From NCBI GenBank assembly GCA_963768165.1, contig CAVYHJ010000002.1, positions 195,283 through 259,282 on the forward strand: a stretch of 64,000 nucleotides of DNA, read 5' to 3'. Below the pieces are notes generated by a model, which was not told where the DNA came from, searched no databases, and saw nothing but the letters and a program-made list of their open reading frames with translations. Source of the DNA: an uncultured bacterium (GTDB lineage Bacteria; UBP4; UBA4092). This document shows, piece by piece, positions 1 through 64,000 of the stretch. Made by a program: the position numbers and the translations under genes. Every line of letters begins with the position of its first letter. Positions within the stretch are counted from its first letter, which is position 1.

Positions 1-1
1 T

Positions 2-1963
2 CTGGCGGAATTTGCTTTACTTCAATCGGATACCACCAAGGCCATTTCCTTATTTCAAAAAGCGCTTTATTGCGCCCCTCACCGGGACGATATTCAGGAT
101 CGTGTCAGACTTTTATTGGGACAAAAAGATTTTTACGAACCCTATGATGTCGTATTCGAGACCGTGGATACTACCGGATACGATTCAGGAACCTATCCCC
201 GTGCCGCGGTAATTTATCTATTGGATTTAGCGGTTTCGGTTTATCATCCCGATGGCAGTGAACGCACGATGGTACATCAAGCGGTCAAAATCTTGAATAA
301 ACAAGGCAGGGAACGATTCGAAGAAATCTCCATTCCCTCGAATGCCACAGTCATTCTCGCCAGAACCATTACCAAAGATGGGAAAATTTATAAACCTACT
401 TTAATCACGCAAACTTCTTCCGGGAAAACTCTTTCCATGTATGCCGTGGAAGAAGGTACTATCGTGGAATATACTTATGTCTATAACGAAGGCGGGGGTG
501 GTTCACCTGTCAACCGTTATACCGCGGGAGAATTTTACTATCAAGAAAAAGAGGATGTCATGGCATTATCCCGCTCTGTATTTATTGTGCCGGATGGCGT
601 ATTGTTCCAATATCATTCTCATCCTGCGGATTTTCTGCCTACGATTTCTGTGACCACCCCCTTTAATTCCCCCTCCTTACTTAAGGAAGGGGGAGGGGGT
701 GGTCAAAAAGTATACTTATGGGAAAAAAGGAAAAGTCCGGGGATTAGAGATGAACCATTTATGCCCCCCATGGAAGATATCTCTGTCAATAATTTCGAAT
801 CCACCTATCCCAACTGGGAATCGGTCATTTTACCGATTCTGGACCATGTTCGAGAAGACTTGGTTCCATCATCCTGGATTTCTGAAACCGCAAAATCTTT
901 AATTTCATCGGCTACCACTGACAAAGAGAAAGTTCAAAAGATATACGACTTTGTGTCTCAAAAGATTACTTCCGACAATTCCGGCGGCGCGACAGTCACG
1001 GACATATTACTCATTGGATCAGGTTCTATGAGAGAAAAAACCTTGTTGGCCAAAGCCCTGCTCGATGCCGTTCAAATCAAGTCAGAATTGATGCTTGTGA
1101 CAACGGAAGATATTCCCGAAATTCAATCAGGGATTCCCCAGCCGGGACAATTTACTCGACCCTTACTTTATCTGCCGGATAAACCCGGAGGGTTTGAATA
1201 TTTGGATTTTAGTTCCCAGTATCGTCCGGCAGGACACATATCAGAATCCATCCAGGGGAAAGCAGAAATCCGGTTATCCTCAAATGGATTTGGATTTTAT
1301 TCTATTCCCGACTATAGCCAGACAGAACTTGGTACTTTCCATCAACTGGTTGTAACCGTTCTTAAAGACAGCACCTGCCGAGTGACCGGAAAAATCGTTT
1401 ATTATGGCGATAACGCCGTATCTCTGCGGGATTATCTCAACGACCCCATTCGAAAAAAGCGTACTCTCGACGAAGAGATCAACCGGTTATTCCGGGGAAT
1501 CGAAATCTCCACCAGCGCCTGGAACGGGTTAAACGATTTGACTCAGCCGGTTTCATTAACCTTTGAAGGGAAGGTTTCCAACCTGCTCACCCCCAATACC
1601 GAGGGATTCACTTTTACACCTCTATTAGATAAACTCAGCCTATCCCGGTATGTCCCTGCTCCTCAACGGGAATATCCATTGCAAATTAATGATGCCATCG
1701 CTCATGGCGAGTATGAACTTGAATTGAATTTGCCGGATACTATTCAAGTAGGCGGGTTACCTTCCGAACTTCTCGAAGTCAGTCCCTATGGAAATTATGA
1801 ATTGCACTGGACTCCGGTTACGCAGCATCAATGGATTGGGAAACGTTCGGTGCTGATACCTAAATTGAAAATCAAAAAGGACCAATATCCCGATTTTCTG
1901 GACTTTTGTCAAAAGATTGATTCCTTGGAAAAGCAACAATTGCATCTTATTTGGGTTAAATAA
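2..1963 (+). CDS. Transglutaminase-like superfamily (DUF3857-type) protein, 5' partial
   Basis: Reading frame of ORF 116..1963 stays open upstream to the window edge (LAEFALLQSDTTKAISLFQKALY...); motif GSGSMREKTLLAKALLDAVQ resembles a transglutaminase core with Cys replaced by Ser. Confidence 0.45.
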   Translation: MAEFALLQSDTTKAISLFQKALYCAPHRDDIQDRVRLLLGQKDFYEPYDVVFETVDTTGYDSGTYPRAAVIYLLDLAVSVYHPDGSERTMVHQAVKILNKQGRERFEEISIPSNATVILARTITKDGKIYKPTLITQTSSGKTLSMYAVEEGTIVEYTYVYNEGGGGSPVNRYTAGEFYYQEKEDVMALSRSVFIVPDGVLFQYHSHPADFLPTISVTTPFNSPSLLKEGGGGGQKVYLWEKRKSPGIRDEPFMPPMEDISVNNFESTYPNWESVILPILDHVREDLVPSSWISETAKSLISSATTDKEKVQKIYDFVSQKITSDNSGGATVTDILLIGSGSMREKTLLAKALLDAVQIKSELMLVTTEDIPEIQSGIPQPGQFTRPLLYLPDKPGGFEYLDFSSQYRPAGHISESIQGKAEIRLSSNGFGFYSIPDYSQTELGTFHQLVVTVLKDSTCRVTGKIVYYGDNAVSLRDYLNDPIRKKRTLDEEINRLFRGIEISTSAWNGLNDLTQPVSLTFEGKVSNLLTPNTEGFTFTPLLDKLSLSRYVPAPQREYPLQINDAIAHGEYELELNLPDTIQVGGLPSELLEVSPYGNYELHWTPVTQHQWIGKRSVLIPKLKIKKDQYPDFLDFCQKIDSLEKQQLHLIWVK

Positions 1964-1989
1964 TTAAACATTAAGTTGAAAGGTGAGTT

Positions 1990-2985
1990 ATGAGAAGAAT
2001 TCAAGTCGGCGTTGTAGGCGTTAATGGGATGGGGCGAGGACATTTGGAGGCGATTTCCAAATCGAAGAAAGTAGAATTGGTCGCGGTTTGTGATGTCCAA
2101 TTTCAGCCTCTTCAGGCGGCGATGAAAAAGTATGCTGTGCCCGGATTCACGGACTATGAAAAGATGTTTCGCACGGTTCCCATGGACGGAGTTATTCTGA
2201 TTCTACCGCATTTTGCCTATCCCAAAGCCGTGGATTCTGCTATCAAACATCGCATACATATCCTAAAAGAAAAGCCCTTGGCGCGAAATTTCAAAGAAGC
2301 CCAAGAGATGGTAAATAAAGTTAACGAGTCTGGCTTGGTATTTATGTTAGCAACCCAACGAAGGTATCATTCGGCGTTCGGGCAGGTTCACAAATACTTA
2401 CCGAAAATCGGGCGGGTATTTCTCGCGCGGGCACAATATGTTTTTCATTGGAAGTCCAAGGATATGAGTTGGCGTGGAGTTAAGAAATTGGCAGGTGGTG
2501 GAACTTTGCTGGATATGGGTTATCATGTCGTGGACATGGTCGTATCCAATCTCGGATTACCGGAGGAAGTGTATGGGTATCATGAATCTGTTGGCGCTCC
2601 CGGAGTGAAACATGATACGGAAGATACTTCCGTGGTCACATTCCGATATAAAAACGGATGTATCGGATATTTATTGAATTCCTGGGTTTCCAACCCTACG
2701 GAAGAAACCGTCATTTTTCATGGAACCAAAGGAATTTTAGTTGCCGATTGGCAGGGTCTGCGTTTGTTGAAACCTGACGGCAAAGAAGTCAAGAAAATCC
2801 CGGCGGACCCGAATTGGGTCAACACACTTTTAACTCAAGTGGAGCATTTTGCTGATTGTATTCGGCTTAAGAAAAAACCTCTTACTTCCGCTGATAAAAA
2901 TTTAGCAAATATGGCACTCATCGAAGCCGCCTATAAATCATATAAAACTCACAAACCGCAAAACCCACATCTGTTATTGAAATAA
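1990..2985 (+). CDS. Gfo/Idh/MocA family NAD(P)-dependent oxidoreductase
   Basis: N-terminal Rossmann motif VGVVGVNGMGRGH, EKP motif (ILKEKPLA), 331 aa; GTGAG-type RBS upstream. Confidence 0.85.
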   Translation: MRRIQVGVVGVNGMGRGHLEAISKSKKVELVAVCDVQFQPLQAAMKKYAVPGFTDYEKMFRTVPMDGVILILPHFAYPKAVDSAIKHRIHILKEKPLARNFKEAQEMVNKVNESGLVFMLATQRRYHSAFGQVHKYLPKIGRVFLARAQYVFHWKSKDMSWRGVKKLAGGGTLLDMGYHVVDMVVSNLGLPEEVYGYHESVGAPGVKHDTEDTSVVTFRYKNGCIGYLLNSWVSNPTEETVIFHGTKGILVADWQGLRLLKPDGKEVKKIPADPNWVNTLLTQVEHFADCIRLKKKPLTSADKNLANMALIEAAYKSYKTHKPQNPHLLLK

Positions 2986-3042
2986 ATATTTGCTCCGTTC
3001 CAATCTTTTCAATCTCCGCGACATGTTATAATTTTTAACATT

Positions 3043-4068
3043 ATGTCATCTGCCCTAATTTCCGTTCATCAATTAACCAAAACTTTTAAAACTTTTCACC
3101 GTAAGGAAGGCGTTGGTGGTGCGGTTTACAATTTATTCAAGCGGGATTATCGTCAAGTCCTGGCGGTTGACCATATCTCGTTTGAAATTCAAGACGGGGA
3201 ATTCATTGGATACATCGGCCCCAATGGCGCGGGAAAATCCACCACGATCAAAATGTTAACTGGTATCCTCGCGCCAACGTCCGGCGATATTCGAGTCGCG
3301 GGATTTATCCCTTGGAAACAGCGTCGGAAATATGTCACGCAAATCGGTGTGGTGTTTGGTCAGCGGACTCAGCTCTGGTGGGATATCGCCGTCATTGAAT
3401 CCTTTAAACTATTGCAAAAGATTTACGAGATTCCGTTGGACGTTTTCAAAAAACAACTGGACACCTACACTGAGATTCTTGAACTAAAAGAATTCCTCCA
3501 CACGCCTGTCCGTAAACTCAGTTTGGGTCAAAGAATGCGCTGTGATTTAACCGCTTCCCTACTACACCAGCCAAAAATTCTTTTTCTCGATGAGCCGTCG
3601 ATTGGATTGGACGTGGTCGCCAAATCTCGCATCCGTGATTTCTTAAAATATCTTAACCAGCAATTCAAAACCACAATCCTTTTGACCACCCATGACTTGG
3701 ATGAGATTGAGAAACTCTGTCCGCGTATTGTTCTCATAGACCACGGAAAAAAAGTCTATGACGGATTGCTTGATACTCTTTTGGATTCCTGTGTCCTGAC
3801 TCAAAAAATTACCGTTGACCTGGAAGACTCCTCGAAATTGGATTTCCTGCAATCGAAAAAAGGGAACGGGATTATGGATTATGCACGGATTAATCCCTAT
3901 CAAGGAACCATCACGATTGACCGCAAAAAAATGAGCGCGGGGGAAGCGGTTGCATTAGTCTTAACCAAGACGACCGTAAAAGATTTAAAGATCGAAGAAC
4001 CCTCAATCGAAGATGTCATCCGGGATATCTATGAAGGGAAACAAATTCTTCCATCGAGTAACCTATGA
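3043..4068 (+). CDS. ABC transporter ATP-binding protein (ABC-2 type system)
   Basis: Walker A GPNGAGKST, signature LSLGQRMR, Walker B LFLDEPSIGLD; ATGA overlap with next gene. Confidence 0.9.
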   Translation: MSSALISVHQLTKTFKTFHRKEGVGGAVYNLFKRDYRQVLAVDHISFEIQDGEFIGYIGPNGAGKSTTIKMLTGILAPTSGDIRVAGFIPWKQRRKYVTQIGVVFGQRTQLWWDIAVIESFKLLQKIYEIPLDVFKKQLDTYTEILELKEFLHTPVRKLSLGQRMRCDLTASLLHQPKILFLDEPSIGLDVVAKSRIRDFLKYLNQQFKTTILLTTHDLDEIEKLCPRIVLIDHGKKVYDGLLDTLLDSCVLTQKITVDLEDSSKLDFLQSKKGNGIMDYARINPYQGTITIDRKKMSAGEAVALVLTKTTVKDLKIEEPSIEDVIRDIYEGKQILPSSNL

Positions 4069-4880
4069 GTACCTCTTTCACCAAGATTCAGAAATATACC
4101 GAATACCTGCGTATATCCTTTCTCACTATGCTGGCGTATCGCGCGCGTTACTTTATCGGAATCACGACTTACATTATCTATATCGCCGTCAATTACTTCA
4201 TCTGGAAAGCCATGTTCAATTCCTCCGCATCTACCATCGGCGGATACACCTTCCCGCAAATGATTACCTACATTAACGTGGGTTGGATTTCCCGGAGTTT
4301 CTACTTTAATCGGCTCGATACGGAAATCGCGCAAAAAGTAGTCAAAGGGGATTTGGCGCTGGATTTGCTGAAGCCCGTGGACTTTCAAATGATGCAGTAT
4401 GCCCGAACGTTTGGAGAGGCGGTTTTCCGGTTATTCCTATTCACCCTGCCGACCTTCGTGGTGGCAATCTTCTTTTTTCCCATCCAGTTACCCGCTCATT
4501 CGACAACCTATGTTCTCTTCGTAATCAGCACACTCTTTGCCTTCTTACTTTTTACTTCCATCAATTACATTGTCGGTTTATTTTCCATCCCCTTGCAGAA
4601 CATTGAAGGGTTGTCCTATGCCAAGTCTAATTTGATGTTATTCTTTACCGGCTTGGTGATTCCCTTCAATCTCTTTCCGCCGATCATTACTCAAATTCTT
4701 AATTGTCTTCCCTTCGGCGGAATCTCTTATATCCCCTTGCAAATTTATCTGGAAAAGTTGTCTTTCCTAGGAATTTTTAAAGCTTTTGCAAATCAAATTA
4801 TTTGGATTTTGGTTCTTCATGCCATGGGTCGGTTAATTTATACTCAGTTCACTCGCAAGATTATTATTCAAGGAGGCTAA
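4065..4880 (+). CDS. ABC-2 family transporter permease
   Basis: Polytopic hydrophobic 271-aa protein translationally coupled to the upstream ATPase. Confidence 0.7.
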   Translation: MSTSFTKIQKYTEYLRISFLTMLAYRARYFIGITTYIIYIAVNYFIWKAMFNSSASTIGGYTFPQMITYINVGWISRSFYFNRLDTEIAQKVVKGDLALDLLKPVDFQMMQYARTFGEAVFRLFLFTLPTFVVAIFFFPIQLPAHSTTYVLFVISTLFAFLLFTSINYIVGLFSIPLQNIEGLSYAKSNLMLFFTGLVIPFNLFPPIITQILNCLPFGGISYIPLQIYLEKLSFLGIFKAFANQIIWILVLHAMGRLIYTQFTRKIIIQGG

Positions 4881-5684
4881 ATGCTTAAAACGATTATCTT
4901 TCATCTCAAAATCGGGTTCGGCCAGCAGGTGCAATTCCTTAAAGCGAAAATGGCGTATCAGGAAGATTTCTGGATTGGGCTGGTCGCGAACACTCTCTTG
5001 CACGTGGTCAACTTAATATTTATTAACGTCATATTCGAACAGACCAAGTCTCTGGCAGGCTGGGGAAAATATGACGTGTTCTTTATCTACGGAATGTCCA
5101 TCATCCCTTACTCTCTTTTCCACGGACTCTTTTCCAATATCTATTATTTGGCGAATGATTATATTGTCGAAGGAAATCTGGACCGGATTCTCCTCCGTCC
5201 GGTCAATAGCCTTTATCAGATTTATACCCAGAAAGTAGAACTGGAAGATTTAAGCGATATTTTTCTCGGTATTGGTATCCTGATTTATTCTTCCTTGGCT
5301 CTGCATTTACATTGGGGGATTCTGGAATATTTCGGATTGATTTTCTTTGTGATTTGCGGAGTGGCGGTATTTGTCGGCGTATTCACGACTTTATCATGTC
5401 TCAGTTTCTGGTTTTCCGACCGCACCGGCTTGATTCCCCCGGTCTATAACATGATGCAATTCGGCAGGTATCCTGTGACTATTTATAATTCCGTTGTCAA
5501 ATTCATCCTATCTTGGATCATCCCCTTTGCCTTTATCGGATTCTACCCCTCGACCTGGTTTATCCGCCGAGCGGAGTTCTCGCATTTTCTTCTCATCACA
5601 CCCGTCGTTGCCTTCGGTTGTATGTTCGTCGGCTACCTTACCTGGCATTTCGGATTACGACGATATGAGAGTACGGGAAGTTAA
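4881..5684 (+). CDS. ABC-2 family transporter permease (second subunit)
   Basis: Polytopic 267-aa protein starting 1 nt after the previous stop; same operon. Confidence 0.7.
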   Translation: MLKTIIFHLKIGFGQQVQFLKAKMAYQEDFWIGLVANTLLHVVNLIFINVIFEQTKSLAGWGKYDVFFIYGMSIIPYSLFHGLFSNIYYLANDYIVEGNLDRILLRPVNSLYQIYTQKVELEDLSDIFLGIGILIYSSLALHLHWGILEYFGLIFFVICGVAVFVGVFTTLSCLSFWFSDRTGLIPPVYNMMQFGRYPVTIYNSVVKFILSWIIPFAFIGFYPSTWFIRRAEFSHFLLITPVVAFGCMFVGYLTWHFGLRRYESTGS

Positions 5685-5763
5685 AAATTATCTTGATCAA
5701 TGCCAATCAGTGTTATCCGTGTCATCAGTGTACATTCTTTAACTTGGAACACCCAGCATCTAT

Positions 5764-6828
5764 CTACAATTTTATCACCAACTTGCCAAAGACCTGTCTC
5801 GATTCCATAATCGTCTCGGCTTTACTCACGTCTTTTAACGGATGCACGGAATGAATCGCGGGTTTCAATTTCCCCAGCGCCACCAATTCGGTCACGTGCA
5901 ATAATTCATTGCGCGTCCCCAGCATGGAACCCATGATATTTAATTGCCGCGAAAAGATGTAGCGTAAATCCACTTTCACTTCCGGTCCGGTGGTTGACCC
6001 GCAAAAGACCAATCGGCCATTCTTGCATAACGATTTCAAACTCTTGTCAAAAGTCGCGGGACCCACATGTTCAAACACCACATCCACGCCCCGCCCGCCG
6101 GTCAATTCCTTCACCTTTTCGTAAAAATCATGCGTCGGGAATGAAGTGTTCTCTACGGATTTCCCGACGCCGTAATCAATCGCTTCATCCGCGCCCAGTT
6201 TTTTACACTGTGCCAATTTCTCCTCACTACTGGACAGGGCTATCACTCTGGCACCGAACAATTTGGCAATTTGTATCGCTGCTGTTCCAATACCACTGCT
6301 CGCTCCCAAAATCAATACCGTCTCCGCTGGACGTAATTTCGCCCGTCCTATCAACATGTGCCACGCCGTTAAATACGCCAATGGAAACGCTGCCGCGTCT
6401 TCGAATGAAATCGTCTTGGGTTTGGGTATCACATGCTTCGCCGGGACAGCGGCGTATTCCGCAAACGCCCCTTGCGTATGCCCGCCGAATAATTTAAATT
6501 GAACGCAGGTGCTTTCCTCTCCCATCCGGCAATATTCACATTCAAAACACGGTTGTCCGGGAGAGATAATCACCTCGTCCCCGATTTTCCACTGCGTTAC
6601 CCGCGCCCCGACTTTCTCGATAATCCCCGCCCCCTCACACCCGCCGATATGCGGCATCGGCGCGTGATACGCCGGGATTCCCTTCCGAATCCACACATCC
6701 ACATGATTAATCGAAGTCGCCTTCACCCGCACCAACACTTCATCTTCTTTCATCTCTGGTTGGGGAAATTGCTCTTCATACGTTAACTTCTCAACCCCAC
6801 CCGGCTCATAAAAAACTACAGCTTTCAT
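5764..6828 (-). CDS. Zinc-dependent alcohol dehydrogenase family (MDR) oxidoreductase
   Basis: Catalytic Zn motif GGCEGAGII, structural Zn Cys cluster CFECEYC, NAD-binding ILGASSGIGTAAIQIAK. Confidence 0.85.
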   Translation of the reverse strand: MKAVVFYEPGGVEKLTYEEQFPQPEMKEDEVLVRVKATSINHVDVWIRKGIPAYHAPMPHIGGCEGAGIIEKVGARVTQWKIGDEVIISPGQPCFECEYCRMGEESTCVQFKLFGGHTQGAFAEYAAVPAKHVIPKPKTISFEDAAAFPLAYLTAWHMLIGRAKLRPAETVLILGASSGIGTAAIQIAKLFGARVIALSSSEEKLAQCKKLGADEAIDYGVGKSVENTSFPTHDFYEKVKELTGGRGVDVVFEHVGPATFDKSLKSLCKNGRLVFCGSTTGPEVKVDLRYIFSRQLNIMGSMLGTRNELLHVTELVALGKLKPAIHSVHPLKDVSKAETIMESRQVFGKLVIKL

Positions 6829-6862
6829 CGTATGTTCTCCTTCTCATTTGATTATACATTGA

Positions 6863-7258
6863 ATGTCTTGCTCATTTAAACTGGGTTTGGTATATTCTCA
6901 GGTTATGAAAGTGGCTTCAGGAAAAAAGAAAAGGATACTCAATTTAATAGTGTATGTATTTACTAATAAAATTACAACACGTATACTCAGTATAGGATTC
7001 TTTGCTTTATATGTTGGCTTTTCTATGACAAATCAGCGTACTGCTGCATTCCGTCTGATCGGAGTATATTTTATTTGCGGTGCGCTATATAATCTTCGTC
7101 ATCCGTGTGTCCCTTATGGAATTAGAGGACAACCACCAGCAGGATATTTAAGAGGGATTTATGCGGTTATCTTTGATATTGTGATTTTTATTATTGGTTT
7201 ATATTTTATTGTTTCACCAGAGTTGGCTAAGGAAATTTACGCTTATATGCATTCTTGA
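6863..7258 (+). CDS. Hypothetical small membrane protein
   Basis: 131-aa ORF with hydrophobic segments; no recognisable motif. Confidence 0.3.
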   Translation: MSCSFKLGLVYSQVMKVASGKKKRILNLIVYVFTNKITTRILSIGFFALYVGFSMTNQRTAAFRLIGVYFICGALYNLRHPCVPYGIRGQPPAGYLRGIYAVIFDIVIFIIGLYFIVSPELAKEIYAYMHS

Positions 7259-7512
7259 TATTTAGATAGAGCAATGCATCCTTCACCGCATCCTTGTCAT
7301 TCTGAGCGCAGCGAAGAATCCCTGTGTTCTACTCCCATATTATAGATTCAATGCGTCGGGAATTTTAGTGTTCTTTACGGTATTCCTGATGCATCTTTTA
7401 AAAAGGTTAAATTGTGATTGACATGATTAATTTCGTATGATAACCTTACGTTTCGTGTGGTAGGCGAAAATTTGATTTTTCCACATATTAACTCTAAAGG
7501 GAGGTAGTCGTT

Positions 7513-8016
7513 ATGAAGAAAATAATTCTATTCAGTTCGCTATTCGTATTTTTCATGATTGGATGGACTTGGACAAAAGTTGCGTGGACTAATTCTTTGG
7601 GTCCATTCGAAGACGTATATACACTGATTCCAATGAGCGGGTACACTACACTTCAGATCCAGTATGAATATTCAACAACAAGGTTTCAATTAAAATTGCC
7701 ATCCAAACCTGATTTGATTATGGAAAAGATTGAGAAAATAAAATTGTCAGTGAGTAAAAGTCCACATCCCTACCATATCATTATTGAGTTCAGTTCTGAT
7801 TATACTACTCAATTTGCTAAGCTTACTAGAAAAAACATAGGAAAATATATGGCAGTAATTGCGGATAACAAAGTGCTGGCTTGTAGAGTAATTACAAATA
7901 CCACTTCGAATACTTACATATTTATCAATTGGAGCGGTACTAACGAAGAGAATTCCCAATTCATAAAGTGGCTTAAAGGCAAGCCTCTGGAATTTTATTT
8001 TATTGTAATACCGTAA
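7513..8016 (+). CDS. Hypothetical secreted protein
   Basis: N-terminal signal-peptide-like segment MKKIILFSSLFVFFMIGWTWT; GGGAGG RBS upstream. Confidence 0.35.
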   Translation: MKKIILFSSLFVFFMIGWTWTKVAWTNSLGPFEDVYTLIPMSGYTTLQIQYEYSTTRFQLKLPSKPDLIMEKIEKIKLSVSKSPHPYHIIIEFSSDYTTQFAKLTRKNIGKYMAVIADNKVLACRVITNTTSNTYIFINWSGTNEENSQFIKWLKGKPLEFYFIVIP

Positions 8017-8083
8017 ATTATTTTTCCCTACTTCAGAAATAAAAAGTCTTTGAACGCGCGCCTCTCAAAACCCAACCACCGGA

Positions 8084-8464
8084 TTATCGCAAGTTCCACC
8101 GGTTCATATGGTCATCCCATGGATGGTTGCCGGTGGTAATTCCCAATATGCCATTAAAGCCAATGGCAACCCACTGTTTTTTGAGTTTCCCGATAGTATC
8201 TCTCACAACTTTATCAAACCGGATGATTTTTGCCTTTATAGTATACTCGCCTGCCTTGACTTCATCACCCAAAGGCATCGATAGATGTATCGTAACGGTA
8301 ACAGTCTGTTTAGGATCATACTCATGATTGGAAACAAAACAAGCGCCCGATCCGCTGATGTTCATGGTGATAGTTTCATCGGTAAAGGTATCCCCTTTAG
8401 GATCAATCCCTTGTACTTCAATGGGGACATCTAGGAAATATCTCTTTAATCTCCTGTTATCCAT
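8084..8464 (-). CDS. PilZ domain protein (c-di-GMP binding type)
   Basis: N-terminal RxxxR (RRLKR) followed by NISGSG (D/NxSxxG) motif typical of PilZ. Confidence 0.6.
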   Translation of the reverse strand: MDNRRLKRYFLDVPIEVQGIDPKGDTFTDETITMNISGSGACFVSNHEYDPKQTVTVTIHLSMPLGDEVKAGEYTIKAKIIRFDKVVRDTIGKLKKQWVAIGFNGILGITTGNHPWDDHMNRWNLR

Positions 8465-8662
8465 TACAATTTGCCATATTAATTAGATACCCATGCGGGA
8501 ATATATCCCGCATAAATCGTACCATATTTAATAAAAAAATCCCGGTGAACAGGAAGGTAAACCGCTCTACTTGGCAGAACTATCCTCTAAATCCCGTTAA
8601 AAAATAGGCGTTGTTGGATAGACAGGGGAAATTGAATCCGGGGCAGGTAAGAAACTTAATAA

Positions 8663-10996
8663 CTACGGCTTTTTATCCTTATGCTCGATCTTCTTGAAAT
8701 CATCAAGGGTTTCAGTCTTTTTGTTGAGGTCGTTTTTTAACCGCTGTAACGCCACTCTCATGACATCTCCATGAGAAATCCGCTTACCGTCCATGCGGGA
8801 CTGTACGTCAAGCCATAGGCTGTGTACCATATTAATATCTTCCTCACTCAATTGAGGAGCATGGGCACCCAAATTAAAGACATATTCAAACCCGTCCATA
8901 TCCACGACTTTAAACTGGACTTGTCGACGGGGTTTTTGCGGGAGCCGTTCCCAAGCTTGGCCAATGAGCTTTTCCTGTTCCCGGGCGTTCATTTTGGCAG
9001 ATAGACCGGTCACGATTTCAGCGGAATCCAGCCGCACCGCCGTTTGCGCCAGCGCATCGAATATATTATTGGAAGGAACCACCAGCAGGTCTACATGTTT
9101 CCCGTGTTTTTCAGCCATATTGACCACCGCGGTAAATAGGCGTTGTTCGTAATCCCGGAATAAGTTTTCCTGGTACAGGTCTCGTTCCCCGCTATCCGGT
9201 CCGGTAAGTAAGCGTATGGTGGTAACTACCACATCCTGTGCCACAGTATCGGTTTCATCCAACATATGTTCCAAGTGAGCGAGGAGATTGTAATTATGTA
9301 CCGCCACTAAAATATTGCCCGGTCGGGTTTGTACGGATTCCAGGCTGACTTCATGTTCTTGCGAAAGATTAAATTGTTCCAGGGAAGATACGGATTTATC
9401 CACTCTTTTGTGATTAATGTATTCCGAAACCGCAAATACGGTATAAAAAATACAGGTAAAGGCAATCCCTGAAATCGTGGCGATTTCTTTGGTAAATATA
9501 TTCACGACAGCGATGAAAAGTAAAACAGACGTAATCAGGATAAGTCCAAACGGGATTTCCAAAGTACCAATATATAAATTCCCCGGGACTTTCCATTCCC
9601 GCGGTGATTTGTCCTTATAGCGCAATACCACCATCGCCAGCCCTTTGAAGGCAAAAGACCATACCACACCAAAGGCGTAGGCTTCACCGAGCATATAGAC
9701 GTCTCCATGAGAACCCACGATGGTTAATAGTTGCATAAAGACAATCAAATTGATCATCCGGTAAGTGGTGCCGTATTTTTTCTGCGGTTTTCTAAACCAG
9801 GACGTCAGCACACCGTCTTCACTCAGCCGGTTGAGTACGCCGTTCGACCCGACAATGGCGGTATTCACCGCGCCGGAAAGCATTAAAAATCCCACAAAGA
9901 CTACAAAGGCTTGGAATAATAAGCGTAACGACAGTGGGCCAATCATATACATCGAAAGACCCGATATTAAATTGTCAAAGTATTGCGGTCGTACCGAGTC
10001 CGGGATAATCATAGAAGCAAAAATGCTGACCAGGGAAGTGAATATCAGGGAATAAACAAAGATGACAAAGCCGGCGCGCATAAGGTTTTTATGTTTGGGA
10101 TATTCCAGTTCCCTGTTCACCTGCGCCAGGGATTCTTCTCCGCTCATGGCTAAAACCGCATGGCCAAATGCGATCATGATTCCCAGTACCCCCATCCACA
10201 TGCCGAGTCCCCCGCGCATTCCAAACCGGGTTTCAGGGGGCGGTGCACTTGGATCCGCGGGGACAGCGTTGGGAGTATGAGTTAATGGATAAAATGCTTT
10301 AGGGAATATTTTCGGCATCCATCCGATAGCATCTTTGCTATATTCCATATGGCTGGCGGTCGGGGGAGGGGGCATTTGAGTTATCCCTTTTTGGATAAGA
10401 GTCAGGCTGCACCAGAATATCATAATGACCACCATCACGGTAGTAATTTTCATTATTTGTAAAGCATCCGAGGACGATTCATGCATCCCCTGGATATTCC
10501 GCCACCAGAAATACAGGGTTATAAATATGGCGATTCCAGCGGAAATCAAGTTAATGACCGATTTATCGGGCTGCCAGGGATGGCCAAAATAGGTCATAGT
10601 TTGCGCCACCAGTCCTACAATATACTGTCCTGCCGACACACCTGAAATGGGTCCCGTGAGTACATAGTCAAACATCAGGGCAGACACACTGATTTTAGCG
10701 AGCGTCCCGCCCATGGCTTCTTTGACCACGCGGTACACCCCACCCCGGGTAAACATGGCACAGCTTTCAACATAGACTGCCCGCACGGCGTAACTGAATA
10801 ACATGACCCCCAAAACCAGCCAGGGAGCCGCCCGGCCTGCCGCTTCTTCCGCAATCCCACCGACATAAAATGCCGATGAGCCCAGGTCGTTTAAGACAAT
10901 AGCCGCCGCGCGCCAAAAGGAGATAAAGGACAACATCACGGTCGTCGCGATAACTACCCGGACTCGATTTTGTTGAGGTGTAGTAGTAGGTTCCAT
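8663..10996 (-). CDS. APC-superfamily transporter with about 300-aa C-terminal cytoplasmic (USP-like) domain; possible K+ or amino-acid importer
   Basis: About 12 predicted TM segments in the N-terminal 480 aa plus a soluble C-terminal domain; immediately preceded by riboswitch-like leader A. Confidence 0.7.
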   Translation of the reverse strand: MEPTTTPQQNRVRVVIATTVMLSFISFWRAAAIVLNDLGSSAFYVGGIAEEAAGRAAPWLVLGVMLFSYAVRAVYVESCAMFTRGGVYRVVKEAMGGTLAKISVSALMFDYVLTGPISGVSAGQYIVGLVAQTMTYFGHPWQPDKSVINLISAGIAIFITLYFWWRNIQGMHESSSDALQIMKITTVMVVIMIFWCSLTLIQKGITQMPPPPTASHMEYSKDAIGWMPKIFPKAFYPLTHTPNAVPADPSAPPPETRFGMRGGLGMWMGVLGIMIAFGHAVLAMSGEESLAQVNRELEYPKHKNLMRAGFVIFVYSLIFTSLVSIFASMIIPDSVRPQYFDNLISGLSMYMIGPLSLRLLFQAFVVFVGFLMLSGAVNTAIVGSNGVLNRLSEDGVLTSWFRKPQKKYGTTYRMINLIVFMQLLTIVGSHGDVYMLGEAYAFGVVWSFAFKGLAMVVLRYKDKSPREWKVPGNLYIGTLEIPFGLILITSVLLFIAVVNIFTKEIATISGIAFTCIFYTVFAVSEYINHKRVDKSVSSLEQFNLSQEHEVSLESVQTRPGNILVAVHNYNLLAHLEHMLDETDTVAQDVVVTTIRLLTGPDSGERDLYQENLFRDYEQRLFTAVVNMAEKHGKHVDLLVVPSNNIFDALAQTAVRLDSAEIVTGLSAKMNAREQEKLIGQAWERLPQKPRRQVQFKVVDMDGFEYVFNLGAHAPQLSEEDINMVHSLWLDVQSRMDGKRISHGDVMRVALQRLKNDLNKKTETLDDFKKIEHKDKKP

Positions 10997-11016
10997 TATC
11001 CTGTCAATTCACTCCA

Positions 11017-11237
11017 ATAAAAAACGCTCGAAAGGCACGTTCCCTTCGAGCGGTTATTGCCACCACTAAAAGCGCTATGTTAGAAACGTCCACTGTCTCT
11101 CCCACGCCTGCGGGGTTAGCTGTTGGGTTCGGGTTGAAAAGTAACCCTGCGCGTTTCCGCGATTCACCCCCTGACATCGGTTCCCCCGTCTCTTGCGAGC
11201 TCGGCGATCTTTCGTGGGATTCTTATTCCAAATTTAA
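11017..11237 (-). promoter_or_regulatory. Candidate c-di-AMP (ydaO/kimA-type) riboswitch leader, copy A, with intrinsic terminator
   Basis: Conserved core shared with three other copies (RNA sense ...GGGGGAACC...GGGGUGAAUC-CGCG-GAAA-CGCG-CAGGGUUACUUUUCAACCCGAACCC..CAGCUAACC..GCAGGCGUGGG); 3' hairpin CGCUCGAAGG/CUUUCGAGCG plus U-run at 11017-11055; extended -10 TGATATAAT at 11245-11253; start codon 10996 about 20 nt past the U-run. Confidence 0.6.
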
Positions 11238-11270
11238 CGGAATTATTATATCATACTTGGGGGGATTTGA

Positions 11271-11591
11271 ATGATGCATATAGACTTTACATATTTGTTC
11301 CGAATAGCCTGCATATCCACTGCGTTATGCTTCTTGTGTTATGAATATTATTATTTTAAGTGTTACTTTTATTTAAGAAAGCATTTTCTGGACTTTCGTT
11401 TACGATGGAATCGTCTGTATTTTGCATACTTAAATATGAAAAATTATCGGGATTATATGTTGGAAAAAGGAGTAACAGAGGAAACGACAACGTTAAAAAA
11501 GTATATTACAATACTTAGAATAAGTATTCTTTTAGGTGTGATTAGTTTGATTTTCGTGGTAGTATTTGGTCATTTAAGTCACCTAATTTAG
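11271..11591 (+). CDS. Small membrane protein, tandem paralog 1
   Basis: 106 aa, N-terminus MMHIDFTYLFRIA, TTETTTLK motif, two TM segments; paralog of the next gene. Confidence 0.4.
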   Translation: MMHIDFTYLFRIACISTALCFLCYEYYYFKCYFYLRKHFLDFRLRWNRLYFAYLNMKNYRDYMLEKGVTEETTTLKKYITILRISILLGVISLIFVVVFGHLSHLI

Positions 11592-11622
11592 CCAGACTCG
11601 TTTTGCTTTGGATGGTATTTGA

Positions 11623-11934
11623 ATGATGCATACTGTCTATACATATCTCTTCCGAATAGCCAGTGTATCCTTTGTGTGGTACTTATTACGTTATTTATAT
11701 GATGGTGTAGTGTTTACCTTTTATTTAAAGGAGCATTTTCATGACTTTGAAAAAAGATGGTTTAGTGGAAGTCGTGCTTACTTCAATACGAAAAGTTTTA
11801 GAGATTATATGTTTGAGTTTGACATTACCACAGAAACTACGACTTTAAAATGGCATCTTAAAAAAGTTAGAATAAGTTTTCTTTCATGTGTTGTTAGTTA
11901 TATTTTAGCGGTAGTATTTTATATTTTAAGATAG
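11623..11934 (+). CDS. Small membrane protein, tandem paralog 2
   Basis: 103 aa, MMHTVYTYLFRIA...TTETTTLK; same architecture as 11271..11591. Confidence 0.4.
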   Translation: MMHTVYTYLFRIASVSFVWYLLRYLYDGVVFTFYLKEHFHDFEKRWFSGSRAYFNTKSFRDYMFEFDITTETTTLKWHLKKVRISFLSCVVSYILAVVFYILR

Positions 11935-11986
11935 CTATATTAACCAGACCCGTTTTGCTTTGGTAATGAAGTCTTGTCGTATAATA

Positions 11987-12080
11987 GGGCTAAAGCCCTG
12001 AGAACCGTGCACTAAAGTGCCGTAGAAGAAACAATCCTTCTACCCTGCTTTAGCAGAGGGTTACTGGACTTTAGTCCAAA
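11987..12080. repeat. Interspersed double-hairpin palindromic repeat (family R1), copy 1
   Basis: Halves GGGCTAAAGCCC..GCACTAAAGTGCCGTAGAAGAA and CTTCTACCC..GCTTTAGC..GGACTTTAGTCC; same family at 14083-14186 and 25597-25686. Confidence 0.6.
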
Positions 12081-12183
12081 CCAACCCCATCCCCTCTTTT
12101 CCCCCTCCCGCCAGCGCCGGATAAACAGGTAATTTAAATAGGTGTATAATAACCCTCACTGAAATATTGAGGTATAGATAGAG

Positions 12184-12663
12184 ATGAAAAAAACAGTTTC
12201 AATAATTTTGAATATACTTTCTTTGCTATCAATGTTTTTCAGTATTTTATGGACTTTTGTAATGTCATTGTTGTTATTCCGATGTTTACTTTATCCTGTA
12301 AAGTTTTCTGTGCAAAAAGATTCCCTAACTAATGGAATTTTTTATCGTTTTGTAGCTGCATATCCTATCTCTTTTTGCTTGATTGGAATTATTGCATTTC
12401 TCGGCCAGTTAGTCGTGTCTTTTGGGGTTTTAAAAAGGTTTAAATGGGGACTGTATGGGGTAAGAATTATTCTATTTCTTTTTCTCATAGCTGATATAAT
12501 CTATGATTATAGCAATCTAACCTATATTGATATTAACATTGGATTGATTGTATTCTTGTTAATTTTCTTTTATCTCCCCATCGTCAAAAGCCTGTTTGAA
12601 AAGCAACCCCCGATTCCCAGCGAACCCACCCCCTCTTTCCCCCCTCCCGCCAGTGCCGGATAA
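12184..12663 (+). CDS. Polytopic membrane protein with Pro-rich C-terminal tail, tandem paralog 1
   Basis: 159 aa; C-terminus FLPIVKSLFEKQPPIPSEPTPSFPPPASAG nearly identical to next gene; 5' region (CCCTCCCGCCAG..TAATAACCCTCACTGAA..ATAGATAGAGATG) also duplicated. Confidence 0.45.
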   Translation: MKKTVSIILNILSLLSMFFSILWTFVMSLLLFRCLLYPVKFSVQKDSLTNGIFYRFVAAYPISFCLIGIIAFLGQLVVSFGVLKRFKWGLYGVRIILFLFLIADIIYDYSNLTYIDINIGLIVFLLIFFYLPIVKSLFEKQPPIPSEPTPSFPPPASAG

Positions 12664-12722
12664 ACAGGTTGTTTAAATAGATGTATAATAACCCTCACTG
12701 AACTATAGAGGAATAGATAGAG

Positions 12723-13268
12723 ATGAAAAAAGCTATAACCATAATAATGTACCTTCTCGCTGTCCTTTGTATCTTGTTCAGTGTGATAGGTCTTTATCAA
12801 GGAATATCCTTTTTATCTGTATTATTCTTTCTCCCAGATTCAGTTTGGTATGAAATAAAAAGCGTGGGGATTCACTCGTCCTCATCAGTCATACACACGC
12901 AGAGTGTCTTACAATGTTTTCTAGATATTATTTTTGGTATCATTCAGTTTTTTGGATTTATAGGGGTATTACAGAAAAAGAAATGGGGATTGTATTGTGT
13001 TCAGGTAGTCTTGATTACTAGTTTTATTGACTTGATTCTGACAATGATAGATTATTACTCGGTAATTCAACCGATGATGAAACAACAAGGGGGCAATGTT
13101 CATTTGTTGATAGGCGGAAATCAATGGAAATTTATAAGGGGATTTGTCTTGGAAATCATCCTCTTGGTTTTCTTTTTCCTCCCCATCGTCAAAAGCCTGT
13201 TTGAAAAGCAACCCCCGATTTCCAGCGAACCCGTCCCCTCTTTCCCCCCTCCCGCCAGCGTCGGATAA
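12723..13268 (+). CDS. Polytopic membrane protein with Pro-rich C-terminal tail, tandem paralog 2
   Basis: 181 aa; same conserved C-terminal tail and duplicated 5' region. Confidence 0.45.
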   Translation: MKKAITIIMYLLAVLCILFSVIGLYQGISFLSVLFFLPDSVWYEIKSVGIHSSSSVIHTQSVLQCFLDIIFGIIQFFGFIGVLQKKKWGLYCVQVVLITSFIDLILTMIDYYSVIQPMMKQQGGNVHLLIGGNQWKFIRGFVLEIILLVFFFLPIVKSLFEKQPPISSEPVPSFPPPASVG

Positions 13269-13303
13269 GCGAACTAATAGCGAATATGCACCGAACCAGA
13301 AGC

Positions 13304-13346
13304 GGAGCTGGTGTGGAGGTGAAAATTTCACCTCCACACCAGCTCC
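13304..13346. other. Perfect 19-bp-stem palindrome
   Basis: GGAGCTGGTGTGGAGGTGAAAATTTCACCTCCACACCAGCTCC between convergent genes. Confidence 0.6.
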
Positions 13347-13414
13347 ACTCCATATTCGGTTCAAAAAGAGTTTTGAAACATAGACCCGACCACCTTCTGC
13401 GTCCATATCCTCCC

Positions 13415-13442
13415 GTAGAGACGTAACATGTTACGTCTCTAC
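13415..13442. other. Perfect 28-nt palindrome
   Basis: GTAGAGACGTAACATGTTACGTCTCTAC; no adjacent T-run. Confidence 0.6.
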
Positions 13443-13460
13443 AGAGGAATAGGGGTGGTC

Positions 13461-13937
13461 TTAATGGGTTAGCAGATAATTGGAAACAAACAAGTTATGC
13501 CCGGAATCTTGCAATCCTTTGGCTTTTTCATCCCAAATTGCCTTTTGTGCGGGAGACAGAGACTGCCAAGCTGATTGGGCAGGGCTCATTTTCCCTCTTT
13601 GTGCCTGTTGGAGAGGGGTGCGGGGGTTCGCCCCTTCTTCGTAATCCCGGGCATACTGTGTCCCGGTTTTCCCGACGACTTGATAGGTTAATCCCTTGAA
13701 TTTCCCATGCGCCTGCAAAGAATCCAACGGGAATTGTTCGACAATGAGAACCACATCCCCGCCCAGAACCGATTGGGGAATGGAACCCAATATCCTTTTA
13801 ACTTTGGCAGGTTTCACCGTAATCCCTTCCGGTTGAAACGCAGATTGCAACGCTTTCAGTAATATTTTTTCGACCTCTTTCCCACGAAACACCTGAATCA
13901 CCTTGTTTTTAGGTTTGCGATATATATTCGTTGGCAT
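13461..13937 (-). CDS. Hypothetical protein
   Basis: 158-aa ORF with GGAGG-like RBS; no recognisable motif. Confidence 0.35.
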   Translation of the reverse strand: MPTNIYRKPKNKVIQVFRGKEVEKILLKALQSAFQPEGITVKPAKVKRILGSIPQSVLGGDVVLIVEQFPLDSLQAHGKFKGLTYQVVGKTGTQYARDYEEGANPRTPLQQAQRGKMSPAQSAWQSLSPAQKAIWDEKAKGLQDSGHNLFVSNYLLTH

Positions 13938-14030
13938 ACATGAATCCTCCTATTCTTAGTATAATACAATCCCACTTTTCCCACACATTATTTTACCTCT
14001 AAATTGATAGGTAGTAAAGAGAGGGAAGGT

Positions 14031-14050
14031 GTCGAGTCGGGAGACTCGAC
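14031..14050. repeat. Short hairpin repeat (family R2) GTCGAGTC-GGGA-GACTCGAC
   Basis: Identical hairpin also at 21546-21565 and 22151-22170. Confidence 0.55.
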
Positions 14051-14082
14051 CTATCGGATGTAGAATTCATTATGAAGTAAAT

Positions 14083-14186
14083 CTTCTACCCGGCTTTAGC
14101 CGAGGGTTTCTGGACTTTAGTCCAAACATTTCAGAAGAGAATGGGCTAAAGCCCAAAGAACCGTACACTAAAGTGTCGTAGAAGAA
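14083..14186. repeat. Interspersed double-hairpin palindromic repeat (family R1), copy 2
   Basis: CTTCTACCCGGCTTTAGCCGAGGG..GGACTTTAGTCC...GGGCTAAAGCCC..ACACTAAAGTGTCGTAGAAGAA. Confidence 0.6.
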
Positions 14187-14195
14187 TAGATTTAT

Positions 14196-14894
14196 TTATT
14201 CTTTGGCTCCGGCATCTTTCAGGAGTTTTACGATGTCGTCATATTTCTTATATGTCGCTATTGATAAGGCAGTTTTACCATCATTGGTTTTCGTATTGAT
14301 ATTGGCTCCTTTATCTAGCAAGGCTTTCATGGTATCCATACGACCACCACGAACCGCCCACATCAAAGCAGTATAACCAATAACATCTTTCGCATTGACC
14401 TCCGCGCCTTTCGCTAATAAGGCTTGTACGGTCTCGTTATGTCCTACAACTGCCGCATTCATCAAGGCGGTCATACCGTACTTGTTTTTCGCATTGACCT
14501 CCGCACCTTTCGCTAATAAAGCGTTCACGATATTCGTTTGGCCCCACCATGCCGCTGACATCAAGGCGGTGTTACCAAACTTATTTTTTACATTAACATC
14601 GGCTCCTTTCGCCAATAAAGCTTGCACGGTATCTGTATGACCATTTTCTTCTGCTAACATCAAAGCGGACACACCTGTACTATCTTTCACATTCGGGTTC
14701 ATCCCCGCATCCAAATATAATTTTATAACATCGGTTTTGCTATGTCCTGCACATTTAAAAAACTCATCTTCGCTATAGGTAATCTTCATTTGCGCCAGTT
14801 CATTACGCGCTTCTTGCGGGGTTTTGGCGAAGGAAGGGAATACCAGGAACAAAAATAGTACAAGAGAGAGACACGGTAATGGTTTCAATTTCAT
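14196..14894 (-). CDS. Secreted ankyrin-repeat protein
   Basis: Signal peptide then repeated TALM.AA..GH...V..LL.KGA.VNAK units; AAGGAG RBS. Confidence 0.8.
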   Translation of the reverse strand: MKLKPLPCLSLVLFLFLVFPSFAKTPQEARNELAQMKITYSEDEFFKCAGHSKTDVIKLYLDAGMNPNVKDSTGVSALMLAEENGHTDTVQALLAKGADVNVKNKFGNTALMSAAWWGQTNIVNALLAKGAEVNAKNKYGMTALMNAAVVGHNETVQALLAKGAEVNAKDVIGYTALMWAVRGGRMDTMKALLDKGANINTKTNDGKTALSIATYKKYDDIVKLLKDAGAKE

Positions 14895-14976
14895 TATAAT
14901 TGGTACTCCTTTTTCCTCTAGAATGTATGGCGTCGGGAAAAAGAAGAGCGTTTATTCCCGACGCAGTTTTATTCTG

Positions 14977-15783
14977 TTATTCTTTCGCCCCGGCACTCTT
15001 GAGGAGTTTTACGACGTCGGGATGGTTCTCTTTTGCCGCGTCCATCAAAGCAGTATGACCTTCATTATCTTTCGCATTGACTTGAGCACCTTTTTTTAAT
15101 AAGACTTTAACGGTCTCTGCATGACCTGTGACTGCCGCAAACATCAAGGCAGTCCTGCCATTATTGATTTTCGCATTGACTTCAGCACCTTCTTTTAATA
15201 AGACTTGCACAGTCTCCGTATGACCATTCACTGCCGCTAATATCAATGCGGTCACACCACCCTTGTTTTTTGCATTGACATCCGCCCCTTTTGCTAATAA
15301 GGTTTGAACGATCTTCGTATAACCAAACTCTGCCGCAAGCATCAAGGCGTTTTTACCTTGTTTAGTTATCGCATCAACTTTTGCCCCTTTTGCTAAAAGG
15401 GCTTGCAACGTATCTGTACGACCACTAAGTGCCGCCCATGTCAATGGGGTCCAGTCATCGTTTGATTTCGCATTAATATCAGCACCTTTCGCCAATAAGG
15501 CTTGTAGAGTCTCAATATTATTATGAAATGCCGCAGCCATCAAGGGGGTTCGACCATTATCGTCTTTCAAATTCGGATTCATCCCAGCATCTAAAAACAA
15601 TCTCACAGCGTCAGTTTTGCCGTGTTGTGCACAAAAGAGAAATTCATCTTCGCTATAGGTTATTTTCATTTGCGCCAGTTCATTGCGCGCTTCTTGCGGG
15701 GTTTTGGCGAAGGAGGGGAATACCAGAAACGAAAATAGTAAAAGAGAGAGGCTTAATAATGGATTGAATTTCATCATACTTGG
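14977..15783 (-). CDS. Secreted ankyrin-repeat protein (paralog)
   Basis: Start placed at internal MMKFNPLLSL (AAGGAG RBS) rather than the ORF-track start; same N-terminal FLVFPSFAKTPQEARNELAQMKITYSEDEF as neighbour; at least six ankyrin units. Confidence 0.8.
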   Translation of the reverse strand, partial: PSMMKFNPLLSLSLLLFSFLVFPSFAKTPQEARNELAQMKITYSEDEFLFCAQHGKTDAVRLFLDAGMNPNLKDDNGRTPLMAAAFHNNIETLQALLAKGADINAKSNDDWTPLTWAALSGRTDTLQALLAKGAKVDAITKQGKNALMLAAEFGYTKIVQTLLAKGADVNAKNKGGVTALILAAVNGHTETVQVLLKEGAEVNAKINNGRTALMFAAVTGHAETVKVLLKKGAQVNAKDNEGHTALMDAAKENHPDVVKLLKSAGAKE

Positions 15784-16064
15784 TACTCCTTTTTCCCAAA
15801 GAATGAGAGAGTTTTTTATTACCGATAGCATACTCCCTTCTAGAACCCAGAGTCAAGTTAAAGAGTGGAAGGAACGGGAGAAACGGAGAATGGGCGAGAG
15901 AGCGAAATAGAATCAGGAATGAAGGAAAAGGTCAAATATGTTACCTGCTCCAGCAAAGAGATACCCATTATTTTGCCTATAAATAGACAGGTAGAAAAGA
16001 GTTGAAAAGATAACAGATTGTGCTATAATTTTTCTTAGTCAAAAACGGTCGGGAGGACACTTCG

Positions 16065-17670
16065 ATGAAAACACGTAAACGCATTATTGTTATTTCACAT
16101 TTTCTGTTAGGACTCGCTACGATGATTCTGATTTTACCCGGGAGCGGGTTCGGGAACCAATTGGTGTATTCCACGTATCTGGGCGGGACGAGCGATCATG
16201 CGGAATCATTAGGGATTGCGATTGATACGGCTGGGAATATCTATATTACCGGATTTACCAAAGCACCGAATTTTCCCGTCACAGCATCCGGCTACGATAC
16301 AGTGTATGAAGGCGCGGGAGAGCATGTGTTTGTAAGCAAAATCAATCCGAGTTTATCGGGTGTCTCGTCTTTAGTCTATTCCACTTTTCTTGGCGGAGAG
16401 GGATATGAACTTGCCCGGGGCATTGCGGTGGATAGCGCGGGGAATATCTATGTAACCGGCTTTACCAACTCCTCTACCTTTCCAGTAACCGCGAATGCCT
16501 ACGATACAGGATTACATGGCGCGGAGTACGCGGCTTATCTCAGCGAAATCAATCCGAGTTTATCGGGTGCTTCTTCGTTGGTGTATTCCACGTATCTGGG
16601 TTCGGGTTACGCGGGAGGCTATGGCATTGCCCTTGGTAAATCCGGCAATGCCTATATTACCGGCTCTCAAAGCTATTACACGTTCCCGGTAACTGCCAAT
16701 GCCGTGGATACTGTGGGTACCGGCAATGATGTCGCTTTTATCTCTGAATTTAATACCAGTTTATCGGGTGTCTCCTCCCTGGTCTATTCGACTTTGCTGG
16801 GACCCAAGGACACTTTCGCCGCATATGCCAATGCCATCGCCGTAGATACTTCAGGGAAAATTTACGTAACCGGATTGACGGACTCGTCCACCTTACTTAC
16901 CACAACCAATGCGTTTAATACGACTTTTCATGGGTTACAGGACACGTTTGTGAGTGTGATAAATCCTAATGTGGCGGGATTGGCGGGGTTGGTGTATTCG
17001 ACCCTGCTGGGAGGAAGCCCCGCTAATTACGAGGATTCCGGCAATGGAATTACGGTAGACAAAGCGGGTATTGCCTATGTCACCGGTGTAACAGAAGACA
17101 CAATCTTCCCGGTGACCGCCATTGCCTATGACACCGTATTCAAAGGAAACGGAAATGTATTCCTGTGCAAAATCAATCCGTCCTTATCGGGGGTCTCGTC
17201 TCTGGTCTATTCGACATTATTAGGCGGCAGTGGGGGCGAGGGAGGGGAAGCCATTGCCATTGATACTGCCGAGAAAGTCTATGTGACAGGGTACACATTT
17301 CCCGGTCACGGCAGACGGGTATGATACGACATTCAACGGAACTCAGGATGTTTTTGTGACTGTATTGAATCCCAACTCATTGGGAACCTCCGCTTTGATT
17401 TATTCGACCTTTCTGGGAGGCAATAGCTATAGCGATGGACAGGGAATTGCTCAAGACAATAATAACAAAGTGTATGTCACAGGATATACCTATGCATCGA
17501 ATTTCCCCATCACCTCCAATGCTGTCAGCACTTCTTTACGAGGGACTGCAGGCAGTAACTATGATGCCTTTGCCACGGTGCTGAATATCACTCCTCCGGT
17601 AGCGGTCAATGATTGGATGCTGTATGCAGAGCCGGAAGTGGCGCAAGGGAGTGAGTCGGGAAAGAGGTAA
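16065..17670 (+). pseudogene. SBBP (beta-propeller) repeat protein disrupted by frameshift/deletion
   Basis: Repeating LVYSTYLGG...IYVTGFT...FPVTA.AYDT units; frame 0 stops at 17324 (VTGYTFPGHGRRV*) while the repeat continues in frame +1 from 17299 (FPVTADGYDTTFNG...). Confidence 0.55.
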
Positions 17671-17700
17671 AAAGCGGTTTGTTATCGAGGGAATAGTATC

Positions 17701-18039
17701 TTACTTTTTATCTGCTTCAATTAATGAATTTGTGTTTATCGACTCGAAAGCAAAAATGATTTTAAAAAGTATTATATAAAGAATAAGCATGAGAAAAATA
17801 ATCGGTAGCCTCTGATCAAAATAGGTTAGGTGATACGCACCGCATAAAGACATAGTGATAATATAAAGAGTAAACGATATTAATCCATTTATCAAACCGT
17901 ACATGAACCTTTTTTTTGCCATAAATCCTTTATGACATTTAGGGCATTTCAAGGTATAGTTGTACAAAGAGAAAAGCACATTCCCAAAAGTTATTACGTG
18001 TCCACATGCTGGACAGGGTCTGGAAAATTTCATGAACAA
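17701..18039 (-). CDS. Zinc-ribbon (CPxCG...CPKCHK) membrane protein
   Basis: N-terminal MKFSRPCPACGH..CPKCHK then two TM segments; paralog at 21703..22083. Confidence 0.45.
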   Translation of the reverse strand: MFMKFSRPCPACGHVITFGNVLFSLYNYTLKCPKCHKGFMAKKRFMYGLINGLISFTLYIITMSLCGAYHLTYFDQRLPIIFLMLILYIILFKIIFAFESINTNSLIEADKK

Positions 18040-18562
18040 TCAATCTTTCTCACTGAATTGTCTTTATTATAACATATAGGTAGGTTATTTTGATTTAAAC
18101 GAATAGTTCCGAATAGCCAGAGAACTTACACTGATAAAAGATTCCAGCAGGTTTTTTTAACTATATCGGAAATGAGTATATTTCTCTTTCCCGATAAAGA
18201 GAAATTGCCATACATTGCGGTTAATAACAGTCAGTTTTCCCTTAATTAAAAACGGTTTTTAAGAATCAGAATTTATTTTTCTGTGACAAATCATTTAACA
18301 AAATACTGAAACGAGTCATGGTTGACAAAGAAAAATACTTACTATATATTGTAGTCCTGGCTAGGATTAATTAGTAACTGTTGAAAATCCTGTTTCTATA
18401 GATGAACCAATTAAAACTTGTGTATGCTCATGCAATACTTTTTCTCCAAAAGAAAAAAGTAAACCATTTATTTCATTGGAGATAAGTATTTGCCATTTGG
18501 TAAATATTATTCTATTATCATTAGTATATACCTAGGATTTATATGGTTTGTCTATAGCTTAA

Positions 18563-20090
18563 ATGCCAACATTTCTAGCAAGGAATATTCCGGTAAGTAC
18601 AAAATATAAAAATCACTTAGAAAAGGACCATAATATATTTATTCCGTTGTTGTTCTTTGTGATTTATTGTTTCAGTTTTATATTTCACGATCCAATCACA
18701 CACATTTATTATGGGTATTGGCAATTATTACCTTTGGATGCTTTACTTCAACATCCCATTAGTAGTTTACTCCTGATTCACTCACAACCTCCCCTGCTTA
18801 ATCTACTGTTTTATATCGTACATATTCCATCCATGATATGGGAAATCAATCCTCAATTCACCGCAACGCTTTTATTTTTCTTTATCTCCCTATTCTCGAT
18901 ATATGTCTATTACAACCTGGTTTTTCTTATCACAAAAAATAAAGTATGTGGCATGGCCGTTCTTTCCCTCATTCTACTCAATCCCGGTTTCTCCTTTTTT
19001 CAGGGGTATTTCTTTTATCAGAATATGGACTTTTTAGTCAGTGGTATCCTGGTCTATCAAGCCTGTCTGTGGGCACTAAAACCGGATTTATACCGATTTG
19101 GAGGCGTGGTCATAGTGTATACTACAATGGTTTATTTACGGAGTTTATGGCATCCTCTTTTCGGATTTTTTATCGTTCTCTTTTTACCCCTAATGATTTA
19201 TCCAAAAATGAATAAAAAAATAATCCAAAAGCATTGGATCTATGGCAGTCTCCTTTTTATTTTATTAATCAGTCCTTGGATGTTAAAAAACCTTATTTTG
19301 TTTAACACCCCTTCTTTTTCTTCCTGGCTGGGTGGAAACCTTGGTGGTCAACGATTTTCGAAATTCATTCTTTCCAATAATCCAGCCGATGCTTTTGATA
19401 ACTCTTTGGTTAAACAATATTATTCCGACTGGCAATTAAAGATTTTAATGAATTATCCTGCTACTGCAGACATCGAAAAAAATTTAATTTCTGCCCCCCC
19501 CCTACATGAAGAGAAATTTAAATCACTACGCCCTTCCTGCAATCTGTAATGAGGATATGAAAGAGCGAATATCCTATTATAGAGAACACCCCTACCAATA
19601 TATACAGAGAATCTATTCAAATTTTGTCTACATGGATCTTCCCCCATATATTAATTCGTATACACAGGATTCAACAACAGGTTGGTATGGCGGTTTGCAA
19701 CGGATGGGAACTTATGGATATTGGTATGATGTCATATTTTATGGAAGTTGGTTTAGAAATTTTATAGTCATACATACCCTGGATTTTGTATACAGACCCA
19801 GCCTGTTTATCTTCATACTGATCCTGCTGTTATTACTCAGCATTCGGTTGGCAATCAATCAAAAGACAGAACCTATCCAGAGAATATTTTATTTCTTGTC
19901 ATCGTTAATGTTTCTCTGGTTTCTTGCCATGATTTTACTGATCGATGGAAAGGAAAGTAACCGAATGAGATGGGATATGGAAGGGATCTATCTATCAATC
20001 CTGGTTGAACGATGTTACGCCCTCTATCAATCTTTGAGGATACATAAACCGAATAATAAAAAACGGGTCCAAGTCAAACGCAGTAAATAA
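18563..20090 (+). pseudogene. Polytopic membrane protein split by frameshift at a 9-C homopolymer
   Basis: ORFs 18563..19549 and 19506..20090 overlap in different frames at the C9 tract 19494-19502; removing one C fuses them (...ISAPPYMKRNLNHY...). Confidence 0.5.
19494..19502. repeat. Poly-C homopolymer tract (9 nt)
   Basis: CCCCCCCCC at the junction of the two overlapping ORFs. Confidence 0.9.
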
Positions 20091-20205
20091 CAACATTTAT
20101 TTATTCAACTAACCTATACATGAATGTTAATCAAGTTAATGGTAGACATGAGGTTGTGATTCGCTGGTGAGATGTATCGGGAATGACACACACAAGAATA
20201 AAAGG

Positions 20206-20262
20206 TTACTTGGCTTTGGCGGAGTGGTTGTAGATAGCCAGGGAGATGACGCTGAGAAAGGG
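20206..20262 (-). pseudogene. 3'-terminal remnant of a kdpD-like gene
   Basis: Minus strand encodes DPFLSVISLAIYNHSAKAK*, matching the C-terminus of the KdpD-like gene at 23023 (FLSVISLAIYNYSAKTK*); no open upstream frame. Confidence 0.4.
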
Positions 20263-20307
20263 GTCGGAAAATACGCCAAGAGCGCTCCTTCTCGACGCAT
20301 AATTCAA

Positions 20308-20418
20308 GTAGTAACGAGAGATTCTTCACTTCGTAAAAAACACTACGCTCAGAATGGCAGATAGGGGGACGATGGGAAGAAGGCGTCGGGAAAGAGATAA
20401 AAGGCGGGTTGTTATCGA
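20308..20418. repeat. Composite repeat (R3+R4), copy 1
   Basis: GAGATTCTTCACTTCGTAAAAAACACTACGCTCAGAATGGCA ... GTCGGGAAAGAGATAAAAGGCGGGTTGTTATCGA; related copies at 21586-21695, 22951-23002, 17661-17695 and inverted at 7294-7333. Confidence 0.55.
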
Positions 20419-20426
20419 GTCACAGT

Positions 20427-20906
20427 TCAGGATTTCTTGATTAATTTGAAATCCAGTACAGAAAGGAAATAGATGAATGAAGCATAGACTAGAATTACAA
20501 CACACGTCAAAATATATTCCCTTTGCTCCGGTAAATTTTTTATCACTCGCACATCTTTATTCGCCGAAATCAGACTGAATAATTTCGCTATTTGCAAAAA
20601 TAATAATACCGATAGCATAGAAAGCGTCAGAGTTTTAGCCCCAGGTCTTTTGCGTAAGATTCCAATACAACCAATAATTAAACACAGGGTTAAACCAAAT
20701 TCTAGAACGACTCCAATAATTGTTACTCGCAAAAACTGCGCATTACTTACGCCCGCAAACCCAAAAATTAAATAGACCAACGCAAAGCCCATTATTAACA
20801 GAAAACATACTCCCAAAGTGAGTAGAAGTATAACCCAAGGACGATAATGCTTGTTAACAAAAGATTTCATCTTTTTCTTCCCACGACGTAATCTTATATC
20901 TAACAA
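20427..20906 (-). CDS. Hypothetical polytopic membrane protein
   Basis: 159 aa with four hydrophobic segments. Confidence 0.4.
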   Translation of the reverse strand: MLDIRLRRGKKKMKSFVNKHYRPWVILLLTLGVCFLLIMGFALVYLIFGFAGVSNAQFLRVTIIGVVLEFGLTLCLIIGCIGILRKRPGAKTLTLSMLSVLLFLQIAKLFSLISANKDVRVIKNLPEQREYILTCVVILVYASFIYFLSVLDFKLIKKS

Positions 20907-21039
20907 GTTTCGTTGTCAATCACCTCCAAATTATAGAGGCGAAGTTTACCCTGCGCCTACGGTTTAGTTGAGAAAAAACGCGAGAAGGCGTCGGGAAAGG
21001 CTTGAAAAGTGAGACGTTCCCGACTCAGGAGAAATACGT

Positions 21040-21261
21040 TTACAGAAGTTTAAGGAATTCTTCCACGGTTAAACCGGAATTGCGGATGAGCGCTCGCAGA
21101 GTCCCTACTGAAAGTTCCTTGTGCTGGGGAATCGAGAGATTGACCCGGATTCCGGGTTTGACGAGAACCAGATGACTACCGACCTGACCCATGACCTGCC
21201 ACCCGGCTTTTTGAAAAGCCTTGGCGGCTTCCCTCCCAGAAATATTGGCCAGTCTCCCCAT
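21040..21261 (-). CDS. hicA: Type II toxin-antitoxin system HicA-family toxin
   Basis: 73 aa; SGREAAKAFQKAGWQ...GSH...GTLRALIRNSGL matches the HicA pattern. Confidence 0.7.
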   Translation of the reverse strand: MGRLANISGREAAKAFQKAGWQVMGQVGSHLVLVKPGIRVNLSIPQHKELSVGTLRALIRNSGLTVEEFLKLL

Positions 21262-21265
21262 TGGA

Positions 21266-21481
21266 TCAAACAGCGACTACAACCGGAGAGTGACCTTTGG
21301 CGGGTTTGCGTTTTCGCAGGGCTTTTTGGTCTTCCGCCCATAGCCAAGCGGTGATGGCTTCTTTTACATTTTCCAAGGCTTCTTTTTCGTCTTTACCTTG
21401 GGAAACGCAACCGGGGAGTGCGGGAACCTCCGCGACAATCCACCCGTCTTCCGCTTTCTCTAATAAAACGTGAAACATCAT
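21266..21481 (-). CDS. hicB: Type II toxin-antitoxin system HicB-family antitoxin (UPF0150-like)
   Basis: 71 aa; MMFHVLLEKAEDGWIVAEVPALPGCVSQGKDEKEALENVKEAI matches the small HicB pattern; 4-nt gap to hicA. Confidence 0.7.
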   Translation of the reverse strand: MMFHVLLEKAEDGWIVAEVPALPGCVSQGKDEKEALENVKEAITAWLWAEDQKALRKRKPAKGHSPVVVAV

Positions 21482-21585
21482 AATCGTTTGTCCTTTATTT
21501 TTTCCTCAATGACTCTAATATACCATAGAAATAGTTTCAAAGGCAGTCGAGTCGGGAGACTCGATCTAAAAAAGATTTACTTCAG

Positions 21586-21695
21586 GTAGAACACAGGGAT
21601 TCTTCGCTCCGTAAAAAGCACTACGCTCAGAATGACAAATTTGGAGGCGGTGGGGATTGAGTCGGGGAAGAGATAAGAAACGGGTTGTTGCTGAT
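21586..21695. repeat. Composite repeat (R3+R4), copy 2
   Basis: GGTAGAACACAGGGATTCTTCGCTCCGTAAAAAGCACTACGCTCAGAATGACA...GTCGGGGAAGAGATAAGAAACGGGTTGTTG. Confidence 0.55.
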
Positions 21696-21702
21696 TAGGA
21701 TT

Positions 21703-22083
21703 TTATTCTTTTGGGTTATCCTTGAACAGGTTATATAACAAGGGGTAAGCTGGTTTCCATTTTGTTTCTATTAATGTAACGTTGTCAAAGATGAATAAAG
21801 TTAAGATGAATCTGTAAACTATCTCAAAAACAAGTATAATTGGAATTAATAAAATAATGACCTCAAGCGGGTTTAGAATATTCACAAATTGCAATGTAAA
21901 TAAAACAATTAATATAATGACTAGACTTATTGCTTCTACTATTATAATCCCTTTACGCCAAGCTTGCGCCCAGTAGACTTTATGACATTTTGGGCATTGC
22001 AAATGATATCTATATAGTGTGGGAAGCATTTCCCAATTAGAAACACTATGTCCACATGCCGGACAGGGTCTGGAAAATTTCAT
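21703..22083 (-). CDS. Zinc-ribbon membrane protein (paralog of 17701..18039)
   Basis: MKFSRPCPACGH...CPKCHK followed by two TM segments. Confidence 0.45.
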   Translation of the reverse strand: MKFSRPCPACGHSVSNWEMLPTLYRYHLQCPKCHKVYWAQAWRKGIIIVEAISLVIILIVLFTLQFVNILNPLEVIILLIPIILVFEIVYRFILTLFIFDNVTLIETKWKPAYPLLYNLFKDNPKE

Positions 22084-22326
22084 ATCAAATTCCTTTTCAT
22101 TTCCAAACGCAGATTATAGCATTAGTGGAGGGCGGCGGGAATAGTAAAGTGTCGAGTCGGGAGACTCGACCTATCGGATAGAGGAATGGTCAAAACCAAT
22201 TTCTTACGAATATCATAAGTCGTATTGATTTAAACAAAAAGTAAGCGTAATATAATGGGGTTCAGACCATGGAAATTATCATTCACCCACGATATGATAC
22301 CGGGGATTTATTCAGGAGGGCAGGTC

Positions 22327-22956
22327 ATGAAACGCTTGATTTGTTTGTTAACAATCACTCTTAGTATAGGTTTTGTAACGCAATTATGTTGGGGTTACTC
22401 CTCATCGGAATTGATAATTCCGCCATCCGCCAGAGTACCCGGGTCTGTATCCAGCCAAGATACTTCCGCAAATACGCCCCCAATACGAAACTATGTTAGC
22501 GAACTTCCATCTTCTTTTAAAAAGGATGCCAATGAAATTTATAATTTTTCCGTTAAAAGTCTGGAAGGTAAATATACCCACATGGGGGACTATAAAGGGA
22601 AAGTCATCGTGGTCAATTTCTGGGAATCCACCTGTTATCCAAGTTATCTGGAATTGTTCAAAATCGAAAGCTTGGCTAATTTTGACAAGAGAAAAGAAGT
22701 GGTCATTATATGTGTCGCCGAGGATGACGAGAAACTCCTACTTCATTATAAGGACAAAATCCCCCAGCTTTCATTCCCCATCTTTACTTATAACCAGTTT
22801 GATATACCGGATGCGCTGGAACATGAATATGTCCCCACCACGTTTATCATCAACCAGAACGGTAAAATTATACTGGCAGAATCCGGTATCATTGAAGGTT
22901 TCCAACTATGGGAAGAAATCCAAAAACTCCTTCCCCACAAACCAAACACCAAGTAA
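22327..22956 (+). CDS. Thioredoxin-fold (TlpA/redoxin-like) protein with single-Cys site
   Basis: Start set at MKRLICLL (AGGAGGG RBS); VVNFWESTCYPS aligns with the WxxWCxxC redoxin site but the second Cys is Ser. Confidence 0.5.
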   Translation: MKRLICLLTITLSIGFVTQLCWGYSSSELIIPPSARVPGSVSSQDTSANTPPIRNYVSELPSSFKKDANEIYNFSVKSLEGKYTHMGDYKGKVIVVNFWESTCYPSYLELFKIESLANFDKRKEVVIICVAEDDEKLLLHYKDKIPQLSFPIFTYNQFDIPDALEHEYVPTTFIINQNGKIILAESGIIEGFQLWEEIQKLLPHKPNTK

Positions 22957-23022
22957 CGAGAGATTCTTCGCTCCGTAAAGAGCACTACGCTCAGAATGAC
23001 AATTTTGGGGGTGGTGGGGATG

Positions 23023-25002
23023 CTATTTGGTTTTGGCGGAGTAGTTGTAGATAGCCAGCGAGATGACGCTGAGGAAGGATTCGAGGAGATAGTCCTGTTC
23101 TTGCGAGAGGAACTGAGAATCCTGCGGACGACCGATAGCGAGGACGCCGACAATATCGTTTTTGACGTTCAAGGGGATAAAGCGCCACGCGGAAGAGGAG
23201 AGAGTCTGGGTCTCCCGACCGGCAAGTTCCTTGTGCTCAAATACCCATAAAGCGATAGTCATTTCGTGACTATTAAATTTCACAGAGTCACCGGTTTGGG
23301 AGCGGATAGTGAGTTTACCGGTTTTGTCGGGAAGCAGGAGCGCCGAGTCACAGGCGAACATTTCGGAAATGTCCGAACTGATTCTATCGAGCAAATCAAT
23401 AAACCCGATAGCGTGATACAAATCCTGGCTGAATTCATTGAGCAACGAAATGTACCGCACCTGGGTGCGGGAAGATTCCGATTGCCGTTTGAGACGGTCG
23501 GCAAGGAGACTTGTCACAATGCCGACTAAAAACATGACAAAGAACGTGGGCAGATAACTCATATCGCTGACTGTAAAAGTGAAAATCGGCGGAACAAAAA
23601 AGAAATCGAAACAAAGCACGCTCAACAGGGATGCGACCAGACCGCCGATGAGTCCGCGATAAATCCCTGACAGAATCACGGGAATGATGAATAAAAGGGC
23701 AACATTCGTGAGACCGATGTAAGAATGAAGAGGAAAGCAAATGAGAGTGGTTGCGCCCACGATGGCAAGGCTCATAAGATAGGAACGCCAATCAAGAACG
23801 AGATTGCTTCGTCGCTGCGCTCCTCGCAATGACAAAGGTTGTGGTGACGATTCGCCACCGACTACCAAGACTTGAATAGGATTGCTTTTATCAATAATCT
23901 GGTTCAAGAGTGACCCGCGTATCATTCTACGAAACCGGGATTGGCCGGAGAAACCAACAATAATCAACGAGGCATTTTTTGAACGGGCAAACCGCACGAC
24001 TTCATCGGCAGGCTGGTTGCTGGAAAGACGGACAATTTTCCCGCCCAATTCTTTGGCGAGATTAAAATTCTTCTCCAACTGTTTAGCCCTTTGCGGGTCG
24101 AGCGTAGTTTGCACCTGTGGTTCGACATAGACCGCAAACCAATCGGCTTTTAAATCTTCCGCCAACCGATGTGCCACGCGGACGGGTTGTTCGGACAAGG
24201 GACTCGGACTGATACATACCATAATCCGGGTGCCGACGGGCCAGGGACCTTTAATGCCCTGCAATTGCATGTAAGAGAGCATGGCATCGTCCACGTGCTT
24301 GGCGGTATAGCGCAGGGCTAATTCGCGGAGCGCGAGCAAAGTGCCTTCTTTAAAATAATTCTGGGAGGCGAGTTTCGCCATATTGGCCATGTAGACTTTA
24401 CCTTCGGTTAAGCGCTGGAGAAGTTCTTCCACGGGAAGGTCTACGAGAGCAATTTTATCCGCCAGTTCCAGAATGCGGTCGGGGACGGTTTCCTTCACTT
24501 CAATTTTGGTAATTTGATAAATAATGTCATTGACACTTTCAATATGCTGGATGTTCAAGGTGGTGTAGACACTGATACCGTTATTGAGGAGTTCTTCAAT
24601 ATCTTGAAACCGTTTTACATGGCGTGACCCGGGGACATTGGTATGCGCCAATTCATCCACCAGAACATATTTGGGTTTGCGCTTAAGAATATAGTCCAGG
24701 TTAAACTCATCCAAGACCATACCCTGATATTCTATTTTCAGGAGGGGAGAACGTTCCAATCCAAAAATCAACTGTTCGGTTTCGGCACGACCATGGGTTT
24801 CGACAATGCCGATAATGATATCTTCGCCCTTTTGTTTGATCGCCTGGGCTTCCTGCAACATGCGGTAGGTCTTGCCGACACCGGCCACGTACCCTAAGAA
24901 TATTTTAAGAAATCCCCGGGTGCGATGCTGCTGTTCCTGTTCTTTATTAAACAGGTTCAGCAGTTGATCCGGATCGGGGCGATTTTGATTCTGTTCAACC
25001 AT
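23023..25002 (-). CDS. kdpD: KdpD sensor protein lacking histidine-kinase domains
   Basis: N-terminal P-loop GVGKTY, USP-like region, 4-TM block and GAF-like C-terminus; ends at 659 aa with no H-box or HATPase motifs; directly downstream of kdpC. Confidence 0.75.
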   Translation of the reverse strand: MVEQNQNRPDPDQLLNLFNKEQEQQHRTRGFLKIFLGYVAGVGKTYRMLQEAQAIKQKGEDIIIGIVETHGRAETEQLIFGLERSPLLKIEYQGMVLDEFNLDYILKRKPKYVLVDELAHTNVPGSRHVKRFQDIEELLNNGISVYTTLNIQHIESVNDIIYQITKIEVKETVPDRILELADKIALVDLPVEELLQRLTEGKVYMANMAKLASQNYFKEGTLLALRELALRYTAKHVDDAMLSYMQLQGIKGPWPVGTRIMVCISPSPLSEQPVRVAHRLAEDLKADWFAVYVEPQVQTTLDPQRAKQLEKNFNLAKELGGKIVRLSSNQPADEVVRFARSKNASLIIVGFSGQSRFRRMIRGSLLNQIIDKSNPIQVLVVGGESSPQPLSLRGAQRRSNLVLDWRSYLMSLAIVGATTLICFPLHSYIGLTNVALLFIIPVILSGIYRGLIGGLVASLLSVLCFDFFFVPPIFTFTVSDMSYLPTFFVMFLVGIVTSLLADRLKRQSESSRTQVRYISLLNEFSQDLYHAIGFIDLLDRISSDISEMFACDSALLLPDKTGKLTIRSQTGDSVKFNSHEMTIALWVFEHKELAGRETQTLSSSAWRFIPLNVKNDIVGVLAIGRPQDSQFLSQEQDYLLESFLSVISLAIYNYSAKTK

Positions 25003-25012
25003 TGATTTTCAC

Positions 25013-25579
25013 TTATTTTTTAAGGACATCCAGTGCCATATTCAATTTTAATACATTGACAACCGGATCGCCGAACAACCCCAAGAGAGGTTTTTCGGTA
25101 TATTTTTGAACCAAATCAGTTACGACATCATCCTGCAAACTGCGAGATTTTGCAACTCTTGGCACTTGAAGCAAGGCGGCATCCAGACTTATATGGGGAT
25201 CGAGACCGCTGGCCGAGGATGTGACCAAGTCCACGGGAACAGGCGCATCGGGTGGCAAATTATTTTCCGCACGAACCGCGCGTGCCGTGGAATCAATCTG
25301 GCTAATCAATTTCTGGTTGGTGGGACCGAAATTGGTCGCATTGGAATTGGTGGCATCGAAATTAGCCGCCGAGGGACGCCCGTGGAAATATTCGGGTTTG
25401 GTGAAGGATTGTTCTATTAATTCGGAACCAACAACCTTGTTGTTCACTGTCGCCAGACTGCCATTGGCCTTGTGTGGGAAAAGTATCTGTGCGATTCCGG
25501 TCATTGCCAACGGGTATATCAACCCGGTGAGAATGGTGAATACGATTAAACTCAAGATGGAAATTTTTAACTGTTTCAT
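25013..25579 (-). CDS. kdpC: K+-transporting ATPase subunit KdpC (operon 1)
   Basis: 188 aa, N-terminal TM, conserved GRPSAANFD and SGLDPHIS segments. Confidence 0.85.
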   Translation of the reverse strand: MKQLKISILSLIVFTILTGLIYPLAMTGIAQILFPHKANGSLATVNNKVVGSELIEQSFTKPEYFHGRPSAANFDATNSNATNFGPTNQKLISQIDSTARAVRAENNLPPDAPVPVDLVTSSASGLDPHISLDAALLQVPRVAKSRSLQDDVVTDLVQKYTEKPLLGLFGDPVVNVLKLNMALDVLKK

Positions 25580-25596
25580 TTGTATAATCTCCTTTT

Positions 25597-25686
25597 TTAA
25601 TAACTTCTACCCGACTTTAGTCGAGGGTTCGGGGACTTCAGTCCCAATTTAAGGGCTAAAGCCCTAAGAACCGTGGACTAAAGTCC
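25597..25686. repeat. Interspersed double-hairpin palindromic repeat (family R1), copy 3
   Basis: CTTCTACCCGACTTTAGTCGAGGG..GGACTTCAGTCC..GGGCTAAAGCCC..GGACTAAAGTCCCGTAGAAGAA between kdpC and kdpB. Confidence 0.6.
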
Positions 25687-25702
25687 CGTAGAAGAAAATA
25701 TG

Positions 25703-27739
25703 TTATGCCCAACCTAATACAACGATGAGCATGTCAATTAGTTTGATACCGATGAAGGGAAGAAGCACTCCGCCCAACCCATATACCAGTAAATTCATTT
25801 TCAAGAACGAGGAAACGGAAACGGCACGTAATTTGACGCCCCTCAATGCCAACGGGATTAAGAACAAAATAATAATCGCGTTGAAAATGACGGCGGACAA
25901 AATCGCACTCCCAGGATTATTTAACCTCATCACATTCAGAATATTCAACTGCGGATAAGCGACCGCAAACATTGCCGGAACGATGGCGAAATATTTCGAG
26001 ACATCGTTGGCAATACTAAAAGTAGTAAGCGCGCCACGCGTGATAAGGATTTGTTTTCCGACTTCCACAATATCGAGAAGTTTCGTGGGATTGGAATCCA
26101 AATCAATCATATTGGATGCTTCCCGCGCCACCTGCGTGCCTGCATTCATAGCGACCGCGACATCGGCTTGCGCGAGAGCGGGTGCGTCATTAGTCCCGTC
26201 TCCAATCATCGCGACAAGGTTACCGTCCTCTTGTGCCTTGCGAATTAATGCCAATTTGGTTTCGGGTTTGGCCTGAGCAACGAAATCATCCAGCCCGGCT
26301 TCCGCGGCAATCGAAGCAGCGGTGAGCGGGTTATCGCCGGTAATCATGGTGGATTTGATACCCATTTCACGGAGTTGCGCGAGACGAGCTTTAATGCCTT
26401 GTTTCAGAACGTCTTTGAGACGAATCACGCCAAGAACTCTTTTCCCGTCAGAAACGACCAAAGGCGTATTACCTTGTTTGGCGAACCCTTCCACGATGTC
26501 CTTGACTCCGGCAGGGATTGTGGCATTGGACTGTTTCAGAAATTCTTCAATCGCGTCCAAGGAACCCTTGCGGATTTTTTTGCCATCAATATCAATCCCG
26601 CTCATGCGTGTTTCGGGAGTGAAAGGTACGAACACGGCACCTTCGGGAGCACGGATATCGCTTCCCTTGATACCTTTTTCGGTTTTACAGAGGGTTACAA
26701 TACTTCTGCCTTCGGGAGTTTCATCGGATAGTGAGGATAACAAGGCACAGTCCACCAATTCTGCTTTTTCAACTCCAGCAGAAGGAACCAAATCGGTTGC
26801 CATACGATTGCCGAGAGTGATGGTACCCGTCTTATCGAGCAAGACGATATTGACATCGCCTGCCGCTTCTACCGCACGACCGCTCAGAGCGATGACGTTG
26901 TGTTGTAATAGTCTATCCATCCCTGCGATACCGATAGCGGGAAGTAAACCGCCAATGGTGGTCGGCATGAGGCATACCAAGAGAGAAATCAATATCGGGA
27001 CGGTGGTCGCGATACCCAAATAATTGGCATAGGTGGGCAGGACGATAACGACGATTAGGAACAACACTGTGATGCCGACAAGGAGAATTTCTAAAGCGAT
27101 TTCATTGGGTGTCTTTTGACGTTTCGCGCCTTCGACCATAGAAATCATGCTATCGAGGAATGTCTCACCGGCATTCGCCGTGATACGGATTTTGATATGT
27201 CCCGATAATAGTTTGGTTCCACCAGTCACGCCACTGCGGTCACCACCGGATTCCCGAATCACGGGAGCGGATTCACCAGTGATGGCAGATTCGTCCACAA
27301 GAGCGACGCCTTCGATAATTTCTCCATCACCGGGAATGACTTCCCCTTCAATAACCAGAATCAAATCGCCTTTGCGAAGATCCAAGGCGGATACTTTTTC
27401 TTTCGCTCCACTTTCCAATATTTTAAGAGCAAAGAGTTCGCTGCGTGCTTTCCGCAAAGATTCCGCACGTGCTTTCCCTTGAATTTCCGCCAAGGCTTCC
27501 GAGAAGGTGGCGAAAAGAACGGTCACCCAGAGCCAAAGGGTAATTTGCAAATTAAACCCGAAACTGGCATGATGGGTGATATTGATTACCGTGATGATAG
27601 TGGTAATCACAGCGCCGATTTCAACGACCAACATTACGAGATTGCGCCATAATAAAAAGGGATTTAATTTTTTAATAGCTTCCTGCAATCCCTTGAACAG
27701 AAAGTCCGCTTGAAATATACTTCGTTTCGTTTGTGCCAT
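25703..27739 (-). CDS. kdpB: K+-transporting P-type ATPase subunit KdpB (operon 1)
   Basis: P-type motifs [21 protein letters not shown]; 678 aa. Confidence 0.95.
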
Positions 27740-27806
27740 ATATTATCTCCTTAGAACCACCACCCCCTTCCCCCTCCTTAATTAAGGAGGGGGACTGAGG
27801 GAGTGA

Positions 27807-29507
27807 TTAAAATGTTTTTCCTTGCAACATGAATAAATGTTCCAACACGGGACCGAGGGTGAATGCCGGGAAATAGGTCAATGCGCCGACAATAAAGACT
27901 ACGCAAACCAGCATAGCGACAAATAACCAGCCGGTGGTTGGAAATGTAGCCAAACTGGTAGGAACAATCTTTTTCCTGACCAGTGCTCCGGCAATAGCCA
28001 GTCCTGGAATGAGGGTGGAAAATCGTCCAACCAACATGGTGGCGCCACCGGTTAAATTATAAAACACGGTATTGGCGTTAAGTCCGGCAAACGCGGAACC
28101 GTTATTCCCACCATAGGATAAAAAGGCATATAACACTTCCGACCAACCGTGGGCGGAGGGATTATTCATGCTGGACAATCCGGTGGCGGTAATCATAGCG
28201 AATGCCGCAAAGATTTTAAGAACAATGGGCGCTGCCAAAATTGCAATCACCGTCCAAATCATTTCATAAGGACCAAGTTTCTTGCCAAGATATTCAGGGG
28301 TACGTCCGATCATCAATCCAGCAATAAACATAGTGGCGAAGACATAGAAAAACATTCCGATGAGTCCGACACCCAATCCGCCGAAGATGACTTCCCCAGT
28401 GCATAAGTTAAACATATAGACTAGACCCGTGAGGGGGAGCATACTGTCGTGCATAGAGTTCACGGAGCCGTTGGAAGTGACGGTGGTCATGTGTCCCCAT
28501 GCAGCAGAATTGATAATCCCAAAACGGGCTTCTTTGCCTTCCATATTCCCCCCAACCAGATGCAACTTATCGAAAAAGGGGTTACCCTGGGTTTCGCTAT
28601 AGAATACTACGGCCAAACCTATAATAAATAGGGTTAACATGGAATAAAAGATGGCTTTGCCTTGACGGCTATCGCGTACCATAAAACCAAACATGAACAC
28701 TTGCGCGGTGGAAATGAAGAGAATTGCCATCATTTCAAAAATATTAGACAAGCCAGTGGCATTCTCAAAGGGATGCGCGGAGTTGACGTTGAAGAAACCG
28801 CCGCCATTAGTTCCCAACTGTTTAATGGCAATCTGTGAAGCTGCAGGACCAACGGCAATGGTTTGCGCACCGCCTTCCAATGTCTTTACTACCTCATACG
28901 GATGTAAGGTTTGAACGACACCTTGAGACACCAAAATGAGGGTAAGGATAATGCTCAATGGCAATAATATATATATTACAGAACGGGTCATATCCACCCA
29001 GTAATTGCCTATCTTGTCGGTATCTTTGCGAATAAATCCGCGAATCATGGCGACCATGACTGCCATCCCCATCGCGGGGGTAACGAAATTATGTACCGTG
29101 AGTCCCAGCATTTGGGTGAGATAACTCAGGGTACTTTCCCCGCCATACGCCTGCCAGTTGGTATTGGTGACAAAAGAGATGGCGGTATTTAATGCCAAAT
29201 CCCAACGGACGGCAGCGAATTTTTGCGGATTCAAAGGCAGATGCCCTTGAAGAAGCTGCAATAAAAATAAAGCGGCGAGAAATATTACATTGAACCAGAA
29301 TACCGCCCAGGCATAAGTTTTCCAGTTCATTTCTTCGGATTCATTGACGCCGCAGAGACGGTATATTCCACGCTCAAGAGGTTTTAAGAACCCGCTGAGA
29401 AATGTCCATTCTCCGTTATACACCCGGAACATATATTTCCCTGTCGGGATGGACAGGAAAAACATGATTGCCAAGGCAACAACAACTACAATCATATCTA
29501 TTAACAT
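27807..29507 (-). CDS. kdpA: K+-transporting ATPase subunit KdpA (operon 1)
   Basis: 566-aa polytopic protein with KdpA-typical GTNGGGFF selectivity-filter-like motifs. Confidence 0.9.
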   Translation of the reverse strand: MLIDMIVVVVALAIMFFLSIPTGKYMFRVYNGEWTFLSGFLKPLERGIYRLCGVNESEEMNWKTYAWAVFWFNVIFLAALFLLQLLQGHLPLNPQKFAAVRWDLALNTAISFVTNTNWQAYGGESTLSYLTQMLGLTVHNFVTPAMGMAVMVAMIRGFIRKDTDKIGNYWVDMTRSVIYILLPLSIILTLILVSQGVVQTLHPYEVVKTLEGGAQTIAVGPAASQIAIKQLGTNGGGFFNVNSAHPFENATGLSNIFEMMAILFISTAQVFMFGFMVRDSRQGKAIFYSMLTLFIIGLAVVFYSETQGNPFFDKLHLVGGNMEGKEARFGIINSAAWGHMTTVTSNGSVNSMHDSMLPLTGLVYMFNLCTGEVIFGGLGVGLIGMFFYVFATMFIAGLMIGRTPEYLGKKLGPYEMIWTVIAILAAPIVLKIFAAFAMITATGLSSMNNPSAHGWSEVLYAFLSYGGNNGSAFAGLNANTVFYNLTGGATMLVGRFSTLIPGLAIAGALVRKKIVPTSLATFPTTGWLFVAMLVCVVFIVGALTYFPAFTLGPVLEHLFMLQGKTF

Positions 29508-29737
29508 AAATTTCCTTTCTTTTGTAATTTAGGCTTTTACTTTATACAACAGCCTGAATTTTACTACTATTCAAAAATCAATTCAACTGTTTTCCTTTTA
29601 CATGGTACCCTCCATTAAAAAATTGGCTTTTGAAAATATTAGATTACACTTTTGCTCAATTTAAACAATCTTAAAATTGCAAAGAATTGTGTTACTACAA
29701 CTGATAAATAATAAAAAGAAGTTAGGTGGAGGGTTCA

Positions 29738-29896
29738 TAAATAAAAAACCCACTCACTCTTCCACGCCTACGAGGTTAGCTGACGGGCTCGGGTTGAAAA
29801 GTAACCCTACGCTTTCGCGATTAGCCCCAACTTCCGGTTCCCCCGTATCTTTCGAATTCGGCGAACTTAAGTGGTAATACTGCTATATTTTTCTAC
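29738..29896 (-). promoter_or_regulatory. Candidate c-di-AMP (ydaO/kimA-type) riboswitch leader, copy B
   Basis: Same conserved core as copies A, C, D; internal GNRA-capped hairpin CGC-GAAA-GCG; 3' tail GAGUGAGUGGGUUUUUUAU. Confidence 0.6.
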
Positions 29897-29903
29897 TAGT
29901 ATT

Positions 29904-29932
29904 ATTATCGGATATTTTCAAGAAAATGTCAA
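29904..29932 (-). promoter_or_regulatory. Sigma70-type promoter candidate for leader B
   Basis: Minus-strand TTGACA (29927-29932), 17-nt spacer, GATAAT (29904-29909). Confidence 0.4.
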
Positions 29933-30074
29933 ATTGGAAGGTAAATAACAAGAGGATAACTATCTCATTTGTAATGGAAGTATTTTACTATGGATTATTG
30001 ATATTATTTAACATGTACAATTATTAGAGAGAGTAATTCCTAACTCATTACAATGGGAATATAGCAATTAATTA

Positions 30075-30114
30075 AAAAACAATAGGAATCCTACCTTTTC
30101 AAGGCAGGATTCCT
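30075..30114 (-). terminator. Intrinsic terminator downstream of kdpC (operon 2)
   Basis: Hairpin GGAATCCTGCC/GGTAGGATTCC followed by U-run on the minus-strand transcript. Confidence 0.55.
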
Positions 30115-30140
30115 ACAAAAGCAACCACTTTAGGAATATA

Positions 30141-30716
30141 TTATTTGGCAGAAGATTGAACTTGATCCAATGCGATATTTAACTTCAAGACATTGACGCC
30201 CGGATCACCAAGGAAGCCCAAAGTTCGAGAATCGGTATTTTTCTGGATCAGATCTTGTACCGTTGCCTCATCCATTTTTCGAGCTTTAGCAACCCTTGGA
30301 ACTTGAAATAAGGCAGCCTCCAGGCTTATATGGGGATCCAAACCACTGGCGGACCCTGTGACCAAGTCTACTGGCACTAGTGCATCTGCGGGCAGGTTAT
30401 TTTCCTGTCGAATAACATTCGCAGTAGAATCAATTTGACTAATAAGTTTTTGGTTGGTGGGTCCCAAGTTAGACCCGGTGGAATTCCCACCATCAAAATT
30501 CGCCGGAGATGGCCGCCCATGAAAATACTCCGGTTTGGTAAAAGATTGTTCGATTAATTCAGAACCAACCGTTTTCCCATTCACCTGTATTAGACTGCCA
30601 TTGGCTTTATATGGGAATAAAACCTGACAGATGCCTGTCATCATCAAGGGATAAAATAACCCTGTTAAGATTGAAAAAACTACAAAGGTTGTGATCGATC
30701 TTGTTAAATCTTTCAT
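30141..30716 (-). CDS. kdpC: K+-transporting ATPase subunit KdpC (operon 2)
   Basis: 191 aa, paralog of 25013..25579. Confidence 0.85.
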   Translation of the reverse strand: MKDLTRSITTFVVFSILTGLFYPLMMTGICQVLFPYKANGSLIQVNGKTVGSELIEQSFTKPEYFHGRPSPANFDGGNSTGSNLGPTNQKLISQIDSTANVIRQENNLPADALVPVDLVTGSASGLDPHISLEAALFQVPRVAKARKMDEATVQDLIQKNTDSRTLGFLGDPGVNVLKLNIALDQVQSSAK

Positions 30717-30729
30717 TTTTAGGACCTCC

Positions 30730-32793
30730 TTAAGCCCAACCTAAAGATACAATGAGCATGTCTATGAGTTTAATACCGATAAATGGTAATATCACACCAC
30801 CCAACCCATAAATTAACAAGTTTCTCTTCAAGAAAGCAGAAACTGTAGTGAGTCGTAACTTGACCCCTTTCAATGCCAAAGGAACCAAACAAAGAATGAT
30901 AATGGCATTGAAGATAACAGCAGACAAAATCGCACTGTATGGGTTTGACAACCCCATCACGTTTAATATATTCAACTGTGGATAGGTAATTGCAAACATA
31001 GCCGGTATGATGGCGAAATACTTGGATACATCATTGGCTATGCTGAACGTGGTTAAAGCTCCACGGGTAATGAGAATTTGTTTACCCACTTCAACGATAT
31101 CCAATAGTTTGGTGGGATTGGAATCCAAATCCACCATATTGGAGGCTTCCCGTGCCACTTGAGTTCCGGCATTCATTGCTACCGCTACATCGGCTTGAGC
31201 CAGGGCAGGAGCATCATTGGTCCCATCCCCAATCATAGCGACCAAGTTCCCATCGGACTGATATTTGCGTATCAACTGTAATTTGGTTTCCGGTTTGGCT
31301 TGCGCTACAAAATCATCCAATCCAGCTTCTGCGGCAATAGACGAAGCAGTTAATGGATTGTCACCGGTAATCATAATCGACTTAATCCCCATCTCTCGTA
31401 GTTGTGCCAACCTGGCTTTGATACCTTGCTTTAATACATCTTTTAACCGGATGACCCCTATGATCTTTTTGCTATTTGCTACAACCAAAGGAGTATCGCC
31501 TTGTTTCGCAAATTCTTCGACTTTGTTTCTCACATCACTAGGGATACTGAAATGAGATGGGCGTATAAATTCTTCGATGGCATCAAGCGCTCCTTTTCGA
31601 ATCATTTTTCCATCAATATCTATTCCACTCATCCTGGATTCAGGTGTAAAAGGAACAAAAACCGCACCTTCGGGAGCCCGGATATCACTTCCTCTAATCC
31701 CTTTTTCAGTTTTACACAATGTTACTATGCTTCTTCCTTCCGGTGTTTCATCTGAAAGTGAAGATAATAAAGCGCATTCGGTCATTTCTTTTTTATCTAT
31801 CCCTGCCGCCGGGATCAATTCAGTCGCCATGCGGTTTCCTAGGGTGATCGTCCCGGTCTTATCCAACAGAACCACATTGACATCACCGGAAGCTTCTACG
31901 GCACGACCGCTAAGGGCGATCACATTGTGTTGCAATAATCTATCCATGCCAGCAATACCAATAGCCGGAAGTAATCCTCCGATCGTGGTGGGCATTAAGC
32001 AAACCAATAAGGAGATTAAGATTGGAATGGTAGTAACGATTCCCATATAACTGGCATAAGCGGGAAGGGTTACGACGACAATCACGAACAATACGGTTAT
32101 ACCAATCAGCATGATCTCCAAAGCGATTTCGCCGGGTGTTTTTTGCCGTTTCGCACTTTCCACCATTTTAATCATGCCATCCAGAAATGTTTCTCCAGGA
32201 TTGGCAGTAATTTTGATTTTGACTTTTCCAGAGATTAATTTTGTTCCTCCGGTTACCCCACTCCGGTCTCCTCCAGATTCTCGAATAACCGGAGCTGATT
32301 CTCCTGTTATGGCCGATTCATCGATTAAGGCAACACCTTCAACTATTTCACCATCTCCAGGAATTACATCTCCATCAGCGACTAAAATTATGTCGCCTTT
32401 GCGAAGAGACAGGGCAGATACAGTCTCTATGCTACCATTGTCCAACAATTTTTGGGCAGACAATTCGCTTCTGGCACGGCGTAAAGATTCAGCACGAGCT
32501 TTTCCCTGAATTTCAGCCAAGGCTTCCGAAAAGGTTGAGAAAATAACAGTAAACCACAACCAGAGGGAAATCTGTAAATTAAAGGAGAAACTGGTGTGAT
32601 GGGCAATACTGACGATGGTTACTACAGTAGTAACCATCGCGCCGATCTCCACAACCAGCATGACAATATTTCTCCATAGTGTAAAAGGATTTAATTTTAT
32701 TATGGATTCTTTCAATCCTTGTAACAAGAAATCCGCTTGAAATAGGTTTTGTTTTTTTTGTGTCATATGCAATCTCCTTATGCGTTGGGTCAT
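30730..32793 (-). CDS. kdpB: K+-transporting P-type ATPase subunit KdpB (operon 2)
   Basis: [17 protein letters not shown]; paralog of 25703..27739. Confidence 0.95.
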
Positions 32794-32811
32794 GACATCG
32801 TCATGACTCTA

Positions 32812-34560
32812 CTAAAAAGTTTTTCCTTGCAACATAAATAAATGTTCCAATACAGGTCCTAGTGTAAACGCCGGAAAATACGTTAAGGCACCCACAATGA
32901 ATATTACACAGACTAACATGACAACAAACAACCAACCAGTGGTAGGAAAAGTGGCTGTACTTGTAGGAACAATCTTTTTCTGTACTAGTGAACCGGCAAC
33001 AGCCAGTCCCGGTATTAAGGTGGCGAACCGACCTACTAGTATGGTGACTGATCCTGTGAGGTTATAAAATAAGGTGTTAGCGTTAAGACCCGCAAAAGCA
33101 GAACCATTATTACCACCAAAGGATAAATAGGCATAGAGTATTTCTGACCAGCCATGTGCTGAGGGATTATTTAAGCTGGATAATCCTGTCGGTGTAATAA
33201 TGGCAATCGCTGAAAATATTTTGAGTATGATAGGCGCTGCCAGAATTGCAACCACCGTCCAAATCATTTCATAAACTCCTAATTTTTTACCCAGATACTC
33301 AGGAGTTCGTCCTATCATCAACCCGGCTATGAACATGGTGGTAAATACATAAAACAAAACACCAACCGTTCCTATGCCGACACCGCCGAAAATTACTTCT
33401 CCGGTACCCATAAAGAACATATAAACCAAACCGGTGAGCGGGAGCATACTGTCATGCATGGAATTAATCGAACCATTGGCTGTTCCTGTTACCAATCCTC
33501 CCCACACAGCGGAGTTTATAATCCCACAGCGAGTTTCCTTGCCTTCCATATTCCCGCCCACAACGTGTAATTTAGCAAACAAAGGATTCCCTTGCGTTTC
33601 TGTATATACACAAATGATTAACCCAATCACTAAGAGAATCAACATGGAATAAAAGATGGATCGGCCCTGACGAACATCTTTGACCATATATCCAAAGGTA
33701 AAAACAGGTGCACTGACCAAAAGGATAATCGCCATCATTTCCAAAAACATAGTCAACCCGTTTGGATCTTCAAAAGGATGTGAGGAATTCGTGTTGAAGA
33801 AACCTCCGCCATTGGTACCCAACTGTTTAATAGAAATTTGTGAGGCTACAGGACCCATGGCAATGGTCTGAGACCCGCCTTCCAAAGTTTTCACAGTTAC
33901 ATAAGGATGTAAGTTTTGAATAACACCCTGGGATCCCAATATCAATCCTAAAACAATACTTAATGGAATTAACACGTAAAGAATCGACCGGGTCAAGTCC
34001 ACCCAATAGTTACCAATAAAATTGGTATCTTTGCGTATAAATCCCCGGGTCAGAGCAACCAATACTGCTAAAGCTATGGCAGGAGAGACAAAATTATGCA
34101 CAGTCATACCTAGCATTTGGGTAAGATAACTCATGGTGGTTTCTCCCCCATAAGCCTGCCAGTTGGTATTGGTGATAAAGGAGATAGCTGTATTTAATGC
34201 CAGGTCCCATTTCAACCCCGGCAATTTTTGTGGATTCAGAGGAAGATAACCCTGAACCAGTTGTAAGACAAACAAAGTTATCAAAAAGATAACATTTGAC
34301 CAAACAAATGCCCAAGCATAGGTTTTCCAATTCATCTCCTCATCTTCATTAATGAAACAAACCCGGTAGATTCCTTTTTCCAATGGCCGGAATACCGGGG
34401 AAAGAAATGTTCTTTTCCCTTCGTATACATGAGCCATGAATTTCCCTATTGGGATGGACAGGAGTAATGTAACGATTAAACCAATTGTGACTACAAGTAT
34501 ATCTATCATATTAATTATCCTTTCTTCAAAAGATGGTCTTTCATTAATCTCATTAATCAA
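32812..34560 (-). CDS. kdpA: K+-transporting ATPase subunit KdpA (operon 2)
   Basis: Paralog of 27807..29507; alternative start at 34509 (MIDILVV, GAAAGGA RBS) is plausible. Confidence 0.9.
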   Translation of the reverse strand: MINEINERPSFEERIINMIDILVVTIGLIVTLLLSIPIGKFMAHVYEGKRTFLSPVFRPLEKGIYRVCFINEDEEMNWKTYAWAFVWSNVIFLITLFVLQLVQGYLPLNPQKLPGLKWDLALNTAISFITNTNWQAYGGETTMSYLTQMLGMTVHNFVSPAIALAVLVALTRGFIRKDTNFIGNYWVDLTRSILYVLIPLSIVLGLILGSQGVIQNLHPYVTVKTLEGGSQTIAMGPVASQISIKQLGTNGGGFFNTNSSHPFEDPNGLTMFLEMMAIILLVSAPVFTFGYMVKDVRQGRSIFYSMLILLVIGLIICVYTETQGNPLFAKLHVVGGNMEGKETRCGIINSAVWGGLVTGTANGSINSMHDSMLPLTGLVYMFFMGTGEVIFGGVGIGTVGVLFYVFTTMFIAGLMIGRTPEYLGKKLGVYEMIWTVVAILAAPIILKIFSAIAIITPTGLSSLNNPSAHGWSEILYAYLSFGGNNGSAFAGLNANTLFYNLTGSVTILVGRFATLIPGLAVAGSLVQKKIVPTSTATFPTTGWLFVVMLVCVIFIVGALTYFPAFTLGPVLEHLFMLQGKTF

Positions 34561-34714
34561 CAGTGAAATTAAAATTCTTTTCTAAATGCCAACCCATTGG
34601 ACCGTCATAATTCCTCTTCATCTCCTCCTAAAATTTCTCCTGACGAATCATGGTCACCAGGAGATAGACTATTAAAATCACAGTTATAAAACCTGCAATT
34701 AAATCCCCATAGGC

Positions 34715-34807
34715 TTACTGGTCCTCCAGTTTCTCTAATGCTTTGATACAGACAAAGCAAAGGGCTATAATAATCACAGCTATGGCAATGACTTGCAAAT
34801 CACTCAT
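34715..34807 (-). CDS. kdpF: KdpF-like small hydrophobic peptide (30 aa)
   Basis: MSDLQVIAIAVIIIALCFVCIKALEKLEDQ; AGGAGGG RBS 8 nt upstream; sits between the P-II gene and kdpA; not in the ORF track because it is short. Confidence 0.5.
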   Translation of the reverse strand: MSDLQVIAIAVIIIALCFVCIKALEKLEDQ

Positions 34808-34819
34808 GCAATTTCCCTC

Positions 34820-35179
34820 CTACAAAAATGAAACTGCGCATTCATCCGTTTCTCCGGTACGAATACGAACGGCTCTTTCGATTGGAAACACATAAATTCT
34901 GTCATTGGAGACTTTGCCATTACGCGCGGCAAACATCATGGTTTCCACAATCCGGTCGGTTTGTTCTCGGGGAACAACCACTTCAACTTTCAATTTGGGC
35001 AGAAAATCCATAATATACTCCACTCCCCGATAAACTTCTTTATGCCCTTTTTCCGTCCCACAGACTTGAACTTCTGTCACGGTGATGCCTTGAACTCCAA
35101 GGGCCTGAAGCGCGTCTTTCACATCATCCAACTTATACGGTTTAATGATGCATTCAATTTTGTTTAACATATTTAACAT
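34820..35179 (-). CDS. P-II (GlnB/GlnK-like) signal-transduction protein, first gene of kdp operon 2
   Basis: KIECIIKPYKLDDVKDAL...GITVTEV...EVYRGVEY...FLPKLKVEVVVP...RIRTGE aligns with GlnB; T-loop and GDGKIF-like B-loop are diverged; AGGAGG RBS. Confidence 0.75.
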   Translation of the reverse strand: MLNMLNKIECIIKPYKLDDVKDALQALGVQGITVTEVQVCGTEKGHKEVYRGVEYIMDFLPKLKVEVVVPREQTDRIVETMMFAARNGKVSNDRIYVFPIERAVRIRTGETDECAVSFL

Positions 35180-35427
35180 GTTTCTTTAACCTCCTATGTA
35201 GCAAGTTAATCTCGATTCAAATATTTTTTAATTAGCAAAGTGCGGAGCCGGAAACTTAAGGAGGAAACCGGCTCCGCGATTAGCCCATATAACACAATTC
35301 AAAAATATGGGTTAACTTTTAAATTCTAATTACATCATCCGATACATGTATTTGGACTTAAACCAAAATTAACGTCATGTATCTATAACGATGAATCAAT
35401 TATTTAGGAAGTTAATGGGGTGGGGTT

Positions 35428-35590
35428 TCAATAAAAAACCCACTCACTCTTCCACGCCTGCGAGGTTAGCTGACGGGCTCGGGTTGAAAAGTAACCCTAC
35501 ACCTTGCGGTGATTCGCCCCAACTTTCGGTTCCCCCGCCTTTTTCAAGCTCGGCGAACTTAAGTGGTACTATTAAAATTCTATGTTATTT
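35428..35590 (-). promoter_or_regulatory. Candidate c-di-AMP (ydaO/kimA-type) riboswitch leader, copy C
   Basis: Conserved core; internal hairpin CACC-GCAA-GGUG covaries with GCGC-GCAA-GCGC (D), CGC-GAAA-GCG (B) and CGCG-GAAA-CGCG (A). Confidence 0.6.
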
Positions 35591-35760
35591 TACTTATATA
35601 AAAATAACGCATATCCCATACCAGTTATAATGAATTCTAAAGGTTTTCAACAACTCAAATATTTTCAATATTTTACAATTAAATCTGTAAAAACCATTCG
35701 GTAAACTTATGACATAAATGTCATTTAGAACTGCGAAACATTGTCATAATTATGACATTT

Positions 35761-35976
35761 TTAGAAACAGTTATGTTTTTTTATGTTCAAGTTATGGATC
35801 ACCTTTAATTGGCTATTTGAGTTATTTTTGTTTTTGGCACACTTAGTTAATACCACCCCACCTTGAGGGTGAATTGCTTTATCGGAGTTATAAAGCATAT
35901 CCTGCAAATCCATAATTTGATCCCTCATAATTCGGATCATATAATCTTCCTGTAACTCGTAATGGGCATGGATCAT
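35761..35976 (-). CDS. Small helical protein, paralog b
   Basis: 71 aa; AAGGAG RBS; shares an RDQIMDLQDML / RLQIMELQRFL segment with the next gene. Confidence 0.4.
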   Translation of the reverse strand: MIHAHYELQEDYMIRIMRDQIMDLQDMLYNSDKAIHPQGGVVLTKCAKNKNNSNSQLKVIHNLNIKKHNCF

Positions 35977-36001
35977 AGGATTCTCCTTAGTCTTTATTGC
36001 T

Positions 36002-36220
36002 TTAGTACATCAGGAACTTTTGACGGAGTTCCTGGCGCAATTTTTTTAATTGCAATTCGATATTACTTAATGTTTCGACGCCCAATTCGCCATCCTTTTG
36101 AAAACCGTGATTATGTTCCAGCGCCTTTAGAAATCTCTGCAATTCCATAATCTGGAGGCGTAATATACTCGCTCTGAAATCTTTCATTCGACTCATATTT
36201 ATGCCTATTTGAACTCTCAT
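36002..36220 (-). CDS. Small helical protein, paralog a
   Basis: 72 aa; start overlaps the stop of the upstream P-II gene (ATGA). Confidence 0.4.
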   Translation of the reverse strand: MRVQIGINMSRMKDFRASILRLQIMELQRFLKALEHNHGFQKDGELGVETLSNIELQLKKLRQELRQKFLMY

Positions 36221-36558
36221 ACAGCGCTTTCAGACAGTTCTCCAGTTCGAATCCGAACAGCCATATCAATGGGAATCACAATAATCTTAATGTTGGAGAT
36301 ATGATTATTACGCAAGGTTGAAGTAATCGTATCTACAGCCCTGGAGACCATTTCTTCAGGGAGCACTAACTCGATTTTCACCTTAAGTAAATAATCAACG
36401 TTGAACTCTACTCCACGATAAACTTCAGTAGGTTTAATTTCTCGATTAGAAACTTTAACCTCCGTGGCCGCCAATCCGTGAATACCAATATCAAGGAGGG
36501 CTTCTTTCACTTCCTCCACTAGACTGGGTTTGATAATGCACTCGATTTTTTGTAACAT
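36217..36558 (-). CDS. Divergent P-II-like protein (paralog 2)
   Basis: MLQKIECIIKP...ATEVKV...EVYRGVEF...KVKIELVLP...RIRTGE; GlnB-like fold signature with altered T-loop. Confidence 0.6.
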   Translation of the reverse strand: MLQKIECIIKPSLVEEVKEALLDIGIHGLAATEVKVSNREIKPTEVYRGVEFNVDYLLKVKIELVLPEEMVSRAVDTITSTLRNNHISNIKIIVIPIDMAVRIRTGELSESAV

Positions 36559-36686
36559 GGTTATTTACCTCCTCATAAATTTTTTATTTTGTGTTCTCAA
36601 TCGTTTTCATTTCATTGGGACGCCGGATTGGGTGATGTGAATCCGGCGCCCATTAATCCCCCAATAAATATAGTGGATAGCTTGTA

Positions 36687-37028
36687 CTAAGCCGCTTTCG
36701 GATACCATTTTTGGGGATATTGTTCACTTACAACCATTACCGGGACCACATAAAAGTTTCCCTTTGTTTTACCATCAACACAAATAATACGAGTGATGGT
36801 CTCAATCACCCTGTTTACCAGATGTTGGGAAACGATAGTTTCGATTTTGGTGTATGCCTGGAACTCCAACTTGTATTGGATACCCCTATAGGATAAGGTC
36901 GGGCTATTAACCGGATCATACACTTTGGCATCAGAAAGTGTAATCTCATCAATACCCATACCCTTTAGGGCTTCAGTGACTCCACCCAATTTATAGGATT
37001 TGATGGTGCATTCGATTTTTTGAAACAT
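36687..37028 (-). CDS. Divergent P-II-like protein (paralog 3)
   Basis: MFQKIECTIKSYKL...SYRGIQY...TKIETIVS; weaker GlnB-like pattern, C-terminal RxR motif absent. Confidence 0.5.
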   Translation of the reverse strand: MFQKIECTIKSYKLGGVTEALKGMGIDEITLSDAKVYDPVNSPTLSYRGIQYKLEFQAYTKIETIVSQHLVNRVIETITRIICVDGKTKGNFYVVPVMVVSEQYPQKWYPKAA

Positions 37029-37049
37029 GTTACGAACCTCCTTTAAGGT

Positions 37050-37304
37050 TTAATTGATGAATTTGTTTAATTTTTTGTGATATTCAATTGATTTATTATG
37101 TTTCTGAAAATAAGCTTGTACCGTAATCACATAAATGCCACAAACCAATATGGAAAGGATAAAAAACCCCAGAAAAAAACACTGGTCGGCATTGAACCCT
37201 AAAAATGACCAAGGCTGGCTTTGAGCAACAGTATCTGTACTCATCTCACTCCATACTTTTTGTACGAGAGGAGCAATAGCTTGAATTGTATAATTAAAAG
37301 TCAT
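37050..37304 (-). CDS. Small membrane protein
   Basis: 84 aa with one TM segment; between the M23 peptidase and P-II paralog 3. Confidence 0.35.
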   Translation of the reverse strand: MTFNYTIQAIAPLVQKVWSEMSTDTVAQSQPWSFLGFNADQCFFLGFFILSILVCGIYVITVQAYFQKHNKSIEYHKKLNKFIN

Positions 37305-37363
37305 CGTTGAAACTCCTTATAACGTCATTTCATTGGAGGACTCTAAAAATCCATCCAAAAGAA

Positions 37364-37912
37364 TTAAAGTAAATATTTCATAGGATTCACAGGTACTCCA
37401 TTTAGCCGAATTTCAAAATGGACATGCGGTCCTGTGGCAAGTCCGGTACTGCCCACCAAGGCAATGACCTGTCCGCGTTCCACCCCTTGACCCACTTGGA
37501 CTAGAACACTGGAACAATGCCCATATAAAGTAATAAAATCATTGTCATGTTGGATAATGACGCATTTCCCTAAAAGCCCATGCCATCCGGCACCTACCAC
37601 ACGCCCGGATTGCGATGCGCAAATAATGGTTCCATGCTCTGCGGCAATATCTATTCCACTATGAAACCGGATTCCCCCCTCGATAGGATGATGGCGATAA
37701 CCAAACCCAGACGTTATAAGCCCATCTACCGGCCAGACAAAACCAAGTTTTTCATCAGGCACGGAACCGTTAAAATATTGATTGACATTCCTATTATTCA
37801 TCTCAGGTGCCTGCGCATAACTCCAATTGGCGATAATTCCAGGTATCACCAAAAGCAACATAATACCTGTCATCCGTTTTTTATAGAGTTGTTTCCATAA
37901 CCGTTTCATCAT
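37364..37912 (-). CDS. Secreted M23 family metallopeptidase
   Basis: HxxxD-type HSGIDIA and HVHFE motifs; start set at MMKRLW (AGGAG RBS, signal peptide) rather than the ORF-track start 38023. Confidence 0.8.
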   Translation of the reverse strand: MMKRLWKQLYKKRMTGIMLLLVIPGIIANWSYAQAPEMNNRNVNQYFNGSVPDEKLGFVWPVDGLITSGFGYRHHPIEGGIRFHSGIDIAAEHGTIICASQSGRVVGAGWHGLLGKCVIIQHDNDFITLYGHCSSVLVQVGQGVERGQVIALVGSTGLATGPHVHFEIRLNGVPVNPMKYLL

Positions 37913-38097
37913 TTTTCTCCTAACTTTTTGACGAGCAGAGCCGGACTGGTGGCAATCCGACCCTGCTCTAACCCCGCTCATACAATTCAAAATACGGGAT
38001 ATCTTTAAATCCTTAAAAAACACCTATAAGGATTATTTCCAATACATACTGTACAAAAAATGATTAAATTGGTTTAGGAAGTAAAATGGGAGGGTTA

Positions 38098-38261
38098 TAA
38101 ATAAAAAACCCACTCACTCTTCCACGCCTGCGAGGTTAGCTGACGGGCTCGGGTTGAAAAGTAACCCGGCGCTTGCGCGCTTCGCCCCTACTTCTTGGTT
38201 CCCCCGCCTCTTACGAGCTCGGCGAACTTAAGTGGTGCTAAGTTCTTGATTTAATTTTCTA
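38098..38261 (-). promoter_or_regulatory. Candidate c-di-AMP (ydaO/kimA-type) riboswitch leader, copy D
   Basis: Conserved core with GCGC-GCAA-GCGC hairpin; 3' tail GAGUGAGUGGGUUUUUUAU; M23 peptidase gene downstream. Confidence 0.6.
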
Positions 38262-38268
38262 ATTCAAT

Positions 38269-38297
38269 TATATAATACCTTTTATCCCGTTTGTCAA
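38269..38297 (-). promoter_or_regulatory. Sigma70-type promoter candidate for leader D
   Basis: Minus-strand TTGACA (38292-38297), 17-nt spacer, TATATA (38269-38274). Confidence 0.4.
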
Positions 38298-38516
38298 GTT
38301 TTGGTCTTGAGAGGCAGAGTACTCATTGTAATTTAAAACTTTCTCCATTTGGATAATAATTTGTAAGTCATTGAATTTATTAATATTAAAATTTTTTTGC
38401 CTATTGTCATGTGTCAGGTGTAATAGGTATAATATCACTTACTTGAACTAAATTCATAACCCTTTTTATCAAAAGCGTTTTATAATAAATGTTTATAAAA
38501 ATGGTGCGATGCGAAT

Positions 38517-39365
38517 ATGTGGCCATTAAGATATTTTGAGTCAAATACATGGGCTATTCCTGAGGTAGATAATTCACCTACGTGGGATGGTGTAATCTTT
38601 TTCATCCTAGCCATTTTGTTTTACTTTGAATTTTACAGATTTATATTAAATAAGACAGAGGGTACTCAGAAAACATGGTTAAAACAATGGGTAATTTTCG
38701 GTGCTATTTTTATAATCTCTAAATTACTCGATGCCGGTGCATTAACAAATTTTCTTGGGTATTCCGGTGGGATGATACTGGTTTTCCTAACAATTTCACT
38801 TATCCGAAAGATATGGTATTCATCAATTCGTCTATCCCAAAAATGGAAATGGACAGGAATCGGTCTTTTTTATACCTTGATAATAATTTTTTGTATATTG
38901 GGTTGGTGGTGTTCTTACGTATATTTTTTACCCGCCTCCTACCCACCGGAAGAAAGAGATCAATTGCGTATGATTCGTCGAATCATTGAAATTGAACCTC
39001 ACGGGGGTGACTTGGATAAGCCCATCATTCCTTTAACCGAAGCCCATTTGGTGTATGCGGGAAAAGAACTAATACCCGACTCAATTCGGTCCAATCTTGA
39101 ATATCAAGGTTATCATTATACTTTAATCACAAACAAAGCATATCAACCCGCATTATTTACTATTGATGCGGTTCCGATAAACGTTAAAAAGAGACAGAAA
39201 TCTTTCCATGCCTATCCGGTAAATCCTGAAGGACTAAAAGAAGATTTCAAACACGTCGGTTATTGCATCACAATGGCAAACCATGCAGGTGGACCTGCTA
39301 CCGATAAAGACCGCCATTTTCATGAAAAAGGGTATTGGTCTCTTTTAAAATATTACCTATTCTAA
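38517..39365 (+). CDS. Hypothetical polytopic membrane protein
   Basis: 282 aa with several TM segments. Confidence 0.4.
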   Translation: MWPLRYFESNTWAIPEVDNSPTWDGVIFFILAILFYFEFYRFILNKTEGTQKTWLKQWVIFGAIFIISKLLDAGALTNFLGYSGGMILVFLTISLIRKIWYSSIRLSQKWKWTGIGLFYTLIIIFCILGWWCSYVYFLPASYPPEERDQLRMIRRIIEIEPHGGDLDKPIIPLTEAHLVYAGKELIPDSIRSNLEYQGYHYTLITNKAYQPALFTIDAVPINVKKRQKSFHAYPVNPEGLKEDFKHVGYCITMANHAGGPATDKDRHFHEKGYWSLLKYYLF

Positions 39366-39497
39366 CCGTATCATGAGTGGAATTGTTATTTTCAATTCCA
39401 CTCCTAGTACTAAAGAAGATAGGATTTCCCCGCCAATTGACTATCATTTTCATGAAATGGTGGAAAGTTGGGCAATAATGTTAGAATAATAGGAGAT

Positions 39498-40031
39498 ATG
39501 GCGATATTAAAAGTAGCAAAAATGGGTCACCCGGTATTGCGAACGAAGGCTCAACCCTTGAGTCCAAAGGAAATACGGTTACCGGAAAATCAACTTTTGA
39601 TAGAAAACATGGTAGAAACCATGCGGGAATATGATGGGGTGGGTTTGGCGGGACCGCAAGTACATGAATCGAAACGGATATTTGTGGTGGAGGTAGTAGA
39701 AAATCCTGATAATCCGAAACGGGGGGGGACTCCTTTAAAAGTATTGATTAACCCGATCATTAAACCGTTAACCAATGAGAAAGCGTTGGGTTGGGAAGGG
39801 TGCCTCTCCATACCGGATATCCGCGGGATGGTGCCAAGATATACGGAAATTGAAGTTTCGGCGGTTGATCGGCATGGGAAAGAATTGAATTTTAAAGCCA
39901 AGGATTTTTTTGCGGTGGTGATTCAACATGAAACCGATCATCTGGACGGGATATTGTTTCTTGACCGGATGCAGGATTTTTCCACCTTGACCTATTTGAA
40001 CGAATATGCCAAGTATTGGGCAAAAGAATAG
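39498..40031 (+). CDS. def: Peptide deformylase
   Basis: Motifs GVGLAGPQV, EGCLSIP, HETDHLDG; start at MAILKV with AGGAG RBS. Confidence 0.9.
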   Translation: MAILKVAKMGHPVLRTKAQPLSPKEIRLPENQLLIENMVETMREYDGVGLAGPQVHESKRIFVVEVVENPDNPKRGGTPLKVLINPIIKPLTNEKALGWEGCLSIPDIRGMVPRYTEIEVSAVDRHGKELNFKAKDFFAVVIQHETDHLDGILFLDRMQDFSTLTYLNEYAKYWAKE

Positions 40032-40093
40032 TCTAAAGCTTGAGTTTTAAAGCTCTAACATTGGATGTGAGACCTTAGACTTGGGACTTAATT

Positions 40094-40843
40094 ATGGATA
40101 CGGATACGAGAAATGCAGTCGCGGAATTGATTCTGGAAGCGTTGAAAAAACCGGAAAAAGCGAGATACATGGATTTGTTGGAGGGATATTGTTCTCATGT
40201 GGAGAAATGGAACGCTCTTATGGTTCCGTTCACTTCTTTGAATCATAACTTCCCCATTACCCGAAATATTTTAGAGTCTTTGGTCCATTCAGGATTGTTT
40301 AAAATGTTTCCCTTGGAAATGCCATTGGAAGAAGAGGATACTCCCCTACCCTCCGGAGCAACTTTATGTTTAAATCCGGAAATTGAGAATGATTTTCCCT
40401 ACCTGGCATCCCGCATCCACGCGGGGTACCGGATTGTGGATACCTTGCGTAATAATCCTGTCCCGAAAGAAAAGAATCATATTGAAAGCGGGATCATCAA
40501 AGCTTCGCTCCTGTTTAATAACAAACTATATTTTGAGACCCATGAGATATTGGAAGAAATCTGGCTGGAGGAGACGGGTTCTATCCGTCCATTTTTACAA
40601 GGGATTATTCAAATTGCGGTGGGTTTTCATCATCTCCTGAATAGTAATTATTATGGGGTGGTAAGTTTGACGAAAGACGGAGCAAATAAATTACGTCCCT
40701 ATACACCCGTTCATAGTGGATTGGATGTAAAATCATTTTTGGCGGGAGTAGACCGATGCCAGGAAAGATTAACAGAGTTAAACAGAGAAACAGTTTCCCA
40801 ATTTGATCCTTCGTTAATCCCGAAGATGAGATTGGTGAATTAA
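40094..40843 (+). CDS. DUF309-like domain protein
   Basis: LFNNKLYFETHEILEEIWLEETG...FLQGIIQIAVGFHHLL fits the DUF309 pattern as remembered. Confidence 0.5.
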   Translation: MDTDTRNAVAELILEALKKPEKARYMDLLEGYCSHVEKWNALMVPFTSLNHNFPITRNILESLVHSGLFKMFPLEMPLEEEDTPLPSGATLCLNPEIENDFPYLASRIHAGYRIVDTLRNNPVPKEKNHIESGIIKASLLFNNKLYFETHEILEEIWLEETGSIRPFLQGIIQIAVGFHHLLNSNYYGVVSLTKDGANKLRPYTPVHSGLDVKSFLAGVDRCQERLTELNRETVSQFDPSLIPKMRLVN

Positions 40844-40912
40844 GTTGAAGTAAATTTTGATTCTATGTAAAATGGAAAGACTGAGCAATATAATTTCAAG
40901 TTACAAGGAGGA

Positions 40913-41224
40913 ATGCGTATGGCCGAGTTTGTTTTTGCGGCAAAAAAAAGCGAGATTGAGCCGGGAAACGGGAAAACCGTGGAAATTAACGGGACACCGG
41001 TGGCGATTTTCAATGTAAACGGAAAGTTTTATGCAATTCATGACACGTGTGTTCATGCCGGAGGCCCGTTGGGAGAAGGGTATCTGGATGAGAATATCGT
41101 GACCTGTCCGTGGCACGGGTGGAAATATGATGTGATCACCGGCCAGTCCGAAGTTACCGCTTCTGCTAAAGTCCAGACTTTTGAAGTGAAAGTAGAAGGC
41201 GACGACATCAAAGTCGCGGTGTAA
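40913..41224 (+). CDS. Rieske [2Fe-2S] domain protein
   Basis: CVHAGGPL and CPWHGWKYD (CxH...CxxH) motifs; 103 aa. Confidence 0.8.
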   Translation: MRMAEFVFAAKKSEIEPGNGKTVEINGTPVAIFNVNGKFYAIHDTCVHAGGPLGEGYLDENIVTCPWHGWKYDVITGQSEVTASAKVQTFEVKVEGDDIKVAV

Positions 41225-41315
41225 GCATATTGGAAAATTTGAGATTTCAGAGGGGATTTGCCCGGTGAGACACCTTTAGATAAGGTGTTTCAAAAAAAGA
41301 GAATTTGAGATATCT

Positions 41316-42095
41316 ATGGCGGCTGTTGGAAAAGTTGAAAATTCAAAAAGATTTAAAACAAGCTGGATGGGGATGGCAGTCCTCTTCTTTGGATTGTTAG
41401 TTATTAATCAATTCATCCTCACTCAGCGGGTACAATTGGGATTACAAAAATCGGAGTTTTATGACGCCCCCAAAAAACTATTAGGAGGAGCATTCCGAGA
41501 AGTTCGGGTGACCATCGCAGATATTTTATGGGTCAAGGTAGATACGTATTTTCATGCGGCATTAACACCGGAAGAACATGAACAAATCCATCCCGGCCAT
41601 CCGGAACATATGCTCGGGATATCCCATTCTGCCAGTGCACGAGCCATGGCGGAAACCCAATTTCTCCCTTTGATTAAGATCATCACGGAGTTGGATCCCA
41701 ATTTTATCACCGCCTACTCAACCGGGGGATGGTGGTTATGGCAAAAACTTAACCAGGTACCGCAAGCAATAGATTTTTTCAAAGAGGGCATCCGGAATAA
41801 TCCCACCAGTTTTCAACTGCATTACGATTTGGCAACACTATATTTTTGGAAATTGGAGGATTATGAAAAGACCAAAGGAGAACTCATCGCGGCGTTAAAC
41901 ATGGAAATGGATGACCGCACGAGAGTCGAAGTAATGAATTTTTTGGGATATACTTACGAGAGATTGAACGATAATACGAATGCCATTAAAATTTGGGAAC
42001 AGATTGAAAAAACGAACGTATTCCCTTACTCAAATTCCGCAAAACGGCGGTTGGCCGAATTACAACCCATGCAAAAAAGGCTCTCAGGAAAATGA
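41316..42095 (+). CDS. Hypothetical protein, TPR-like C-terminus
   Basis: N-terminal TM then helical repeats; ATGA overlap with the downstream kinase gene. Confidence 0.4.
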   Translation: MAAVGKVENSKRFKTSWMGMAVLFFGLLVINQFILTQRVQLGLQKSEFYDAPKKLLGGAFREVRVTIADILWVKVDTYFHAALTPEEHEQIHPGHPEHMLGISHSASARAMAETQFLPLIKIITELDPNFITAYSTGGWWLWQKLNQVPQAIDFFKEGIRNNPTSFQLHYDLATLYFWKLEDYEKTKGELIAALNMEMDDRTRVEVMNFLGYTYERLNDNTNAIKIWEQIEKTNVFPYSNSAKRRLAELQPMQKRLSGK

Positions 42096-43705
42096 TTATG
42101 CGCACAAAACCAATGAATCTAGAATCGTCCACCCAAATCGGTTTGAGTGACGATTCTCATGCCAATGAATCTAATAAAAAGAACCAATCAAGACTTGAAG
42201 AAAACACTTCTTTATTTAATCGTGGAACCCTGAGAATCCGACTAATCATCGCCGGGCCATTATTCGTCAGTTTACTGGTTTTACTCACCGGCGTATTCAT
42301 TTTACAGATCGTCGAACTCAAAATAACAAATGCGGGAGTGCCTCAAGCAAATATCAATAATATTTTGTCGACACTTGAATTAACCATTTTAGGGTTTACA
42401 GTGATTGCGGCTTTTGCTGGATTTTTACTGAGTTATGTTATTGTTAAACCGGTCCGCCGAATGACGGAAACCGCAAGAAATATTGCTACTGGAAAATTGA
42501 CCCAAACCGACCAAATTCCTTCGCACGTGGAATTAGATACGTTGCAGGCGACATTTAATAACATGGTCACTTCGCTACGTGAATTTTCCTATGAACGAAA
42601 TACCTATATTTTAGAGAGTTTAACGAGTGCCTTGGTAACATTGGACAGTACGGGGAAAATTGCCACCATCAACACAGCAGCAGAATCCATCCTGGGAGTC
42701 GAACCAGATTCCGCCACGGGAAAATCCATTTTCGATATTCTGGAAGATTTACCAGAAAACCAACAAGTCCGAAGGATGTTTCAAAACAGTTTACAGCGCC
42801 ACATCACCTATTCTTCCGAGGAAATAATTTTAAGTTCTGCTAAATTTAAAAAACTACCGATCGGAATAACCATTTCACTTTTAAAAGAAGAAGACCAACT
42901 CATCGGGATTGTCGCCGCATTCAAAGACTTGAGTAAAATCAAACAGATTCACCAGCAACTCCAGCGTTCTGACCGGCTGGCGGCCATCGGGACTTTGGCT
43001 ACAGGATTAGCACATGAGATCCGCAACCCGCTGGGTTCCATGCGAGGATTGGCACAATTACTGGCGGAAGATATGAAACCGGAAGATCCCAAATTACGTT
43101 ATGCCCAGGTTATTATAAAAGAAATTGACCGTTTAAATCATGTGGTACAGGAACTCTTAACTTTTTCACAGGCATCGACCGGCGGAATGGAATATAATGA
43201 CATCAATATTGCTTTGCGTGATGCTTTATTCGTTGCAAAACAGAATCCGAAAATGAACCCGAATATTACCATAACGGAATATTATGACACGCAAATTCCC
43301 CTGGTAAAGATTGAAAAAGAAAAGCTTATTCAAGCATTTTTGAACATCATCATAAACGGCTTGGAAGCTGCAGGGGAAATGCCGGGAGATAAAAGCAATT
43401 TGAATGTTCGTACTTCGTTAGCCAACCCACGTTCCGATTACCCGGTGCCGAACCTGGGGTTTGCACTAGTCGAAATAAGCAATACCGGCAAGACCATTCC
43501 ACCGGAACATCTCGATCATATTTTTGACCCATTTTTTACAACAAAAGAATCCGGTACGGGATTGGGTCTGGCGATTGTTCACCAAATTATTGCTTCTCAC
43601 AGCGGATTAATCGAAGTCAGCAGCGAACCGAATAAAGGGACGGTTTTCCAAATTTACATTCCTATTATTAAAGAACAGGAGGCATTTGAACTTGCCACCA
43701 CCTAA
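42092..43705 (+). CDS. Sensor histidine kinase (NtrB/PilS-like)
   Basis: Two TM segments, PAS-like region, H-box LAHEIRNPLGSMRGL, HATPase G-boxes (GTGLGLAIV). Confidence 0.85.
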   Translation: MIMRTKPMNLESSTQIGLSDDSHANESNKKNQSRLEENTSLFNRGTLRIRLIIAGPLFVSLLVLLTGVFILQIVELKITNAGVPQANINNILSTLELTILGFTVIAAFAGFLLSYVIVKPVRRMTETARNIATGKLTQTDQIPSHVELDTLQATFNNMVTSLREFSYERNTYILESLTSALVTLDSTGKIATINTAAESILGVEPDSATGKSIFDILEDLPENQQVRRMFQNSLQRHITYSSEEIILSSAKFKKLPIGITISLLKEEDQLIGIVAAFKDLSKIKQIHQQLQRSDRLAAIGTLATGLAHEIRNPLGSMRGLAQLLAEDMKPEDPKLRYAQVIIKEIDRLNHVVQELLTFSQASTGGMEYNDINIALRDALFVAKQNPKMNPNITITEYYDTQIPLVKIEKEKLIQAFLNIIINGLEAAGEMPGDKSNLNVRTSLANPRSDYPVPNLGFALVEISNTGKTIPPEHLDHIFDPFFTTKESGTGLGLAIVHQIIASHSGLIEVSSEPNKGTVFQIYIPIIKEQEAFELATT

Positions 43706-45071
43706 AGTTTTAATCGTTGACGACGAAGAAACATTACGATTTACTCTATCTGAGGTAATGAACAAGGAGGGGTATACCGCGGTGACAGCCGCAGACGGCG
43801 AAGAAGCCTTGCAAAAAGCAACCGGGACACTGTTCGATCTGATTATTTTAGATATCAAGATGCCCAAAATGGACGGGATGGAAACGCTACCACGAATTAA
43901 AGAAATAGATCCAGATGCCACCGTCATTATGATAACAGCTTTTGGTTCCAAAGAATTGGCTCTTCAAGCCATCCATATCGGCGCTTACGACTATTTCACC
44001 AAACCTTTTGATATTGAAGAAATGCGGGTAGTGGTGCGAAGAGGTTTGGAAAAAAACCGGCTGCAACGGGAACTTTCGGTATTACAAAAGCAACCCTTTG
44101 AATTTGACAATATGATTGGGCAAAGCAACCAAATGCAGGATGTTTTCCGTTTAATCCATCAAGTAGCTAACTCCGATGCGACGGTATTAATTTGCGGAGA
44201 AAGCGGCACGGGGAAGGAATTGGTCGCTCAAGCGATTCATTACCACAGTTCCCGTTCCAGAAAACCGTTTGTCAAAATGAATTGTGTTGCCATTCCGGAG
44301 GGTCTGCTCGAATCGGAATTATTTGGCCATGAAAAAGGGTCGTTCACCGGTGCCGTAACGCAACGAGTAGGCAAATTCGAATTGGCGCAGGATGGTACTT
44401 TGCTTTTGGATGAAATCGGAGATATGAGTCTGACCACCCAGGCAAAACTGTTGCGGGTACTTCAAGAAAGAGAATTTGAACGAGTTGGGGGAAACAAGAT
44501 TGTCAAAGTCAATATTCGTATCATTGCAGCAACCAATCAAGACCTAGCCAAGGCGGTGCAAGAAAAAAAATTTCGGGAAGATTTATATTTTCGATTGAAT
44601 GTAGTACCGATTTATTTACCTCCGTTACGTGAACGAAAAGGCGATATTCCATTATTATTGGATCATTTTTTGCGGATTTACAATGCCAGATTTTCAAAAC
44701 AGGTCAGGAATGTTGCTCCATCTGTGATGAAATTTCTTACGGAATATTCCTGGCCGGGGAATATCAGGGAATTTGAAAATATCATTCAACGCGCGGTGGT
44801 ACTTGCTCAATCGGATACACTGACAGAGAACTATTTACCCTTGGGCACTCCCCCGGTAAAATCCAACGATACAATTGCTACAGAATCTCTTTCCGGCAAT
44901 CAACCTCTTAGTAAAAAGATTAACGCTATTACTTCGGAAGCGGAAAAAAAGATTATCCTCCAAGCTCTGGAAGAAGCTCAGGGAAATAGGACTATTGCTG
45001 CTAGAATACTGGGTCTAAGCCGCAAGGGACTTTACGATAAGTTGGCCAGATACCATATTTCGGATAACTGA
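43686..45071 (+). CDS. Sigma54-dependent response regulator (NtrC/PilR family)
   Basis: REC domain, AAA+ Walker A GESGTGKE, GAFTGA-type ESELFGHEKGSFTGA, C-terminal HTH. Confidence 0.9.
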   Translation: MNLPPPKVLIVDDEETLRFTLSEVMNKEGYTAVTAADGEEALQKATGTLFDLIILDIKMPKMDGMETLPRIKEIDPDATVIMITAFGSKELALQAIHIGAYDYFTKPFDIEEMRVVVRRGLEKNRLQRELSVLQKQPFEFDNMIGQSNQMQDVFRLIHQVANSDATVLICGESGTGKELVAQAIHYHSSRSRKPFVKMNCVAIPEGLLESELFGHEKGSFTGAVTQRVGKFELAQDGTLLLDEIGDMSLTTQAKLLRVLQEREFERVGGNKIVKVNIRIIAATNQDLAKAVQEKKFREDLYFRLNVVPIYLPPLRERKGDIPLLLDHFLRIYNARFSKQVRNVAPSVMKFLTEYSWPGNIREFENIIQRAVVLAQSDTLTENYLPLGTPPVKSNDTIATESLSGNQPLSKKINAITSEAEKKIILQALEEAQGNRTIAARILGLSRKGLYDKLARYHISDN

Positions 45072-45256
45072 TCTTTTACAACGAACAATTCTGTAAAACA
45101 GACACTTTCCAATCATCTCAGATTAACTCTAATAAACAACTGTAACCCTAACTTTACATATTGGCAAATTTATCAAGGATTATAATTCCACCCAGTGTTC
45201 AATTAGATAATTGATTATATTATTGTTATGATTACTTTTTGAAAATAATAAGGTAA

Positions 45257-45272
45257 TGGCATGGGGTTTGCG
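45257..45272 (+). promoter_or_regulatory. Sigma54 (-24/-12) promoter candidate
   Basis: TGGCATGGGGTTTGCG: GG and GC elements with canonical spacing, about 65 nt upstream of the first pilin-like gene. Confidence 0.5.
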
Positions 45273-45337
45273 TTATCATAACCTACAATGAAAAATAAAA
45301 TACACATAAACCAAATTAGAAAGGGGGGGAATAATTA

Positions 45338-45712
45338 ATGAAAACATTAAGAAATAAACGTGGTTTTACCTTGGTGGAAATTATGATCGTAGTAGCGATC
45401 ATCGGAATCTTGGCGGCTATTGCTATCCCGAACTTTATCAGAGCGCGGATACAATCTAATGCCAAGGCGTGCGTCAATAACCTGAAACAAGTATCGGGTG
45501 CCAAAGACCAATATGCCTTGGAATTCAAATTGACAGGTTCGAATTCCGTGAGTCCGTTTGCCAATCTGACGGTGTATCTGTTGAACCCGAATGCGACAAC
45601 CTGCCCGACTAATGGGTCCGCCTATACCGGCGATGTGGTTATTCAAAATACTGTGGTCTGTCCGAACTTTGCTTCAACCGATCCAGAATTTTCACTACAT
45701 CATTTCCCTTAA
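45338..45712 (+). CDS. Prepilin-type (pilin/pseudopilin-like) protein 1
   Basis: N-terminal GFTLVEIMIVVAIIGILAAIAIP cleavage/methylation motif; 124 aa. Confidence 0.8.
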   Translation: MKTLRNKRGFTLVEIMIVVAIIGILAAIAIPNFIRARIQSNAKACVNNLKQVSGAKDQYALEFKLTGSNSVSPFANLTVYLLNPNATTCPTNGSAYTGDVVIQNTVVCPNFASTDPEFSLHHFP

Positions 45713-45797
45713 AAACGTATTTACTCAAAACCGGCGTCTTGGTTTAACTTACAAGCCGTCGGTTTTTTTACTGTTTCGGGAAAAAAAGGAGAAAAAT

Positions 45798-46172
45798 ATG
45801 TTTAAAAAAAGAGGTCAATTAGGATTTACCTTGGTAGAAATCATGATTGTCGTGGCTATTATCGGAATCTTGGCGGCTATCGCTATTCCGAACTTTATCA
45901 GGGCCCGAATTCAATCTAATGCCAAGTCTTGCGTCAATAATCTTAAGCAAGTAACCGGTGCGAAAGCGCAATACGCCTTGGAATTCAAACTGACAGGTTC
46001 CAATTCCGTTAGCCCGTTTGCCAACCTGACCGTGTATCTGTTGAATCCGAATGCGACAGCCTGCCCCACCAATGGATCCGCCTATACTGGCGATGTGGTT
46101 ATTCAAAATGCTGTTGTCTGTCCGAACTTTGGTTCAACCGATCCGGAATTTTCACTACATTACTATCCGTAA
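45798..46172 (+). CDS. Prepilin-type protein 2
   Basis: Start set at MFKKRGQLGFTLVEIM (AAGGAG RBS); about 85 percent identical to gene 1. Confidence 0.8.
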   Translation: MFKKRGQLGFTLVEIMIVVAIIGILAAIAIPNFIRARIQSNAKSCVNNLKQVTGAKAQYALEFKLTGSNSVSPFANLTVYLLNPNATACPTNGSAYTGDVVIQNAVVCPNFGSTDPEFSLHYYP

Positions 46173-46281
46173 TTCAAGAAGAGGGCGATTGTGTATAATA
46201 AGAAGTTATCATACCAAGGAGTTCTTGGAAGCCGAGAACTCCTTGGGTAATCAGTTTAGTGTGAAAACCAGTGATAGTGAT

Positions 46282-46662
46282 ATGAAACCTAGAACAAAAA
46301 AGTTAAAACGTGGATTTACCCTTGTTGAAATCATGATTGTGGTTGCAATCATCGGAATTTTGGCCAGCATTGCTATTCCATGGTGGATACGCAGTGTAAT
46401 TCAAACCAATGCGAAAGCTTGCATCAACAACCTTAAACAATTGGATAGTGCCAAATTCCAATATGCATTGGAATTAAAAATGTCTGGTTCCGCATCTATT
46501 ACATCAATTTCGGATCTAACAGTCTACCTGTTACAGCCCAATGCGACAACCTGCCCTACTAATGGCAGCCCCTATTTGGGAAGTTTTGTGGTAAGCAATG
46601 ATTTTGTATGTCCTAATTTTACCTCGATTGATCCCGAATTCTCAATGCATACCTGGCCTTAA
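46282..46662 (+). CDS. Prepilin-type protein 3
   Basis: Start set at MKPRTKKLKRGFTLVEIM; more divergent paralog. Confidence 0.75.
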   Translation: MKPRTKKLKRGFTLVEIMIVVAIIGILASIAIPWWIRSVIQTNAKACINNLKQLDSAKFQYALELKMSGSASITSISDLTVYLLQPNATTCPTNGSPYLGSFVVSNDFVCPNFTSIDPEFSMHTWP

Positions 46663-46695
46663 TCCATTCCGAAGTTTCTGAAATATTATCTTTAA

Positions 46696-48714
46696 TTATT
46701 GTAATTCCAGCAGTCCCTTTTTTGCCCCCGCATATTCCGGATTGAAAAACAAGACTCGATTGTAAGATTCTTTCGCCAGATCCTTTTTCCCCTGAGTTTG
46801 GTATAACAATCCCAATCGGTAATGGGAGGAAATATTTTCGGGTTCTAACTGTACCGACTCTTTCCATTCACTTTCTGCTTTCCCAAATTCTTTATTGGTG
46901 AAATAATAAATTCCCTGATAGTAATGGTAATCCGATAAACGCTCGAACGCCCATGCCCTCCAAAAATCTTTTTGGGAAATATCTGACGGCGTATACCGGT
47001 AAACATAATTTATTTTTGGCGGTAGATATGGATAAGGATGTTCAGGGACGGCATTTTTGACAGGTACACTTGTCACATGATAAAGCAACCCTTCCTGAGT
47101 TACTGATAACGACGGGTTAATTCGAAGATTATATTTCTCATAAAAATAACAGGGACGCTGTGATAGATTCTGTTTGAAAAATTGGAACATTTGCCAATCC
47201 ACAAACGTGAATGCCTGGTTGGGATTTTTGGGGACTTGAGAATTGTTGAAGGTGGGGATTTGTAATTTTGGATCATGGATTCTGTTTAACCCTTCATAAT
47301 ACCATCCCAGCGCCAGTGACGTTCGCGAAAGTACGGTGACATCCGCACGATAATGTTCCACTTGCTGCAAATACCAAACTGGGAATACATGTAAATCATC
47401 GTCACCGATAAATAAAGCCTTCGGTTCCATAGTATCCAAAATATCTTTTCCAAAATCATACGCGAGATAATAATTACGCTCATTATGTTTTAAGAATTGG
47501 GTTACAAAGCCCGTCAAAACAAAAAAAACGCTAATGGCATATGCTAGAAAATATCTATTGGGTTTGTTATTGATAATTGTATATCCAATTCTCGTAATCC
47601 CTATCCCCCCCCATATCCCATAAATTAAGTATGCAGGAATAAAAAAAACGTCCCGGGTTTCTAAAGAGAGTAGTTGAGTCATGGGATGATTATTGACAGC
47701 ACAGAAAAATAACCACACGACTATAGCAATCCCTCCCAATAGAATGGCGGAGGATTTATGATTCTGTCCAAGCCAAGATAACCCGAATAATGCGCATAAT
47801 CCCAAAATAATTCCGTAAATCAATCCGGAGATGGTTACGGATTGCCCGGTCAACAAAACCCATGCGGTCGTGCCCAACTGTTCTTCCAGCAAGCCCCATG
47901 ACCGTCTCCATTCAAACGGCGGGTAATCGCTTCGTAATAGAATTTCTCTGAATCCTTTCCATGTATCCGCTTTTCCCCATTCGATCATTCCCAAATGCGG
48001 TGTTACCAACGGCAGTAATAAATATACCGAAAATCCTAATAAAGCCAGGGAAATACCAATAAGTAAAGGTTTAAGTGAAAATGTATTTTTGAATTGCCCC
48101 TGCAATAACAAAAAAAGAATTACTACCGGAACATAAAGAACGGAGGTATGATGAATCCCCAGGCTGAACGACCACAGGAATACCCCCGCGTACCAATATC
48201 GCCGTTCCCGGGTCCGGGCGTAAAGCAATACAAATAAAATGATAAATGCCGTAAAGAACGCGCTCAACGGATGAACTTTTGCCACCAACGCCTGCGACCA
48301 AAAGGTCCCGGAAAAAGCAAATGTCAACGCACCGGATATGGCTCCGATGTGTGCCATTGTACTTGACTGTAAATCCTTTTCCGTTAAACAGTACCATTGC
48401 AAAAGAAGAAAAATAATGACATACGTTACGCCCACAGAAGCCGCCGCAAAGAATACCGATAATAAGTTCACTCTATAGCCGATATCCGTTCCAAAAGGCA
48501 GAAAAGTAAACAATTTCGCCAACAGAATATATGTCGGATAACCGGGTGGGTGCGCGAATCGCAAACCGTAGGATGCCGTGATAAAATCCCCGCTATCTCC
48601 GAAGGTCACGGTCGGTGCGACAGTATAAAGATACACCGCCCCGCTAATCAAAAAAGTCAAAATGAAATATGTAATAACTTTTTTTTGATTTACCATAAAT
48701 TTCTTGGAATTCAA
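46696..48714 (-). CDS. DUF2723-like polytopic membrane protein with C-terminal TPR repeats
   Basis: N-terminal YLYTVAPTVTFGDSGDF motif, many TM segments, C-terminal TPR-like helices. Confidence 0.6.
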   Translation of the reverse strand: MNSKKFMVNQKKVITYFILTFLISGAVYLYTVAPTVTFGDSGDFITASYGLRFAHPPGYPTYILLAKLFTFLPFGTDIGYRVNLLSVFFAAASVGVTYVIIFLLLQWYCLTEKDLQSSTMAHIGAISGALTFAFSGTFWSQALVAKVHPLSAFFTAFIILFVLLYARTRERRYWYAGVFLWSFSLGIHHTSVLYVPVVILFLLLQGQFKNTFSLKPLLIGISLALLGFSVYLLLPLVTPHLGMIEWGKADTWKGFREILLRSDYPPFEWRRSWGLLEEQLGTTAWVLLTGQSVTISGLIYGIILGLCALFGLSWLGQNHKSSAILLGGIAIVVWLFFCAVNNHPMTQLLSLETRDVFFIPAYLIYGIWGGIGITRIGYTIINNKPNRYFLAYAISVFFVLTGFVTQFLKHNERNYYLAYDFGKDILDTMEPKALFIGDDDLHVFPVWYLQQVEHYRADVTVLSRTSLALGWYYEGLNRIHDPKLQIPTFNNSQVPKNPNQAFTFVDWQMFQFFKQNLSQRPCYFYEKYNLRINPSLSVTQEGLLYHVTSVPVKNAVPEHPYPYLPPKINYVYRYTPSDISQKDFWRAWAFERLSDYHYYQGIYYFTNKEFGKAESEWKESVQLEPENISSHYRLGLLYQTQGKKDLAKESYNRVLFFNPEYAGAKKGLLELQ

Positions 48715-48849
48715 AAACAGTATATTGTATCACTGAATCCTAAACTATATTATCCTACAAATCGCCCATCACGAGTCCTATTCATTACAAGATGAAGCTA
48801 AAATCAGAGCGGACTCCAATACAAGATGTGGCGGAAATAGTGGGAGGGC

Positions 48850-48896
48850 GGGTAAGAAAATAAATAAAAATTAGGGGTGTCCAGACATGAACACCC
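48850..48896 (-). terminator. Intrinsic terminator after GH44-like gene copy 1
   Basis: Hairpin GGGTGT/ACACCC followed by U-rich tract on the minus-strand transcript. Confidence 0.5.
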
Positions 48897-48951
48897 TATG
48901 TACTCATTATTGTAAAATACTAGTAGAATGTCTTCTAATTATTACCATGGG

Positions 48952-50637
48952 TTAATATTTCTTCCAGTCAGCTATATCTACAGTCGATGGTGTCAGTATC
49001 AAATGGGTAATGGATAAGGGAGGAAGATTGTAAGTGAAAGAATTCCCGGTTACTGAAATGACGGATGGTCCAATAATGGAGGCTCCACTGTTTGAGGCTA
49101 CCGAATAGATGGTCGCACTATTGAACGTGGTTTGACTGCTAATTGTAAAATTTCCATTAATGGTCTGGGTCATATTTTTATTGAGGACCATGATATGCAA
49201 TTGTGATTGATTACTGGACATCACAGAGGCATAGATGGAGGTATCGGTAGTATCGTTCATCAACGCCTGCACATGGGTATCGCCAAAGGTGGAATTATGT
49301 CCGTCATAATTCCGGTACATCTTATAGGCTAGTGAATTATATTCATCCCCATTCCCTAAAGACCACAAACAACCCGCAAAGACACCATATTTCCCGAATA
49401 TTCCCAATACATCTGCTTCCGCTATTCCCCCTGTGATATCCCATCCTCCACCATAGTTATATTCTGAGATCGAAAGTTGGGTTCCGGGATTATAGATATT
49501 GATACAAGATTGAATCGCTGGAATATAAGGACAAAATGGTGCCCAGTAAGTTGTTTGACCTTGTCCTATCCAACTGGGTTGAATATAATTGCTATCCCAT
49601 AATTCACGGGGAGCTTGTAACCGGGCTAATTTATCTGCATTCGTGTCATTACCGGAATTGGTACTATTTATCCGATGAGTACCTGTGACCTCTGAATAGT
49701 CATGAATATCGAGCACATCCAGTAATCTAAATCCGTAAGCTGTAGAAGCCTGATACAGTTTATCCAAATAATAGCTAAGAAACCAGCCATAACTTCCTTG
49801 AACAGTGCTCCAATCGGGTGCATTTTGCAAAGTCAGAAAACCTTCAAAACCATAGTCTACCGGGCCGAACATCAGAGCCGTTGAATCCACCGACTTGATG
49901 GCGGAAGAACAGGCAATTGTCTTTTGGACTAATTCCGTGCATTGGGTTGCCGTGGGATGAATTTCCTTATGTGTGGAGGGCCATAGACTGGGTTCATTAT
50001 CCAAGTCGTAGAAGGGAACTCCACCAGTTACCTGGCTTAATGTACTGAAAGAGCTTAGGCTGCCAGCACCCGTCCCAAACCTGTTCACCAGATAGTTGAC
50101 CTGTTCATCCATATACACGGTAGAACCATTATCATACTTTGTCTCTTTCGGGTTCGTAGTAAAGGCGGAACCTTTATGAAATGCTATGGGATTAAATCTC
50201 GATGAAGAGAATGATGCCGTACTGACAACACCTGTATCATCTGCTGAAACATAACCGGCCATCTGGATTGTTAATAGGTTCTGTGCCGTGAATTTCGATC
50301 GGGTATCTAAGACATACACCGTATTCGTAGTACACGGAGACACCGTACCAATGGAAACGGAAACCCCGCCTGGTAGCATATAATCATCGCTTTCGAATAT
50401 ATAATCATTTCCTGCATTGGACCAATTCGTGACCCAGTTATATGCCGTCAAACGGTTTCCACCCATTCGAAACAAAGTAAAATTCTCCCCCCCTACCAAA
50501 TCCTGATTGGTTCCGTAAATATAGGGGCTGATTGGTTGCTGGTCGGTTTGGGGTGAAATCGTGTAGTTGACGTTTATTTGTGCGAAGGCGGAAATGGTTA
50601 GGTTGAGTAAGACGAGAAACACGAGCTTTTTTTGCAT
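48952..50637 (-). CDS. Secreted glycoside hydrolase, GH44-like (short paralog)
   Basis: Signal peptide; FRMGGNRLTAYNW, DLDNEPSLW and SEYNYGGGWDITGG motifs resemble GH44 from memory; 561 aa. Confidence 0.55.
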   Translation of the reverse strand: MQKKLVFLVLLNLTISAFAQINVNYTISPQTDQQPISPYIYGTNQDLVGGENFTLFRMGGNRLTAYNWVTNWSNAGNDYIFESDDYMLPGGVSVSIGTVSPCTTNTVYVLDTRSKFTAQNLLTIQMAGYVSADDTGVVSTASFSSSRFNPIAFHKGSAFTTNPKETKYDNGSTVYMDEQVNYLVNRFGTGAGSLSSFSTLSQVTGGVPFYDLDNEPSLWPSTHKEIHPTATQCTELVQKTIACSSAIKSVDSTALMFGPVDYGFEGFLTLQNAPDWSTVQGSYGWFLSYYLDKLYQASTAYGFRLLDVLDIHDYSEVTGTHRINSTNSGNDTNADKLARLQAPRELWDSNYIQPSWIGQGQTTYWAPFCPYIPAIQSCINIYNPGTQLSISEYNYGGGWDITGGIAEADVLGIFGKYGVFAGCLWSLGNGDEYNSLAYKMYRNYDGHNSTFGDTHVQALMNDTTDTSIYASVMSSNQSQLHIMVLNKNMTQTINGNFTISSQTTFNSATIYSVASNSGASIIGPSVISVTGNSFTYNLPPLSITHLILTPSTVDIADWKKY

Positions 50638-50860
50638 GATTACATACTCCTAATAAATTAAATAGTTCAATATGTCTACATTAGATAATAGGATAATAAA
50701 AATATATTTGCAATATGATAAATCTTTTCCAATATAAGACGTGGCGGAAATAGTGGAAGAGTGGGCAAGAGAATTAATAAAAAAGAGGATATTCTGAAAT
50801 GAACAACCCTATGTACTTATTATAAATTTCTAGTAAAATTTCCCTTGATTATTACCCCGA

Positions 50861-53287
50861 TTAATATTTTTCCCAGTCATCTATATCTACAGTCGATGGT
50901 GTCAGTATCAAATGGGTTATGGATAAGGGAGGGAGATTGTAGGTGAAAGAATTCCCGGTTACTGGAATAACGGACGGTCCGATGATGGATGTTCCACTGC
51001 TTGAGGCTACCGAATAAACGGTGGCACTATTGAACGTAGTGAGACTGCTAATCGTAAAATTTCCCTGGATGGACGATGTCCAATTTTTATTCAGCACCAT
51101 GATATGCAATTGCGATTGATTACTGGACATTACAGAGGCATAGATGGAACTATCTACCGTATCGTTCATCAACGCCTGCACATGAGTATCGCCAAAGGTG
51201 GAATTTTTACCGTCATAGTTCCGATACATTCGAAAAGCCAAGGAAATAAAATTATCTACCGATCCCCAATAACTTGCCGCATAAACCCCGTATTTCCCAC
51301 AAATTCCAAAAAAGTCCGCTTGGGCAATTCCCCCCGTAATATCCCAACTGCCGCCAAAACTATATTCCGAAAATGATGTTTTTGTACCGGGATAGTAATT
51401 ATAAATGGAAGTTTGAATGGTCGGAATAAGCGGTAAATAGGCATCGTAATATTGTCCAATCCAGCTATTCTCAACATAATTCTTATCCCATAATGTCCGC
51501 GGCGCTTGTAGCCGGACGGTCTTATCTGAATACGTATCGGAGTCGGAATTTGTCCCCGTAATGGAATTTCCCTCAGAGCCAGCAGCGGAAGAATAATAAT
51601 GCAGATCCAACACATCCAACAATCGTTCTCCTATAGTCACAGAAGCTTTATGCACTGTATCCAAATAGTACGATAAAAACCAATCCGGTGAATACCCGTT
51701 ATCTACATTGGCCCAATCCGGAGCACCTTGCAAAGTCAGATAACCTTCAAAACCATATTCCACCGGGCCAAACACCATGGCCGTCGAATCCACCGACTTG
51801 ATGGCAGAAGAACAGGCTATCGTCTTCTGAACCAGTTCCGTACAACAGGTTGCTGTGGGATGAATTTCCTTATGTGTTCCCGACCAAATCGAGGGTTCAT
51901 TATCCAAGTCATAGAAGGGAATTCCACCGGTTACCTGACTTAATGTACTGAAAGAGCTTAGACTGCTGCCACCCGTACCAAACCTATTCACCAGATAGTT
52001 CACTTGTTCATCCATATACACCGTAGCCCCATCATCATAACTTGTCTCTGTCGGTTTCGTGGTAAAGGCGGAACCTTTATGAAACGCTATCGGGTTAAAT
52101 CTCCACGATTGAAATGACGTCGTACTGACGTCCCCCGTATCATCTGCCGAAACATACCCAGCCATCTGGATCGTTAATAGGTTCTGTGCCGTGTAATGGG
52201 AGCGGGTATCTAAGACATACACCGTGTTGGTCGTACACGGATTCGCGTTAAAACTGCCAGAAACACCGCTGGGATACATACCATCATCGCTCTCAAAATA
52301 CCAGTCACTTCCTGCATTGGACCAATTAGTGACCCAGTTATAGGCGGACAAACGGTTTCCGCCCATGCGAAATAAAGTAAAGTTCTCTCCCCCTACCAAA
52401 GGCCCGAAATTAATTCCATAAATATAGGGACTAATGGCTTGTTGTTCCAATTGAGGGGAGATAGAGTAATTGATTGTGATTTGAGACAGGGTAATGGATA
52501 AAGCTTGGGTGGCTGTGGATCCCACTGAATCAGTTACTTTCACAGTAAAGTCATAAACACCTAATGAAGTCGGAGTTCCTGAAATAGTGCCTGAACTATA
52601 GAAAGTCAACCCGGGAGGTAATGTTCCCGTCGTTGTAGTCCAAGTATAGGGAGGAGTCCCATTCGCTGCTTGAAGGATCTGATTATAAGGAAAATTAATT
52701 GTTCCATTGGGTAAACTGGAGGTCGTGATAATTAAAGAAGGTGTTGTCGTAGATAGGGAGGGGCCAAAAATAACATTGTCAATTTTAAAAGTATAATTTC
52801 CGGTATTGGTCCCGATAAGAATTTGAAGGCCAATCCGATCCATCGGAGTTCCAATCCCGGTGTCATTTCCATATAATATGCTTGACTGCCAAGAGTTGGA
52901 TAAAGTCAACCATGATCCATTAGCCCAGGTCCATCCAGAACCTTGTTGCGAATATACTTGTGCATTGGGGGAAGATGCAGAATTGGTACATGCAACATAC
53001 ATACTCAAGATAGTATCAGTTCCCAATGTAAATGGTGGATTCGAGTAATAGACATCTATATTGGCACTGGTAGATGAAGTTTTGTTTACATAGACATAAA
53101 GACAGTCCTCACCGGAATATCCACCGGGTCCCCAACCGATAGTAAAAGAACCATAGTTACCACTTTCCCAGGCAGCTACCCAACCGGTGGTATTACTCGA
53201 TTGGGAAAAGAAATCTGAATATGATGCAATTACAGGGCTGAGAATGGTTAGGGAAAGTAGAAGAGTTGAAATAAGAAGTTTTTTCAT
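50861..53287 (-). CDS. Secreted GH44-like hydrolase with N-terminal extra and Ig-like domains
   Basis: 808 aa; N-terminal about 270 aa with PPYTWTTTTGTLPPGL...GTISGTP Ig-like segment, then the same catalytic region as 48952..50637. Confidence 0.55.
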   Translation of the reverse strand: MKKLLISTLLLSLTILSPVIASYSDFFSQSSNTTGWVAAWESGNYGSFTIGWGPGGYSGEDCLYVYVNKTSSTSANIDVYYSNPPFTLGTDTILSMYVACTNSASSPNAQVYSQQGSGWTWANGSWLTLSNSWQSSILYGNDTGIGTPMDRIGLQILIGTNTGNYTFKIDNVIFGPSLSTTTPSLIITTSSLPNGTINFPYNQILQAANGTPPYTWTTTTGTLPPGLTFYSSGTISGTPTSLGVYDFTVKVTDSVGSTATQALSITLSQITINYSISPQLEQQAISPYIYGINFGPLVGGENFTLFRMGGNRLSAYNWVTNWSNAGSDWYFESDDGMYPSGVSGSFNANPCTTNTVYVLDTRSHYTAQNLLTIQMAGYVSADDTGDVSTTSFQSWRFNPIAFHKGSAFTTKPTETSYDDGATVYMDEQVNYLVNRFGTGGSSLSSFSTLSQVTGGIPFYDLDNEPSIWSGTHKEIHPTATCCTELVQKTIACSSAIKSVDSTAMVFGPVEYGFEGYLTLQGAPDWANVDNGYSPDWFLSYYLDTVHKASVTIGERLLDVLDLHYYSSAAGSEGNSITGTNSDSDTYSDKTVRLQAPRTLWDKNYVENSWIGQYYDAYLPLIPTIQTSIYNYYPGTKTSFSEYSFGGSWDITGGIAQADFFGICGKYGVYAASYWGSVDNFISLAFRMYRNYDGKNSTFGDTHVQALMNDTVDSSIYASVMSSNQSQLHIMVLNKNWTSSIQGNFTISSLTTFNSATVYSVASSSGTSIIGPSVIPVTGNSFTYNLPPLSITHLILTPSTVDIDDWEKY

Positions 53288-53394
53288 CGGAAGGACTATC
53301 CTTTCAAATAAATAATTTATGATACGTTAAATTTACCTCAATCGGTGAGGTCATGTCAATGGATCTTAACCAATAAAAACGCGATAGAAATAGT

Positions 53395-53437
53395 GGAAGA
53401 ATAAATAAAAAAAGGAGTGTTCTGACATGAACACCCC
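53395..53437 (-). terminator. Intrinsic terminator after GH44-like gene copy 3
   Basis: Hairpin GGAGTGTTC-TGACAT-GAACACCCC followed by U-run on the minus-strand transcript. Confidence 0.5.
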
Positions 53438-53478
53438 TATATACTCATTATTATAAAATTCTAGTAGAATGTCTCTAG

Positions 53479-55908
53479 TTAATCTTTCTTCCAGTCAGGT
53501 ACATTAAGATTTACAGGCATCAATATAAAATGGGTAATGGATAAGGGAGGGAGATTGTAGATGAAAGAATTCCCGGTCACTGGAATAACAGATGGCCCGA
53601 TGATGGATGTTCCACTGGTTGAGACTATCGAATAAACGGTTGCAGTATCGAAAGTGTATAGACTGCTAATCGTAAAATTTCCCTGGATGGACTGAGTCCA
53701 ATTTTTATTCAACACCATGATATGTAATTCCTGATTACTCGACATCACAGAGGCATAGATGGAGGTGTCTGTGGTATCATCCATCAATGCCTGGACATGA
53801 GTATCCCCAAAAGTGGAATTTTTCCCGTCATAATTCCGATACATTTTATAGGCCAAGGAAGTATACTTGTCTCCCTGACCCAAGGACCAATAGCACGCCG
53901 CATAAACCCCATATTTCCCATAAATTCCTAAAGCATCCGCTTGCGCTATCCCACCCGTAATATCCCAACCGCCGCCAAAGCTGTATTCCGTAAATGAGTT
54001 TTTTGTACCGGGATAGTAATTATTGATGGAAGTTTGGATGGTCGGAATAAGCGGCAGATATTGGTCATTCCATTGTGCAATCCAGCTTGGTTCAATATAA
54101 TTCTTATCCCATAATGTCCGCGGTGCTTGTAGCCGAACTTGTTTATCACTCAATGTATCACTGGTAGGCGTTGTCCCCGTAATGGAATTTCCTTCAGAAC
54201 CAGTAGGGGAAGAATAATAATGAAGATCCAACACATCCAACAATCGTTCTCCAAAAGTCACAGAGGCTTGTTTCACAGTGTCCAAATAGTACGATAAAAA
54301 CCAGTTCGGTGAATATCCGGTGCTCACACTGGCCCAATCCGGTGCACCTTGCAAAGTCAGATAACCTTCAAAACCATATTCCACCGGACCGAACACCAAA
54401 GCCGTTGAATCTACCGACTTGATGGCAGAAGAACAGGCAATCGTCTTTTGAACTAATTCCGTACAACAAGTTGCTGTGGGATGAATTTCCTTATGTGTTC
54501 CCGACCAAATCGAGGGTTCATTATCCAAGTCATAGAAGGGAATTCCACCGGTTACCTGACTTAATGTACTGAAAGAGCTTAGACTGCTGCCACCCGTACC
54601 AAACCTATTCACCAGATAGTTCACTTGTTCATCCATATACACCGTAGCCCCATCATCATAACTTGTCTCTGTCGGTTTCGTGGTAAAGGCGGAACCTTTA
54701 TGAAACGCTATGGGATTAAATCTCCACGATTGAAATGACGTCGTACTGACGTCCCCCGTATCATCTGCCGAAACATACCCAGCCATCTGGATCGTTAATA
54801 GGTTCTGTGCCGTGAACTGGGAGCGGGTATTTAAGACATACACCGTATTGGTCGTACACGGAGACACCGTACCAATGGAAACGGAAACCCCGCCTGGTAA
54901 CATACCATCATCGCTCTCGAAATACCAATCATTTCCTGCATTGGACCAATTCGTGACCCAGTTATAGGCGGATAAACGGTTTCCGCCCATTCGAAATAAA
55001 GTAAAGTTCTCACCCCCCACCAAAGTCTGATTAGTTCCATAAATATAAGGACTAATGGCTTGTTGCTCTAATTGAGGGGAAATGGTGTAATTGACTGTGA
55101 TTTGAGTCAGGGTAATGGATAAAGCCTGGGTGGCTGTGGAGGCTACTGAGTCGGTTACTCTCACAGTAAAGTTATAAATACCTAATGAAGTCGGAGTTCC
55201 TGAAATAGTGCCTGAACTATAGAAATTCAATCCGGGAGGTAAAGTTCCTGCCGTGGTTGTCCAGGTATAAGGAGGTGTTCCATTGGCTGCTTGCAATACC
55301 TGGCTATAAGAATAATTAATCGTTGCATTGGGTAAACTGGAAGTTGTAATCACTAAGGGCGGTACTGTTGTGGATAAAGATGGGCCAAAAATAACATTAT
55401 CAATTTTAAAAGTATAATTTCCGGTATTGGTTCCGATAAGAATTTGAAGGCCAATCCGATCCATCGGAGTCCCACTTCCGGTGTCATTTCTATATAATAT
55501 GCTTGACTGCCAAGAGTTGGATAAAGTCAACCATGATCCATTAGCCCATGTCCATCCAGAACCTTGTTGCGAATATACTTGTGCATTGGGGGAAGATGCA
55601 GAATTGGTACATGCTACATACATATTTAAAACGGTATCGGTTCCTAAAGTAAAGGCTGGATTCGAGTAATAGACATCTATATTGGCACTGGAGGATGAGG
55701 TTTTGTTTACATAGACATAGAGACAATCCTCTCCGGAATATCCCCCTAGACCCCAACCAACAGTGATGGTACCATAAGGACCCCCTTCCCATGCAGCACT
55801 CCAACCAACGGTATCACTCGATTGGGAAAAGATAGTTGAATAAGAAGCAAATACAGGACTGAAAATTATTATGGTAAGAAGAAGAGTTGGAATAAGAAGT
55901 TTTTTCAT
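53479..55908 (-). CDS. Secreted GH44-like hydrolase with N-terminal extra and Ig-like domains (paralog)
   Basis: Start set at MKKLLIPTLLL (same RBS context as copy 2); nucleotide-level similarity to 50861..53287. Confidence 0.55.
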   Translation of the reverse strand: MKKLLIPTLLLTIIIFSPVFASYSTIFSQSSDTVGWSAAWEGGPYGTITVGWGLGGYSGEDCLYVYVNKTSSSSANIDVYYSNPAFTLGTDTVLNMYVACTNSASSPNAQVYSQQGSGWTWANGSWLTLSNSWQSSILYRNDTGSGTPMDRIGLQILIGTNTGNYTFKIDNVIFGPSLSTTVPPLVITTSSLPNATINYSYSQVLQAANGTPPYTWTTTAGTLPPGLNFYSSGTISGTPTSLGIYNFTVRVTDSVASTATQALSITLTQITVNYTISPQLEQQAISPYIYGTNQTLVGGENFTLFRMGGNRLSAYNWVTNWSNAGNDWYFESDDGMLPGGVSVSIGTVSPCTTNTVYVLNTRSQFTAQNLLTIQMAGYVSADDTGDVSTTSFQSWRFNPIAFHKGSAFTTKPTETSYDDGATVYMDEQVNYLVNRFGTGGSSLSSFSTLSQVTGGIPFYDLDNEPSIWSGTHKEIHPTATCCTELVQKTIACSSAIKSVDSTALVFGPVEYGFEGYLTLQGAPDWASVSTGYSPNWFLSYYLDTVKQASVTFGERLLDVLDLHYYSSPTGSEGNSITGTTPTSDTLSDKQVRLQAPRTLWDKNYIEPSWIAQWNDQYLPLIPTIQTSINNYYPGTKNSFTEYSFGGGWDITGGIAQADALGIYGKYGVYAACYWSLGQGDKYTSLAYKMYRNYDGKNSTFGDTHVQALMDDTTDTSIYASVMSSNQELHIMVLNKNWTQSIQGNFTISSLYTFDTATVYSIVSTSGTSIIGPSVIPVTGNSFIYNLPPLSITHFILMPVNLNVPDWKKD

Positions 55909-55997
55909 CGGAAGGACTATCCTTTCAAATAAAAATATATATGATACATTAACTATATTTACCACAATCGGTGAGGCTATGTCAATGTATAATAATC

Positions 55998-57429
55998 AGG
56001 AGTTTCCCCATTTTTTAATCGAAATCAAATTGAAGGAACAACTGATTGGGTTCCAAGAAAGGTTTTTGGGATTGGGGAGTATATTTCCAACGGGTATTAA
56101 AGAAGACCCGAAAGATGCCATCGGCCAAGGCATATTGATGGAAAGCAGGAATTTGAAAGAAACGTTTGGCCCGGGTATAAATTTTACGAAGAAGTACCGC
56201 AAGTCGAAGAGTTCCACCAAGGAAGACACTCAGGAAATAGAAGACGGCAAAGAGTAAGACGACAGTATTTTTCAGAGAGCGATACGTGCGTACCCGTACA
56301 TCCTCGAGATGATATTCTTTTTTAAGAAACCGGATACTTTCTTCCACTTTCCAACGAGTCAGATAAATCTCCAAAATACGAAGAGGGGAAAAGGTTACAT
56401 TGGTTAAGAGGATGAGCGGCTCGGATCCAAATCCTTTCACGACCACTAAAAACAAATCTTCCCCTGATAGCGTAGGAAAATGAACTTTGGTTTTCCCCAG
56501 AGATAATAATCGTTTTTCCGTATACCCTTGTTGATCGACCTCCACCGTATACTCCTGGGGACAAGCAAGCTCTTGGGCCATCTGTCGAGCCAGTTGTTCA
56601 ACCCGATTCGGAGTAATCAATCCACGGTCTCCTTTGAGACGAACCACAAATCGCAAGTCCCTCGCCAACCAGTCTCGAATCAGGTTTTTTCGGTCTCCCC
56701 CACGGTCCATGACCCAAATCCCTTTACCCTTCAAGGAGCTATTGACTTGATCCATCGCTTTGAATATTTGATGGTTCTCGCTGATGAAATCATGCGCCTT
56801 CGCCGAATATAATTCACTGTAGAGGGGATACAAATTCTTTTGGTCTACCCGGGCACCCACCACTTCTAACACCCAATATCCCCAGGTCTTCTGTTTCTCT
56901 ACCCCATCCCAAACCCAATCTAAGAAATCCATCTTCTGGGCATAGGGTTTGGAGATATCCGTCAAATCAATCGCTAATACCGTATCCGGATCTATTCGAT
57001 CTCGCACATGCTCCAGCATCTGATCCAAGACCTGTTGGGATAACTCTGGATCTTGCAGATTTCGAGACAACCGATTCTCCGTCTTGATCAATTTGATCTC
57101 CTCATGTAAATTACGGGCCACTTCCGATAACTTGATATCCCGCGAGGCTTGAATCCCAAAGAGCATCTGATGAAGAAATCTCCGTTGTGGTTTGGGGAGT
57201 CCTTTCCCAAGGACCTCCATAAAGTGATCTAATTGAGTATTGATTTTTTCCAGTAATCTGCTATCGTTATTCATAGGAACCTCCGATTTTGGGGAATAAG
57301 ATTCCCCATTTTTTTCTCCAAGGCTATTTTATCCCCGCTCAGAGGTTCCTTACCACTTCCTATTTTACATCCCTTATTGATATCTCGCAGGTTATATTAT
57401 TCAATCCCTAAATTCTGGGGAAACTCCTC
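55998..57429 (-). mobile_element. IS4-like insertion sequence with 8-bp target-site duplication
   Basis: Terminal inverted repeats CAGGAGTTTCCCCA (55998-56011) and TGGGGAAACTCCTC (57416-57429); flanking direct repeats ATAATAAT at 55990-55997 and 57430-57437; one transposase ORF. Confidence 0.7.
56015..57274 (-). CDS. DDE transposase (IS4-family-like)
   Basis: 419 aa; candidate DDE residues in AIDLTDI, VMDRGGD and YLTRWKVEESIRFLKKE. Confidence 0.75.
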   Translation of the reverse strand: MNNDSRLLEKINTQLDHFMEVLGKGLPKPQRRFLHQMLFGIQASRDIKLSEVARNLHEEIKLIKTENRLSRNLQDPELSQQVLDQMLEHVRDRIDPDTVLAIDLTDISKPYAQKMDFLDWVWDGVEKQKTWGYWVLEVVGARVDQKNLYPLYSELYSAKAHDFISENHQIFKAMDQVNSSLKGKGIWVMDRGGDRKNLIRDWLARDLRFVVRLKGDRGLITPNRVEQLARQMAQELACPQEYTVEVDQQGYTEKRLLSLGKTKVHFPTLSGEDLFLVVVKGFGSEPLILLTNVTFSPLRILEIYLTRWKVEESIRFLKKEYHLEDVRVRTYRSLKNTVVLLFAVFYFLSVFLGGTLRLAVLLRKIYTRAKRFFQIPAFHQYALADGIFRVFFNTRWKYTPQSQKPFLEPNQLFLQFDFD

Positions 57430-57803
57430 ATAATAATTGATTCAAGATGGCTTTATTTTCAATCATGTTATTTTAAAAATTGTAAAGAATAATTTCAAAT
57501 TAACAATCATTTCTATTATTGGTTAAATAAGTGTAAAGTTAGCTACACACTGTCTCCGTATTAACTCCACTTTGTCTCCCAATGAACCGTATAGGTACTT
57601 TTCAGATGCTTTTACTAAAATAAATTTATGAAACACTTTATTTTTTTAATTTTTAGGGCTTTTAGAAGGAGAGTTGTCTACACTTTAGCGACTAACCTAC
57701 TAATCATTTAAGGCACGTAGATTGAGCTCCATAAAATTTTCTTGCATGGTCGGTATCCAGTGACACCCGTACCGAAATAGGGAGATCTTTGATTCGTGAA
57801 AAA

Positions 57804-58643
57804 TTAACCTTTCAGCCCGGAGGTGGATAAAGACTTCACAATATGCTCTTGAAAAACAAAGAAGATAATCAAGACAGGAATTATAGCCAGTGCAGCTCCA
57901 GCCATCTGGATATTTTCCGACCCGGTATATCTTCCCTGGAGGAGAGCTATTCCCAAGGGAAGAGTATATTTATCTTCATCCAATAGAAAAATTAAAGGAC
58001 CTACAAAATTATTCCAGGAACCCAAGAAAGTGAGGATGGCTAAAGTAGCAATCAAGGCTTTCGATAATGGAACAATTATTAAACTATAGGTATAGAAATC
58101 CGGACAGCCATCAATTTTGGCGGCATCTGTTAAATCATTCGGGATCGTCTCAATAAACTGTTTCGCAAGAAACACACCAAAGGTACCTGCCAGACTGGGG
58201 ACTATTAAAGGAAGGTAGGTATTTAACCAATGGAAATCCCGCATGAGTATAAATCCCGGCACCAATAAAACACTGCCCGGAATCATCATGGTCGCCAGCA
58301 TCGCCAGGAATATTTTATCTTTACCCGGGAATTGGTGTTTGGCAAAGGTATACCCCGCGAGAGAACAAAAGAAAATGGTTCCCAAGGTAACACTCCCGGA
58401 GACAACTACACTATTCCACATGAAACGTAGGTACGGCATACCGACCATCAGTTCCCGGTAGGGAATTAAAGTTGGAAAGTGTTTGAACCATAAACTAATA
58501 GGAATAGCGATGACATCCTCCCCCTTTTTAAAAGAAGTAATCACCATAAAATAGAACGGGATGACCATCACAATTCCAAACAAAGCCATCAAGAAATAAA
58601 TTAAAAAGCGAAAGAAGGATTTCTTGATTCGATAAGTATTCAT
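57804..58643 (-). CDS. Carbohydrate ABC transporter permease (MalG-like)
   Basis: Six-TM permease with EAA-loop-like AAKIDGCPDF..IIVPLSKAL. Confidence 0.85.
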   Translation of the reverse strand: MNTYRIKKSFFRFLIYFLMALFGIVMVIPFYFMVITSFKKGEDVIAIPISLWFKHFPTLIPYRELMVGMPYLRFMWNSVVVSGSVTLGTIFFCSLAGYTFAKHQFPGKDKIFLAMLATMMIPGSVLLVPGFILMRDFHWLNTYLPLIVPSLAGTFGVFLAKQFIETIPNDLTDAAKIDGCPDFYTYSLIIVPLSKALIATLAILTFLGSWNNFVGPLIFLLDEDKYTLPLGIALLQGRYTGSENIQMAGAALAIIPVLIIFFVFQEHIVKSLSTSGLKG

Positions 58644-58647
58644 TGCA

Positions 58648-61149
58648 TTAATCTACTTTCTTACCAAACAACCATTTAAAATTGATATACGTTAAAACAA
58701 AAATGATAGCAAATAAAATATACGCTATGGCGGAAGATTCACCCATTTTAAAATCCTCGAATCCTTTACGATAGAGATAACACACCATGGTCATCCCCGA
58801 ATCCGCCGGACCAAACTTGGAACCCGCTTCTCCGGCACCACCACCCAAAACATAAATCTGGTCAAAGACCTGGAGCGCGCCGATTGTGCCGGTAACGGTA
58901 AGAAACAAAATCTGCGGGCGCAGCATAGAGAGCGTTATCTGCCAGAAATTCTGAAGGGCATTCGCCCCATCAATTGCAGCCGCCTCATAGAGTTCATTGG
59001 GAATATTCTGCAATCCTGCCAAATAAATAAGAACCGTGAATGCCAATCCCTGCCAGACGCTCATGGCAATAACAGCATAGAGGAAGGTCTGGGAGTTATG
59101 AAGAAAATTAACCGGGTCTCGAATTAATCTTAAATTTAATAACAATGCATTAATCCAGCCATATTTAGCTCCCAGAAAGAGAACTGTCCAAATTAATGCC
59201 ACAGATACTACAGAAGTGACCAATGGAGAAAAATAGACAAACTTGAACATTCTATCCGGTTTAAGTTTCTTGTCCAACCCAATCGCAAATAAGACGGCCA
59301 TAAACATTTGTAATGGAATGACTATCAGACAAAATACCAGTGTTCTGCCGAAACTGGACCATAAATCATTTTCAGACAGGAACATTTTTAACTTACCCGC
59401 CCAGGACAGATTGGCATTGGCAGAATCCGTAAAGATCTGGGAATTAGCAAACAATATTCCTTTAAAGTTTTTAAGACCCACCCAGTCCGCTGTCGACAAG
59501 GGCAAGACAGGATTATATGCTGTAAACGCTATATAAATGGATACACACATAGGGATAAATAGAAAAATTAATAAACTTAAAACAGTCGGGGTAATGTACA
59601 GATAAGAATACCAGTTTTTACGAGCCTGAGAATTCAACAGAATGAATCCTAAACAACAAAGGATGAGAATACCTGACGCGATTTTGGAATAAAAAAGAAC
59701 ATCTTTTTTCTTTTCAAGAGCAGGCAACCGTTCCACGATATTCGTATAATATTTATTAAAATCTTTGAGTCGTTCTGCCAACGCCTTATTCGCAAGGGGT
59801 GTAATGCGGTCAATTTCCTCGTCGCATAAATTACTTTCATAATTCAAGAATTTCTTATATTCATCAGGATATTTCCCCTGAGCGAACGCCGCATTGATTT
59901 TAAAAAGAGTAGTTTTTTCCTTACCGGCCACACTGATGAGATAATCCCGGATATCATTACGAAGTCTTGAAAAAGAATTATCAAGGAATCTATCCGATTC
60001 AGGACTGCCCACAATATAGGGCCATGACCGGGTACAATACATAATCTGTTTTAAAGATTCCTGATCGTCTTTCGGGATGCCAGGTAAAGGCTCATCCCAA
60101 AATTCTTTTAAAGGAGACAAGAAAAGGTTCCGGCCTTCTCCCCGGTTATTCATATTATCGTTAAAAATATATTTTTGAACATCCTTCCGGTAATAGTATT
60201 GAATCCACTGCATGGCTTCTTTGGGATGTTTAGACTTCCGAAAAATGACAAAACTGGTACCGCCAAGAATCGAAGCCGATTGGCCGTTATCTGCTGCCGG
60301 CATGGGAACGATGCCCCATTTCCCTTTTAGAAAAGGAGCCCGTTTTTCAATTTCCAGGTAATACCATATCCCATCAATCATCATGGGGGCCGCGAATCCC
60401 TTTTCATCCGAGACAAATAATTCCAACCCTTTATCCAACTCAATATTACCGTTATTCCATAACCCTATTGCAAACTTAAATCCTTCTCGAAACCGGGGGT
60501 CCTGCCAGTTGACTTTGGTACCATCGGTAGACATGGTTTCCGTCCCCAATGGCCAAACAAACTGGCCAATCGCCCAGCCTGAATCTCTTGTAAAAGAAAC
60601 ACTATACTGGTATTCATTGGCTTCCAGAACCCGGATGACTTCTTTAAGTTCCGACCAGGTATTGGGTGGTTTAATCCCTAGTTTGGCAAAAATATCTTTC
60701 CGGTAGTAAATACCCAAGGAGGTCATTCCCTGCGGAATACCATAAAGATGATTTTGAAAATAAAAAATCCTCCAAGGACCTTCAAAAGACTTTTGTTTGA
60801 GATCTTCGATTTCCTTTGGGAACATAGCTTGCAGGTCAACCAATCCCCCGATTGAACCATAATCTCCCGGTCCTCCCAAATTAGTCGTCGCCAAATCCGG
60901 CGGGTCTCCAGCGGCCATCGCAGTAAGATATTTGGTATAGAATTGCCCCCAGGAGATGGGTTGAACAATTACATGGATTCCGGTTTCTCTTTCAAAGTTT
61001 CCGGCAATTACCCGGTACATCCGGCCATCATACGCATCTCCGACATTCCAAAAACGCAAGGTAACAGCCAAGGAAGAATTTGGTAACAACCCAAAAGTGA
61101 TAAGTATGATTGATGAAACAGTTAGTAATTTAATATATCGCCAAGGCAT
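58648..61149 (-). CDS. Fusion of extracellular solute-binding protein and ABC permease (MalF-like)
   Basis: N-terminal signal peptide and about 450-aa family-1 SBP-like region, then six-TM permease with EAA loop (EAAAIDGANALQ); 833 aa. Confidence 0.75.
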   Translation of the reverse strand: MPWRYIKLLTVSSIILITFGLLPNSSLAVTLRFWNVGDAYDGRMYRVIAGNFERETGIHVIVQPISWGQFYTKYLTAMAAGDPPDLATTNLGGPGDYGSIGGLVDLQAMFPKEIEDLKQKSFEGPWRIFYFQNHLYGIPQGMTSLGIYYRKDIFAKLGIKPPNTWSELKEVIRVLEANEYQYSVSFTRDSGWAIGQFVWPLGTETMSTDGTKVNWQDPRFREGFKFAIGLWNNGNIELDKGLELFVSDEKGFAAPMMIDGIWYYLEIEKRAPFLKGKWGIVPMPAADNGQSASILGGTSFVIFRKSKHPKEAMQWIQYYYRKDVQKYIFNDNMNNRGEGRNLFLSPLKEFWDEPLPGIPKDDQESLKQIMYCTRSWPYIVGSPESDRFLDNSFSRLRNDIRDYLISVAGKEKTTLFKINAAFAQGKYPDEYKKFLNYESNLCDEEIDRITPLANKALAERLKDFNKYYTNIVERLPALEKKKDVLFYSKIASGILILCCLGFILLNSQARKNWYSYLYITPTVLSLLIFLFIPMCVSIYIAFTAYNPVLPLSTADWVGLKNFKGILFANSQIFTDSANANLSWAGKLKMFLSENDLWSSFGRTLVFCLIVIPLQMFMAVLFAIGLDKKLKPDRMFKFVYFSPLVTSVVSVALIWTVLFLGAKYGWINALLLNLRLIRDPVNFLHNSQTFLYAVIAMSVWQGLAFTVLIYLAGLQNIPNELYEAAAIDGANALQNFWQITLSMLRPQILFLTVTGTIGALQVFDQIYVLGGGAGEAGSKFGPADSGMTMVCYLYRKGFEDFKMGESSAIAYILFAIIFVLTYINFKWLFGKKVD

Positions 61150-61291
61150 GTTTGTTTTCTATTTAAGAACCGAAAACGTTTTTATTATAGCAGAAAAGCA
61201 TGCCATAATTATTTTTGGAAGGCCAAAGGAGGGGGTACTAGAACATTCGATTATTCGCTCGGAATAGCATACCATCTCCACTCAATCCCGT

Positions 61292-61867
61292 TCAAGTAGT
61301 TAAAGAGACATTGACCGGTTTGCGGGCTTCCAAAGAATCAATTTCAAAGTATTCTTTTGTTTTAAAACCACCAAAGGAGGCAATCATGCTACTGGGAAAC
61401 ATCAACACCTGATTATTGAAATCCCGGACATTGGAATTGTAAAATCTGCGTGAGGCTTGAATCCGATTTTCGGTATTGATCAGTTCTTGTTGCAATTTTA
61501 GAAAATTCTGATTGGCTTTAAGCTCAGGATAATTTTCAACCACGGCAAATAAAGATTTCAATTCATTCACAAGTTGATTCTCAGCCTGTGCCTGGGACTC
61601 TGGATTTCCGGTATTAGCCATTGCAGCGGCACGGGCTTGGGCAATTCTTTCAAAAATATTTTTTTCATGTTGGGCATACCCTTTGACCGTCTCCACTAGA
61701 TTGGGGATAAGGTCATAGCGCCGCCGCAATTCTGTGTCTATATTTGACCAAGATTCGGGGATCATCTGATTTAATTTGACAAGAGAATTGTATCTTCCAA
61801 AACAATAAATAATAAAAGCTAAAAGTACCATTCCTGTTAAAGGACATAAAACCGCAAATGCACCCAA
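61292..61867 (-). CDS. lemA: LemA family protein
   Basis: N-terminal TM, then LemA-typical RYDLIPNLV...YAQHEK...ARAA...RRFYN. Confidence 0.85.
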   Translation of the reverse strand: MGAFAVLCPLTGMVLLAFIIYCFGRYNSLVKLNQMIPESWSNIDTELRRRYDLIPNLVETVKGYAQHEKNIFERIAQARAAAMANTGNPESQAQAENQLVNELKSLFAVVENYPELKANQNFLKLQQELINTENRIQASRRFYNSNVRDFNNQVLMFPSSMIASFGGFKTKEYFEIDSLEARKPVNVSLTT

Positions 61868-61900
61868 GACTGTCTCCTCTTATAAATATTTTCTTTATGT

Positions 61901-63040
61901 TTACAAAGAATTTTCCTCTTTCACATAATCGGGTATCAAATCAAAGAATTTATGCGCACATATAAGAAAATTATCCATTTGTTGTGCCGAAACACGATAA
62001 GTTTTCCATTGATCTTGTTGGGCTTTTTTAAAACGATCCCAATAATTTGTCGTATTCGTAAGGGAATGAACAAATTTGAATATAACCGTTTGCGATCTGG
62101 CTGTCATAGACAACATCGTTGTTCCCTGGCGTGGTAAATTGAGTATGAATTCAATCATTTGAGGATGAATGATGTCATAGGAGAATTTTTTATCTTCACA
62201 TTTTACATAATACTTTTTAGAGAATTCCGCTGATTCAAAGTCAAGCCCACGACGATTTGGGAATTTACCTAAAATACGCGCCAATTCAAAGAGCGATGGT
62301 TCAAACACGGTAGATGTTTCTGAGTTGGGATGTGATATCTCGACTGCGGTATCCCCGAATGCAGCGAGAGATTTGAAAAAAGATGCTCCACAAAATAGGA
62401 CATAGAGAGGATATCTAAATACCAGTGAAGTATCCACGGCAATGCATGTTTCGTAAATAGTTTTTCGTTCCTGACCTCTTCCCGTCGCGACTGTTACTTG
62501 ATAATCGAAAGTACAGATGTCCCTATCTTTCTCACGCCCCAGACAAATATTGTACATTTTTTTCTTCTCACCTCTAAAACCATAATCGGTAAACCTTTCA
62601 AGAAGGCCTATAGAATCATCTTGTAGGTATGTAAATCCATGGCGCTTGGCGAAATCCCGCCATTCCATCCGGCGTTTTTCATCTACCTTTTTCTGACTAA
62701 CAATAATGGAAATAATGATAGCGACAACACCTAAACTAAACATAGGACACAACAAACCCACCAAAGAATCTTTCATTATCAGCATAAGAGCAACGAAGAA
62801 GATACCAGTACCTCCAATTATGTACTTGGTTTTTATATCAAAATTTTTAGGCGGTTCGGCTGTGGGAGGAGTCGTTACTTCTGGCGGAACATTCTCCGGT
62901 GGATTTTCTCGAACTGGCGGGGATTCGTTCTGGACATATTCTTTTATAACTTGTGTTCCACACGAACTGCAAAATTCGTCTTCACGAGTAAGTGGTTTCC
63001 CACATTTTCTACAGAATCCCCCACCAGTATCAGTATCCAT
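61901..63040 (-). CDS. Zinc-ribbon membrane protein, LemA-associated (possibly DUF3137-like)
   Basis: N-terminal CRKCGKPL...CSSCG zinc ribbon, Pro-rich linker, two TM segments, about 250-aa soluble domain. Confidence 0.4.
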   Translation of the reverse strand: MDTDTGGGFCRKCGKPLTREDEFCSSCGTQVIKEYVQNESPPVRENPPENVPPEVTTPPTAEPPKNFDIKTKYIIGGTGIFFVALMLIMKDSLVGLLCPMFSLGVVAIIISIIVSQKKVDEKRRMEWRDFAKRHGFTYLQDDSIGLLERFTDYGFRGEKKKMYNICLGREKDRDICTFDYQVTVATGRGQERKTIYETCIAVDTSLVFRYPLYVLFCGASFFKSLAAFGDTAVEISHPNSETSTVFEPSLFELARILGKFPNRRGLDFESAEFSKKYYVKCEDKKFSYDIIHPQMIEFILNLPRQGTTMLSMTARSQTVIFKFVHSLTNTTNYWDRFKKAQQDQWKTYRVSAQQMDNFLICAHKFFDLIPDYVKEENSL

Positions 63041-63069
63041 AATTCAATCCTTCCTAATTGCAAGTATAC

Positions 63070-64000
63070 TTAGAACATATTGGTTAATACGATTTTGGTC
63101 AACCATCCACTCAATAAGATCATAATGGGGACGGTACAGGCTGATACGGCTTCTGAGATTTTGGAAATTTTCGTGCATCCGCTATACAGAATCAGGATTG
63201 TATAACAGAGGGAGAATACCGACAATATGCCCATAAGTTCTACGTTTGCCAGATCCAATATCCCAAAGAGAATCCCGGAAACGAGGATTACGACTGCCAT
63301 GGGTAATAACGCCGAACCGGCAATGAACATATCACCTTCGATTCCTCCCATTCCATGAAACGATTTACGGACTAAAAAACTGGCTAAAACAATGCTCAAG
63401 AAAGGGATTGCCGCAAACAGAATTAATTGGAAAAAATCTTTCATAGTTATTTGTTTAATTGCGTCTACGAAATTGGAACTCCCTCTAGGGTAGCTATAAG
63501 AAGAAGAATTTTGTGGTTCAAGAAATATTTTCCCCAGTCTATCTTTTACCTGATTGAGCTGTGCAACGGTCAGATCGGAAGATTTCTGAATATCGGGTGA
63601 TATGAGACCAAAGAGTTTTAGAGAATTGAATTCTTCATCATTCATACGGTAATTTTCCCTTTGTAATCCATTTTCAATTTCAGAATATACATTTTCTAAC
63701 CCTCTTATAATACCTCTGAGATCATTAAGCTGATCAAGAGTTAAATCCGAATAATTTTTAGAAAATGTATCTTCCCATTTACTTGCCGTTTCATTAATTC
63801 TATTAATTTGATCCTGATTCAGGTTGGGTACGTTTTGTGCGTTGGGAACAAGTCCCAAGCTTTTAATTTTTTTGAATTGCTGTTGGATTACTTCGGATTC
63901 ACTGAGTGTTTTAGGAATTCGCGTTCGTTGAGAAAATCCACTGGAATAGTTTAACATTCCAAGTCCCCAACCCTGTCCCGACATGGGACTATTCCACACA
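63070..64000 (-). CDS. Hypothetical membrane protein, 5' partial (continues beyond window)
   Basis: Reading frame open to the window edge; C-terminal TM segments. Confidence 0.4.
   Translation of the reverse strand, partial: VWNSPMSGQGWGLGMLNYSSGFSQRTRIPKTLSESEVIQQQFKKIKSLGLVPNAQNVPNLNQDQINRINETASKWEDTFSKNYSDLTLDQLNDLRGIIRGLENVYSEIENGLQRENYRMNDEEFNSLKLFGLISPDIQKSSDLTVAQLNQVKDRLGKIFLEPQNSSSYSYPRGSSNFVDAIKQITMKDFFQLILFAAIPFLSIVLASFLVRKSFHGMGGIEGDMFIAGSALLPMAVVILVSGILFGILDLANVELMGILSVFSLCYTILILYSGCTKISKISEAVSACTVPIMILLSGWLTKIVLTNMF

Follow-up and report, generated by a model that had tools for sequence, protein, structure and literature searches.

The 64,000-nt stretch of DNA that we analysed (the window) encodes, on the minus strand, a 777-aa KimA-like transporter with an APC fold (positions 8663–10996, with the ATG start at 10996 and the stop codon included). 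Although its label is a generic 'amino acid permease', the protein is very probably related, at a distance, to the bacterial K+/proton importer KimA. On in silico tests, the K+-importer interpretation is well supported. The first-pass annotation had suggested that the protein imports K+ rather than amino acids, and every computational test came out in favor of this suggestion: the K+-site residues are kept in the transporter, whereas AdiC, CadB, GadC and AroP lack them.

KimA (YdaO) of Bacillus subtilis, which carries K+ in symport with H+, belongs to the KimA subfamily within the KUP family (PDB 6S3K, 8B70 and 8B71). Our transporter shares with it the APC/LeuT fold of 12 transmembrane (TM) helices, a cytoplasmic α/β tail, the residues of the K+ site, of the gate and for proton coupling (D, Y, D, T, S, T/S, E and Y), and a c-di-AMP (ydaO) riboswitch with a terminator ahead of the gene. 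It differs in sequence (only 15–19% identity), in length (777 aa against 607 aa in KimA), in having about 60 additional residues inserted between TM5 and TM6, and in its tail, which comprises about 240 aa (a USP fold, a β-hairpin and three helices) compared with the PPAT-like tail of about 140 aa in KimA. The hosts differ as well, an Acidobacteriota-type Gram-negative bacterium here and a Firmicute in the case of KimA. We regard the transporter as a divergent variant of an already known type; its biology would extend an established paradigm, not overturn one. Our literature search found no paper on the transporter family.

Comparison with KimA and amino-acid permeases

The 777-aa APC-type transporter of the first-pass annotation was recovered as an open reading frame whose residues 25–521 match Pfam AA_permease_2 (PF13520, E = 6e-48). 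There was no match in NCBIfam, and neither Pfam K_trans, even at E ≤ 10, nor K_trans_C matched. An identical protein is present in public assemblies (P0001 and two further contigs). The family is large, with more than 8000 homologues; more than 3000 clusters at 50% identity match the transporter at E ≤ 0.001, and 641 do so at E ≤ 1e-30. The best 80 species-level loci come mainly from Acidobacteriota. In their source databases the homologues are named 'APC family permease' or 'amino acid transporter'.

Both the Pfam match and these names would fit an APC-family permease for amino acids or polyamines, which would take up an amino acid or osmolyte (for example glutamate, glutamine or proline) as part of c-di-AMP-controlled osmotic homeostasis. 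In Firmicutes, c-di-AMP controls the uptake of osmolytes and amino acids, which is also in line with such a permease. However, KimA itself bears the same source names, and its sole Pfam match is AA_permease_2 (E = 1.3e-41), so being labelled an 'amino acid permease' says nothing about the substrate.

Profile comparisons point to KimA. With the single sequence as query, phmmer found no matches among PDB sequences at E ≤ 1, and a shallow profile of 25 sequences (A1) found none either. When a profile from a more diverse family alignment (A3) was searched against all PDB sequences, KimA (6s3k) was the best match (E = 4.6e-14, 54.7 bits), followed by xCT (E = 9e-4), with LATs at E above 0.3. On a panel of reference transporters, the same profile gave 54.7 bits for KimA, 3.4 for Kup, −0.9 for AdiC, −1.2 for GadC, −5.1 for CadB and −11.7 for AroP. 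The hhalign results were similar: A3 aligned with a KimA-family profile at 98.9% probability (E = 3.5e-17) over 440 columns including TM1, and with KimA alone at 98.2%, while among the controls GadC reached 25.8%, AroP 11.5%, Kup 0.4% and the others at most 0.5%. E. coli amino-acid and polyamine permeases as a group fell between 0.1% and 26%. In a single BLASTP comparison, the transporter and KimA were 26% identical over 411 aa (E = 7e-7).

A first AlphaFold model, built from the shallow A1 alignment, had a pLDDT of 60 and was unusable. The transporter has the 12-TM LeuT/APC fold, and Foldseek aligned its model with KimA over 710 columns. A profile and structure comparison had been proposed as the check on the K+-importer idea, and by profile search and hhalign it favors KimA over amino-acid permeases. 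The outcome named in advance as counter-evidence, clear orthology to amino-acid permeases of known function together with conservation of the residues that bind their substrates, was not found. Since KimA is highly significant where AdiC, CadB, GadC and AroP stay at noise level, and given the binding-site residues described below, we consider an amino-acid or polyamine permease very unlikely.

The putative K+ site

The membrane domain with the LeuT/APC fold (residues ~24–536; positions 9389–10927, minus strand) carries a putative K+ site made up of D37 and Y44 in TM1, D110, T114 and S118 in TM3, S285 and E288 in TM6, and Y440 in TM10. In our alignment these correspond, in the same order, to D36, Y43, D117, T121, S125, T230, E233 and Y377 of KimA and to D23, Y30, E116, T120, S124, T226, E229 and Y367 of Kup. 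The roles of these residues in the KimA and Kup K+ sites have been described (PMC6994465, PMC10284832), and the Kup equivalences D23, E116 and E229 match the published ones (PMC6994465), which validates the alignment. Each position of the site is at least 94% conserved among 222 family sequences; E288, for example, is present in 216 of the 218 that could be aligned there.

The site separates the transporter from amino-acid carriers. AdiC, CadB, GadC and AroP possess only one of the eight residues, the TM6 Glu, which is therefore not discriminating. At the other seven pocket positions the transporter is polar or acidic, whereas all four carriers are hydrophobic or have small residues. The TM1 sequence NDLGSSAFY is KimA/Kup-like and lacks the G-[ST]-G-[IV]-F-type motif of AdiC, CadB and AroP. 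These differences speak further against an amino-acid substrate.

[quoted passage not shown] The two proteins also have in common the acidic, Thr and Ser residues of TM3, [ST]-G-x-E in TM6, the TM10 Tyr and a cytoplasmic C-terminal domain. By profile score (3.4 bits) and hhalign probability (0.4%), Kup is nevertheless much farther from the transporter than KimA is.

We consider it probable, judging from sequence, that the protein is a proton-coupled K+ importer which works like KimA and Kup and is controlled by a c-di-AMP OFF-riboswitch. D37, Y44, S285 and Y440 would bind a dehydrated K+ ion between the unwound segments of TM1 and TM6, next to T114 and S118. The carboxylate of E288 would provide the proton coupling, and D110 would be part of the lining of the exit to the cytoplasm. 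The insertion between TM5 and TM6 (residues ~204–262; positions 10211–10387, minus strand) is proline-rich and lineage-specific, as seen in alignment A3, as a gap in hhalign and in the model. It is predicted to be periplasmic and is missing from both KimA and the more distant relatives.

The site residues indicate a small cation; by themselves they do not fix its identity or the direction of transport. A KimA-like carrier might thus handle NH4+, Na+ or Cs+/Rb+, export K+ or exchange K+ for H+. Fusions to the Mg2+ channel MgtE occur among the distant relatives (P0183), hinting at a wider cation biology in the superfamily. Against such a different ion or role, the transporter keeps all of the K+-coordinating residues of KimA, both gating tyrosines included, whereas the MgtE-fused relatives have altered residues (E/F/E/L/G) at the site. 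More generally, several site residues are swapped in distant relatives (D to E, Y to F, T to L and S to G), and these proteins may have other substrates. The regulation described next also fits an importer, and overall we see little chance that the transporter serves another ion or role.

Riboswitch leader and gene neighborhood

The leader of the transporter gene contains a c-di-AMP riboswitch aptamer of the ydaO class (RF00379; positions 11090–11216, minus strand). In an Rfam cmscan it matched the full-length model with 92.4 bits, compared with a gathering score of 38 (E = 2e-20). The aptamer lies on the coding strand, 94 nt 5′ of the transporter ATG. Between the two, a terminator scan detected an intrinsic terminator that forms the expression platform (11015–11052, minus strand). 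Its hairpin (11025–11052) has an 11-bp stem with 7 GC pairs, is followed by UUUUUUAUU (U6) and is predicted by MFE and centroid folding of the leader alike. A consensus scan also picked out a promoter-like site, TTCAAA-18-AATAAT, upstream of the leader (11242–11271, minus strand). This is a pattern match only and weak evidence alone, because matches in the region are fewer than in shuffled sequence.

We infer the polarity of the switch as follows. At high c-di-AMP, which would signal K+ sufficiency, the aptamer would fold, the terminator at 11025–11052 would form and transcription would stop before the ATG; at low c-di-AMP, read-through would allow the importer to be made. The window holds three further c-di-AMP riboswitches, two preceding kdpABC operons and one preceding the gene of an M23 peptidase. 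Among the four aptamers, the one in the transporter leader has a mean column identity of 89% with the other three, and the near-identical leaders suggest that the two Kdp pumps would be co-regulated with the transporter. An OFF-switch at high c-di-AMP, common to the transporter and two Kdp uptake pumps, fits an importer. In known systems c-di-AMP activates exporters and does not repress them. It should be borne in mind that c-di-AMP riboswitches also control genes unrelated to K+.

A comparable arrangement is known from Bacillus thuringiensis, where kdpFABC is controlled by a c-di-AMP riboswitch (PMC6488665). There, too, a ydaO-class aptamer and a terminator lie upstream of a K+ uptake system, but the controlled genes encode a P-type pump, whereas in the window the controlled gene encodes a secondary carrier.

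We also asked how typical the pairing of riboswitch and transporter is. A riboswitch was found upstream of a transporter homologue in 13 of the 80 species-level loci and was absent from the remaining 67. The paired loci belong to Vicinamibacterales, Bryobacterales/Solibacteraceae, Terriglobia and Verrucomicrobiia, and none of the 20 closest homologues, all of Blastocatellia type, has a riboswitch upstream. A covariance model (R1), for which four near-identical aptamers had served as input, found twelve of the upstream aptamers. Since R1 is less sensitive than Rfam (24.5 against 65 bits at locus L006), the Rfam model was run on all 80 loci, which added one more (L040).

The transporter is probably the only gene behind the leader, as had been proposed. 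The 198-nt gap that follows it holds only a weak terminator-like site, a hairpin with a 5-pair stem and U7 (8554–8540, minus strand), identified by pattern match only. Beyond the gap lies a gene for a 126-aa PilZ-domain protein (8084–8464, minus strand); its match to PF07238 (27.9 bits; cutoff, 22.5) bears out the first-pass reading of this neighbor. PilZ as a functional or conserved partner was ruled out, as tblastn detected a homologue in none of the 80 related loci.

The cytoplasmic tail

The presence of a C-terminal cytoplasmic tail was corroborated, but its length had been overestimated: the model places the end of the final TM helix near residue 536, and the tail therefore spans about 240 aa (537–777) rather than about 300. 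It consists of a USP-fold α/β domain (residues ~556–710; positions 8867–9331, minus strand) and a conserved C-terminal three-helix extension, seen in the model and in the family conservation profile (residues ~711–777; positions 8666–8866, minus strand). A conserved LGAHAP loop (residues 709–714) marks the end of the USP-fold part, after which the extension begins. The modeled fold is a three-layer α/β/α sandwich that is USP-like and resembles the c-di-AMP-binding USP domain of KdpD. Compared with that domain in Staphylococcus aureus KdpD (PDB 7JI4) and with stand-alone USPs, the tail has the additional β-hairpin and three-helix extension, and it is fused to a transporter, not to a kinase as in KdpD.

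By analogy with KimA, the tail probably serves dimerisation, allosteric control or both. It had also been proposed to be a second c-di-AMP sensor. In that case, binding would lock the transporter in an inward-occluded state, and control would be exerted on both RNA and protein, as in B. subtilis KimA. KimA indeed binds c-di-AMP in its own cytosolic α/β domain (PMC10284832), and the tail of our transporter is conserved as strongly as the membrane domain. In USPs and KdpD, the first Gly of the β4–α4 loop makes contact with the ribose (PMC8214093); our transporter keeps this Gly as G664 (in TGLSAKMNAREQEKLIG).

Other comparisons are less favorable to this proposal. Pfam searches with the isolated tail gave nothing meaningful, with Usp (PF00582) unmatched at E ≤ 10, and hhalign gave no signal between the tail and those of KimA or Kup, so homology to the latter cannot be claimed from sequence. 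The KimA contact residues R337, P479, H579, N580, Q581 and S582 are not recognisably kept; MAFFT places them opposite S399, A565, Q687, K688, P689 and R690, but the alignment cannot be relied on there, and these residues are non-conserved. The KdpD c-di-AMP motif (A/G/C)-x-S-x-S-x2-N ... (Y/F) (PMC8214093) is absent from the tail, whose β1–α1 region reads A564-V-H-N-Y-N-L-L (family consensus A-V-R-D-Y-N-T-L). The ATP-type Walker-like motif G-x2-G-x9-G-[ST] of the β4–α4 loop is likewise absent except for its first Gly. A reading of 'LFTAVV' (residues 620–625) as the older KdpD 'FTAxY' motif was dropped, because the FTAxY residues lie off the ligand interface (PMC8214093) and the revised motif is absent. 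Moreover, the fold is common to many proteins that bind ligands other than c-di-AMP. What stands of the sensor proposal is the USP-like fold resembling that of KdpD, while neither known set of contact residues (PMC10284832, PMC8214093) is conserved. A second c-di-AMP receptor is thus possible but rather doubtful. We likewise think it unlikely that a large unrecognised family of KimA-related K+/H+ symporters employs the USP-fold tail as a third structural solution for c-di-AMP sensing, with dual RNA and protein control outside Firmicutes.

Few bacteria are as abundant in soil as Acidobacteriota. To our knowledge, little work has addressed ion homeostasis or c-di-AMP signalling in this phylum, and we know of hardly any studies of c-di-AMP signalling in Gram-negative soil bacteria. 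If the K+-importer interpretation is true, thousands of 'amino acid permeases' would have to be re-annotated as probable K+ importers. A c-di-AMP/K+ regulon comprising Kdp pumps, a KimA-like carrier and a cell-wall hydrolase would then be wired by riboswitches in Acidobacteriota as it is in Firmicutes. The known K+-control circuit of Bacillus would thereby extend to a large mislabelled family in soil Acidobacteria, and the conserved USP-fold tail would become a specific candidate for a nucleotide sensor of a new kind attached to a transporter.

Gene, leader and immediate neighbors

The 777-aa transporter (the query) is encoded on the minus strand by an ORF (8663..10996) with an ATG start. An identical protein is present in public assemblies (P0001), and two further metagenome contigs carry the identical transporter together with the same neighbors. 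The sole Pfam match was AA_permease_2 (PF13520; residues 25–521, E 6e-48), and an NCBIfam scan gave none. Rfam detected the c-di-AMP riboswitch (RF00379) four times in the window, always on the minus strand, and the four copies have a mean column identity of 89%. One of them lies directly upstream of the query (11090-11216, minus; 92.4 bits against a gathering score of 38, E 2e-20). Between this aptamer and the ATG, a GC-rich hairpin with an 11-bp stem is followed by UUUUUUAUU (11052-11025, minus); the hairpin was found in MFE and centroid folds alike. A pattern scan placed a promoter-like site upstream of the leader (11271-11242, minus). Such an aptamer–hairpin–ATG arrangement, as predicted from sequence, is typical of OFF switches that act by terminating transcription.

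The PilZ-domain gene that the first-pass annotation placed downstream is real: a 126-aa ORF on the same strand (8084-8464) matches PF07238 with 27.9 bits, and the 198-nt gap contains only a weak terminator-like site (8554-8540). This neighbor is not conserved, as tblastn detected it in none of the 80 best species-level loci encoding a query homolog. Convergent with the PilZ gene is a 167-aa ORF (7513-8016, plus), whose only match is the SecDF P1-head subdomain (PF22599, E 1e-8). This ORF seems to encode a P1-head-like protein that stands alone and is either secreted or anchored, and is also found on both other contigs bearing the identical transporter. Divergent from the leader are two tandem paralogous ORFs of ~105 aa each (11271-11591 and 11623-11934, plus), with N-termini MMHIDFTYLFRIACIS and MMHTVYTYLFRIASVS, followed by tandem paralogous membrane-protein ORFs of 159 and 181 aa (12184-12663 and 12723-13268, plus), which have a near-identical C-terminus, LPIVKSLFEKQPPI(P/S)SEP(T/V)PSFPPPAS. 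None of these four had a Pfam match.

KimA-like carrier or amino-acid permease

The query family is too divergent from KimA, the Bacillus subtilis K+/H+ symporter, for pairwise detection. A phmmer search with the query found no match among all PDB sequences, KimA included, and the same was true of a profile built from 25 close homologs. A more diverse profile (A3; 31 sequences, 27–69% identity) had KimA (6S3K/8B70/8B71) as its best match among all PDB sequences (E 4.6e-14, 54.7 bits), followed by xCT at 9e-4, with LAT and y+LAT transporters at >0.3. We then compared A3 with KimA (a sequence identical to chain 6s3k_B) and with controls taken from the annotated E. coli K-12 genome. HMM scores were 54.7 bits for KimA, 3.4 for Kup, -0.9 for AdiC, -1.2 for GadC, -5.1 for CadB and -11.7 for AroP. 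The hhalign probability was 98.2% for KimA, 25.8% for GadC, 11.5% for AroP and at most 0.5% for Kup, CadB and AdiC. Against an 18-sequence KimA-family alignment it rose to 98.9% (E 3.5e-17), with 440 aligned columns that begin at TM1 and extend into the tail as far as its first strand. The profile comparison thus clearly favors KimA over the amino-acid permeases.

The substrate site points the same way. In KimA, according to assignments from cryo-EM, MD and mutagenesis (PMC6994465, PMC10284832), D36, Y43, T230 and Y377 coordinate K+, with a contribution from T121; the inner gate consists of D36 and Y377 and the outer one of Y43, E233 serves proton coupling, and D117 provides a cytoplasmic K+ site. 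In a joint MAFFT alignment of KimA, the query, Kup and the permeases, KimA residues D36, Y43, D117, T121, S125, T230, E233 and Y377 correspond, in this order, to D37, Y44, D110, T114, S118, S285, E288 and Y440 of the query and to D23, Y30, E116, T120, S124, T226, E229 and Y367 of E. coli Kup. The alignment is validated by Kup D23, E116 and E229, whose equivalences are those stated in PMC6994465. Similarity extends to the surrounding motifs in TM1 (query NDLGSSAFY, KimA SDALSSVAY, Kup GDIGTSPLY), TM3 (FDYVLTGPIS in the query, VDYILTVAVS in KimA), TM6 (MSGEES and LTGVEA) and TM10 (EAYAFGV and PLYAVGV). Conservation is 94% or higher at every one of the eight positions in 222 family sequences, and the 10 alignable riboswitch-linked homologs all show the same.

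Could the query nonetheless be a true amino-acid or polyamine permease? Its database label says nothing about substrate, because KimA's own Pfam match is likewise AA_permease_2 only and most close KimA homologs are also named 'APC family permease'. Clear orthology to characterized amino-acid permeases with their substrate residues was not found: the only site residue that AdiC, CadB, GadC and AroP have in common with the query is the TM6 Glu, which is not diagnostic since all four have it. At the remaining positions they carry N/N/A/G, F/A/F/F, L/H/G/L, I/I/I/V, A/A/G/E, I/V/M/G and S/T/L/S. We therefore consider a permease improbable. The evidence best fits a KimA-like H+/K+ symporter that takes up K+; the KimA profile match and the retained K+-site residues favor the earlier suggestion that the protein imports K+ rather than amino acids.

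The cytoplasmic tail

An AlphaFold model built with A3 (pLDDT 85, pTM 0.70) had cation-chloride cotransporters among its top fold matches, proteins in which, as in the query, an APC domain is joined to a cytoplasmic C-terminal one; the first transporter purely for amino acids came at rank 39. A soluble C-terminal tail is present as first annotated, but it spans ~240 rather than ~300 aa, since the final TM helix extends to about residue 536. Residues ~556–710 are modeled as β-α-β-α-β-α-β-α plus two more strands, followed by a conserved LGAHAP loop (709–714) and three helices.

The proposal that the tail is a second c-di-AMP sensor fared less well. The USP-like fold is in its favor, but Pfam Usp did not match the tail, and of the ATP-type G-x2-G-x9-G-[ST] motif only the first Gly, the one that contacts ribose, is present (G664). 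Where KdpD has its c-di-AMP motif, (A/G/C)-x-S-x-S-x2-N (PMC8214093), the query reads A-V-H-N-Y-N-L-L. Mapping through an unreliably aligned region found no conserved counterparts of KimA contact residues R337, P479 and H579–S582, and hhalign gave no signal between the query tail and that of KimA or Kup. The tail probably serves dimerization and/or allosteric regulation. A nucleotide-sensing role is plausible, with c-di-AMP a reasonable, if doubtful, candidate ligand.

Family distribution and the predicted c-di-AMP regulon

The query has >8000 homologs. An exhaustive search matched 3242 representatives of 50%-identity clusters at E<=0.001, of which 641 reached E<=1e-30. Among the best 120 homologs (762–830 aa, 61–69% identical to the query), those that carry a name at source are annotated as 'APC family permease' or 'amino acid transporter' and derive from Blastocatellia and other Acidobacteriota, in which the family is abundant. 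Conservation is strong in the membrane domain and tail alike. The 80 best loci, on one-genome-per-species contigs, belong to Blastocatellia, Vicinamibacterales, Terriglobia and Bryobacterales, with isolated hits in Verrucomicrobiia, Chloroflexota, Armatimonadota and Thermodesulfobacteriota.

The riboswitch–transporter association is recurrent but facultative. Rfam searches of all 80 loci found a same-strand aptamer directly upstream of the transporter in 13 (L030, L032, L033, L034, L037, L038, L040, L050, L054, L065, L071, L072 and L082), representing Vicinamibacterales, Bryobacterales/Solibacteraceae, Terriglobia, unclassified Acidobacteriota and one Verrucomicrobiia genome. No such aptamer was found at the 20 closest loci, which are of Blastocatellia type. 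In L006, a Chloracidobacterium-labeled MAG, an aptamer (5444-5618, plus; 65 bits) lies downstream of both the transporter homolog and a 132-aa ORF. In L025, a Blastocatellia MAG, an Acido-Lenti-1 sRNA motif (RF01687; 3340-3384, minus; 38.9 bits, gathering score 37) directly follows the homolog.

Some distant relatives have unusual architectures. In P0183 (1174 aa, 27% identical to the query by alignment), the APC domain and USP-like tail are fused to a complete MgtE Mg2+ channel (MgtE_N, CBS, MgtE); the alignment suggests MgtE_N-like C-terminal extensions in P0150, P0167, P0189 and P0221 too. In the P0183 clade the K+ site has E, F, E, L and G in place of D, Y, D, T and S, which suggests a different substrate or role. 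In P0172 and P0246, an N-terminal TIR_2 domain replaces TM1 (E 1e-12 in P0172), a predicted and unusual TIR–transporter fusion.

Of the other three riboswitches of the window (minus; 92–101 bits), the one at 29750-29873 lies upstream of a kdpA-kdpB-kdpC operon with a KdpD-like gene behind it (23023-29507), the one at 35440-35565 upstream of a second kdpABC operon (30141-34560), whose kdpA starts ~880 nt from the aptamer, and the one at 38110-38234 upstream of an M23 peptidase gene (37364-38023). K+ uptake therefore dominates the predicted c-di-AMP regulon of the window. The domains of the KdpD-like protein (23023-25002, minus) are KdpD-N, Usp, DUF4118 and GAF_3; a histidine-kinase catalytic domain was not among its Pfam matches, and the protein may be a truncated KdpD with a sensor function only.

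A rival reading is a KimA-like carrier for another ion, or one working in the other direction. The import direction is inferred by analogy with KimA and Kup and from the OFF-switch logic common with Kdp, and together with the retained K+ site this makes such a carrier quite unlikely.

In Bacillus, control of a KimA-type importer by a ydaO riboswitch is a textbook circuit, and the novelty here is the protein family, for which a literature search found no describing paper. Compared with KimA, the query is 170 aa longer, has a TM5–TM6 insertion and carries a different, USP-plus-extension tail. As a KimA-like K+ importer, it would be made at low c-di-AMP, whereas high c-di-AMP would shut off its transcription along with that of both Kdp pumps.

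Follow-up and report, generated by a model that had tools for sequence, protein, structure and literature searches.

Riboswitch control of cell-wall hydrolases is known from Streptomyces rpfA. For c-di-AMP, the closest described systems are the ydaO/yuaA class (RF00379; structures 4QLM/4QLN), with the leaders of B. subtilis kimA and ktrA, and a riboswitch upstream of nlpC, which encodes a secreted peptidoglycan hydrolase in C. glutamicum (PMC9960051). In B. thuringiensis BMB171 a c-di-AMP riboswitch has been demonstrated to switch kdpFABC off by terminating its transcription, with the terminator 143 bp before the start codon; this arrangement is essentially limited to the B. cereus group and always comes with a truncated KdpD (the N-terminal domain, 365 aa) and without KdpE (PMC6488665). 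In Dehalobacter, Na+ and c-di-AMP are combined in a logic gate, with two independent riboswitch checkpoints on one transcript (PMC9337991).

Here we analysed a 64,000-nt stretch of DNA from an uncultured bacterium (henceforth the window), in which an earlier note had proposed four minus-strand c-di-AMP riboswitches (copies A to D; Table 1). Judging from their sequences, these elements are very probably true ydaO-class riboswitches that sense c-di-AMP, each located in the 5' or internal leader of a minus-strand unit that it would switch off in the way set out below. Class membership and the K+ and cell-wall gene context are clear yet largely expected; a compact, lineage-specific expression platform in copies B–D and a P-II subfamily tied to kdp are modest new leads.

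Aptamers and their gene contexts

A cmscan search of the window against Rfam 15 returned exactly four matches at gathering threshold, every one of them to RF00379, all on the minus strand, all spanning model positions 1–134 and all falling within the intervals that had been proposed. Each copy scored more than twice the gathering score of 38 bits (92–101 bits, i.e., 2.4–2.7 times; E-values 2e-20 to 8e-23). A permissive E-value scan of the entire window gave no fifth copy, and no other Rfam family was found in the four leaders. The aptamers show all helices of the model as well as the family pseudoknot (P7 loop UUACUUUUC with 3' tail GAAGAGUGA), whose partner is confirmed by the crystallised Thermoanaerobacter aptamer (loop CUCCUUCG, tail CGAAGGAG; PMC5393176). 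The near-identical core quoted earlier is indeed present (exact in C and D, with one mismatch in B and four in A), but it is mostly the universal ydaO core, the stretch ACCCGAGCCCGUCAGCUAACCUCGCA being identical in the crystallised aptamer (PMC5393176), and is therefore no sign of recent duplication; overall, B, C and D are just 88–90% identical to one another. The covarying hairpin was found as described (CGCG/CGCG in A, CGC/GCG in B, CACC/GGUG in C and GCGC/GCGC in D), and RNAalifold on eight copies independently recovered the helices, with compensatory changes in five pairs.

That the flanks of B–D are alike past the limits of the Rfam model, and that copies shift position between relatives, might suggest repetitive DNA (promoters, terminators or a REP-like element) or else ydaO-like RNAs with changed ligand specificity. 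We consider this extremely improbable: the full-model scores and the compensatory changes speak against it, the ligand-contacting core is nearly the same as in the crystallised c-di-AMP aptamer, and strand and position always place the elements upstream of typical ydaO-class genes. The gene contexts, borne out by Pfam and NCBIfam assignments, are classic for the class: the two sets of kdp genes, the cell-wall peptidase of the M23 family and the transporter, which resembles KimA. In contrast to the usual hosts of the class, the organism probably falls outside the Firmicutes, Actinobacteria and cyanobacteria, its closest named homologs being from Blastocatellia/Acidobacteriota.

Table 1. Features of the four riboswitch-led units (window coordinates).
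Feature	Position	Strand	Details
Copy A candidate sigma-70 promoter	11242..11271	-	TTCAAA-18-AATAAT; consensus match only
Riboswitch A aptamer, RF00379	11090..11216	-	92.4 bits, E 2e-20, model 1-134
Copy A intrinsic terminator	11015..11052	-	11-bp stem (11052-11025), 6-nt loop, T6; terminator scan, fold
APC-superfamily transporter, 777 aa	8663..10996	-	PF13520 at 6e-48; cytoplasmic alpha/beta C-terminal domain
Copy B promoter-like site	29904..29932	-	TTGACA-17-GATAAT, 11/12
Riboswitch B aptamer, RF00379	29750..29873	-	94.0 bits, E 7e-21
Copy B platform	29718..29763	-	pseudoknot/outer-helix 3' strand GGAAGAGUGAGUGG; U6 29748-29743; C/U-rich strand AACCCUCCACCUAACUUC 29735-29718
kdpA1	27807-29507	-	downstream of copy B (whole unit 23023..29507)
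kdpB1	25703-27739	-	downstream of copy B
kdpC1	25013-25579	-	downstream of copy B
KdpD-like protein, 659 aa	23023-25002	-	downstream of copy B; without HisKA/HATPase
Riboswitch C aptamer, RF00379	35440..35565	-	101.0 bits, E 8e-23; between two small ORFs and P-II gene
Copy C platform	35407..35453	-	3' strand; U6 35438-35433; C/U-rich strand forming H1
P-II	34820-35179	-	downstream of copy C (whole unit 30141..35179)
30-aa membrane ORF	34715-34807	-	copy C unit
kdpF-like ORF	34628-34714	-	copy C unit; no in-frame ATG
kdpA2	32812-34509	-	copy C unit
kdpB2	30730-32793	-	copy C unit
kdpC2	30141-30716	-	copy C unit
Strong terminator	30082..30116	-	16-bp stem + T-run; ends kdp-2 unit before copy B promoter
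Copy D candidate promoter	38267..38297	-	TTGACA (38297-38292), 17 nt, TATATA; or 19 nt, TATAAT; direct reading, unlisted by scanner
Riboswitch D aptamer, RF00379	38110..38234	-	92.0 bits, E 2.5e-20
Copy D platform	38077..38123	-	3' strand; U6 38108-38103; C/U-rich strand forming H1
M23 peptidase	37364-37912	-	MMKRLW start; downstream of copy D (whole unit 35761..37912)
84-aa membrane protein	37050-37304	-	copy D unit
Divergent P-II	36687-37028	-	copy D unit
P-II paralog	36217-36558	-	copy D unit
Conserved small ORFs	36002-36196 and 35761-35976	-	copy D unit

Copy A has the intrinsic terminator that had been claimed for it, 40 nt downstream of the aptamer and about 20 nt ahead of the transporter start codon. 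Besides the candidate promoter of copy A in Table 1, a TATAAT lies at 11250-11245. Of the promoters reported for copies B and D, the former scored 11/12, while the latter is legible by eye but does not satisfy the scanner's rule; copy C yielded no convincing promoter.

The transporter downstream of copy A gave no match when its sequence was searched against the PDB. Foldseek, however, placed its structure model (moderate confidence, pLDDT 65) closest to the B. subtilis K+/H+ symporter KimA (YdaO; 6S3K/8B70, E 4e-12), with NCC/KCC/NKCC next, and the likeness over about 700 aligned columns takes in the cytoplasmic C-terminal domain as well as the APC-fold part in the membrane. The entire protein models as a KimA/cation-chloride-cotransporter-like architecture, and we propose it as a candidate KimA-like K+ importer, which shares with kimA an upstream c-di-AMP riboswitch but has only 15% identity to KimA and is about 170 residues longer. 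Among its best structural matches, 8B70 is the c-di-AMP-bound form of KimA. A USP-like tail, as suggested earlier, was detected by no Pfam model even at E<=1. A point against the riboswitch reading is that orthologous transporters at 64–69% identity come without any riboswitch.

Expression platforms and the direction of switching

A canonical terminator was found in copy A only, and copies B–D carry a different platform. They have the helices, pseudoknot, near-identical binding core and typical gene classes of the ydaO/yuaA class, but in place of a separate terminator hairpin, a U-tract immediately adjoins the aptamer and is joined by an alternative hairpin (H1). Across the eight copies of this type (B, C, D and five metagenome relatives), GUUUUUUAUU comes right after the pseudoknot/outer-helix 3' strand, with U6 in seven and U4 in one, and the sequence beyond the U-tract diverges. 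H1, in which this 3' strand pairs with a downstream C/U-rich strand, was predicted in 8/8 (z from -2.1 to -4.4), with dG -12.7 and z -2.5 in copy B, dG -16.5 and z -3.95 in C, and dG -14.2 and z -3.3 in D.

By analogy with the established behaviour of the family, c-di-AMP most likely switches expression off in all four copies. Binding would lock the pseudoknot together with the outer helix (CCAC(UUA)/(UGA)GUGG), and K+ importers and peptidase would no longer be made once c-di-AMP reports enough K+ and turgor. Counting against this, the window holds no gene for a c-di-AMP cyclase. The off signal in copy A would be its classical intrinsic terminator; for B–D, intrinsic termination, Rho and ribosome-binding-site masking are all candidate routes. 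We prefer a reading in which the ligand-locked aptamer and the U-tract together act as a terminator or pause, whereas without ligand the C/U-rich strand would capture the 3' strand in H1 and leave the transcript on; with ligand, the C/U-rich strand would stay free and may reinforce the off state at a second level, through occlusion of the ribosome-binding site or recruitment of Rho. The outer helix and U6 might not terminate at all, because they enclose a 120-nt domain. Since the outer helix belongs to the minimum-free-energy fold even without a ligand term, such a terminator might also be constitutive, and H1 cannot prevent termination at the U-tract because it forms only once the U-tract has been transcribed.

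It is possible, and we entertain it tentatively, that the same aptamers work in B–D without U-tract termination. Here H1 would hide the C/U-rich strand (..CCCUCC..ACUUCC) in a long untranslated leader (about 190–260 nt) until the ligand frees it to pair with the ribosome-binding site, load Rho, or both, again turning genes off. This would fit the structural conservation of H1, whose 3' strand differs between copies in both sequence and spacing, and the C-rich, G-poor 70 nt past the U-tract (C/G 1.2–4.1 vs 0.7 in copy A). Rho-dependent riboswitches are common in Gram-negative-type bacteria, and the organism, given its acidobacterial homologs, looks Gram-negative. Moreover, strand UUAACUUCCUA of copy C and the ribosome-binding site of P-II, UAGGAGGUUAA, are complementary (-13.6 kcal/mol, reached by 2/300 shuffles and 1/36 other start regions), and so are the copy B strand and GGAGGGU, the site of a start-stop mini-ORF (-15.2 kcal/mol, 1/300 shuffles). 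However, such pairing was not above chance for copy D or the relatives' copies L7_1 and L16_1, the strand lies about 190–240 nt from the ribosome-binding site in B–D, and the conservation of GGGUUUUUUAUU in 7/8 copies, with neighbouring loop bases drifting, is left unexplained.

The 5' strand of H1 also belongs to the aptamer, a design with a common strand that is found in the pbuE and fluoride ON riboswitches, and UUUUUAUUAUUU comes after H1 in copy B. One could thus imagine that H1 terminates transcription in B–D without ligand and that c-di-AMP blocks H1 to allow read-through. This is very unlikely, as A-rich or mixed sequence with no U-tract follows H1 in C, D, L7_2 and L16_1, and induction of a high-affinity K+ importer by high c-di-AMP contradicts established c-di-AMP physiology. 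To our knowledge there is no ON example of a c-di-AMP riboswitch; those of B. thuringiensis kdp (PMC6488665) and Dehalobacter (PMC9337991) turn genes off.

The preferred OFF reading agrees in direction with BMB171, which the locus resembles in having a riboswitch before kdp, a long spacer from platform to start codon, a truncated KdpD and no adjacent KdpE. It differs in that the KdpD-like protein, while free of kinase domains, retains Usp, DUF4118, the transmembrane region and GAF besides the KdpD N-terminal domain, that there are two kdp operons with one riboswitch each, and that one of these also includes P-II and the ORF for a 30-aa peptide.

P-II genes and successive riboswitches

As with nlpC, copy D lies upstream of a gene for a secreted peptidoglycan hydrolase, but unlike in nlpC and rpfA the enzyme is an M23 metallopeptidase, with P-II paralogs and kdp after it in the gene string. 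The copy D unit from the M23 gene to the small ORFs has an orthologous string in three relatives (L002, L014, L016). Like the odd platform of B–D, the co-regulation of P-II signalling proteins with riboswitch-led genes is an unusual detail. The P-II proteins show the PF00543 fold and are 52% identical to E. coli GlnB, with conserved T-loop Tyr51 and RIRTGE motif, and do not reach the NCBIfam equivalog cut-offs (136 against 202 bits). Conserved in three genomes are an ATP-binding B-loop GK(V/I)SNDRI in place of GKIGDGKI and the change of Q39 to E. Their genomic partner is kdp, instead of the glnA or amtB of GlnB/GlnK. PstA/DarA and SbtB are c-di-AMP-binding PII-like proteins; those described here fall outside both families.

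The riboswitch–kdp association is conserved in four relatives (L007, L014, L015, L016), riboswitch–M23–riboswitch strings occur in L007 and L016, and relatives also carry riboswitch-...-P-II-kdpABC strings. The dense arrangement is therefore a lineage trait rather than the special island that had been proposed from four real copies, and it is tied to kdp duplication and to riboswitch copies within one co-directional gene string. As riboswitch C sits within the copy D string, and relatives have M23 between two riboswitches, distal genes would pass two c-di-AMP checkpoints. This resembles the two checkpoints per transcript in Dehalobacter (PMC9337991), except that both here would sense one ligand and are separated by at least one gene (D...C). 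With checkpoints for the same ligand, proximal and distal genes should differ in the stringency of their response.

Four c-di-AMP riboswitches of the ydaO class

A search of Rfam 15 with the complete 64-kb window, at gathering thresholds, returned exactly four matches, all to RF00379 (the c-di-AMP or ydaO-class riboswitch) and all on the minus strand (see the table). These matches, henceforth copies A, B, C and D, all fall within the four intervals in which an earlier note, made from the sequence alone, had described a repeated minus-strand element. Each covers the model in full (positions 1-134; E-values 2e-20 to 8e-23), with scores of 92.0-101.0 bits against a gathering score of 38, and each lies in a 5' leader of same-strand genes assigned to K+ transport or to the cell wall. 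The earlier reading of these elements as c-di-AMP riboswitches was thus correct: they are full-length, added members of a well-characterised class in its classic gene context, and this core finding is a textbook one. No fifth RF00379 copy was found in the window by a permissive E-value scan, whose sole extra match was a chance miRNA-like hairpin, and a search for other Rfam families in the long leaders found none.

The fold of the family is also apparent from the copies themselves. RNAalifold, run on a small sample of eight related copies, independently recovered the family helices, with 32 pairs of which 5 had changes on both sides. The GNRA-capped hairpin reported in the note indeed covaries (CGCG/CGCG in A, CGC/GCG in B, CACC/GGUG in C, GCGC/GCGC in D). 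In addition, the P7 loop UUACUUUUC is complementary to the 3' tail GAAGAGUGA over 9 bp (-8.8 kcal/mol), at positions matching those of the crystallised Thermoanaerobacter aptamer, in which the P7 loop CUCCUUCG pairs with the 3' tail CGAAGGAG (PMC5393176). This pseudoknot pairing is retained through G-U changes in L7_2, a copy from a relative.

The near-identical core of 46 nt that had first drawn attention to the elements is exact in C and D, one base off in B and four bases off in A. Given that the stretch ACCCGAGCCCGUCAGCUAACCUCGCA is identical in the Thermoanaerobacter aptamer (sequence printed in PMC5393176), we consider the shared core to be the universal ligand-binding core of the family rather than a sign of recent duplication. 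Overall, copies B, C and D share 88-90% identity with one another and 78-82% with A, with differences mainly in the peripheral hairpins. The proteins of the two Kdp operons behind B and C (kdp-1 and kdp-2) are 72-83% identical, so that this duplication is likewise not a recent one.

Positions of riboswitches, genes and other features in the window and in related loci
Feature	Position	Strand	Detail
Riboswitch A aptamer	11090-11216	-	RF00379, 92.4 bits
Riboswitch B aptamer	29750-29873	-	RF00379, 94.0 bits
Riboswitch C aptamer	35440-35565	-	RF00379, 101.0 bits
Riboswitch D aptamer	38110-38234	-	RF00379, 92.0 bits
Copy A intrinsic terminator stem	11052-11025		11 bp, followed by T6
APC-superfamily permease behind A	8663-10996	-	777 aa, PF13520
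PilZ-domain protein	8084-8464	-	c-di-GMP receptor fold
KdpD-like protein	23023-25002	-	659 aa
kdpA-1 leader mini-ORF	29598-29613	-	L002: ~808-826
kdpA-1 leader hairpin	~29525-29550		L002: 855-880
Terminator closing copy C unit	30116-30082		strong
kdpF-like ORF	34628-34717	-	ATG at 34710-34708
Hydrophobic peptide	34715-34807	-	30 aa; L014: 13337-13429
C-leader hairpin	~35240-35280		z -4.1
Palindromes	35742-35757, 35709-35724		ATGACA/TGTCAT half-sites
Two small ORFs	36002-36196, 35761-35976	-	L002: 23-217, 243-425; L014: 12527-12757, 12783-12968
Probable true start of M23 peptidase	37912		methionine of MMKRLW
D-leader hairpins	37925-37965, 38010-38040	-	L016: ~95-125, 150-205
GH44 genes/DDE transposase and ankyrin-repeat proteins (regions given jointly)	48952-55965, 56015-57274, 14196-15831	-

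Transporter, Kdp and P-II genes behind the riboswitches

Copy A ends in a clear intrinsic terminator, as the earlier note had it; our terminator scan places it ~20 nt before the start codon of a large permease. The USP-like tail that the note assigned to this transporter did not hold up, with the 250-residue tail matching no Pfam USP model even at E<=1. Neither phmmer nor a 25-sequence profile found any PDB chain at E<=1, and hence no sequence homology to KimA was detectable by these searches. An AlphaFold model built from the 25-member alignment had a moderate pLDDT of 65 (~75-86 in the tail, which shows an alternating beta/alpha pattern). The best Foldseek matches of this model were B. subtilis KimA structures (6S3K, 8B70 and 8B71, of which 8B70 is the c-di-AMP-bound form; E 4e-12 to 1e-11, probability 1.00, ~700 aligned columns), followed by cation-chloride cotransporters, with TM-scores to KimA of only 0.38-0.40 (query-normalised) and 0.52 (target-normalised). 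As modelled at this pLDDT, the protein would thus combine an APC-fold membrane domain with a cytoplasmic C-terminal domain resembling that of KimA. We refer to it as KimA-like by predicted fold and do not count it as a KimA-type member. Because KimA is the product of ydaO itself, a K+-related role of the transporter is plausible, by fold only. Three orthologous transporter loci (65-69% identity) have no riboswitch upstream, and we therefore rejected the idea that the riboswitch is ancestral to this gene. A PilZ-domain protein is encoded ~200 nt downstream on the same strand.

Copy B precedes kdpA1, kdpB1 and kdpC1 and then the gene for a KdpD-like protein, all on the minus strand. This protein has only the KdpD N-terminal, Usp, DUF4118 and GAF (GAF_3) domains; HisKA and HATPase_c transmitter domains are absent, so it does not qualify as a KdpD sensor kinase. 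It stops just short of where the H-box would lie, and the gene that follows is on the other strand. Its score against NF038185 ('KdpD-like non-kinase') was 360.8 bits, below the cut-off of 550. The c-di-AMP-binding USP motif of S. aureus (SxS-X20-FTAxY) was looked for and is absent, the nearest stretch being SPS-X21-FAVYV. The protein keeps the N-terminal KdpD domain and both KdpB paralogs keep the TGES motif; in E. coli, the KdpD N-terminal domain is reported to be a serine kinase acting on KdpB (PMC11018627). Post-translational control of Kdp in the absence of a histidine kinase may persist here, since both the N-terminal domain and TGES are retained. In the kdpA-1 leader, a ribosome-binding site is followed by an AUG-UAA start-stop mini-ORF, and a small hairpin (AGGCU...AGCCU) is present as well; the orthologous leader in L002, a related locus, has retained both.

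Copy C precedes a minus-strand unit, closed by a terminator, of genes for P-II, a conserved 30-aa membrane peptide, a kdpF-like ORF and kdpA2B2C2. The kdpF-like ORF has no in-frame ATG: its frame carries on from the TAA that ends the 30-aa ORF ahead of it, and an ATG lies one base out of frame (ATGGGGATTTAA). The ortholog in the related locus L014 has a normal MSDLIAG... start, and the independent Logan contig L001 has a sequence identical to the window in this region. A 1-nt indel within a run of G would seem to account for this, be it from mutation, pseudogene formation or faulty sequencing. The hydrophobic peptide MSDLQVIAIAVIIIALCFVCIKALEKLEDQ, encoded between the P-II gene and kdpF, is found in L014 too; it may thus be a small membrane subunit or partner of Kdp that has escaped annotation.

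The minus-strand unit of copy D comprises genes for an M23 peptidase, an 84-aa membrane protein and two P-II paralogs, as well as two conserved small ORFs. In three genomes the latter (64 and 71 aa) directly precede the kdp-linked P-II gene and are conserved in amino-acid sequence; neither has a Pfam match. Two palindromes, TGTCATAATTATGACA and ATGACATTTATGTCAT, in the stretch from the last small ORF to riboswitch C, are possible operators to which a transcription factor might bind. The D leader holds two further hairpins, one with an A/U-rich stem (AAUCCUUA...UAAGGAUU) and one that is very stable, 16 bp long and G+C-rich, just before the M23 ribosome-binding site; both are structurally conserved in L016, a related locus in which the sequence of the latter differs. 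A comparable strong hairpin is found in the C leader. Elsewhere in the window, three tandem GH44 glycoside hydrolase genes lie beside a DDE transposase and two ankyrin-repeat proteins are encoded next to each other; these are not related to the riboswitches.

The kdp-linked P-II has a PF00543 domain (3.6e-24), is 52% identical to E. coli GlnB and retains the T-loop tyrosine and the RIRTGE motif. It scores under the NCBIfam equivalog cut-offs (136 vs 202 bits) and, lacking the canonical GlnB/GlnK B-loop (TGxxGDGKIF) and Q39, has GKVSNDRI and E39 instead. More generally, the B-loop reads GK[V/I]SNDRI vs canonical GKIGDGKI with E in place of Q39, and these substitutions are the same in the window, in P0002 and in L014. 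Homologs at <=62% identity are ordinary glnB genes adjoining glnA, meaning that the link between P-II and kdp is confined to a small subfamily; judged by title and abstract, the papers that a full-text search on PII, kdpFABC and c-di-AMP turned up did not deal with such a link. We hypothesise that the kdp-linked P-II regulates Kdp.

The expression platform of copies B, C and D

We examined eight copies of the B-D type, namely B, C and D and five from relatives. In all eight, the 3' strand of the pseudoknot continues straight into GUGG, which pairs with CCAC at the 5' end (the RNAalifold consensus of this outer helix is CCACUUA/UGAGUGG). GUGG is directly followed by GUUUUUUAUU in seven copies and by U4 in the remaining one, beyond which the bases diverge. 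Also in all eight, the 3' strand GGAAGAGUGAGUGGG can pair with a downstream C/U-rich strand (..CCCxCCAC..ACUUCC) to form an alternative hairpin, H1, that carries the U-tract in its loop. Because the H1 regions aligned too irregularly in MAFFT for their pairs to be counted, we relied on per-sequence folds, which gave a dG of -12.7 to -18.5 kcal/mol and z of -2.1 to -4.4. The terminator scanner found no canonical terminator hairpin adjoining these aptamers. Copy A alone has a canonical intrinsic terminator, the usual OFF design of the class. In B-D only the aptamer-adjacent U-tract and H1 were seen, which would make for an unusual and compact platform.

Our preferred reading is that the ligand-locked aptamer, together with the U-tract, would act as a terminator or pause, and that H1 would lock read-through transcripts open. 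Two observations speak against this reading: the outer helix is already present in the minimum-free-energy fold without a ligand term, and H1 forms too late to stop termination at the U-tract. The main rival explanation is that ligand binding frees the C/U-rich strand, which then masks the ribosome-binding site or loads Rho in the leader. This leader is untranslated over ~190-260 nt, and the 70 nt downstream have a C-rich, G-poor composition (C/G 1.2-4.1). In copy C, UUAACUUCCUA is complementary to the ribosome-binding site UAGGAGGUUAA at -13.6 kcal/mol (reached by 2/300 shuffles), and in copy B the C/U-rich strand pairs with the ribosome-binding site of the start-stop mini-ORF at -15.2 kcal/mol (1/300 shuffles); by contrast, such complementarity was no better than chance for D and for L7_1 and L16_1, two copies from relatives. 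It is unlikely that B-D are ON switches with H1 as the terminator, considering that a U-run follows H1 only in B and that switching Kdp on at high c-di-AMP contradicts known physiology.

Returning to the preferred reading, one could join it with the P-II genes in a broader proposal. Here the c-di-AMP regulon would have recruited a distinct GlnB-derived P-II subfamily (SNDR B-loop, always encoded right ahead of kdp(F)ABC) as a new post-translational regulator or sensor of Kdp, and the B-D platform would be a previously undescribed one, in which ligand-locked pseudoknot, closing helix and adjacent U-tract make up the terminator, backed by a 'lock-open' hairpin. Taken as a whole, we regard this proposal as doubtful.

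Gene order in relatives and serial c-di-AMP control

Scans of the GTDB representative genomes with the core pattern and with the 5'-flank pattern gave no match, so these representatives include neither the source species nor any close relative of it. The closest named homologs of the transporter (64-66% identity) are from Blastocatellia/Acidobacteriota, and from these homologs the lineage looks loosely Acidobacteriota-related. That the arrangement is a feature of the lineage is seen from related metagenomic contigs. The order is riboswitch, M23, riboswitch in L007 and L016, and riboswitch, M23 in L015; L014 has M23, a small membrane protein, a riboswitch, a porin-like gene, two small ORFs, P-II, the 30-aa peptide, kdpF and kdpABC; L002 has small ORFs, P-II, kdpABC and the KdpD-like gene with no riboswitch in between, and Kdp proteins that share 89-92% identity with those of kdp-1. 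Riboswitch copies therefore shift position within a conserved M23/P-II/kdp string. The earlier suggestion of an unusually dense c-di-AMP island therefore stands as regards the four copies and not as regards a special island: the copies lie so close together because this lineage tends to set them along a single gene string, and because there is a second kdp operon.

By analogy with the established behaviour of the family, c-di-AMP would repress these genes (OFF logic); in the kdp leader of B. thuringiensis (PMC6488665) and in a tandem system of Dehalobacter (PMC9337991), it promotes termination. Between the D string and the downstream copy C, the window scan detected no terminator and no convincing promoter, and in L007 and L016 the second riboswitch begins 25-80 nt after the M23 stop codon. 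From this layout, we infer that the distal P-II and kdp genes would need read-through of two c-di-AMP gates and M23 of one. The string would thus be a natural example of checkpoints for the same ligand in series, which should give graded, position-dependent repression.

According to the B. thuringiensis study, a kdp operon under riboswitch control is always found with a truncated KdpD and no KdpE, and such operons are essentially restricted to the B. cereus group (PMC6488665, Wang et al. 2019). The window fits the rule of a kinase-less or truncated KdpD but lies outside the B. cereus group. None of these findings overturns current understanding; what is noteworthy beyond the textbook core is the compact platform, in which a U-tract adjoins the aptamer, and a P-II subfamily whose ATP loop is altered and which is genetically tied to Kdp and to c-di-AMP control. 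The window also extends the experimentally established link between c-di-AMP riboswitches and kdp past the B. cereus group, to an apparently Acidobacteriota-related lineage.

Follow-up and report, generated by a model that had tools for sequence, protein, structure and literature searches.

The window, by which we mean the whole 64,000-nucleotide stretch of DNA analysed here, carries four small open reading frames (ORFs) in a row, which we call A1, A2, B1 and B2. An earlier note on this DNA, made from its letters alone, had described them as two tandem pairs of paralogous ORFs, and all four were found exactly where it had placed them, on the forward strand. The locus runs in the order A1, A2, an insertion of a REP-like element together with the remnant of a further B gene (B0), B1 and B2 (Table 1). 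Chance ORFs in AT-rich DNA were considered as an explanation and ruled out with shuffled-sequence trials. Shuffled sequences of the same composition stayed without stop codons in at most 0.03% of the trials and, since shuffles almost never stay open, the four frames are not chance ORFs.

Table 1. Features of the A/B locus and its flanks, with positions in the window.
Feature	Positions	Strand	Description
KimA-like permease gene	8666-10996		K+ transporter; led by the c-di-AMP riboswitch
c-di-AMP riboswitch	11090-11216	-	opposite strand, immediately upstream of A1
A1 gene	11271..11591	+	ORF, 106 aa; paralogue of A2
Post-A motif, copy 1	11592..11611	+	20 nt, CCAGACTCGTTTTGCTTTGG; directly 3' of the A1 stop codon
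A2 gene	11623..11934	+	ORF, 103 aa; paralogue of A1
Post-A motif, copy 2	11944..11963	+	20 nt; 9 nt past the A2 stop codon
REP/BIME-like palindromic element	11987..12085		inserted; parts the A pair from the B array
B0 remnant	12086..12124	+	last 12 codons (PIPSFPPPASAG) and stop codon, then a junction of the B-B type
Promoter-like site 5' of B1	12122..12150	+	TAAACA-17-TATAAT; 10/12 consensus positions
B1 gene	12184..12663	+	ORF, 159 aa; four predicted transmembrane (TM) helices, Pro-rich C-terminal tail, 'alpha' core
Promoter-like site 5' of B2	12661..12689	+	TAAACA-17-TATAAT; 10/12 consensus positions; inside the duplicated junction
B2 gene	12723..13268	+	ORF, 181 aa; four predicted TM helices, Pro-rich tail, 'beta' core
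Long hairpin	13287..13363		38-nt arms; directly 3' of the B array; without canonical U-tract
Further REP-like copy	14080-14186
Further REP-like copy	25604-25696

The two A proteins align without gaps, with 49 of 99 residues identical (49%; BLASTP, E=2e-26), and in the DNA the A unit recurs every 352 nt at 70-77% identity. Of the two motifs that the earlier note had reported as shared by this pair, MMHxxxTYLFRIA is present in both proteins; TTETTTLK is exact in A2 and reads TEETTTLK in A1, the common form being TxETTTLK. B1 and B2 are 39% identical (BLASTP, E=8e-27), and the resemblance is distributed very unevenly. The Pro-rich tail had been called almost identical, and indeed 26 of the C-terminal 30 residues agree, with 90% identity over 110 nt of the underlying DNA. 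Likewise, the described duplication of the 5' regions around divergent TM cores is evident: from the tail end through the spacer into the 5' coding end the two copies are 81% identical over 158 nt, whereas their cores are far more divergent. Families A and B show no relationship to each other.

The DNA between the genes is patterned as well. Downstream of each A gene stands a 20-mer with the consensus CCAGAC(T/C)CGTTTTGCTTTGG, found twice in the window against 0 expected. A third copy lies 3' of the A gene on a contig from another organism (L084, nt 314-333), and the 20-mer is more strongly conserved than the coding sequence of A. A site that we call promoter-like, on its consensus match only, stands in front of each B gene; the TATAAT and a downstream GAGG are conserved 5' of B in B1, B2, L084 and a further relative, L086. 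Two very stable hairpins follow B2 (spacer folding z=-10.9). The 5' arm of the post-B hairpin is conserved downstream of B in L084, and this hairpin probably forms the 3' end of the B transcript. Rfam searches with the spacers returned sub-threshold hairpin look-alikes only.

A 24-nt probe from the B tail found three matches in the window, where 0 were expected, the third match (12091-12114) falling upstream of B1. It lies within a stretch, absent from the earlier note, that reads in frame ...NPIPSFPPPASAG-stop and leads into the same junction as that between B1 and B2, TAAACAGGT..TTTAAATAG.TGTATAATAACCCTCACTGAA...GAGG...ATG. Since this is a B-to-B junction located 5' of B1, a third copy, B0, formerly stood there. 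The place expected for the body of B0 is occupied by the REP-like element, in which inverted units of roughly 45 nt, bearing CTAAAG/CTTTAG mini-hairpins, alternate and whose folding z-scores are -4 to -7. The window contains seven GGRCTAAAGYCC mini-hairpins against 0.7 expected. In addition to two further copies in the window, one REP-like element was found in L086, where it is inserted in the B tail, truncates it and supplies a new stop codon. The spacer between A and B in L084 has the TATAAT and is without a REP-like element. These arrangements show that B formerly existed in at least three copies, the first of which lost its body to a REP-like element.

An exhaustive HMMER profile search of 1.84 billion representative proteins recovered five B proteins only (B1, B2, P0008, P0009 and P0010; E-values from 6e-98 to 3.5e-14), and all public data searched together gave these five and three A copies, from a handful of uncultured bacteria. 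The three B relatives lie on contigs that are all shorter than 1.1 kb. One such locus (L084/L085) carries an A-family ORF, intact but cut at its 5' end and 76.6% identical to A1 in nucleotides, after which come, in order, the 20-mer, the TATAAT spacer, the gene of P0009 (a B protein) and the first part of the post-B hairpin. A therefore lies directly upstream of B in a second organism as well, which makes A→B a conserved module, and the two pairs of the earlier note are one A→B locus. On L083, a contig of 1 kb, the B gene (P0008) is flanked by zinc-ribbon genes, and there is no A gene in the approximately 400 nt upstream or the 130 nt downstream of it.

No characterised family was found for A or B. 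In particular, homology to a housekeeping family, which would have spoken against the reading given in the earlier note, was searched for and none was found. With A1, A2, B1 and B2 as queries against Pfam-A and NCBIfam at E≤1, hmmscan listed only SCAMP, for B1. PHROGs gave only matches at E≥0.03 to function-unassigned families and no holin match, PADLOC gave no match at E≤1 for the same four proteins or for P0008, P0009 and P0010, and sequence and profile searches of the PDB gave nothing significant (Tspan15 at E=0.16). Word-indexed protein searches with B2 alone, with an A profile and with a five-member B profile returned already-known members only; the B2 query missed even B1, thus the method is insensitive for such biased sequences. 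There was no match in JGI metagenomes with the A and B profiles or in IMG/VR with the B profile. Exact-sequence look-ups retrieved only 100%-identical Logan contigs (L001 and L002), that is, no strain variation. Both contigs break inside the tail repeat of B1 and, as those of the relatives are all shorter than 1.1 kb, assemblers evidently fail at these repeats. The A and B families are absent from every library searched, and they give no sign of a new kind of mechanism.

That the four genes encode small membrane proteins, as had been proposed, agrees with hydropathy and AlphaFold2 models, which yield four hydrophobic helices in B and a helical hairpin in A (pLDDT 76 for A1). In B, the N-terminus, loop 2 and the tail together carry 6-7 Lys/Arg, while loops 1 and 3 carry 2-4 and are net acidic. 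From this distribution both termini are predicted to be cytoplasmic, and we infer a four-helix membrane protein with its N and C termini inside the cell, a topology based on hydropathy and the positive-inside rule only. Sequence conservation follows the same division. Mean pairwise identity among the B proteins is 87% for the N-terminus, 60% for loop 2 and 64% for the tail on the cytoplasmic side, versus 19% and 14% for the outward loops 1 and 3, and loop 3 ranges from 4 to 26 residues without a conserved Cys. The conserved parts, namely the MKK N-terminus, a GVLKKxKWGL loop and the FFFLPIVKSLFEKQPPIP tail, would then face the cytoplasm, and two hypervariable, length-variable loops would face outward. 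In A, a basic, helical and conserved middle region, presumably cytoplasmic, lies between a weakly hydrophobic, aromatic-rich N-terminal helix and a strong C-terminal TM helix. Fold matches were generic helical bundles and came from low-confidence models.

With four predicted TM helices and cytoplasmic termini, B resembles the tetraspan families (tetraspanins, MS4A/CD20, MARVEL/synaptophysin and SCAMP). By profile, however, it falls outside them (SCAMP at E=0.84, 10 bits against a cut-off of 27), and its short, variable third loop is unlike the large EC2 loop with a CCG motif of tetraspanins. The earlier note had compared the locus with variable surface or immunity-protein cassettes. A surface-cassette role would suit the pattern of variation; the Pro-rich tail, for its part, is predicted to lie on the cytoplasmic side and probably not at the cell surface. 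The B genes are not silent cassettes, because a promoter-like site and a start codon belong to every copy. Unlike silent-cassette, shufflon or invertible systems, the array contains no copies without a promoter-like site, has no recombinase nearby, and its repeats are direct and not inverted.

The B cores fall into two subtypes by dN and per-segment identities: B1 groups with the genes of L084 and L086, and B2 with that of L083, whose protein P0008 is closest to the B2 core. Across the five sequences, few as they are, the cores are 37-51% identical. The 36-nt tail end plus spacer behaves differently, B1 and B2 being 89% identical to each other versus 64-69% to their subtype relatives. Because core subtypes are shared with relatives while tail ends are alike within the genome, the duplication is old and the junction has probably been homogenised in this genome, most simply, it would seem, by gene conversion or unequal crossing-over between neighbouring B copies. 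This resembles the concerted evolution of tandem families, in which ends are more alike than cores and cores keep the older phylogeny, and here, too, copies were both gained and lost; unlike the typical case, the homogenised tract is small, with the subtype-discordant signal mainly in the 36-nt tail end and in few sequences. The A duplication is probably old too, given that dN is 0.28 between A1 and the L084 copy but 0.38 between A1 and A2. Both duplications would thus predate the split from the relatives.

Are these genes then simply duplicates, recent or neutral, that are drifting or decaying, that is, young and poorly constrained ORFs without a specific function? Several observations would suit this explanation. 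The A genes have dN/dS values of 0.73-0.83 with changes spread evenly across codon positions, and GC1, GC2 and GC3 are all close to 0.3; gene callers disagree on A1 (44 aa versus 106 aa); one B copy, B0, is already destroyed, and the L086 tail was truncated by a REP-like element. However, not one of the three A copies or five B genes is disrupted, although nucleotides diverge by 24-30% among the former and by more than 40% among the latter. At the observed divergence the A frame stayed open in only 0.1-0.5% of random-substitution simulations. ETTTLK is invariant, although its Thr and Leu codons differ synonymously among the three A copies, and B shows an excess of third-position changes with dN/dS of 0.19-0.61. 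Frames kept open, a motif kept through synonymous changes and the B ratios together indicate that both families are coding, and the age of the two duplications likewise speaks against drift, to which we give little credence. A may be weakly constrained or diversifying, its even changes at such ratios being equally expected of relaxed constraint. Similarly, the variability of the B loops is by itself no proof of diversifying selection, as relaxed constraint on the loops could give the same pattern.

Compared with their surroundings, both families appear to evolve fast. A and B reach dN values of 0.28 and 0.43, versus 0.06-0.12 (dN/dS about 0.07-0.11) in neighbouring genes, whose rates derive from a close relative in the same sample series as L084 that we take to be the same organism. 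If so, A and B would change three to eight times faster than their neighbours at non-synonymous sites. The locus is also a GC trough, at 30-38% versus 44-54% in its flanks (the genes themselves have 30-38% GC against 42-48%), and GC3 is 0.25-0.44 in A and B versus 0.40-0.57 in the neighbours, other membrane proteins included. A mere composition effect of membrane proteins was considered for the low GC and rejected, as GC3 is also below that of the other membrane proteins in the window.

Next to A1, on the opposite strand, the c-di-AMP riboswitch leads the gene of a KimA-like K+ transporter (Table 1). The A1 start lies 55 nt from the riboswitch leader and overlaps the promoter-like site of the transporter. 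A and B might therefore be subunits, accessory or regulatory and particular to this lineage, that serve some ordinary membrane machine, for example this adjacent c-di-AMP-controlled K+ uptake, with their duplicates being ordinary paralogues. KdpF is an example of such a small membrane regulator. K+ uptake genes abound in the region, the conserved parts of A and B are predicted to be cytoplasmic, as would suit docking, and many ordinary genes of this genome are tandemly duplicated (ankyrin, kdp operons, pilin-like and GH44). Yet the A/B genes and the transporter gene are divergently oriented, B has a promoter-like site of its own, and on L083 it stands between zinc-ribbon genes. Moreover, neither A nor B is present at any of the 80 loci in other phyla that are syntenic for the transporter (its best matches among GTDB representatives, which do not include the source genome, are 64% identical and come from Blastocatellia and NC10). 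The elevated rate and atypical GC3 would also be unusual for a fixed subunit, so that we consider a role of this kind unlikely.

Within about 10 kb of A/B, the genes and Pfam domains comprise the K+ transporter, PilZ, SecDF-head-like, ankyrin, SBBP and beta-propeller domains and a 158-aa protein. We found no toxin, bacteriocin, secretion, phage or recombinase genes in this range and no prophage or plasmid context around the locus; the nearest transposase is encoded at 56018-57274. These findings bear on the idea that A and B form a selfish or toxin-antidote pair in which A damages the membrane, in a holin-like or type I toxin-like manner, and B neutralises A. With about 100 aa, a strong C-terminal TM helix, many aromatic residues and a basic character, A would be a plausible candidate for such a toxin. 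Its adjacency to B is conserved, and many addiction modules resemble the A/B module in being rich in AT, narrow in taxonomic range and quick to evolve. Holin/antiholin pairs are likewise encoded by two adjacent genes for small helical membrane proteins. In contrast to such pairs, A and B have no match among PHROGs holins or in PADLOC and no lysis or phage genes nearby, and the charged region of A is located between its hydrophobic helices and not, as in holins, at the C-terminus. Furthermore, B occurs without an adjacent A on L083, A is present in two intact copies, the REP insertion separates A from the B genes, and prophage or plasmid surroundings are lacking. Taken together, a toxin-antidote pair seems improbable.

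Immunity systems offer a further comparison. Class II bacteriocin immunity proteins and the CDI cdiA-CT/cdiI and Rhs orphan modules are small, fast-evolving, patchy in distribution and often membrane-embedded. Orphan immunity arrays comprise tandem divergent paralogues, their conserved junctions permit recombination, and they carry displaced 3' remnants. The A/B locus shares the small size, fast evolution, patchiness, tandem divergent paralogues, conserved junctions and a 3' remnant with these arrays. It differs from them in matching no immunity profile (EntA_Immun, Abi/CAAX and Imm families) and in lacking an adjacent toxin, bacteriocin, toxin C-terminal fragment or export machinery. In addition, the remnant in the array is B's own tail and does not stem from a toxin gene; the spacers hold only the REP-like element and this tail remnant, with no toxin fragment. 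Thus, the cassette-like reading of the earlier note stands for the conserved ends, the divergent B core and the variable loops predicted to point outward, but finds no counterpart in an immunity-family match or in a toxin or recombinase gene nearby. Conserved inner faces, hypervariable outer loops, old paralogues that were kept, odd composition and patchiness are together best fitted by a role of A and B in envelope immunity or exclusion, which on these sequence-derived grounds is possible, if rather doubtful.

What we hold to be very probable is more general: A→B is a real, lineage-restricted and fast-evolving membrane module, expanded by tandem duplication; its junctions have been homogenised in part, and a REP-like insertion has pruned it. 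Under the immunity or exclusion reading, A and B would act jointly in the cytoplasmic membrane, forming an envelope module that the cell can do without. An external agent that varies, for example a phage or a toxin directed at membranes, would meet the changeable outer loops of B; on the inner side, A or some shared partner would bind to the conserved cytoplasmic surfaces and the Pro-rich tail. With divergent B paralogues retained, specificity would be broader. Recombination at the tail-spacer-start junction would duplicate, delete and homogenise B copies, and the array would be pruned by REP-like elements aimed at the tail. Taken as a whole, however, an undescribed two-component envelope immunity or exclusion module, with its specificity in the outer loops of B, its repertoire reshaped by junction recombination and its copies pruned by REP-like elements, is quite unlikely.

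If the immunity or exclusion reading were true, this uncultured lineage would possess a new and compact set of membrane proteins that serves self-protection or envelope variation, encoded in an array that grows, shrinks and homogenises at a defined junction. The locus is also a warning that short-read assemblies break exactly at its repeats. As the evidence stands, it is chiefly an orphan tandem gene family that is now well documented. It shows how orphan ORFs can be genuine, and stay linked as a conserved pair, while evolving at nearly the pace of neutral sequence.

A1, the first of two tandem genes for small membrane proteins (11271-11591), was called differently by gene callers: either at 106 aa or as its final 44 aa only, starting from an internal methionine. 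The short call corresponds to 4140-4274 of L001, a contig 100% identical to the window. Comparison of the predicted sequences supports the long form, because A1, its paralogue A2 and the copy on L084, a relative's short contig, are homologous over their full length. Downstream of the stop codon of each of these three genes we found a 20-nt motif, CCAGAC(T/C)CGTTTTGCTTTGG, with 18-20 of 20 positions conserved, which exceeds the conservation of the A coding sequence.

B2, the second gene of the other pair, is convergent with a 158-aa ORF (13464-13937). The spacer between them, for which folding gives z=-10.9, contains two very stable hairpins, and a canonical U-tract is absent from both. The first is kept in L084, where the contig stops within the hairpin loop. 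Furthermore, we identified an interspersed REP/BIME-like element, without match in Rfam, that is built of alternately inverted units of ~45 nt; each unit comprises two mini-hairpins with CTAAAG/CTTTAG loops and has CTTCTAC or GTAGAAG as its terminus. In L086, another relative's contig, the tail of the B gene is interrupted by an insertion of this element, from which the new stop codon comes, and in the window the remnant of a destroyed third B copy (B0) adjoins the element.

Among the neighbouring genes, window positions 3022-7322 were compared with the close relative L087, whose ADH is 90% identical at the protein level. L087 carries ~1.9 kb of additional genes in the interval from ADH to ABC-2 (ArsC-like, epimerase, DUF4258 and a 101-aa ORF), and the window's 131-aa ORF (6863-7258) is absent from it. 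A secreted SecDF-P1-head-like gene (7513-8016, 167 aa) is unusually low in GC (0.34; GC3 0.35), as are the A and B genes. Besides A and B, the window holds further tandem paralogue arrays.

Features in the window and in contigs of relatives
Feature	Sequence	Positions	Strand	Remark
20-nt post-A motif	window	11592-11611, 11944-11963
20-nt post-A motif	L084	314-333
Hairpin, 38-nt arms	window	13287-13363		between B2 and 158-aa ORF
Hairpin, 26-nt arms	window	13403-13454		between B2 and 158-aa ORF
REP/BIME-like copies	window	11987-12085, 14080-14186, 25604-25696
REP/BIME-like copy	L086	501-654
Secreted ankyrin-repeat genes	window	14196-15831		two, tandem
Prepilin-type (N_methyl) genes	window	45338-46662		three, period 460-490 nt
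GH44 glycoside hydrolase genes	window	48955-55965		three, tandem
DDE transposase	window	56018-57274		adjoins GH44 array
c-di-AMP riboswitch RF00379	window	11090-11216	minus	with terminator-like hairpin, 11052-11025
c-di-AMP riboswitch RF00379	window	29750-29873	minus
c-di-AMP riboswitch RF00379	window	35440-35565	minus
c-di-AMP riboswitch RF00379	window	38110-38234	minus

A 27-kb part of the window contains four ydaO-type c-di-AMP riboswitches, with scores of 92-101 bits. The genes they lead encode a KimA-like permease and an M23 peptidase, and the remainder are two paralogous kdpABC operons, one of which includes a KdpD-like gene. Together, the riboswitches and these genes make up a dense regulon, controlled by c-di-AMP, that serves K+ uptake and functions of the cell wall.

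Follow-up and report, generated by a model that had tools for sequence, protein, structure and literature searches.

Composite hairpin repeats and the kdp operon

The window analysed here is a stretch of 64,000 nucleotides from an uncultured bacterium (GCA_963768165.1 CAVYHJ010000002.1:195283-259282), and positions are counted from its first letter. It carries two families of short hairpin repeats, named R1 and R2, whose copies all fall between genes on our ORF map, as the first-pass annotation had stated. R1 is present as three composite copies, located at 11987-12080, 14083-14184 and 25604-25694. The same three copies had been listed in that annotation, but the third had been placed at 25597-25686 and the end of the second has been corrected to 14184.

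Each R1 copy consists of ~43-nt arms paired in inverted orientation. Along an arm, an inner hairpin (NNNN-C-TAAA-G-NNNN) is followed by a tagged hairpin (AACC-N-(bulged T)-NNN-C-TAAA-G-NNN-N-G) and then by TAGAAG, the tagged hairpin measuring 26 nt with its tag. No variation is seen in loop, bulged T or tag, the stems covary, and every stem is different among the six tagged hairpins of the window. Dimers with tags pointing outward are referred to as HH (copies 2 and 3) and those with tags pointing inward as TT (copy 1). The pattern AACCNNNNNCTAAAGNNNNGTAGAAG matches the window exactly six times, twice in each copy, where 0.00 matches are expected from 100 shuffles. An unfiltered scan of the 64 kb with a covariance model returned the same six units (42-46 bits) together with the inner hairpins, and nothing further. 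The window has 11 CTAAAG/CTTTAG sites with at least three flanking complementary bases, and each of them lies in R1; the twelfth hairpin (25632-25645) has the loop CTTCAG. The earlier description of both half-orders is correct, because the CTTCTAC/GTAGAAG ends are outermost in copies 2 and 3 and face each other in copy 1.

All three copies are supported by pattern, covariance model and fold, and they carry no strand assignment. In copy 1 the Y arm (plus strand; inner hairpin 11987-11998, tagged hairpin 12003-12028) is separated by an 8-nt spacer from the X arm (minus strand; tagged hairpin 12037-12062, inner hairpin 12065-12079), across which its GTAGAAG tag and the CTTCTAC tag of the X arm point at one another. 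Copy 2, with its tags outermost, begins with an X arm (tagged hairpin 14083-14108, minus; inner hairpin 14111-14125), followed after a spacer by a Y arm (inner hairpin 14142-14154; tagged hairpin 14159-14184, plus), and is flanked by the first R2 copy and by the stop of an ankyrin-repeat gene at 14196. Copy 3 is likewise made of an X arm (tagged hairpin 25604-25629, minus; inner hairpin 25632-25645) and a Y arm (inner hairpin 25653-25664; tagged hairpin 25669-25694, plus). Folded as DNA, the three copies gave z = -3.5 to -6.3: copy 1 forms four local hairpins and a tag-tag stem (z = -4.2), and copy 3 reaches z = -6.3.

Copy 3 occupies the gap between kdpB (25703-27739) and kdpC (25013-25579), both on the minus strand and both confirmed with Pfam, in agreement with the earlier placement of one copy between these genes. 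Its position is exact, with the stop codon of kdpB on one side and the ribosome-binding site of kdpC on the other. This R1 copy is a derived insertion: the gap measures 123 nt here, compared with 13 nt in a paralogous operon and in two related operons.

R2, a second hairpin family

R2 is a 24-nt unit which, read on the minus strand, comprises a 5'-ATAG, an 8-bp perfect stem and a 4-nt loop. The hairpin GTCGAGTCGGGAGACTCGAC had been reported as perfect at three sites, for which the chance expectation is 0. It is exact at 14031 and 22151, but at 21546 there is one mismatch, in the last base. The first copy (14031-14054, minus; 5'-ATAG-GTCGAGTC-TCCC-GACTCGAC) lies ~94 nt upstream of the start of an ORF at 13461-13937 (minus). 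In the second (21546-21569, minus), the last-base mismatch weakens the closing pair and the tag reads TTAG; this copy is 65 nt upstream of a hicB-like ORF (21266-21481, minus) and adjoins a GTAGAAC-tagged repeat at 21586-21640. The third (22151-22199, minus) consists of the hairpin with its ATAG tag (22151-22174) and a conserved spacer, in which TGGTCAAAACCA forms a small hairpin. This copy is 68 nt upstream of an ORF at 21703-22083 (minus) and equals one half of an inverted doublet found in a locus of another genome, L109.

R2 is unrelated to R1 and has canonical REP geometry, although the evidence is thinner than for R1. ATAG stands directly 5' of the stem in five of six R2 copies, which is the 5'-tag arrangement of REPs, and with its ATAG, perfect 8-bp stem and short loop R2 most resembles the GTAG-tagged REP/SMAG elements. 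The family is low-copy and restricted to the source lineage, a scan of metagenomes having yielded two genuine contigs only.

This low copy number also fits a different possibility, which we do not favour but take seriously: that R2 is no mobile REP but a conserved hairpin with a regulatory or insulating function (for instance an operator, or an insulator resembling a terminator) just upstream of promoters. All three copies share one orientation, each preceding the start of a minus-strand ORF by 65-94 nt, and in L109 the hairpin is equally far upstream of a homologue (66% identical) of ORF 13461-13937, even though the rest of the spacer sequence has diverged. However, the genes downstream of the three copies are unrelated (an unknown ORF, hicB and a zinc-finger membrane protein), and a U-tract follows the hairpin on neither strand. 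The L109 doublet with its conserved spacer is REPIN-like, in another locus (L108) R2 lies inside other repeats, and the canonical REP geometry itself also argues against a regulatory hairpin.

Covariation and dispersal of R1

The R1 hairpins are supported by covariation. In the register with the bulged T, 82% of cells pair, against 55.5% in shuffles, none of 500 of which reached 82%; pairing falls to 26-47% when the partner is slid and stands at 72% in the register without the bulge. Changes on both sides are seen at four of the five pairs, and pair 5-19, for example, is CG in 24 cases, GC in 7, UA in 3 and AU in 2.

A scan of metagenome-assembled genomes (MAGs) gave at least 112 exact matches to an R1 26-mer in at least 100 loci, and the covariance model returned 209 matches in 100 of these loci, whose selection rested on the R1 pattern. 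By their labels the MAGs belong to Patescibacteria, WOR-3, Zixibacteria, Gemmatimonadota, Gammaproteobacteria and Omnitrophica, and these phylum labels may contain binning errors. Patescibacteria/CPR have very small genomes. R1 had been proposed to be a dispersed family, with confinement to the window named beforehand as the refutation; since R1 is dispersed over many genomes, that refutation fails. An independent assembly breaks a contig inside an R1 loop, which is at most a hint of copy number.

In the other genomes, 190 of 212 units (about 90%) lie outside ORFs. Units are mostly arranged as HH dimers: the inner gaps of the HH pairs (n = 68) fall chiefly into two groups, 0-3 and 37-61 nt, and those of the TT pairs (n = 13) measure 1-16 nt. 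R1 also occurs in inverted, tandem and nested arrays and as stacked partial fragments. In this respect it is like the small dispersed repeats (SDR) of Nostoc, said to have been described by Elhai and colleagues in 2008, which are reportedly very small, hairpin-associated and nested in or beside one another. No transposase is known for SDR, and their sequences are unrelated to R1.

The strong covariation of the stems and the invariance of the loops would also be consistent with a structured RNA, that is, a small RNA, a cis-regulatory leader or an intercistronic element whose CUAAAG loops bind protein or RNA. A start codon is often found 5-40 nt from the GTAGAAG end, and copy 3 is presumably co-transcribed within the kdp operon, both of which would suit such a role. 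However, solo units show no orientation bias, the next gene boundary downstream being a start in 32 cases and a stop in 31, and R1 adjoins unrelated genes in many phyla. The arrays and stacked fragments resemble mobile DNA, and units flank a transposase gene (see below). Rfam 15 gave no match at gathering score over R1 or R2, and at E <= 10 the only overlap across 11900-14300 (R1 copies 1 and 2 and the first R2 copy) was microRNA noise. We regard a structured RNA as quite improbable.

A RAYT-like gene linked to R1 and the nature of the element

At eight loci of other genomes, R1-type units flank a gene of ~190 aa. Four of these (L012, L079, L031 and L001) carry, between R1 arms, a ~190-aa ORF with NHYHLKF and GYxxGNLLKH motifs. 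The four others (five locus records: L111, L112, L113/L114 and L115) were fetched by protein identity and have R1-type units on both sides of the gene. The protein scores 28.2 bits against Pfam Y1_Tnp (cut-off 23). With the NCBIfam model REP_Tyr_transpos it gives E = 1.7e-10, its 41 bits being under the cut-off of 80. The homologues form at least 250 clusters and are named RayT or transposase by some sources. A PDB sequence-profile search with the protein gave no match. Its AF2 model (pLDDT 90.7) finds as top Foldseek match in the PDB 4er8_A, E. coli TnpA-REP bound to REP (E = 6e-8), followed by ISDra2 and IS608 TnpA. Alignment with E. coli RayT by hhalign reaches only E = 0.11 and brings the HUH, Tyr, N-x-x-K-H and PFS motifs into register. 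Similarity to RayT is visible at the level of profile and fold only, and the protein is remote from characterised RAYTs.

Because the same units flank a gene for a RAYT-like single-strand-DNA transposase in other uncultivated bacteria, we read R1 as a REP-type DNA element. The best explanation of R1, and in our judgement a probable one, is that it belongs to a divergent RAYT system as an extragenic palindromic element of REP/REPIN type (BIME-like), supported by the covarying hairpin, the dispersal, the extragenic inverted dimers and the units flanking the RAYT-like gene elsewhere. We accordingly place R1 among the mobile repeats already known, as an unusual branch of them, and not among new RNAs. 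Of the readings offered earlier (REP/MITE-like elements, small structured RNAs), the REP one is thus supported for R1; neither a classical MITE nor a structured RNA is.

A classical MITE with terminal inverted repeats, derived by deletion from an insertion sequence of the DDE type, could be suggested by the 7-nt inverted termini CTTCTAC/GTAGAAG of the HH dimers and by an IS4-like DDE transposase in the window (56015-57274). The inverted repeats of this IS4-like element are, however, unrelated to R1, and the gene between R1 arms is of the HUH/Y1 and not of the DDE type. No consistent target-site duplication was found among 57 distinct HH flank pairs: 28 share 0 nt, and in the others the shared nucleotides fit chance for AT-rich DNA, the flanks being ~80% A/T. 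Single arms and TT dimers are, moreover, common. We find this origin hardly credible.

IS200/IS605 elements (IS608, ISDra2) share with the R1 system the HUH/Y1 transposase fold and the lack of target-site duplication, and they recognise subterminal single-stranded-DNA hairpins with an extrahelical T, like the recognition we propose for R1. An IS200/IS605 element or a miniature derivative was nevertheless rejected: in IS200/IS605 the hairpins at the left and right ends are oriented alike on the active strand, whereas R1 arms are inverted, and the NCBIfam IS200 model gives the R1-linked protein E = 0.021, far below the RAYT model. The protein also has the extra C-terminal region typical of RAYTs (~190 aa compared with ~130-150 in IS200/IS605).

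The closest relative by protein structure is the REPtron of E. coli, formed by REP/BIME and TnpA-REP (PMC8266576; PMC3479197). Its repeats share with R1 that they are short hairpins outside genes, each bearing an unpaired GTAG-type tag and an irregularity in the stem. In both systems inverted dimers are built from alternating units (Y-type and Z-type), and units flank a single HUH/Y1 gene. Recognition by TnpA-REP needs tag, bulge and loop (PMC8266576). The irregularity is a single bulged T in R1 and an AA/GC mismatch in E. coli REP, and R1 differs further in bearing two hairpins with the same C-TAAA-G apex on each arm and in having stems of just 5-6 bp, AT/GC-mixed. The polarity of the tag speaks against the REP reading. 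The E. coli hairpin is preceded by GTAG (PMC8266576), the rayT flanks reading GTAG-hairpin ... hairpin-CTAC, so that tag-outward dimers run GTAG...CTAC; in R1 the tag is 3' of the hairpin (hairpin-GTAGAAG) and the dimers run CTTCTAC...GTAGAAG. The recognition geometry of R1 thus departs from the canonical one.

HH, TT and HT dimers as well as REPtrons have been described for the GTAG-tagged REP super-family, including SMAG of Stenotrophomonas (PMC3733652). As with R1, these elements end in an unpaired tag, fall into sub-families in which complementary residues of the stem are replaced by alternative ones, and flank RAYT genes; R1 differs in that its tag is on the other side of the hairpin, the 4-nt loop is conserved and the stems are variable. 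The REPINs of Pseudomonas fluorescens (PMC3116915; PMC5581495) also resemble R1 in being extragenic, non-autonomous, putative mobile units made of two inverted units and a spacer, with compensatory stem changes. REPIN-RAYT systems have been described as lineage-specific and mostly vertically inherited (PMC3116915; PMC5581495), whereas MAGs whose labels span several phyla share an identical R1 26-mer.

In the mechanism that we propose, an R1 arm would fold in single-stranded DNA, and a RAYT-like HUH/Y1 tyrosine transposase encoded elsewhere would recognise the C-G-closed TAAA loop, the bulged T and the unpaired GTAGAAG tag; the freely covarying stem would not be read. By cutting and rejoining single strands, the transposase would allow R1 to spread into AT-rich intergenic DNA with no target-site duplication. 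Both the recognition and the mobilisation of R1 units by a RAYT-like protein are presumed from the evidence above, and the source genome presumably has, or once had, such a gene. The mobility of R1 is likewise suggested by presence or absence of units between ~70%-identical proteins, rather than by strain-level polymorphism.

A RAYT-like gene was not found in the 64-kb window, and the six differing stems are unlike a recently amplified population. It is conceivable, although in our view unlikely, that the copies here are immobile relics or structural sites co-opted by the host, brought in or amplified long ago, with no active transposase required. The stems keep pairing through compensatory changes, as would be expected if the copies had long been resident and structurally constrained. 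Two separate MAGs labelled WOR-3 (L074 and L097) have a common R1 insertion site with near-identical units and differing flanking coding DNA, and the exact position of copy 3 in the kdp operon points the same way. Any present role of such copies would be that of a hairpin, either in DNA or in polycistronic mRNA, and the one between kdpB and kdpC could stabilise the upstream mRNA or uncouple translation, by analogy with proposals for E. coli REP/BIME. However, related kdp operons function with the 13-nt gap, so R1 is not needed there. Relic status would be compatible with the REP assignment, since it concerns present activity and not origin.

As a REP-type element, R1 may even constitute an undescribed REPtron lineage: we found no description of it, and the R1 strings did not occur in the full text of the literature searched. 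We put this forward tentatively, as somewhat short of an even chance. Such a lineage would be characterised by arms of two hairpins, each with a C-TAAA-G apex, by a bulged T and by a GTAGAAG tag on the 3' side, mirroring the canonical polarity, with a remote RAYT clade as cognate transposase, and it would have spread horizontally, its units being near-identical across Patescibacteria/CPR and at least five other phyla. If true, an R1 REPtron lineage with horizontal spread would contradict the picture of lineage-specific vertical inheritance drawn for REPIN-RAYT systems.

Architecture and folding of the R1 repeat

The double-hairpin repeat R1 is present in the three copies described by the first-pass annotation, located at 11987–12080 (copy 1), 14083–14184 (copy 2) and 25604–25694 (copy 3); the boundaries of copy 3 had to be shifted by about 7 nt to the right. 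Reading of the three stretches reveals that each copy consists of two arms of ~43 nt in inverted arrangement. In the orientation in which GTAGAAG comes last, an arm starts with an inner hairpin (NNNN-CTAAAG-NNNN), followed by a linker of 2–4 nt and a 26-nt tagged hairpin of the pattern AACC-N5-CTAAAG-N4-GTAGAAG. This pattern matches the window exactly six times, twice per copy, against a chance expectation of none (100 shuffles, even with up to two mismatches). An unfiltered covariance-model scan of the 64 kb recovered the same six units at 42–46 bits together with the inner hairpins, and no further R1. The two half-orders reported earlier are also seen, the tags being outermost in copies 2 and 3 (CTTCTAC...GTAGAAG, tag-outward or HH dimers) and facing each other across 8 nt in copy 1 (a tag-inward or TT dimer). 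All copies of R1 and of R2, the short GGGA-loop hairpin, lie between genes, as had been stated, and Pfam matches to kdpA, kdpB, kdpC and a kdpD-like gene on its flanks place copy 3 in a kdp operon. Three unknown ORFs between copies 1 and 2 (12184–13937) have no Pfam or NCBIfam match and were rejected as transposase.

Two types of arm are distinguished by sequence. The X arm is of the C..G type (AACCCT...GGGTAGAAG, or CTTCTACC...AGGGTT when read on the opposite strand) and the Y arm is of the G..C type (AACCGT...CGTAGAAG). One arm of each type is found in all three copies, a pairing reminiscent of the Y and Z REPs in E. coli BIMEs.

The tagged hairpins of the window have six different stems, each self-complementary. 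Pairing was analysed in 47 distinct 26-mers from the window and other genomes, with chance matches retained. When the T at position 6 is bulged out, 82% of cells pair, compared with 55.5% in shuffles (0 of 500 reach 82%), and sliding the partner leaves 26–47%. Pair 5–19 is CG in 24 sequences, GC in 7, UA in 3 and AU in 2. A bulge-free register with a conserved T-G wobble pairs only 72% and is a poorer fit than the bulged T. Since C can pair with G within CTAAAG, the apex is read as a TAAA tetraloop; with the bulged-T register, the invariant parts of R1 are therefore the loop and its closing pair, the bulged T, AACC and the unpaired GTAGAAG. The 3–4 bp of stem between them vary freely. Folded as single-stranded DNA, the composites form local hairpins and a closing tag–tag stem (z = -3.5 to -6.3).

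R1 as a dispersed DNA element

One scan of GTDB species representatives gave at least 112 matches to the 26-nt pattern in at least 100 loci. About 12 of these are stemless, the expected chance matches, and the remainder follow the consensus AACCCT-NNN-CTAAAG-NNN-GGGTAGAAG. Two matches in viral contigs, both stemless, were likewise dismissed as chance. The covariance model detects 209 units in the listed loci, among which the window's own genome is absent, and R1 is present on many contigs within the same MAGs. Local duplication, which the first-pass annotation had tied to a restriction of the repeats to this window, is therefore set aside in view of the units in other genomes. The MAGs are labelled Falkowbacteria, Paceibacterota, other Patescibacteria, WOR-3, Zixibacteria, Gemmatimonadota, uncultured Gammaproteobacteria, one Omnitrophica MAG and several unclassified bacteria, with phylum labels that may be imperfect.

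With ORFs called crudely in all R1 loci, 190 of 212 units fall outside ORFs. At the GTAGAAG end a gene boundary often follows within 40 nt, and at the AACC end one is seldom near; GTAGAAG is therefore taken as the outer end of the element. Its frequent position ahead of a ribosome-binding site and ATG prompted the idea that R1 might be a 5′-UTR or leader RNA. This is ruled out by the orientation of the solo units, for which the next gene boundary past the GTAGAAG end is a start in 32 cases and a stop in 31. Rfam has no match over R1 or R2 at gathering thresholds, and at E ≤ 10, in 11900–14300 only, the sole overlap is microRNA-model noise. The longer R1 strings had no match in a full-text literature search.

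Neighbouring units form mostly tag-outward inverted pairs (n = 68), whose inner gaps cluster at 0–3 nt (compact) and at 37–61 nt (two inner hairpins, the form found in the window). Close tag-inward pairs (n = 13), tandem arrays, nested arrays and stacked partial fragments (...CGGTAGAAG repeated) are also found. HH dimers show no target-site duplication, and their flanks are ~80% A/T. HH, TT and HT dimers have been described for REP/BIME/REPIN-type DNA (PMC3733652). R1 behaves as DNA of this type, unlike a cis-acting RNA or a DDE-type MITE. Thus, from the earlier suggestion of REP/MITE-like elements or small structured RNAs, the REP-like part is retained; the lack of target-site duplication speaks against a DDE-type MITE, and the lack of an Rfam match together with the unbiased orientation speaks against an RNA. 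Integron attC and Xer/dif sites were discarded on a by-eye check, their core motifs being absent. In two Falkowbacteria loci (L076, 1399–1460; L094, 5958–6010), partial 3′ fragments (GCCGGTAGAAG, CTCGGTAGAAG and CTCGGCAGAA) are stacked past a complete R1 arm and may be footprints of repeated insertion or excision at the tag.

The kdpB–kdpC gap of kdp operon 1, which holds copy 3 between the stop codon and the ribosome-binding site, is 123 nt long. It measures 13 nt in the paralogous second kdp operon of the window, in a related operon (L117, ~70% KdpC identity) and on the contig with P0124, a KdpC homologue that is also ~70% identical. R1 is absent from L117 and from another related kdp operon, L116, which has a different repeat in this gap. 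Copy 3 is therefore a derived insertion. A contig from an independent assembly breaks off within the R1 loop, which is what repeats do to assemblers. The palindrome TCCCCCTCCTTAATTAAGGAGGGGGA occurs twice in the window (668–703 and 27759–27794), and its second copy fills the kdpA–kdpB gap of operon 1, so that both intergenic gaps there hold repeats. In L116, the kdpB–kdpC gap (9881–10000) is filled by a CACAAAGGCACGAAGTCACAAAG-like repeat and the kdpC–kdpD gap (10583–10732) by GGATTCCCG...CGGGAATGAC. Small repeats land repeatedly at these junctions of the kdp operon. The two kdpABC operons themselves (25013–29507 and 30141–34560, minus strand) are ~5 kb apart and 71–76% identical in DNA; a kdpD-like sensor gene without kinase domain follows the first one only, and three P-II genes follow at 34820–37028.

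A RAYT-like gene linked to R1

A search for genes between an A-oriented and a B-oriented R1 arm yielded homologous ORFs of ~190 aa in three loci (L012, L079 and, with a frameshift, L031); tblastn added homologues in L001, L023 and L045. L001 carries X-type and Y-type arms, like the window. The ORFs contain the motifs NHYHLKF (HUH) and GYxxGNLLKH (Tyr) and exceed the cut-off of Pfam Y1_Tnp (28.2 bits, cut-off 23 bits). Their best NCBIfam model is REP_Tyr_transpos, matched over near full length at E = 1.7e-10 and 1.4e-7, which is below the cut-off curated for this model. The IS200 model scores much worse (E = 0.021). A database search revealed homologues in at least 250 clusters, mainly from Patescibacteria and also from one Elusimicrobiales MAG, some of them named 'transposase' or 'REP element-mobilizing transposase RayT'. 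The AlphaFold model of the protein (pLDDT 90.7) has as its best PDB match in a fold search 4er8_A, the E. coli RayT (TnpA-REP) with a REP hairpin (E = 6e-8), followed by the ISDra2 and IS608 transposases. A PDB sequence-profile search with the family gave nothing relevant, and the link to TnpA-REP comes from the fold search only. Alignment of the family with E. coli RayT by hhalign is weak (E = 0.11), with the HUH, Tyr, N-x-x-K-H and PFS motifs aligned. Of the other genes enclosed by R1 arms, neither the aspartyl-protease-like pair of L099 nor the 297-aa ORF of L075 gave anything transposase-like, and the 64-kb window holds no RAYT-like gene.

For a reciprocal test, loci were chosen by protein identity alone (L111, L112, L113/L114 and L115). 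In all of them the gene has R1-type units to its left and right, no more than ~170 nt away, usually in the order CTTCTAC-arm ... gene ... arm-GTAGAAG. The arms of L115 are tagged TTCCAC and not CTTCTAC, so the tag variant travels with a variant protein. In this locus (1–320, from the Elusimicrobiales MAG) the RAYT-like gene comes after an ABC2_membrane_6 gene. A Y1 gene with copies of its own repeat on either side is what defines a 'REPtron' (PMC3733652, PMC8266576, PMC6006769).

By analogy with TnpA-REP and the IS200/IS605 transposases, the R1 arm would fold while the DNA is single-stranded, and the enzyme would sense the single-stranded and irregular features of the arm and not the sequence of the stem. 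For REPs of E. coli and others, recognition is determined by the GTAG tag and a bulge, joined in some systems by the loop (PMC8266576); these are exactly the invariant parts of R1. From this analogy we infer that a RAYT-like enzyme would read the same code in R1 and catalyse its movement; mobility itself is suggested by between-species comparisons. However, the R1 tag lies on the opposite side of the hairpin (CTTCTAC-hairpin ... hairpin-GTAGAAG), as a direct check of the repeats around E. coli rayT gave GTAG-hairpin ... hairpin-CTAC. R1 thus falls outside the canonical GTAG REPs, though its behaviour is REP-like. Our analysis supports the reading of R1 as a REP/REPIN-type element that belongs to a remote RAYT lineage, has two hairpins in each arm and shows the reverse tag polarity.

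R2, other window features and the meaning of the R1 family

R2 had been described as a perfect hairpin, GTCGAGTCGGGAGACTCGAC. This is exact at 14031 (R2-1) and 22151 (R2-3) and has one mismatch at 21546 (R2-2), with none expected by chance in the window. On the minus strand R2 reads 5′-ATAG-GTCGAGTC-TCCC-GACTCGAC, a tag followed by an 8-bp perfect stem with a 4-nt loop, which is the canonical REP polarity; the ATAG tag is found in five of six copies. A metagenome scan gave six matches, four of which were rejected as chance matches in apparently coding sequence of high-GC contigs; the other two, in L108 and L109 (GC 40–42%), share the flanks. R2 is absent from the 100 R1 genome loci, which have only unrelated GAGTCGGGA matches, and from viral contigs. 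In L109, R2 forms an inverted doublet with a conserved spacer of ~40 nt containing a small hairpin, and R2-3 corresponds to one half of such a pair. About 94 nt downstream of the L109 doublet begins a homologue (66% identity) of window ORF 13461–13937, so that the doublet holds the place that R2-1 has in the window; the remaining spacer has diverged. Each of the three window copies precedes a minus-strand start by 65–94 nt, and a regulatory or insulator hairpin is therefore kept as a serious rival to the REP-like reading. R2 is a second, low-copy hairpin, REP-like or regulatory. A hicB/hicA-like toxin–antitoxin pair (21040–21481, minus strand) adjoins R2-2, and a hicBA-like pair precedes the doublet in L109 (1–350).

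A third repeat family, GTAGAAC-ACAGG-GATTCTTCGC...GCTCAGAATGAC, with a 5′ GTAG tag and then a hairpin, occurs at 7297–7332 (plus) and 21586–21640 (minus), one copy being 20 nt from R2-2; similar 'GTCATTCC/GCAATGAC' hairpins are present in L014, L015, L031 and L108. A long 77-nt hairpin (13287–13363) between convergent ORFs is adjoined by a perfect 28-nt palindrome, GTAGAGACGTAACATGTTACGTCTCTAC (13415–13442), tagged GTAG...CTAC, which has a weak sub-threshold match to Rfam whalefall-1 and is absent from all fetched loci. Four c-di-AMP (ydaO-type) riboswitches are found on the minus strand (11090–11216, 29750–29873, 35440–35565 and 38110–38234; 92–101 bits). They precede an amino-acid permease gene, kdp operon 1, a P-II gene that is followed by kdp operon 2, and a gene for an M23 peptidase; for a single window, this c-di-AMP regulon is unusually dense. 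Three tandem paralogues of glycoside hydrolase family 44 (48952–55965; 561, 808 and 828 aa) are 71–91% identical over aligned DNA stretches. An IS4-like element (55984–57442) with a DDE_Tnp_1 transposase (56015–57274, minus) between 34-nt imperfect inverted repeats is unrelated to both R1 and R2.

At a modest reading, the repeats of the window are selfish or co-opted hairpin DNA and no new regulatory system. Repeats of the R1 type break metagenome assemblies, enlarge intergenic gaps within operons such as kdp, and can pass for regulatory RNAs. To our knowledge, nearly all work on REP elements and RAYTs concerns cultured Proteobacteria. In these, each REP family is specific to a genus, and the order of tag and then hairpin is a key to recognition. 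The R1 family would carry this kind of element into uncultivated lineages, including CPR with reduced genomes, and our results suggest that it has spread widely by horizontal transfer. With its invariant loop, bulge and tag, its free stems and a tag on the opposite side, R1 would be a natural experiment in recognition.
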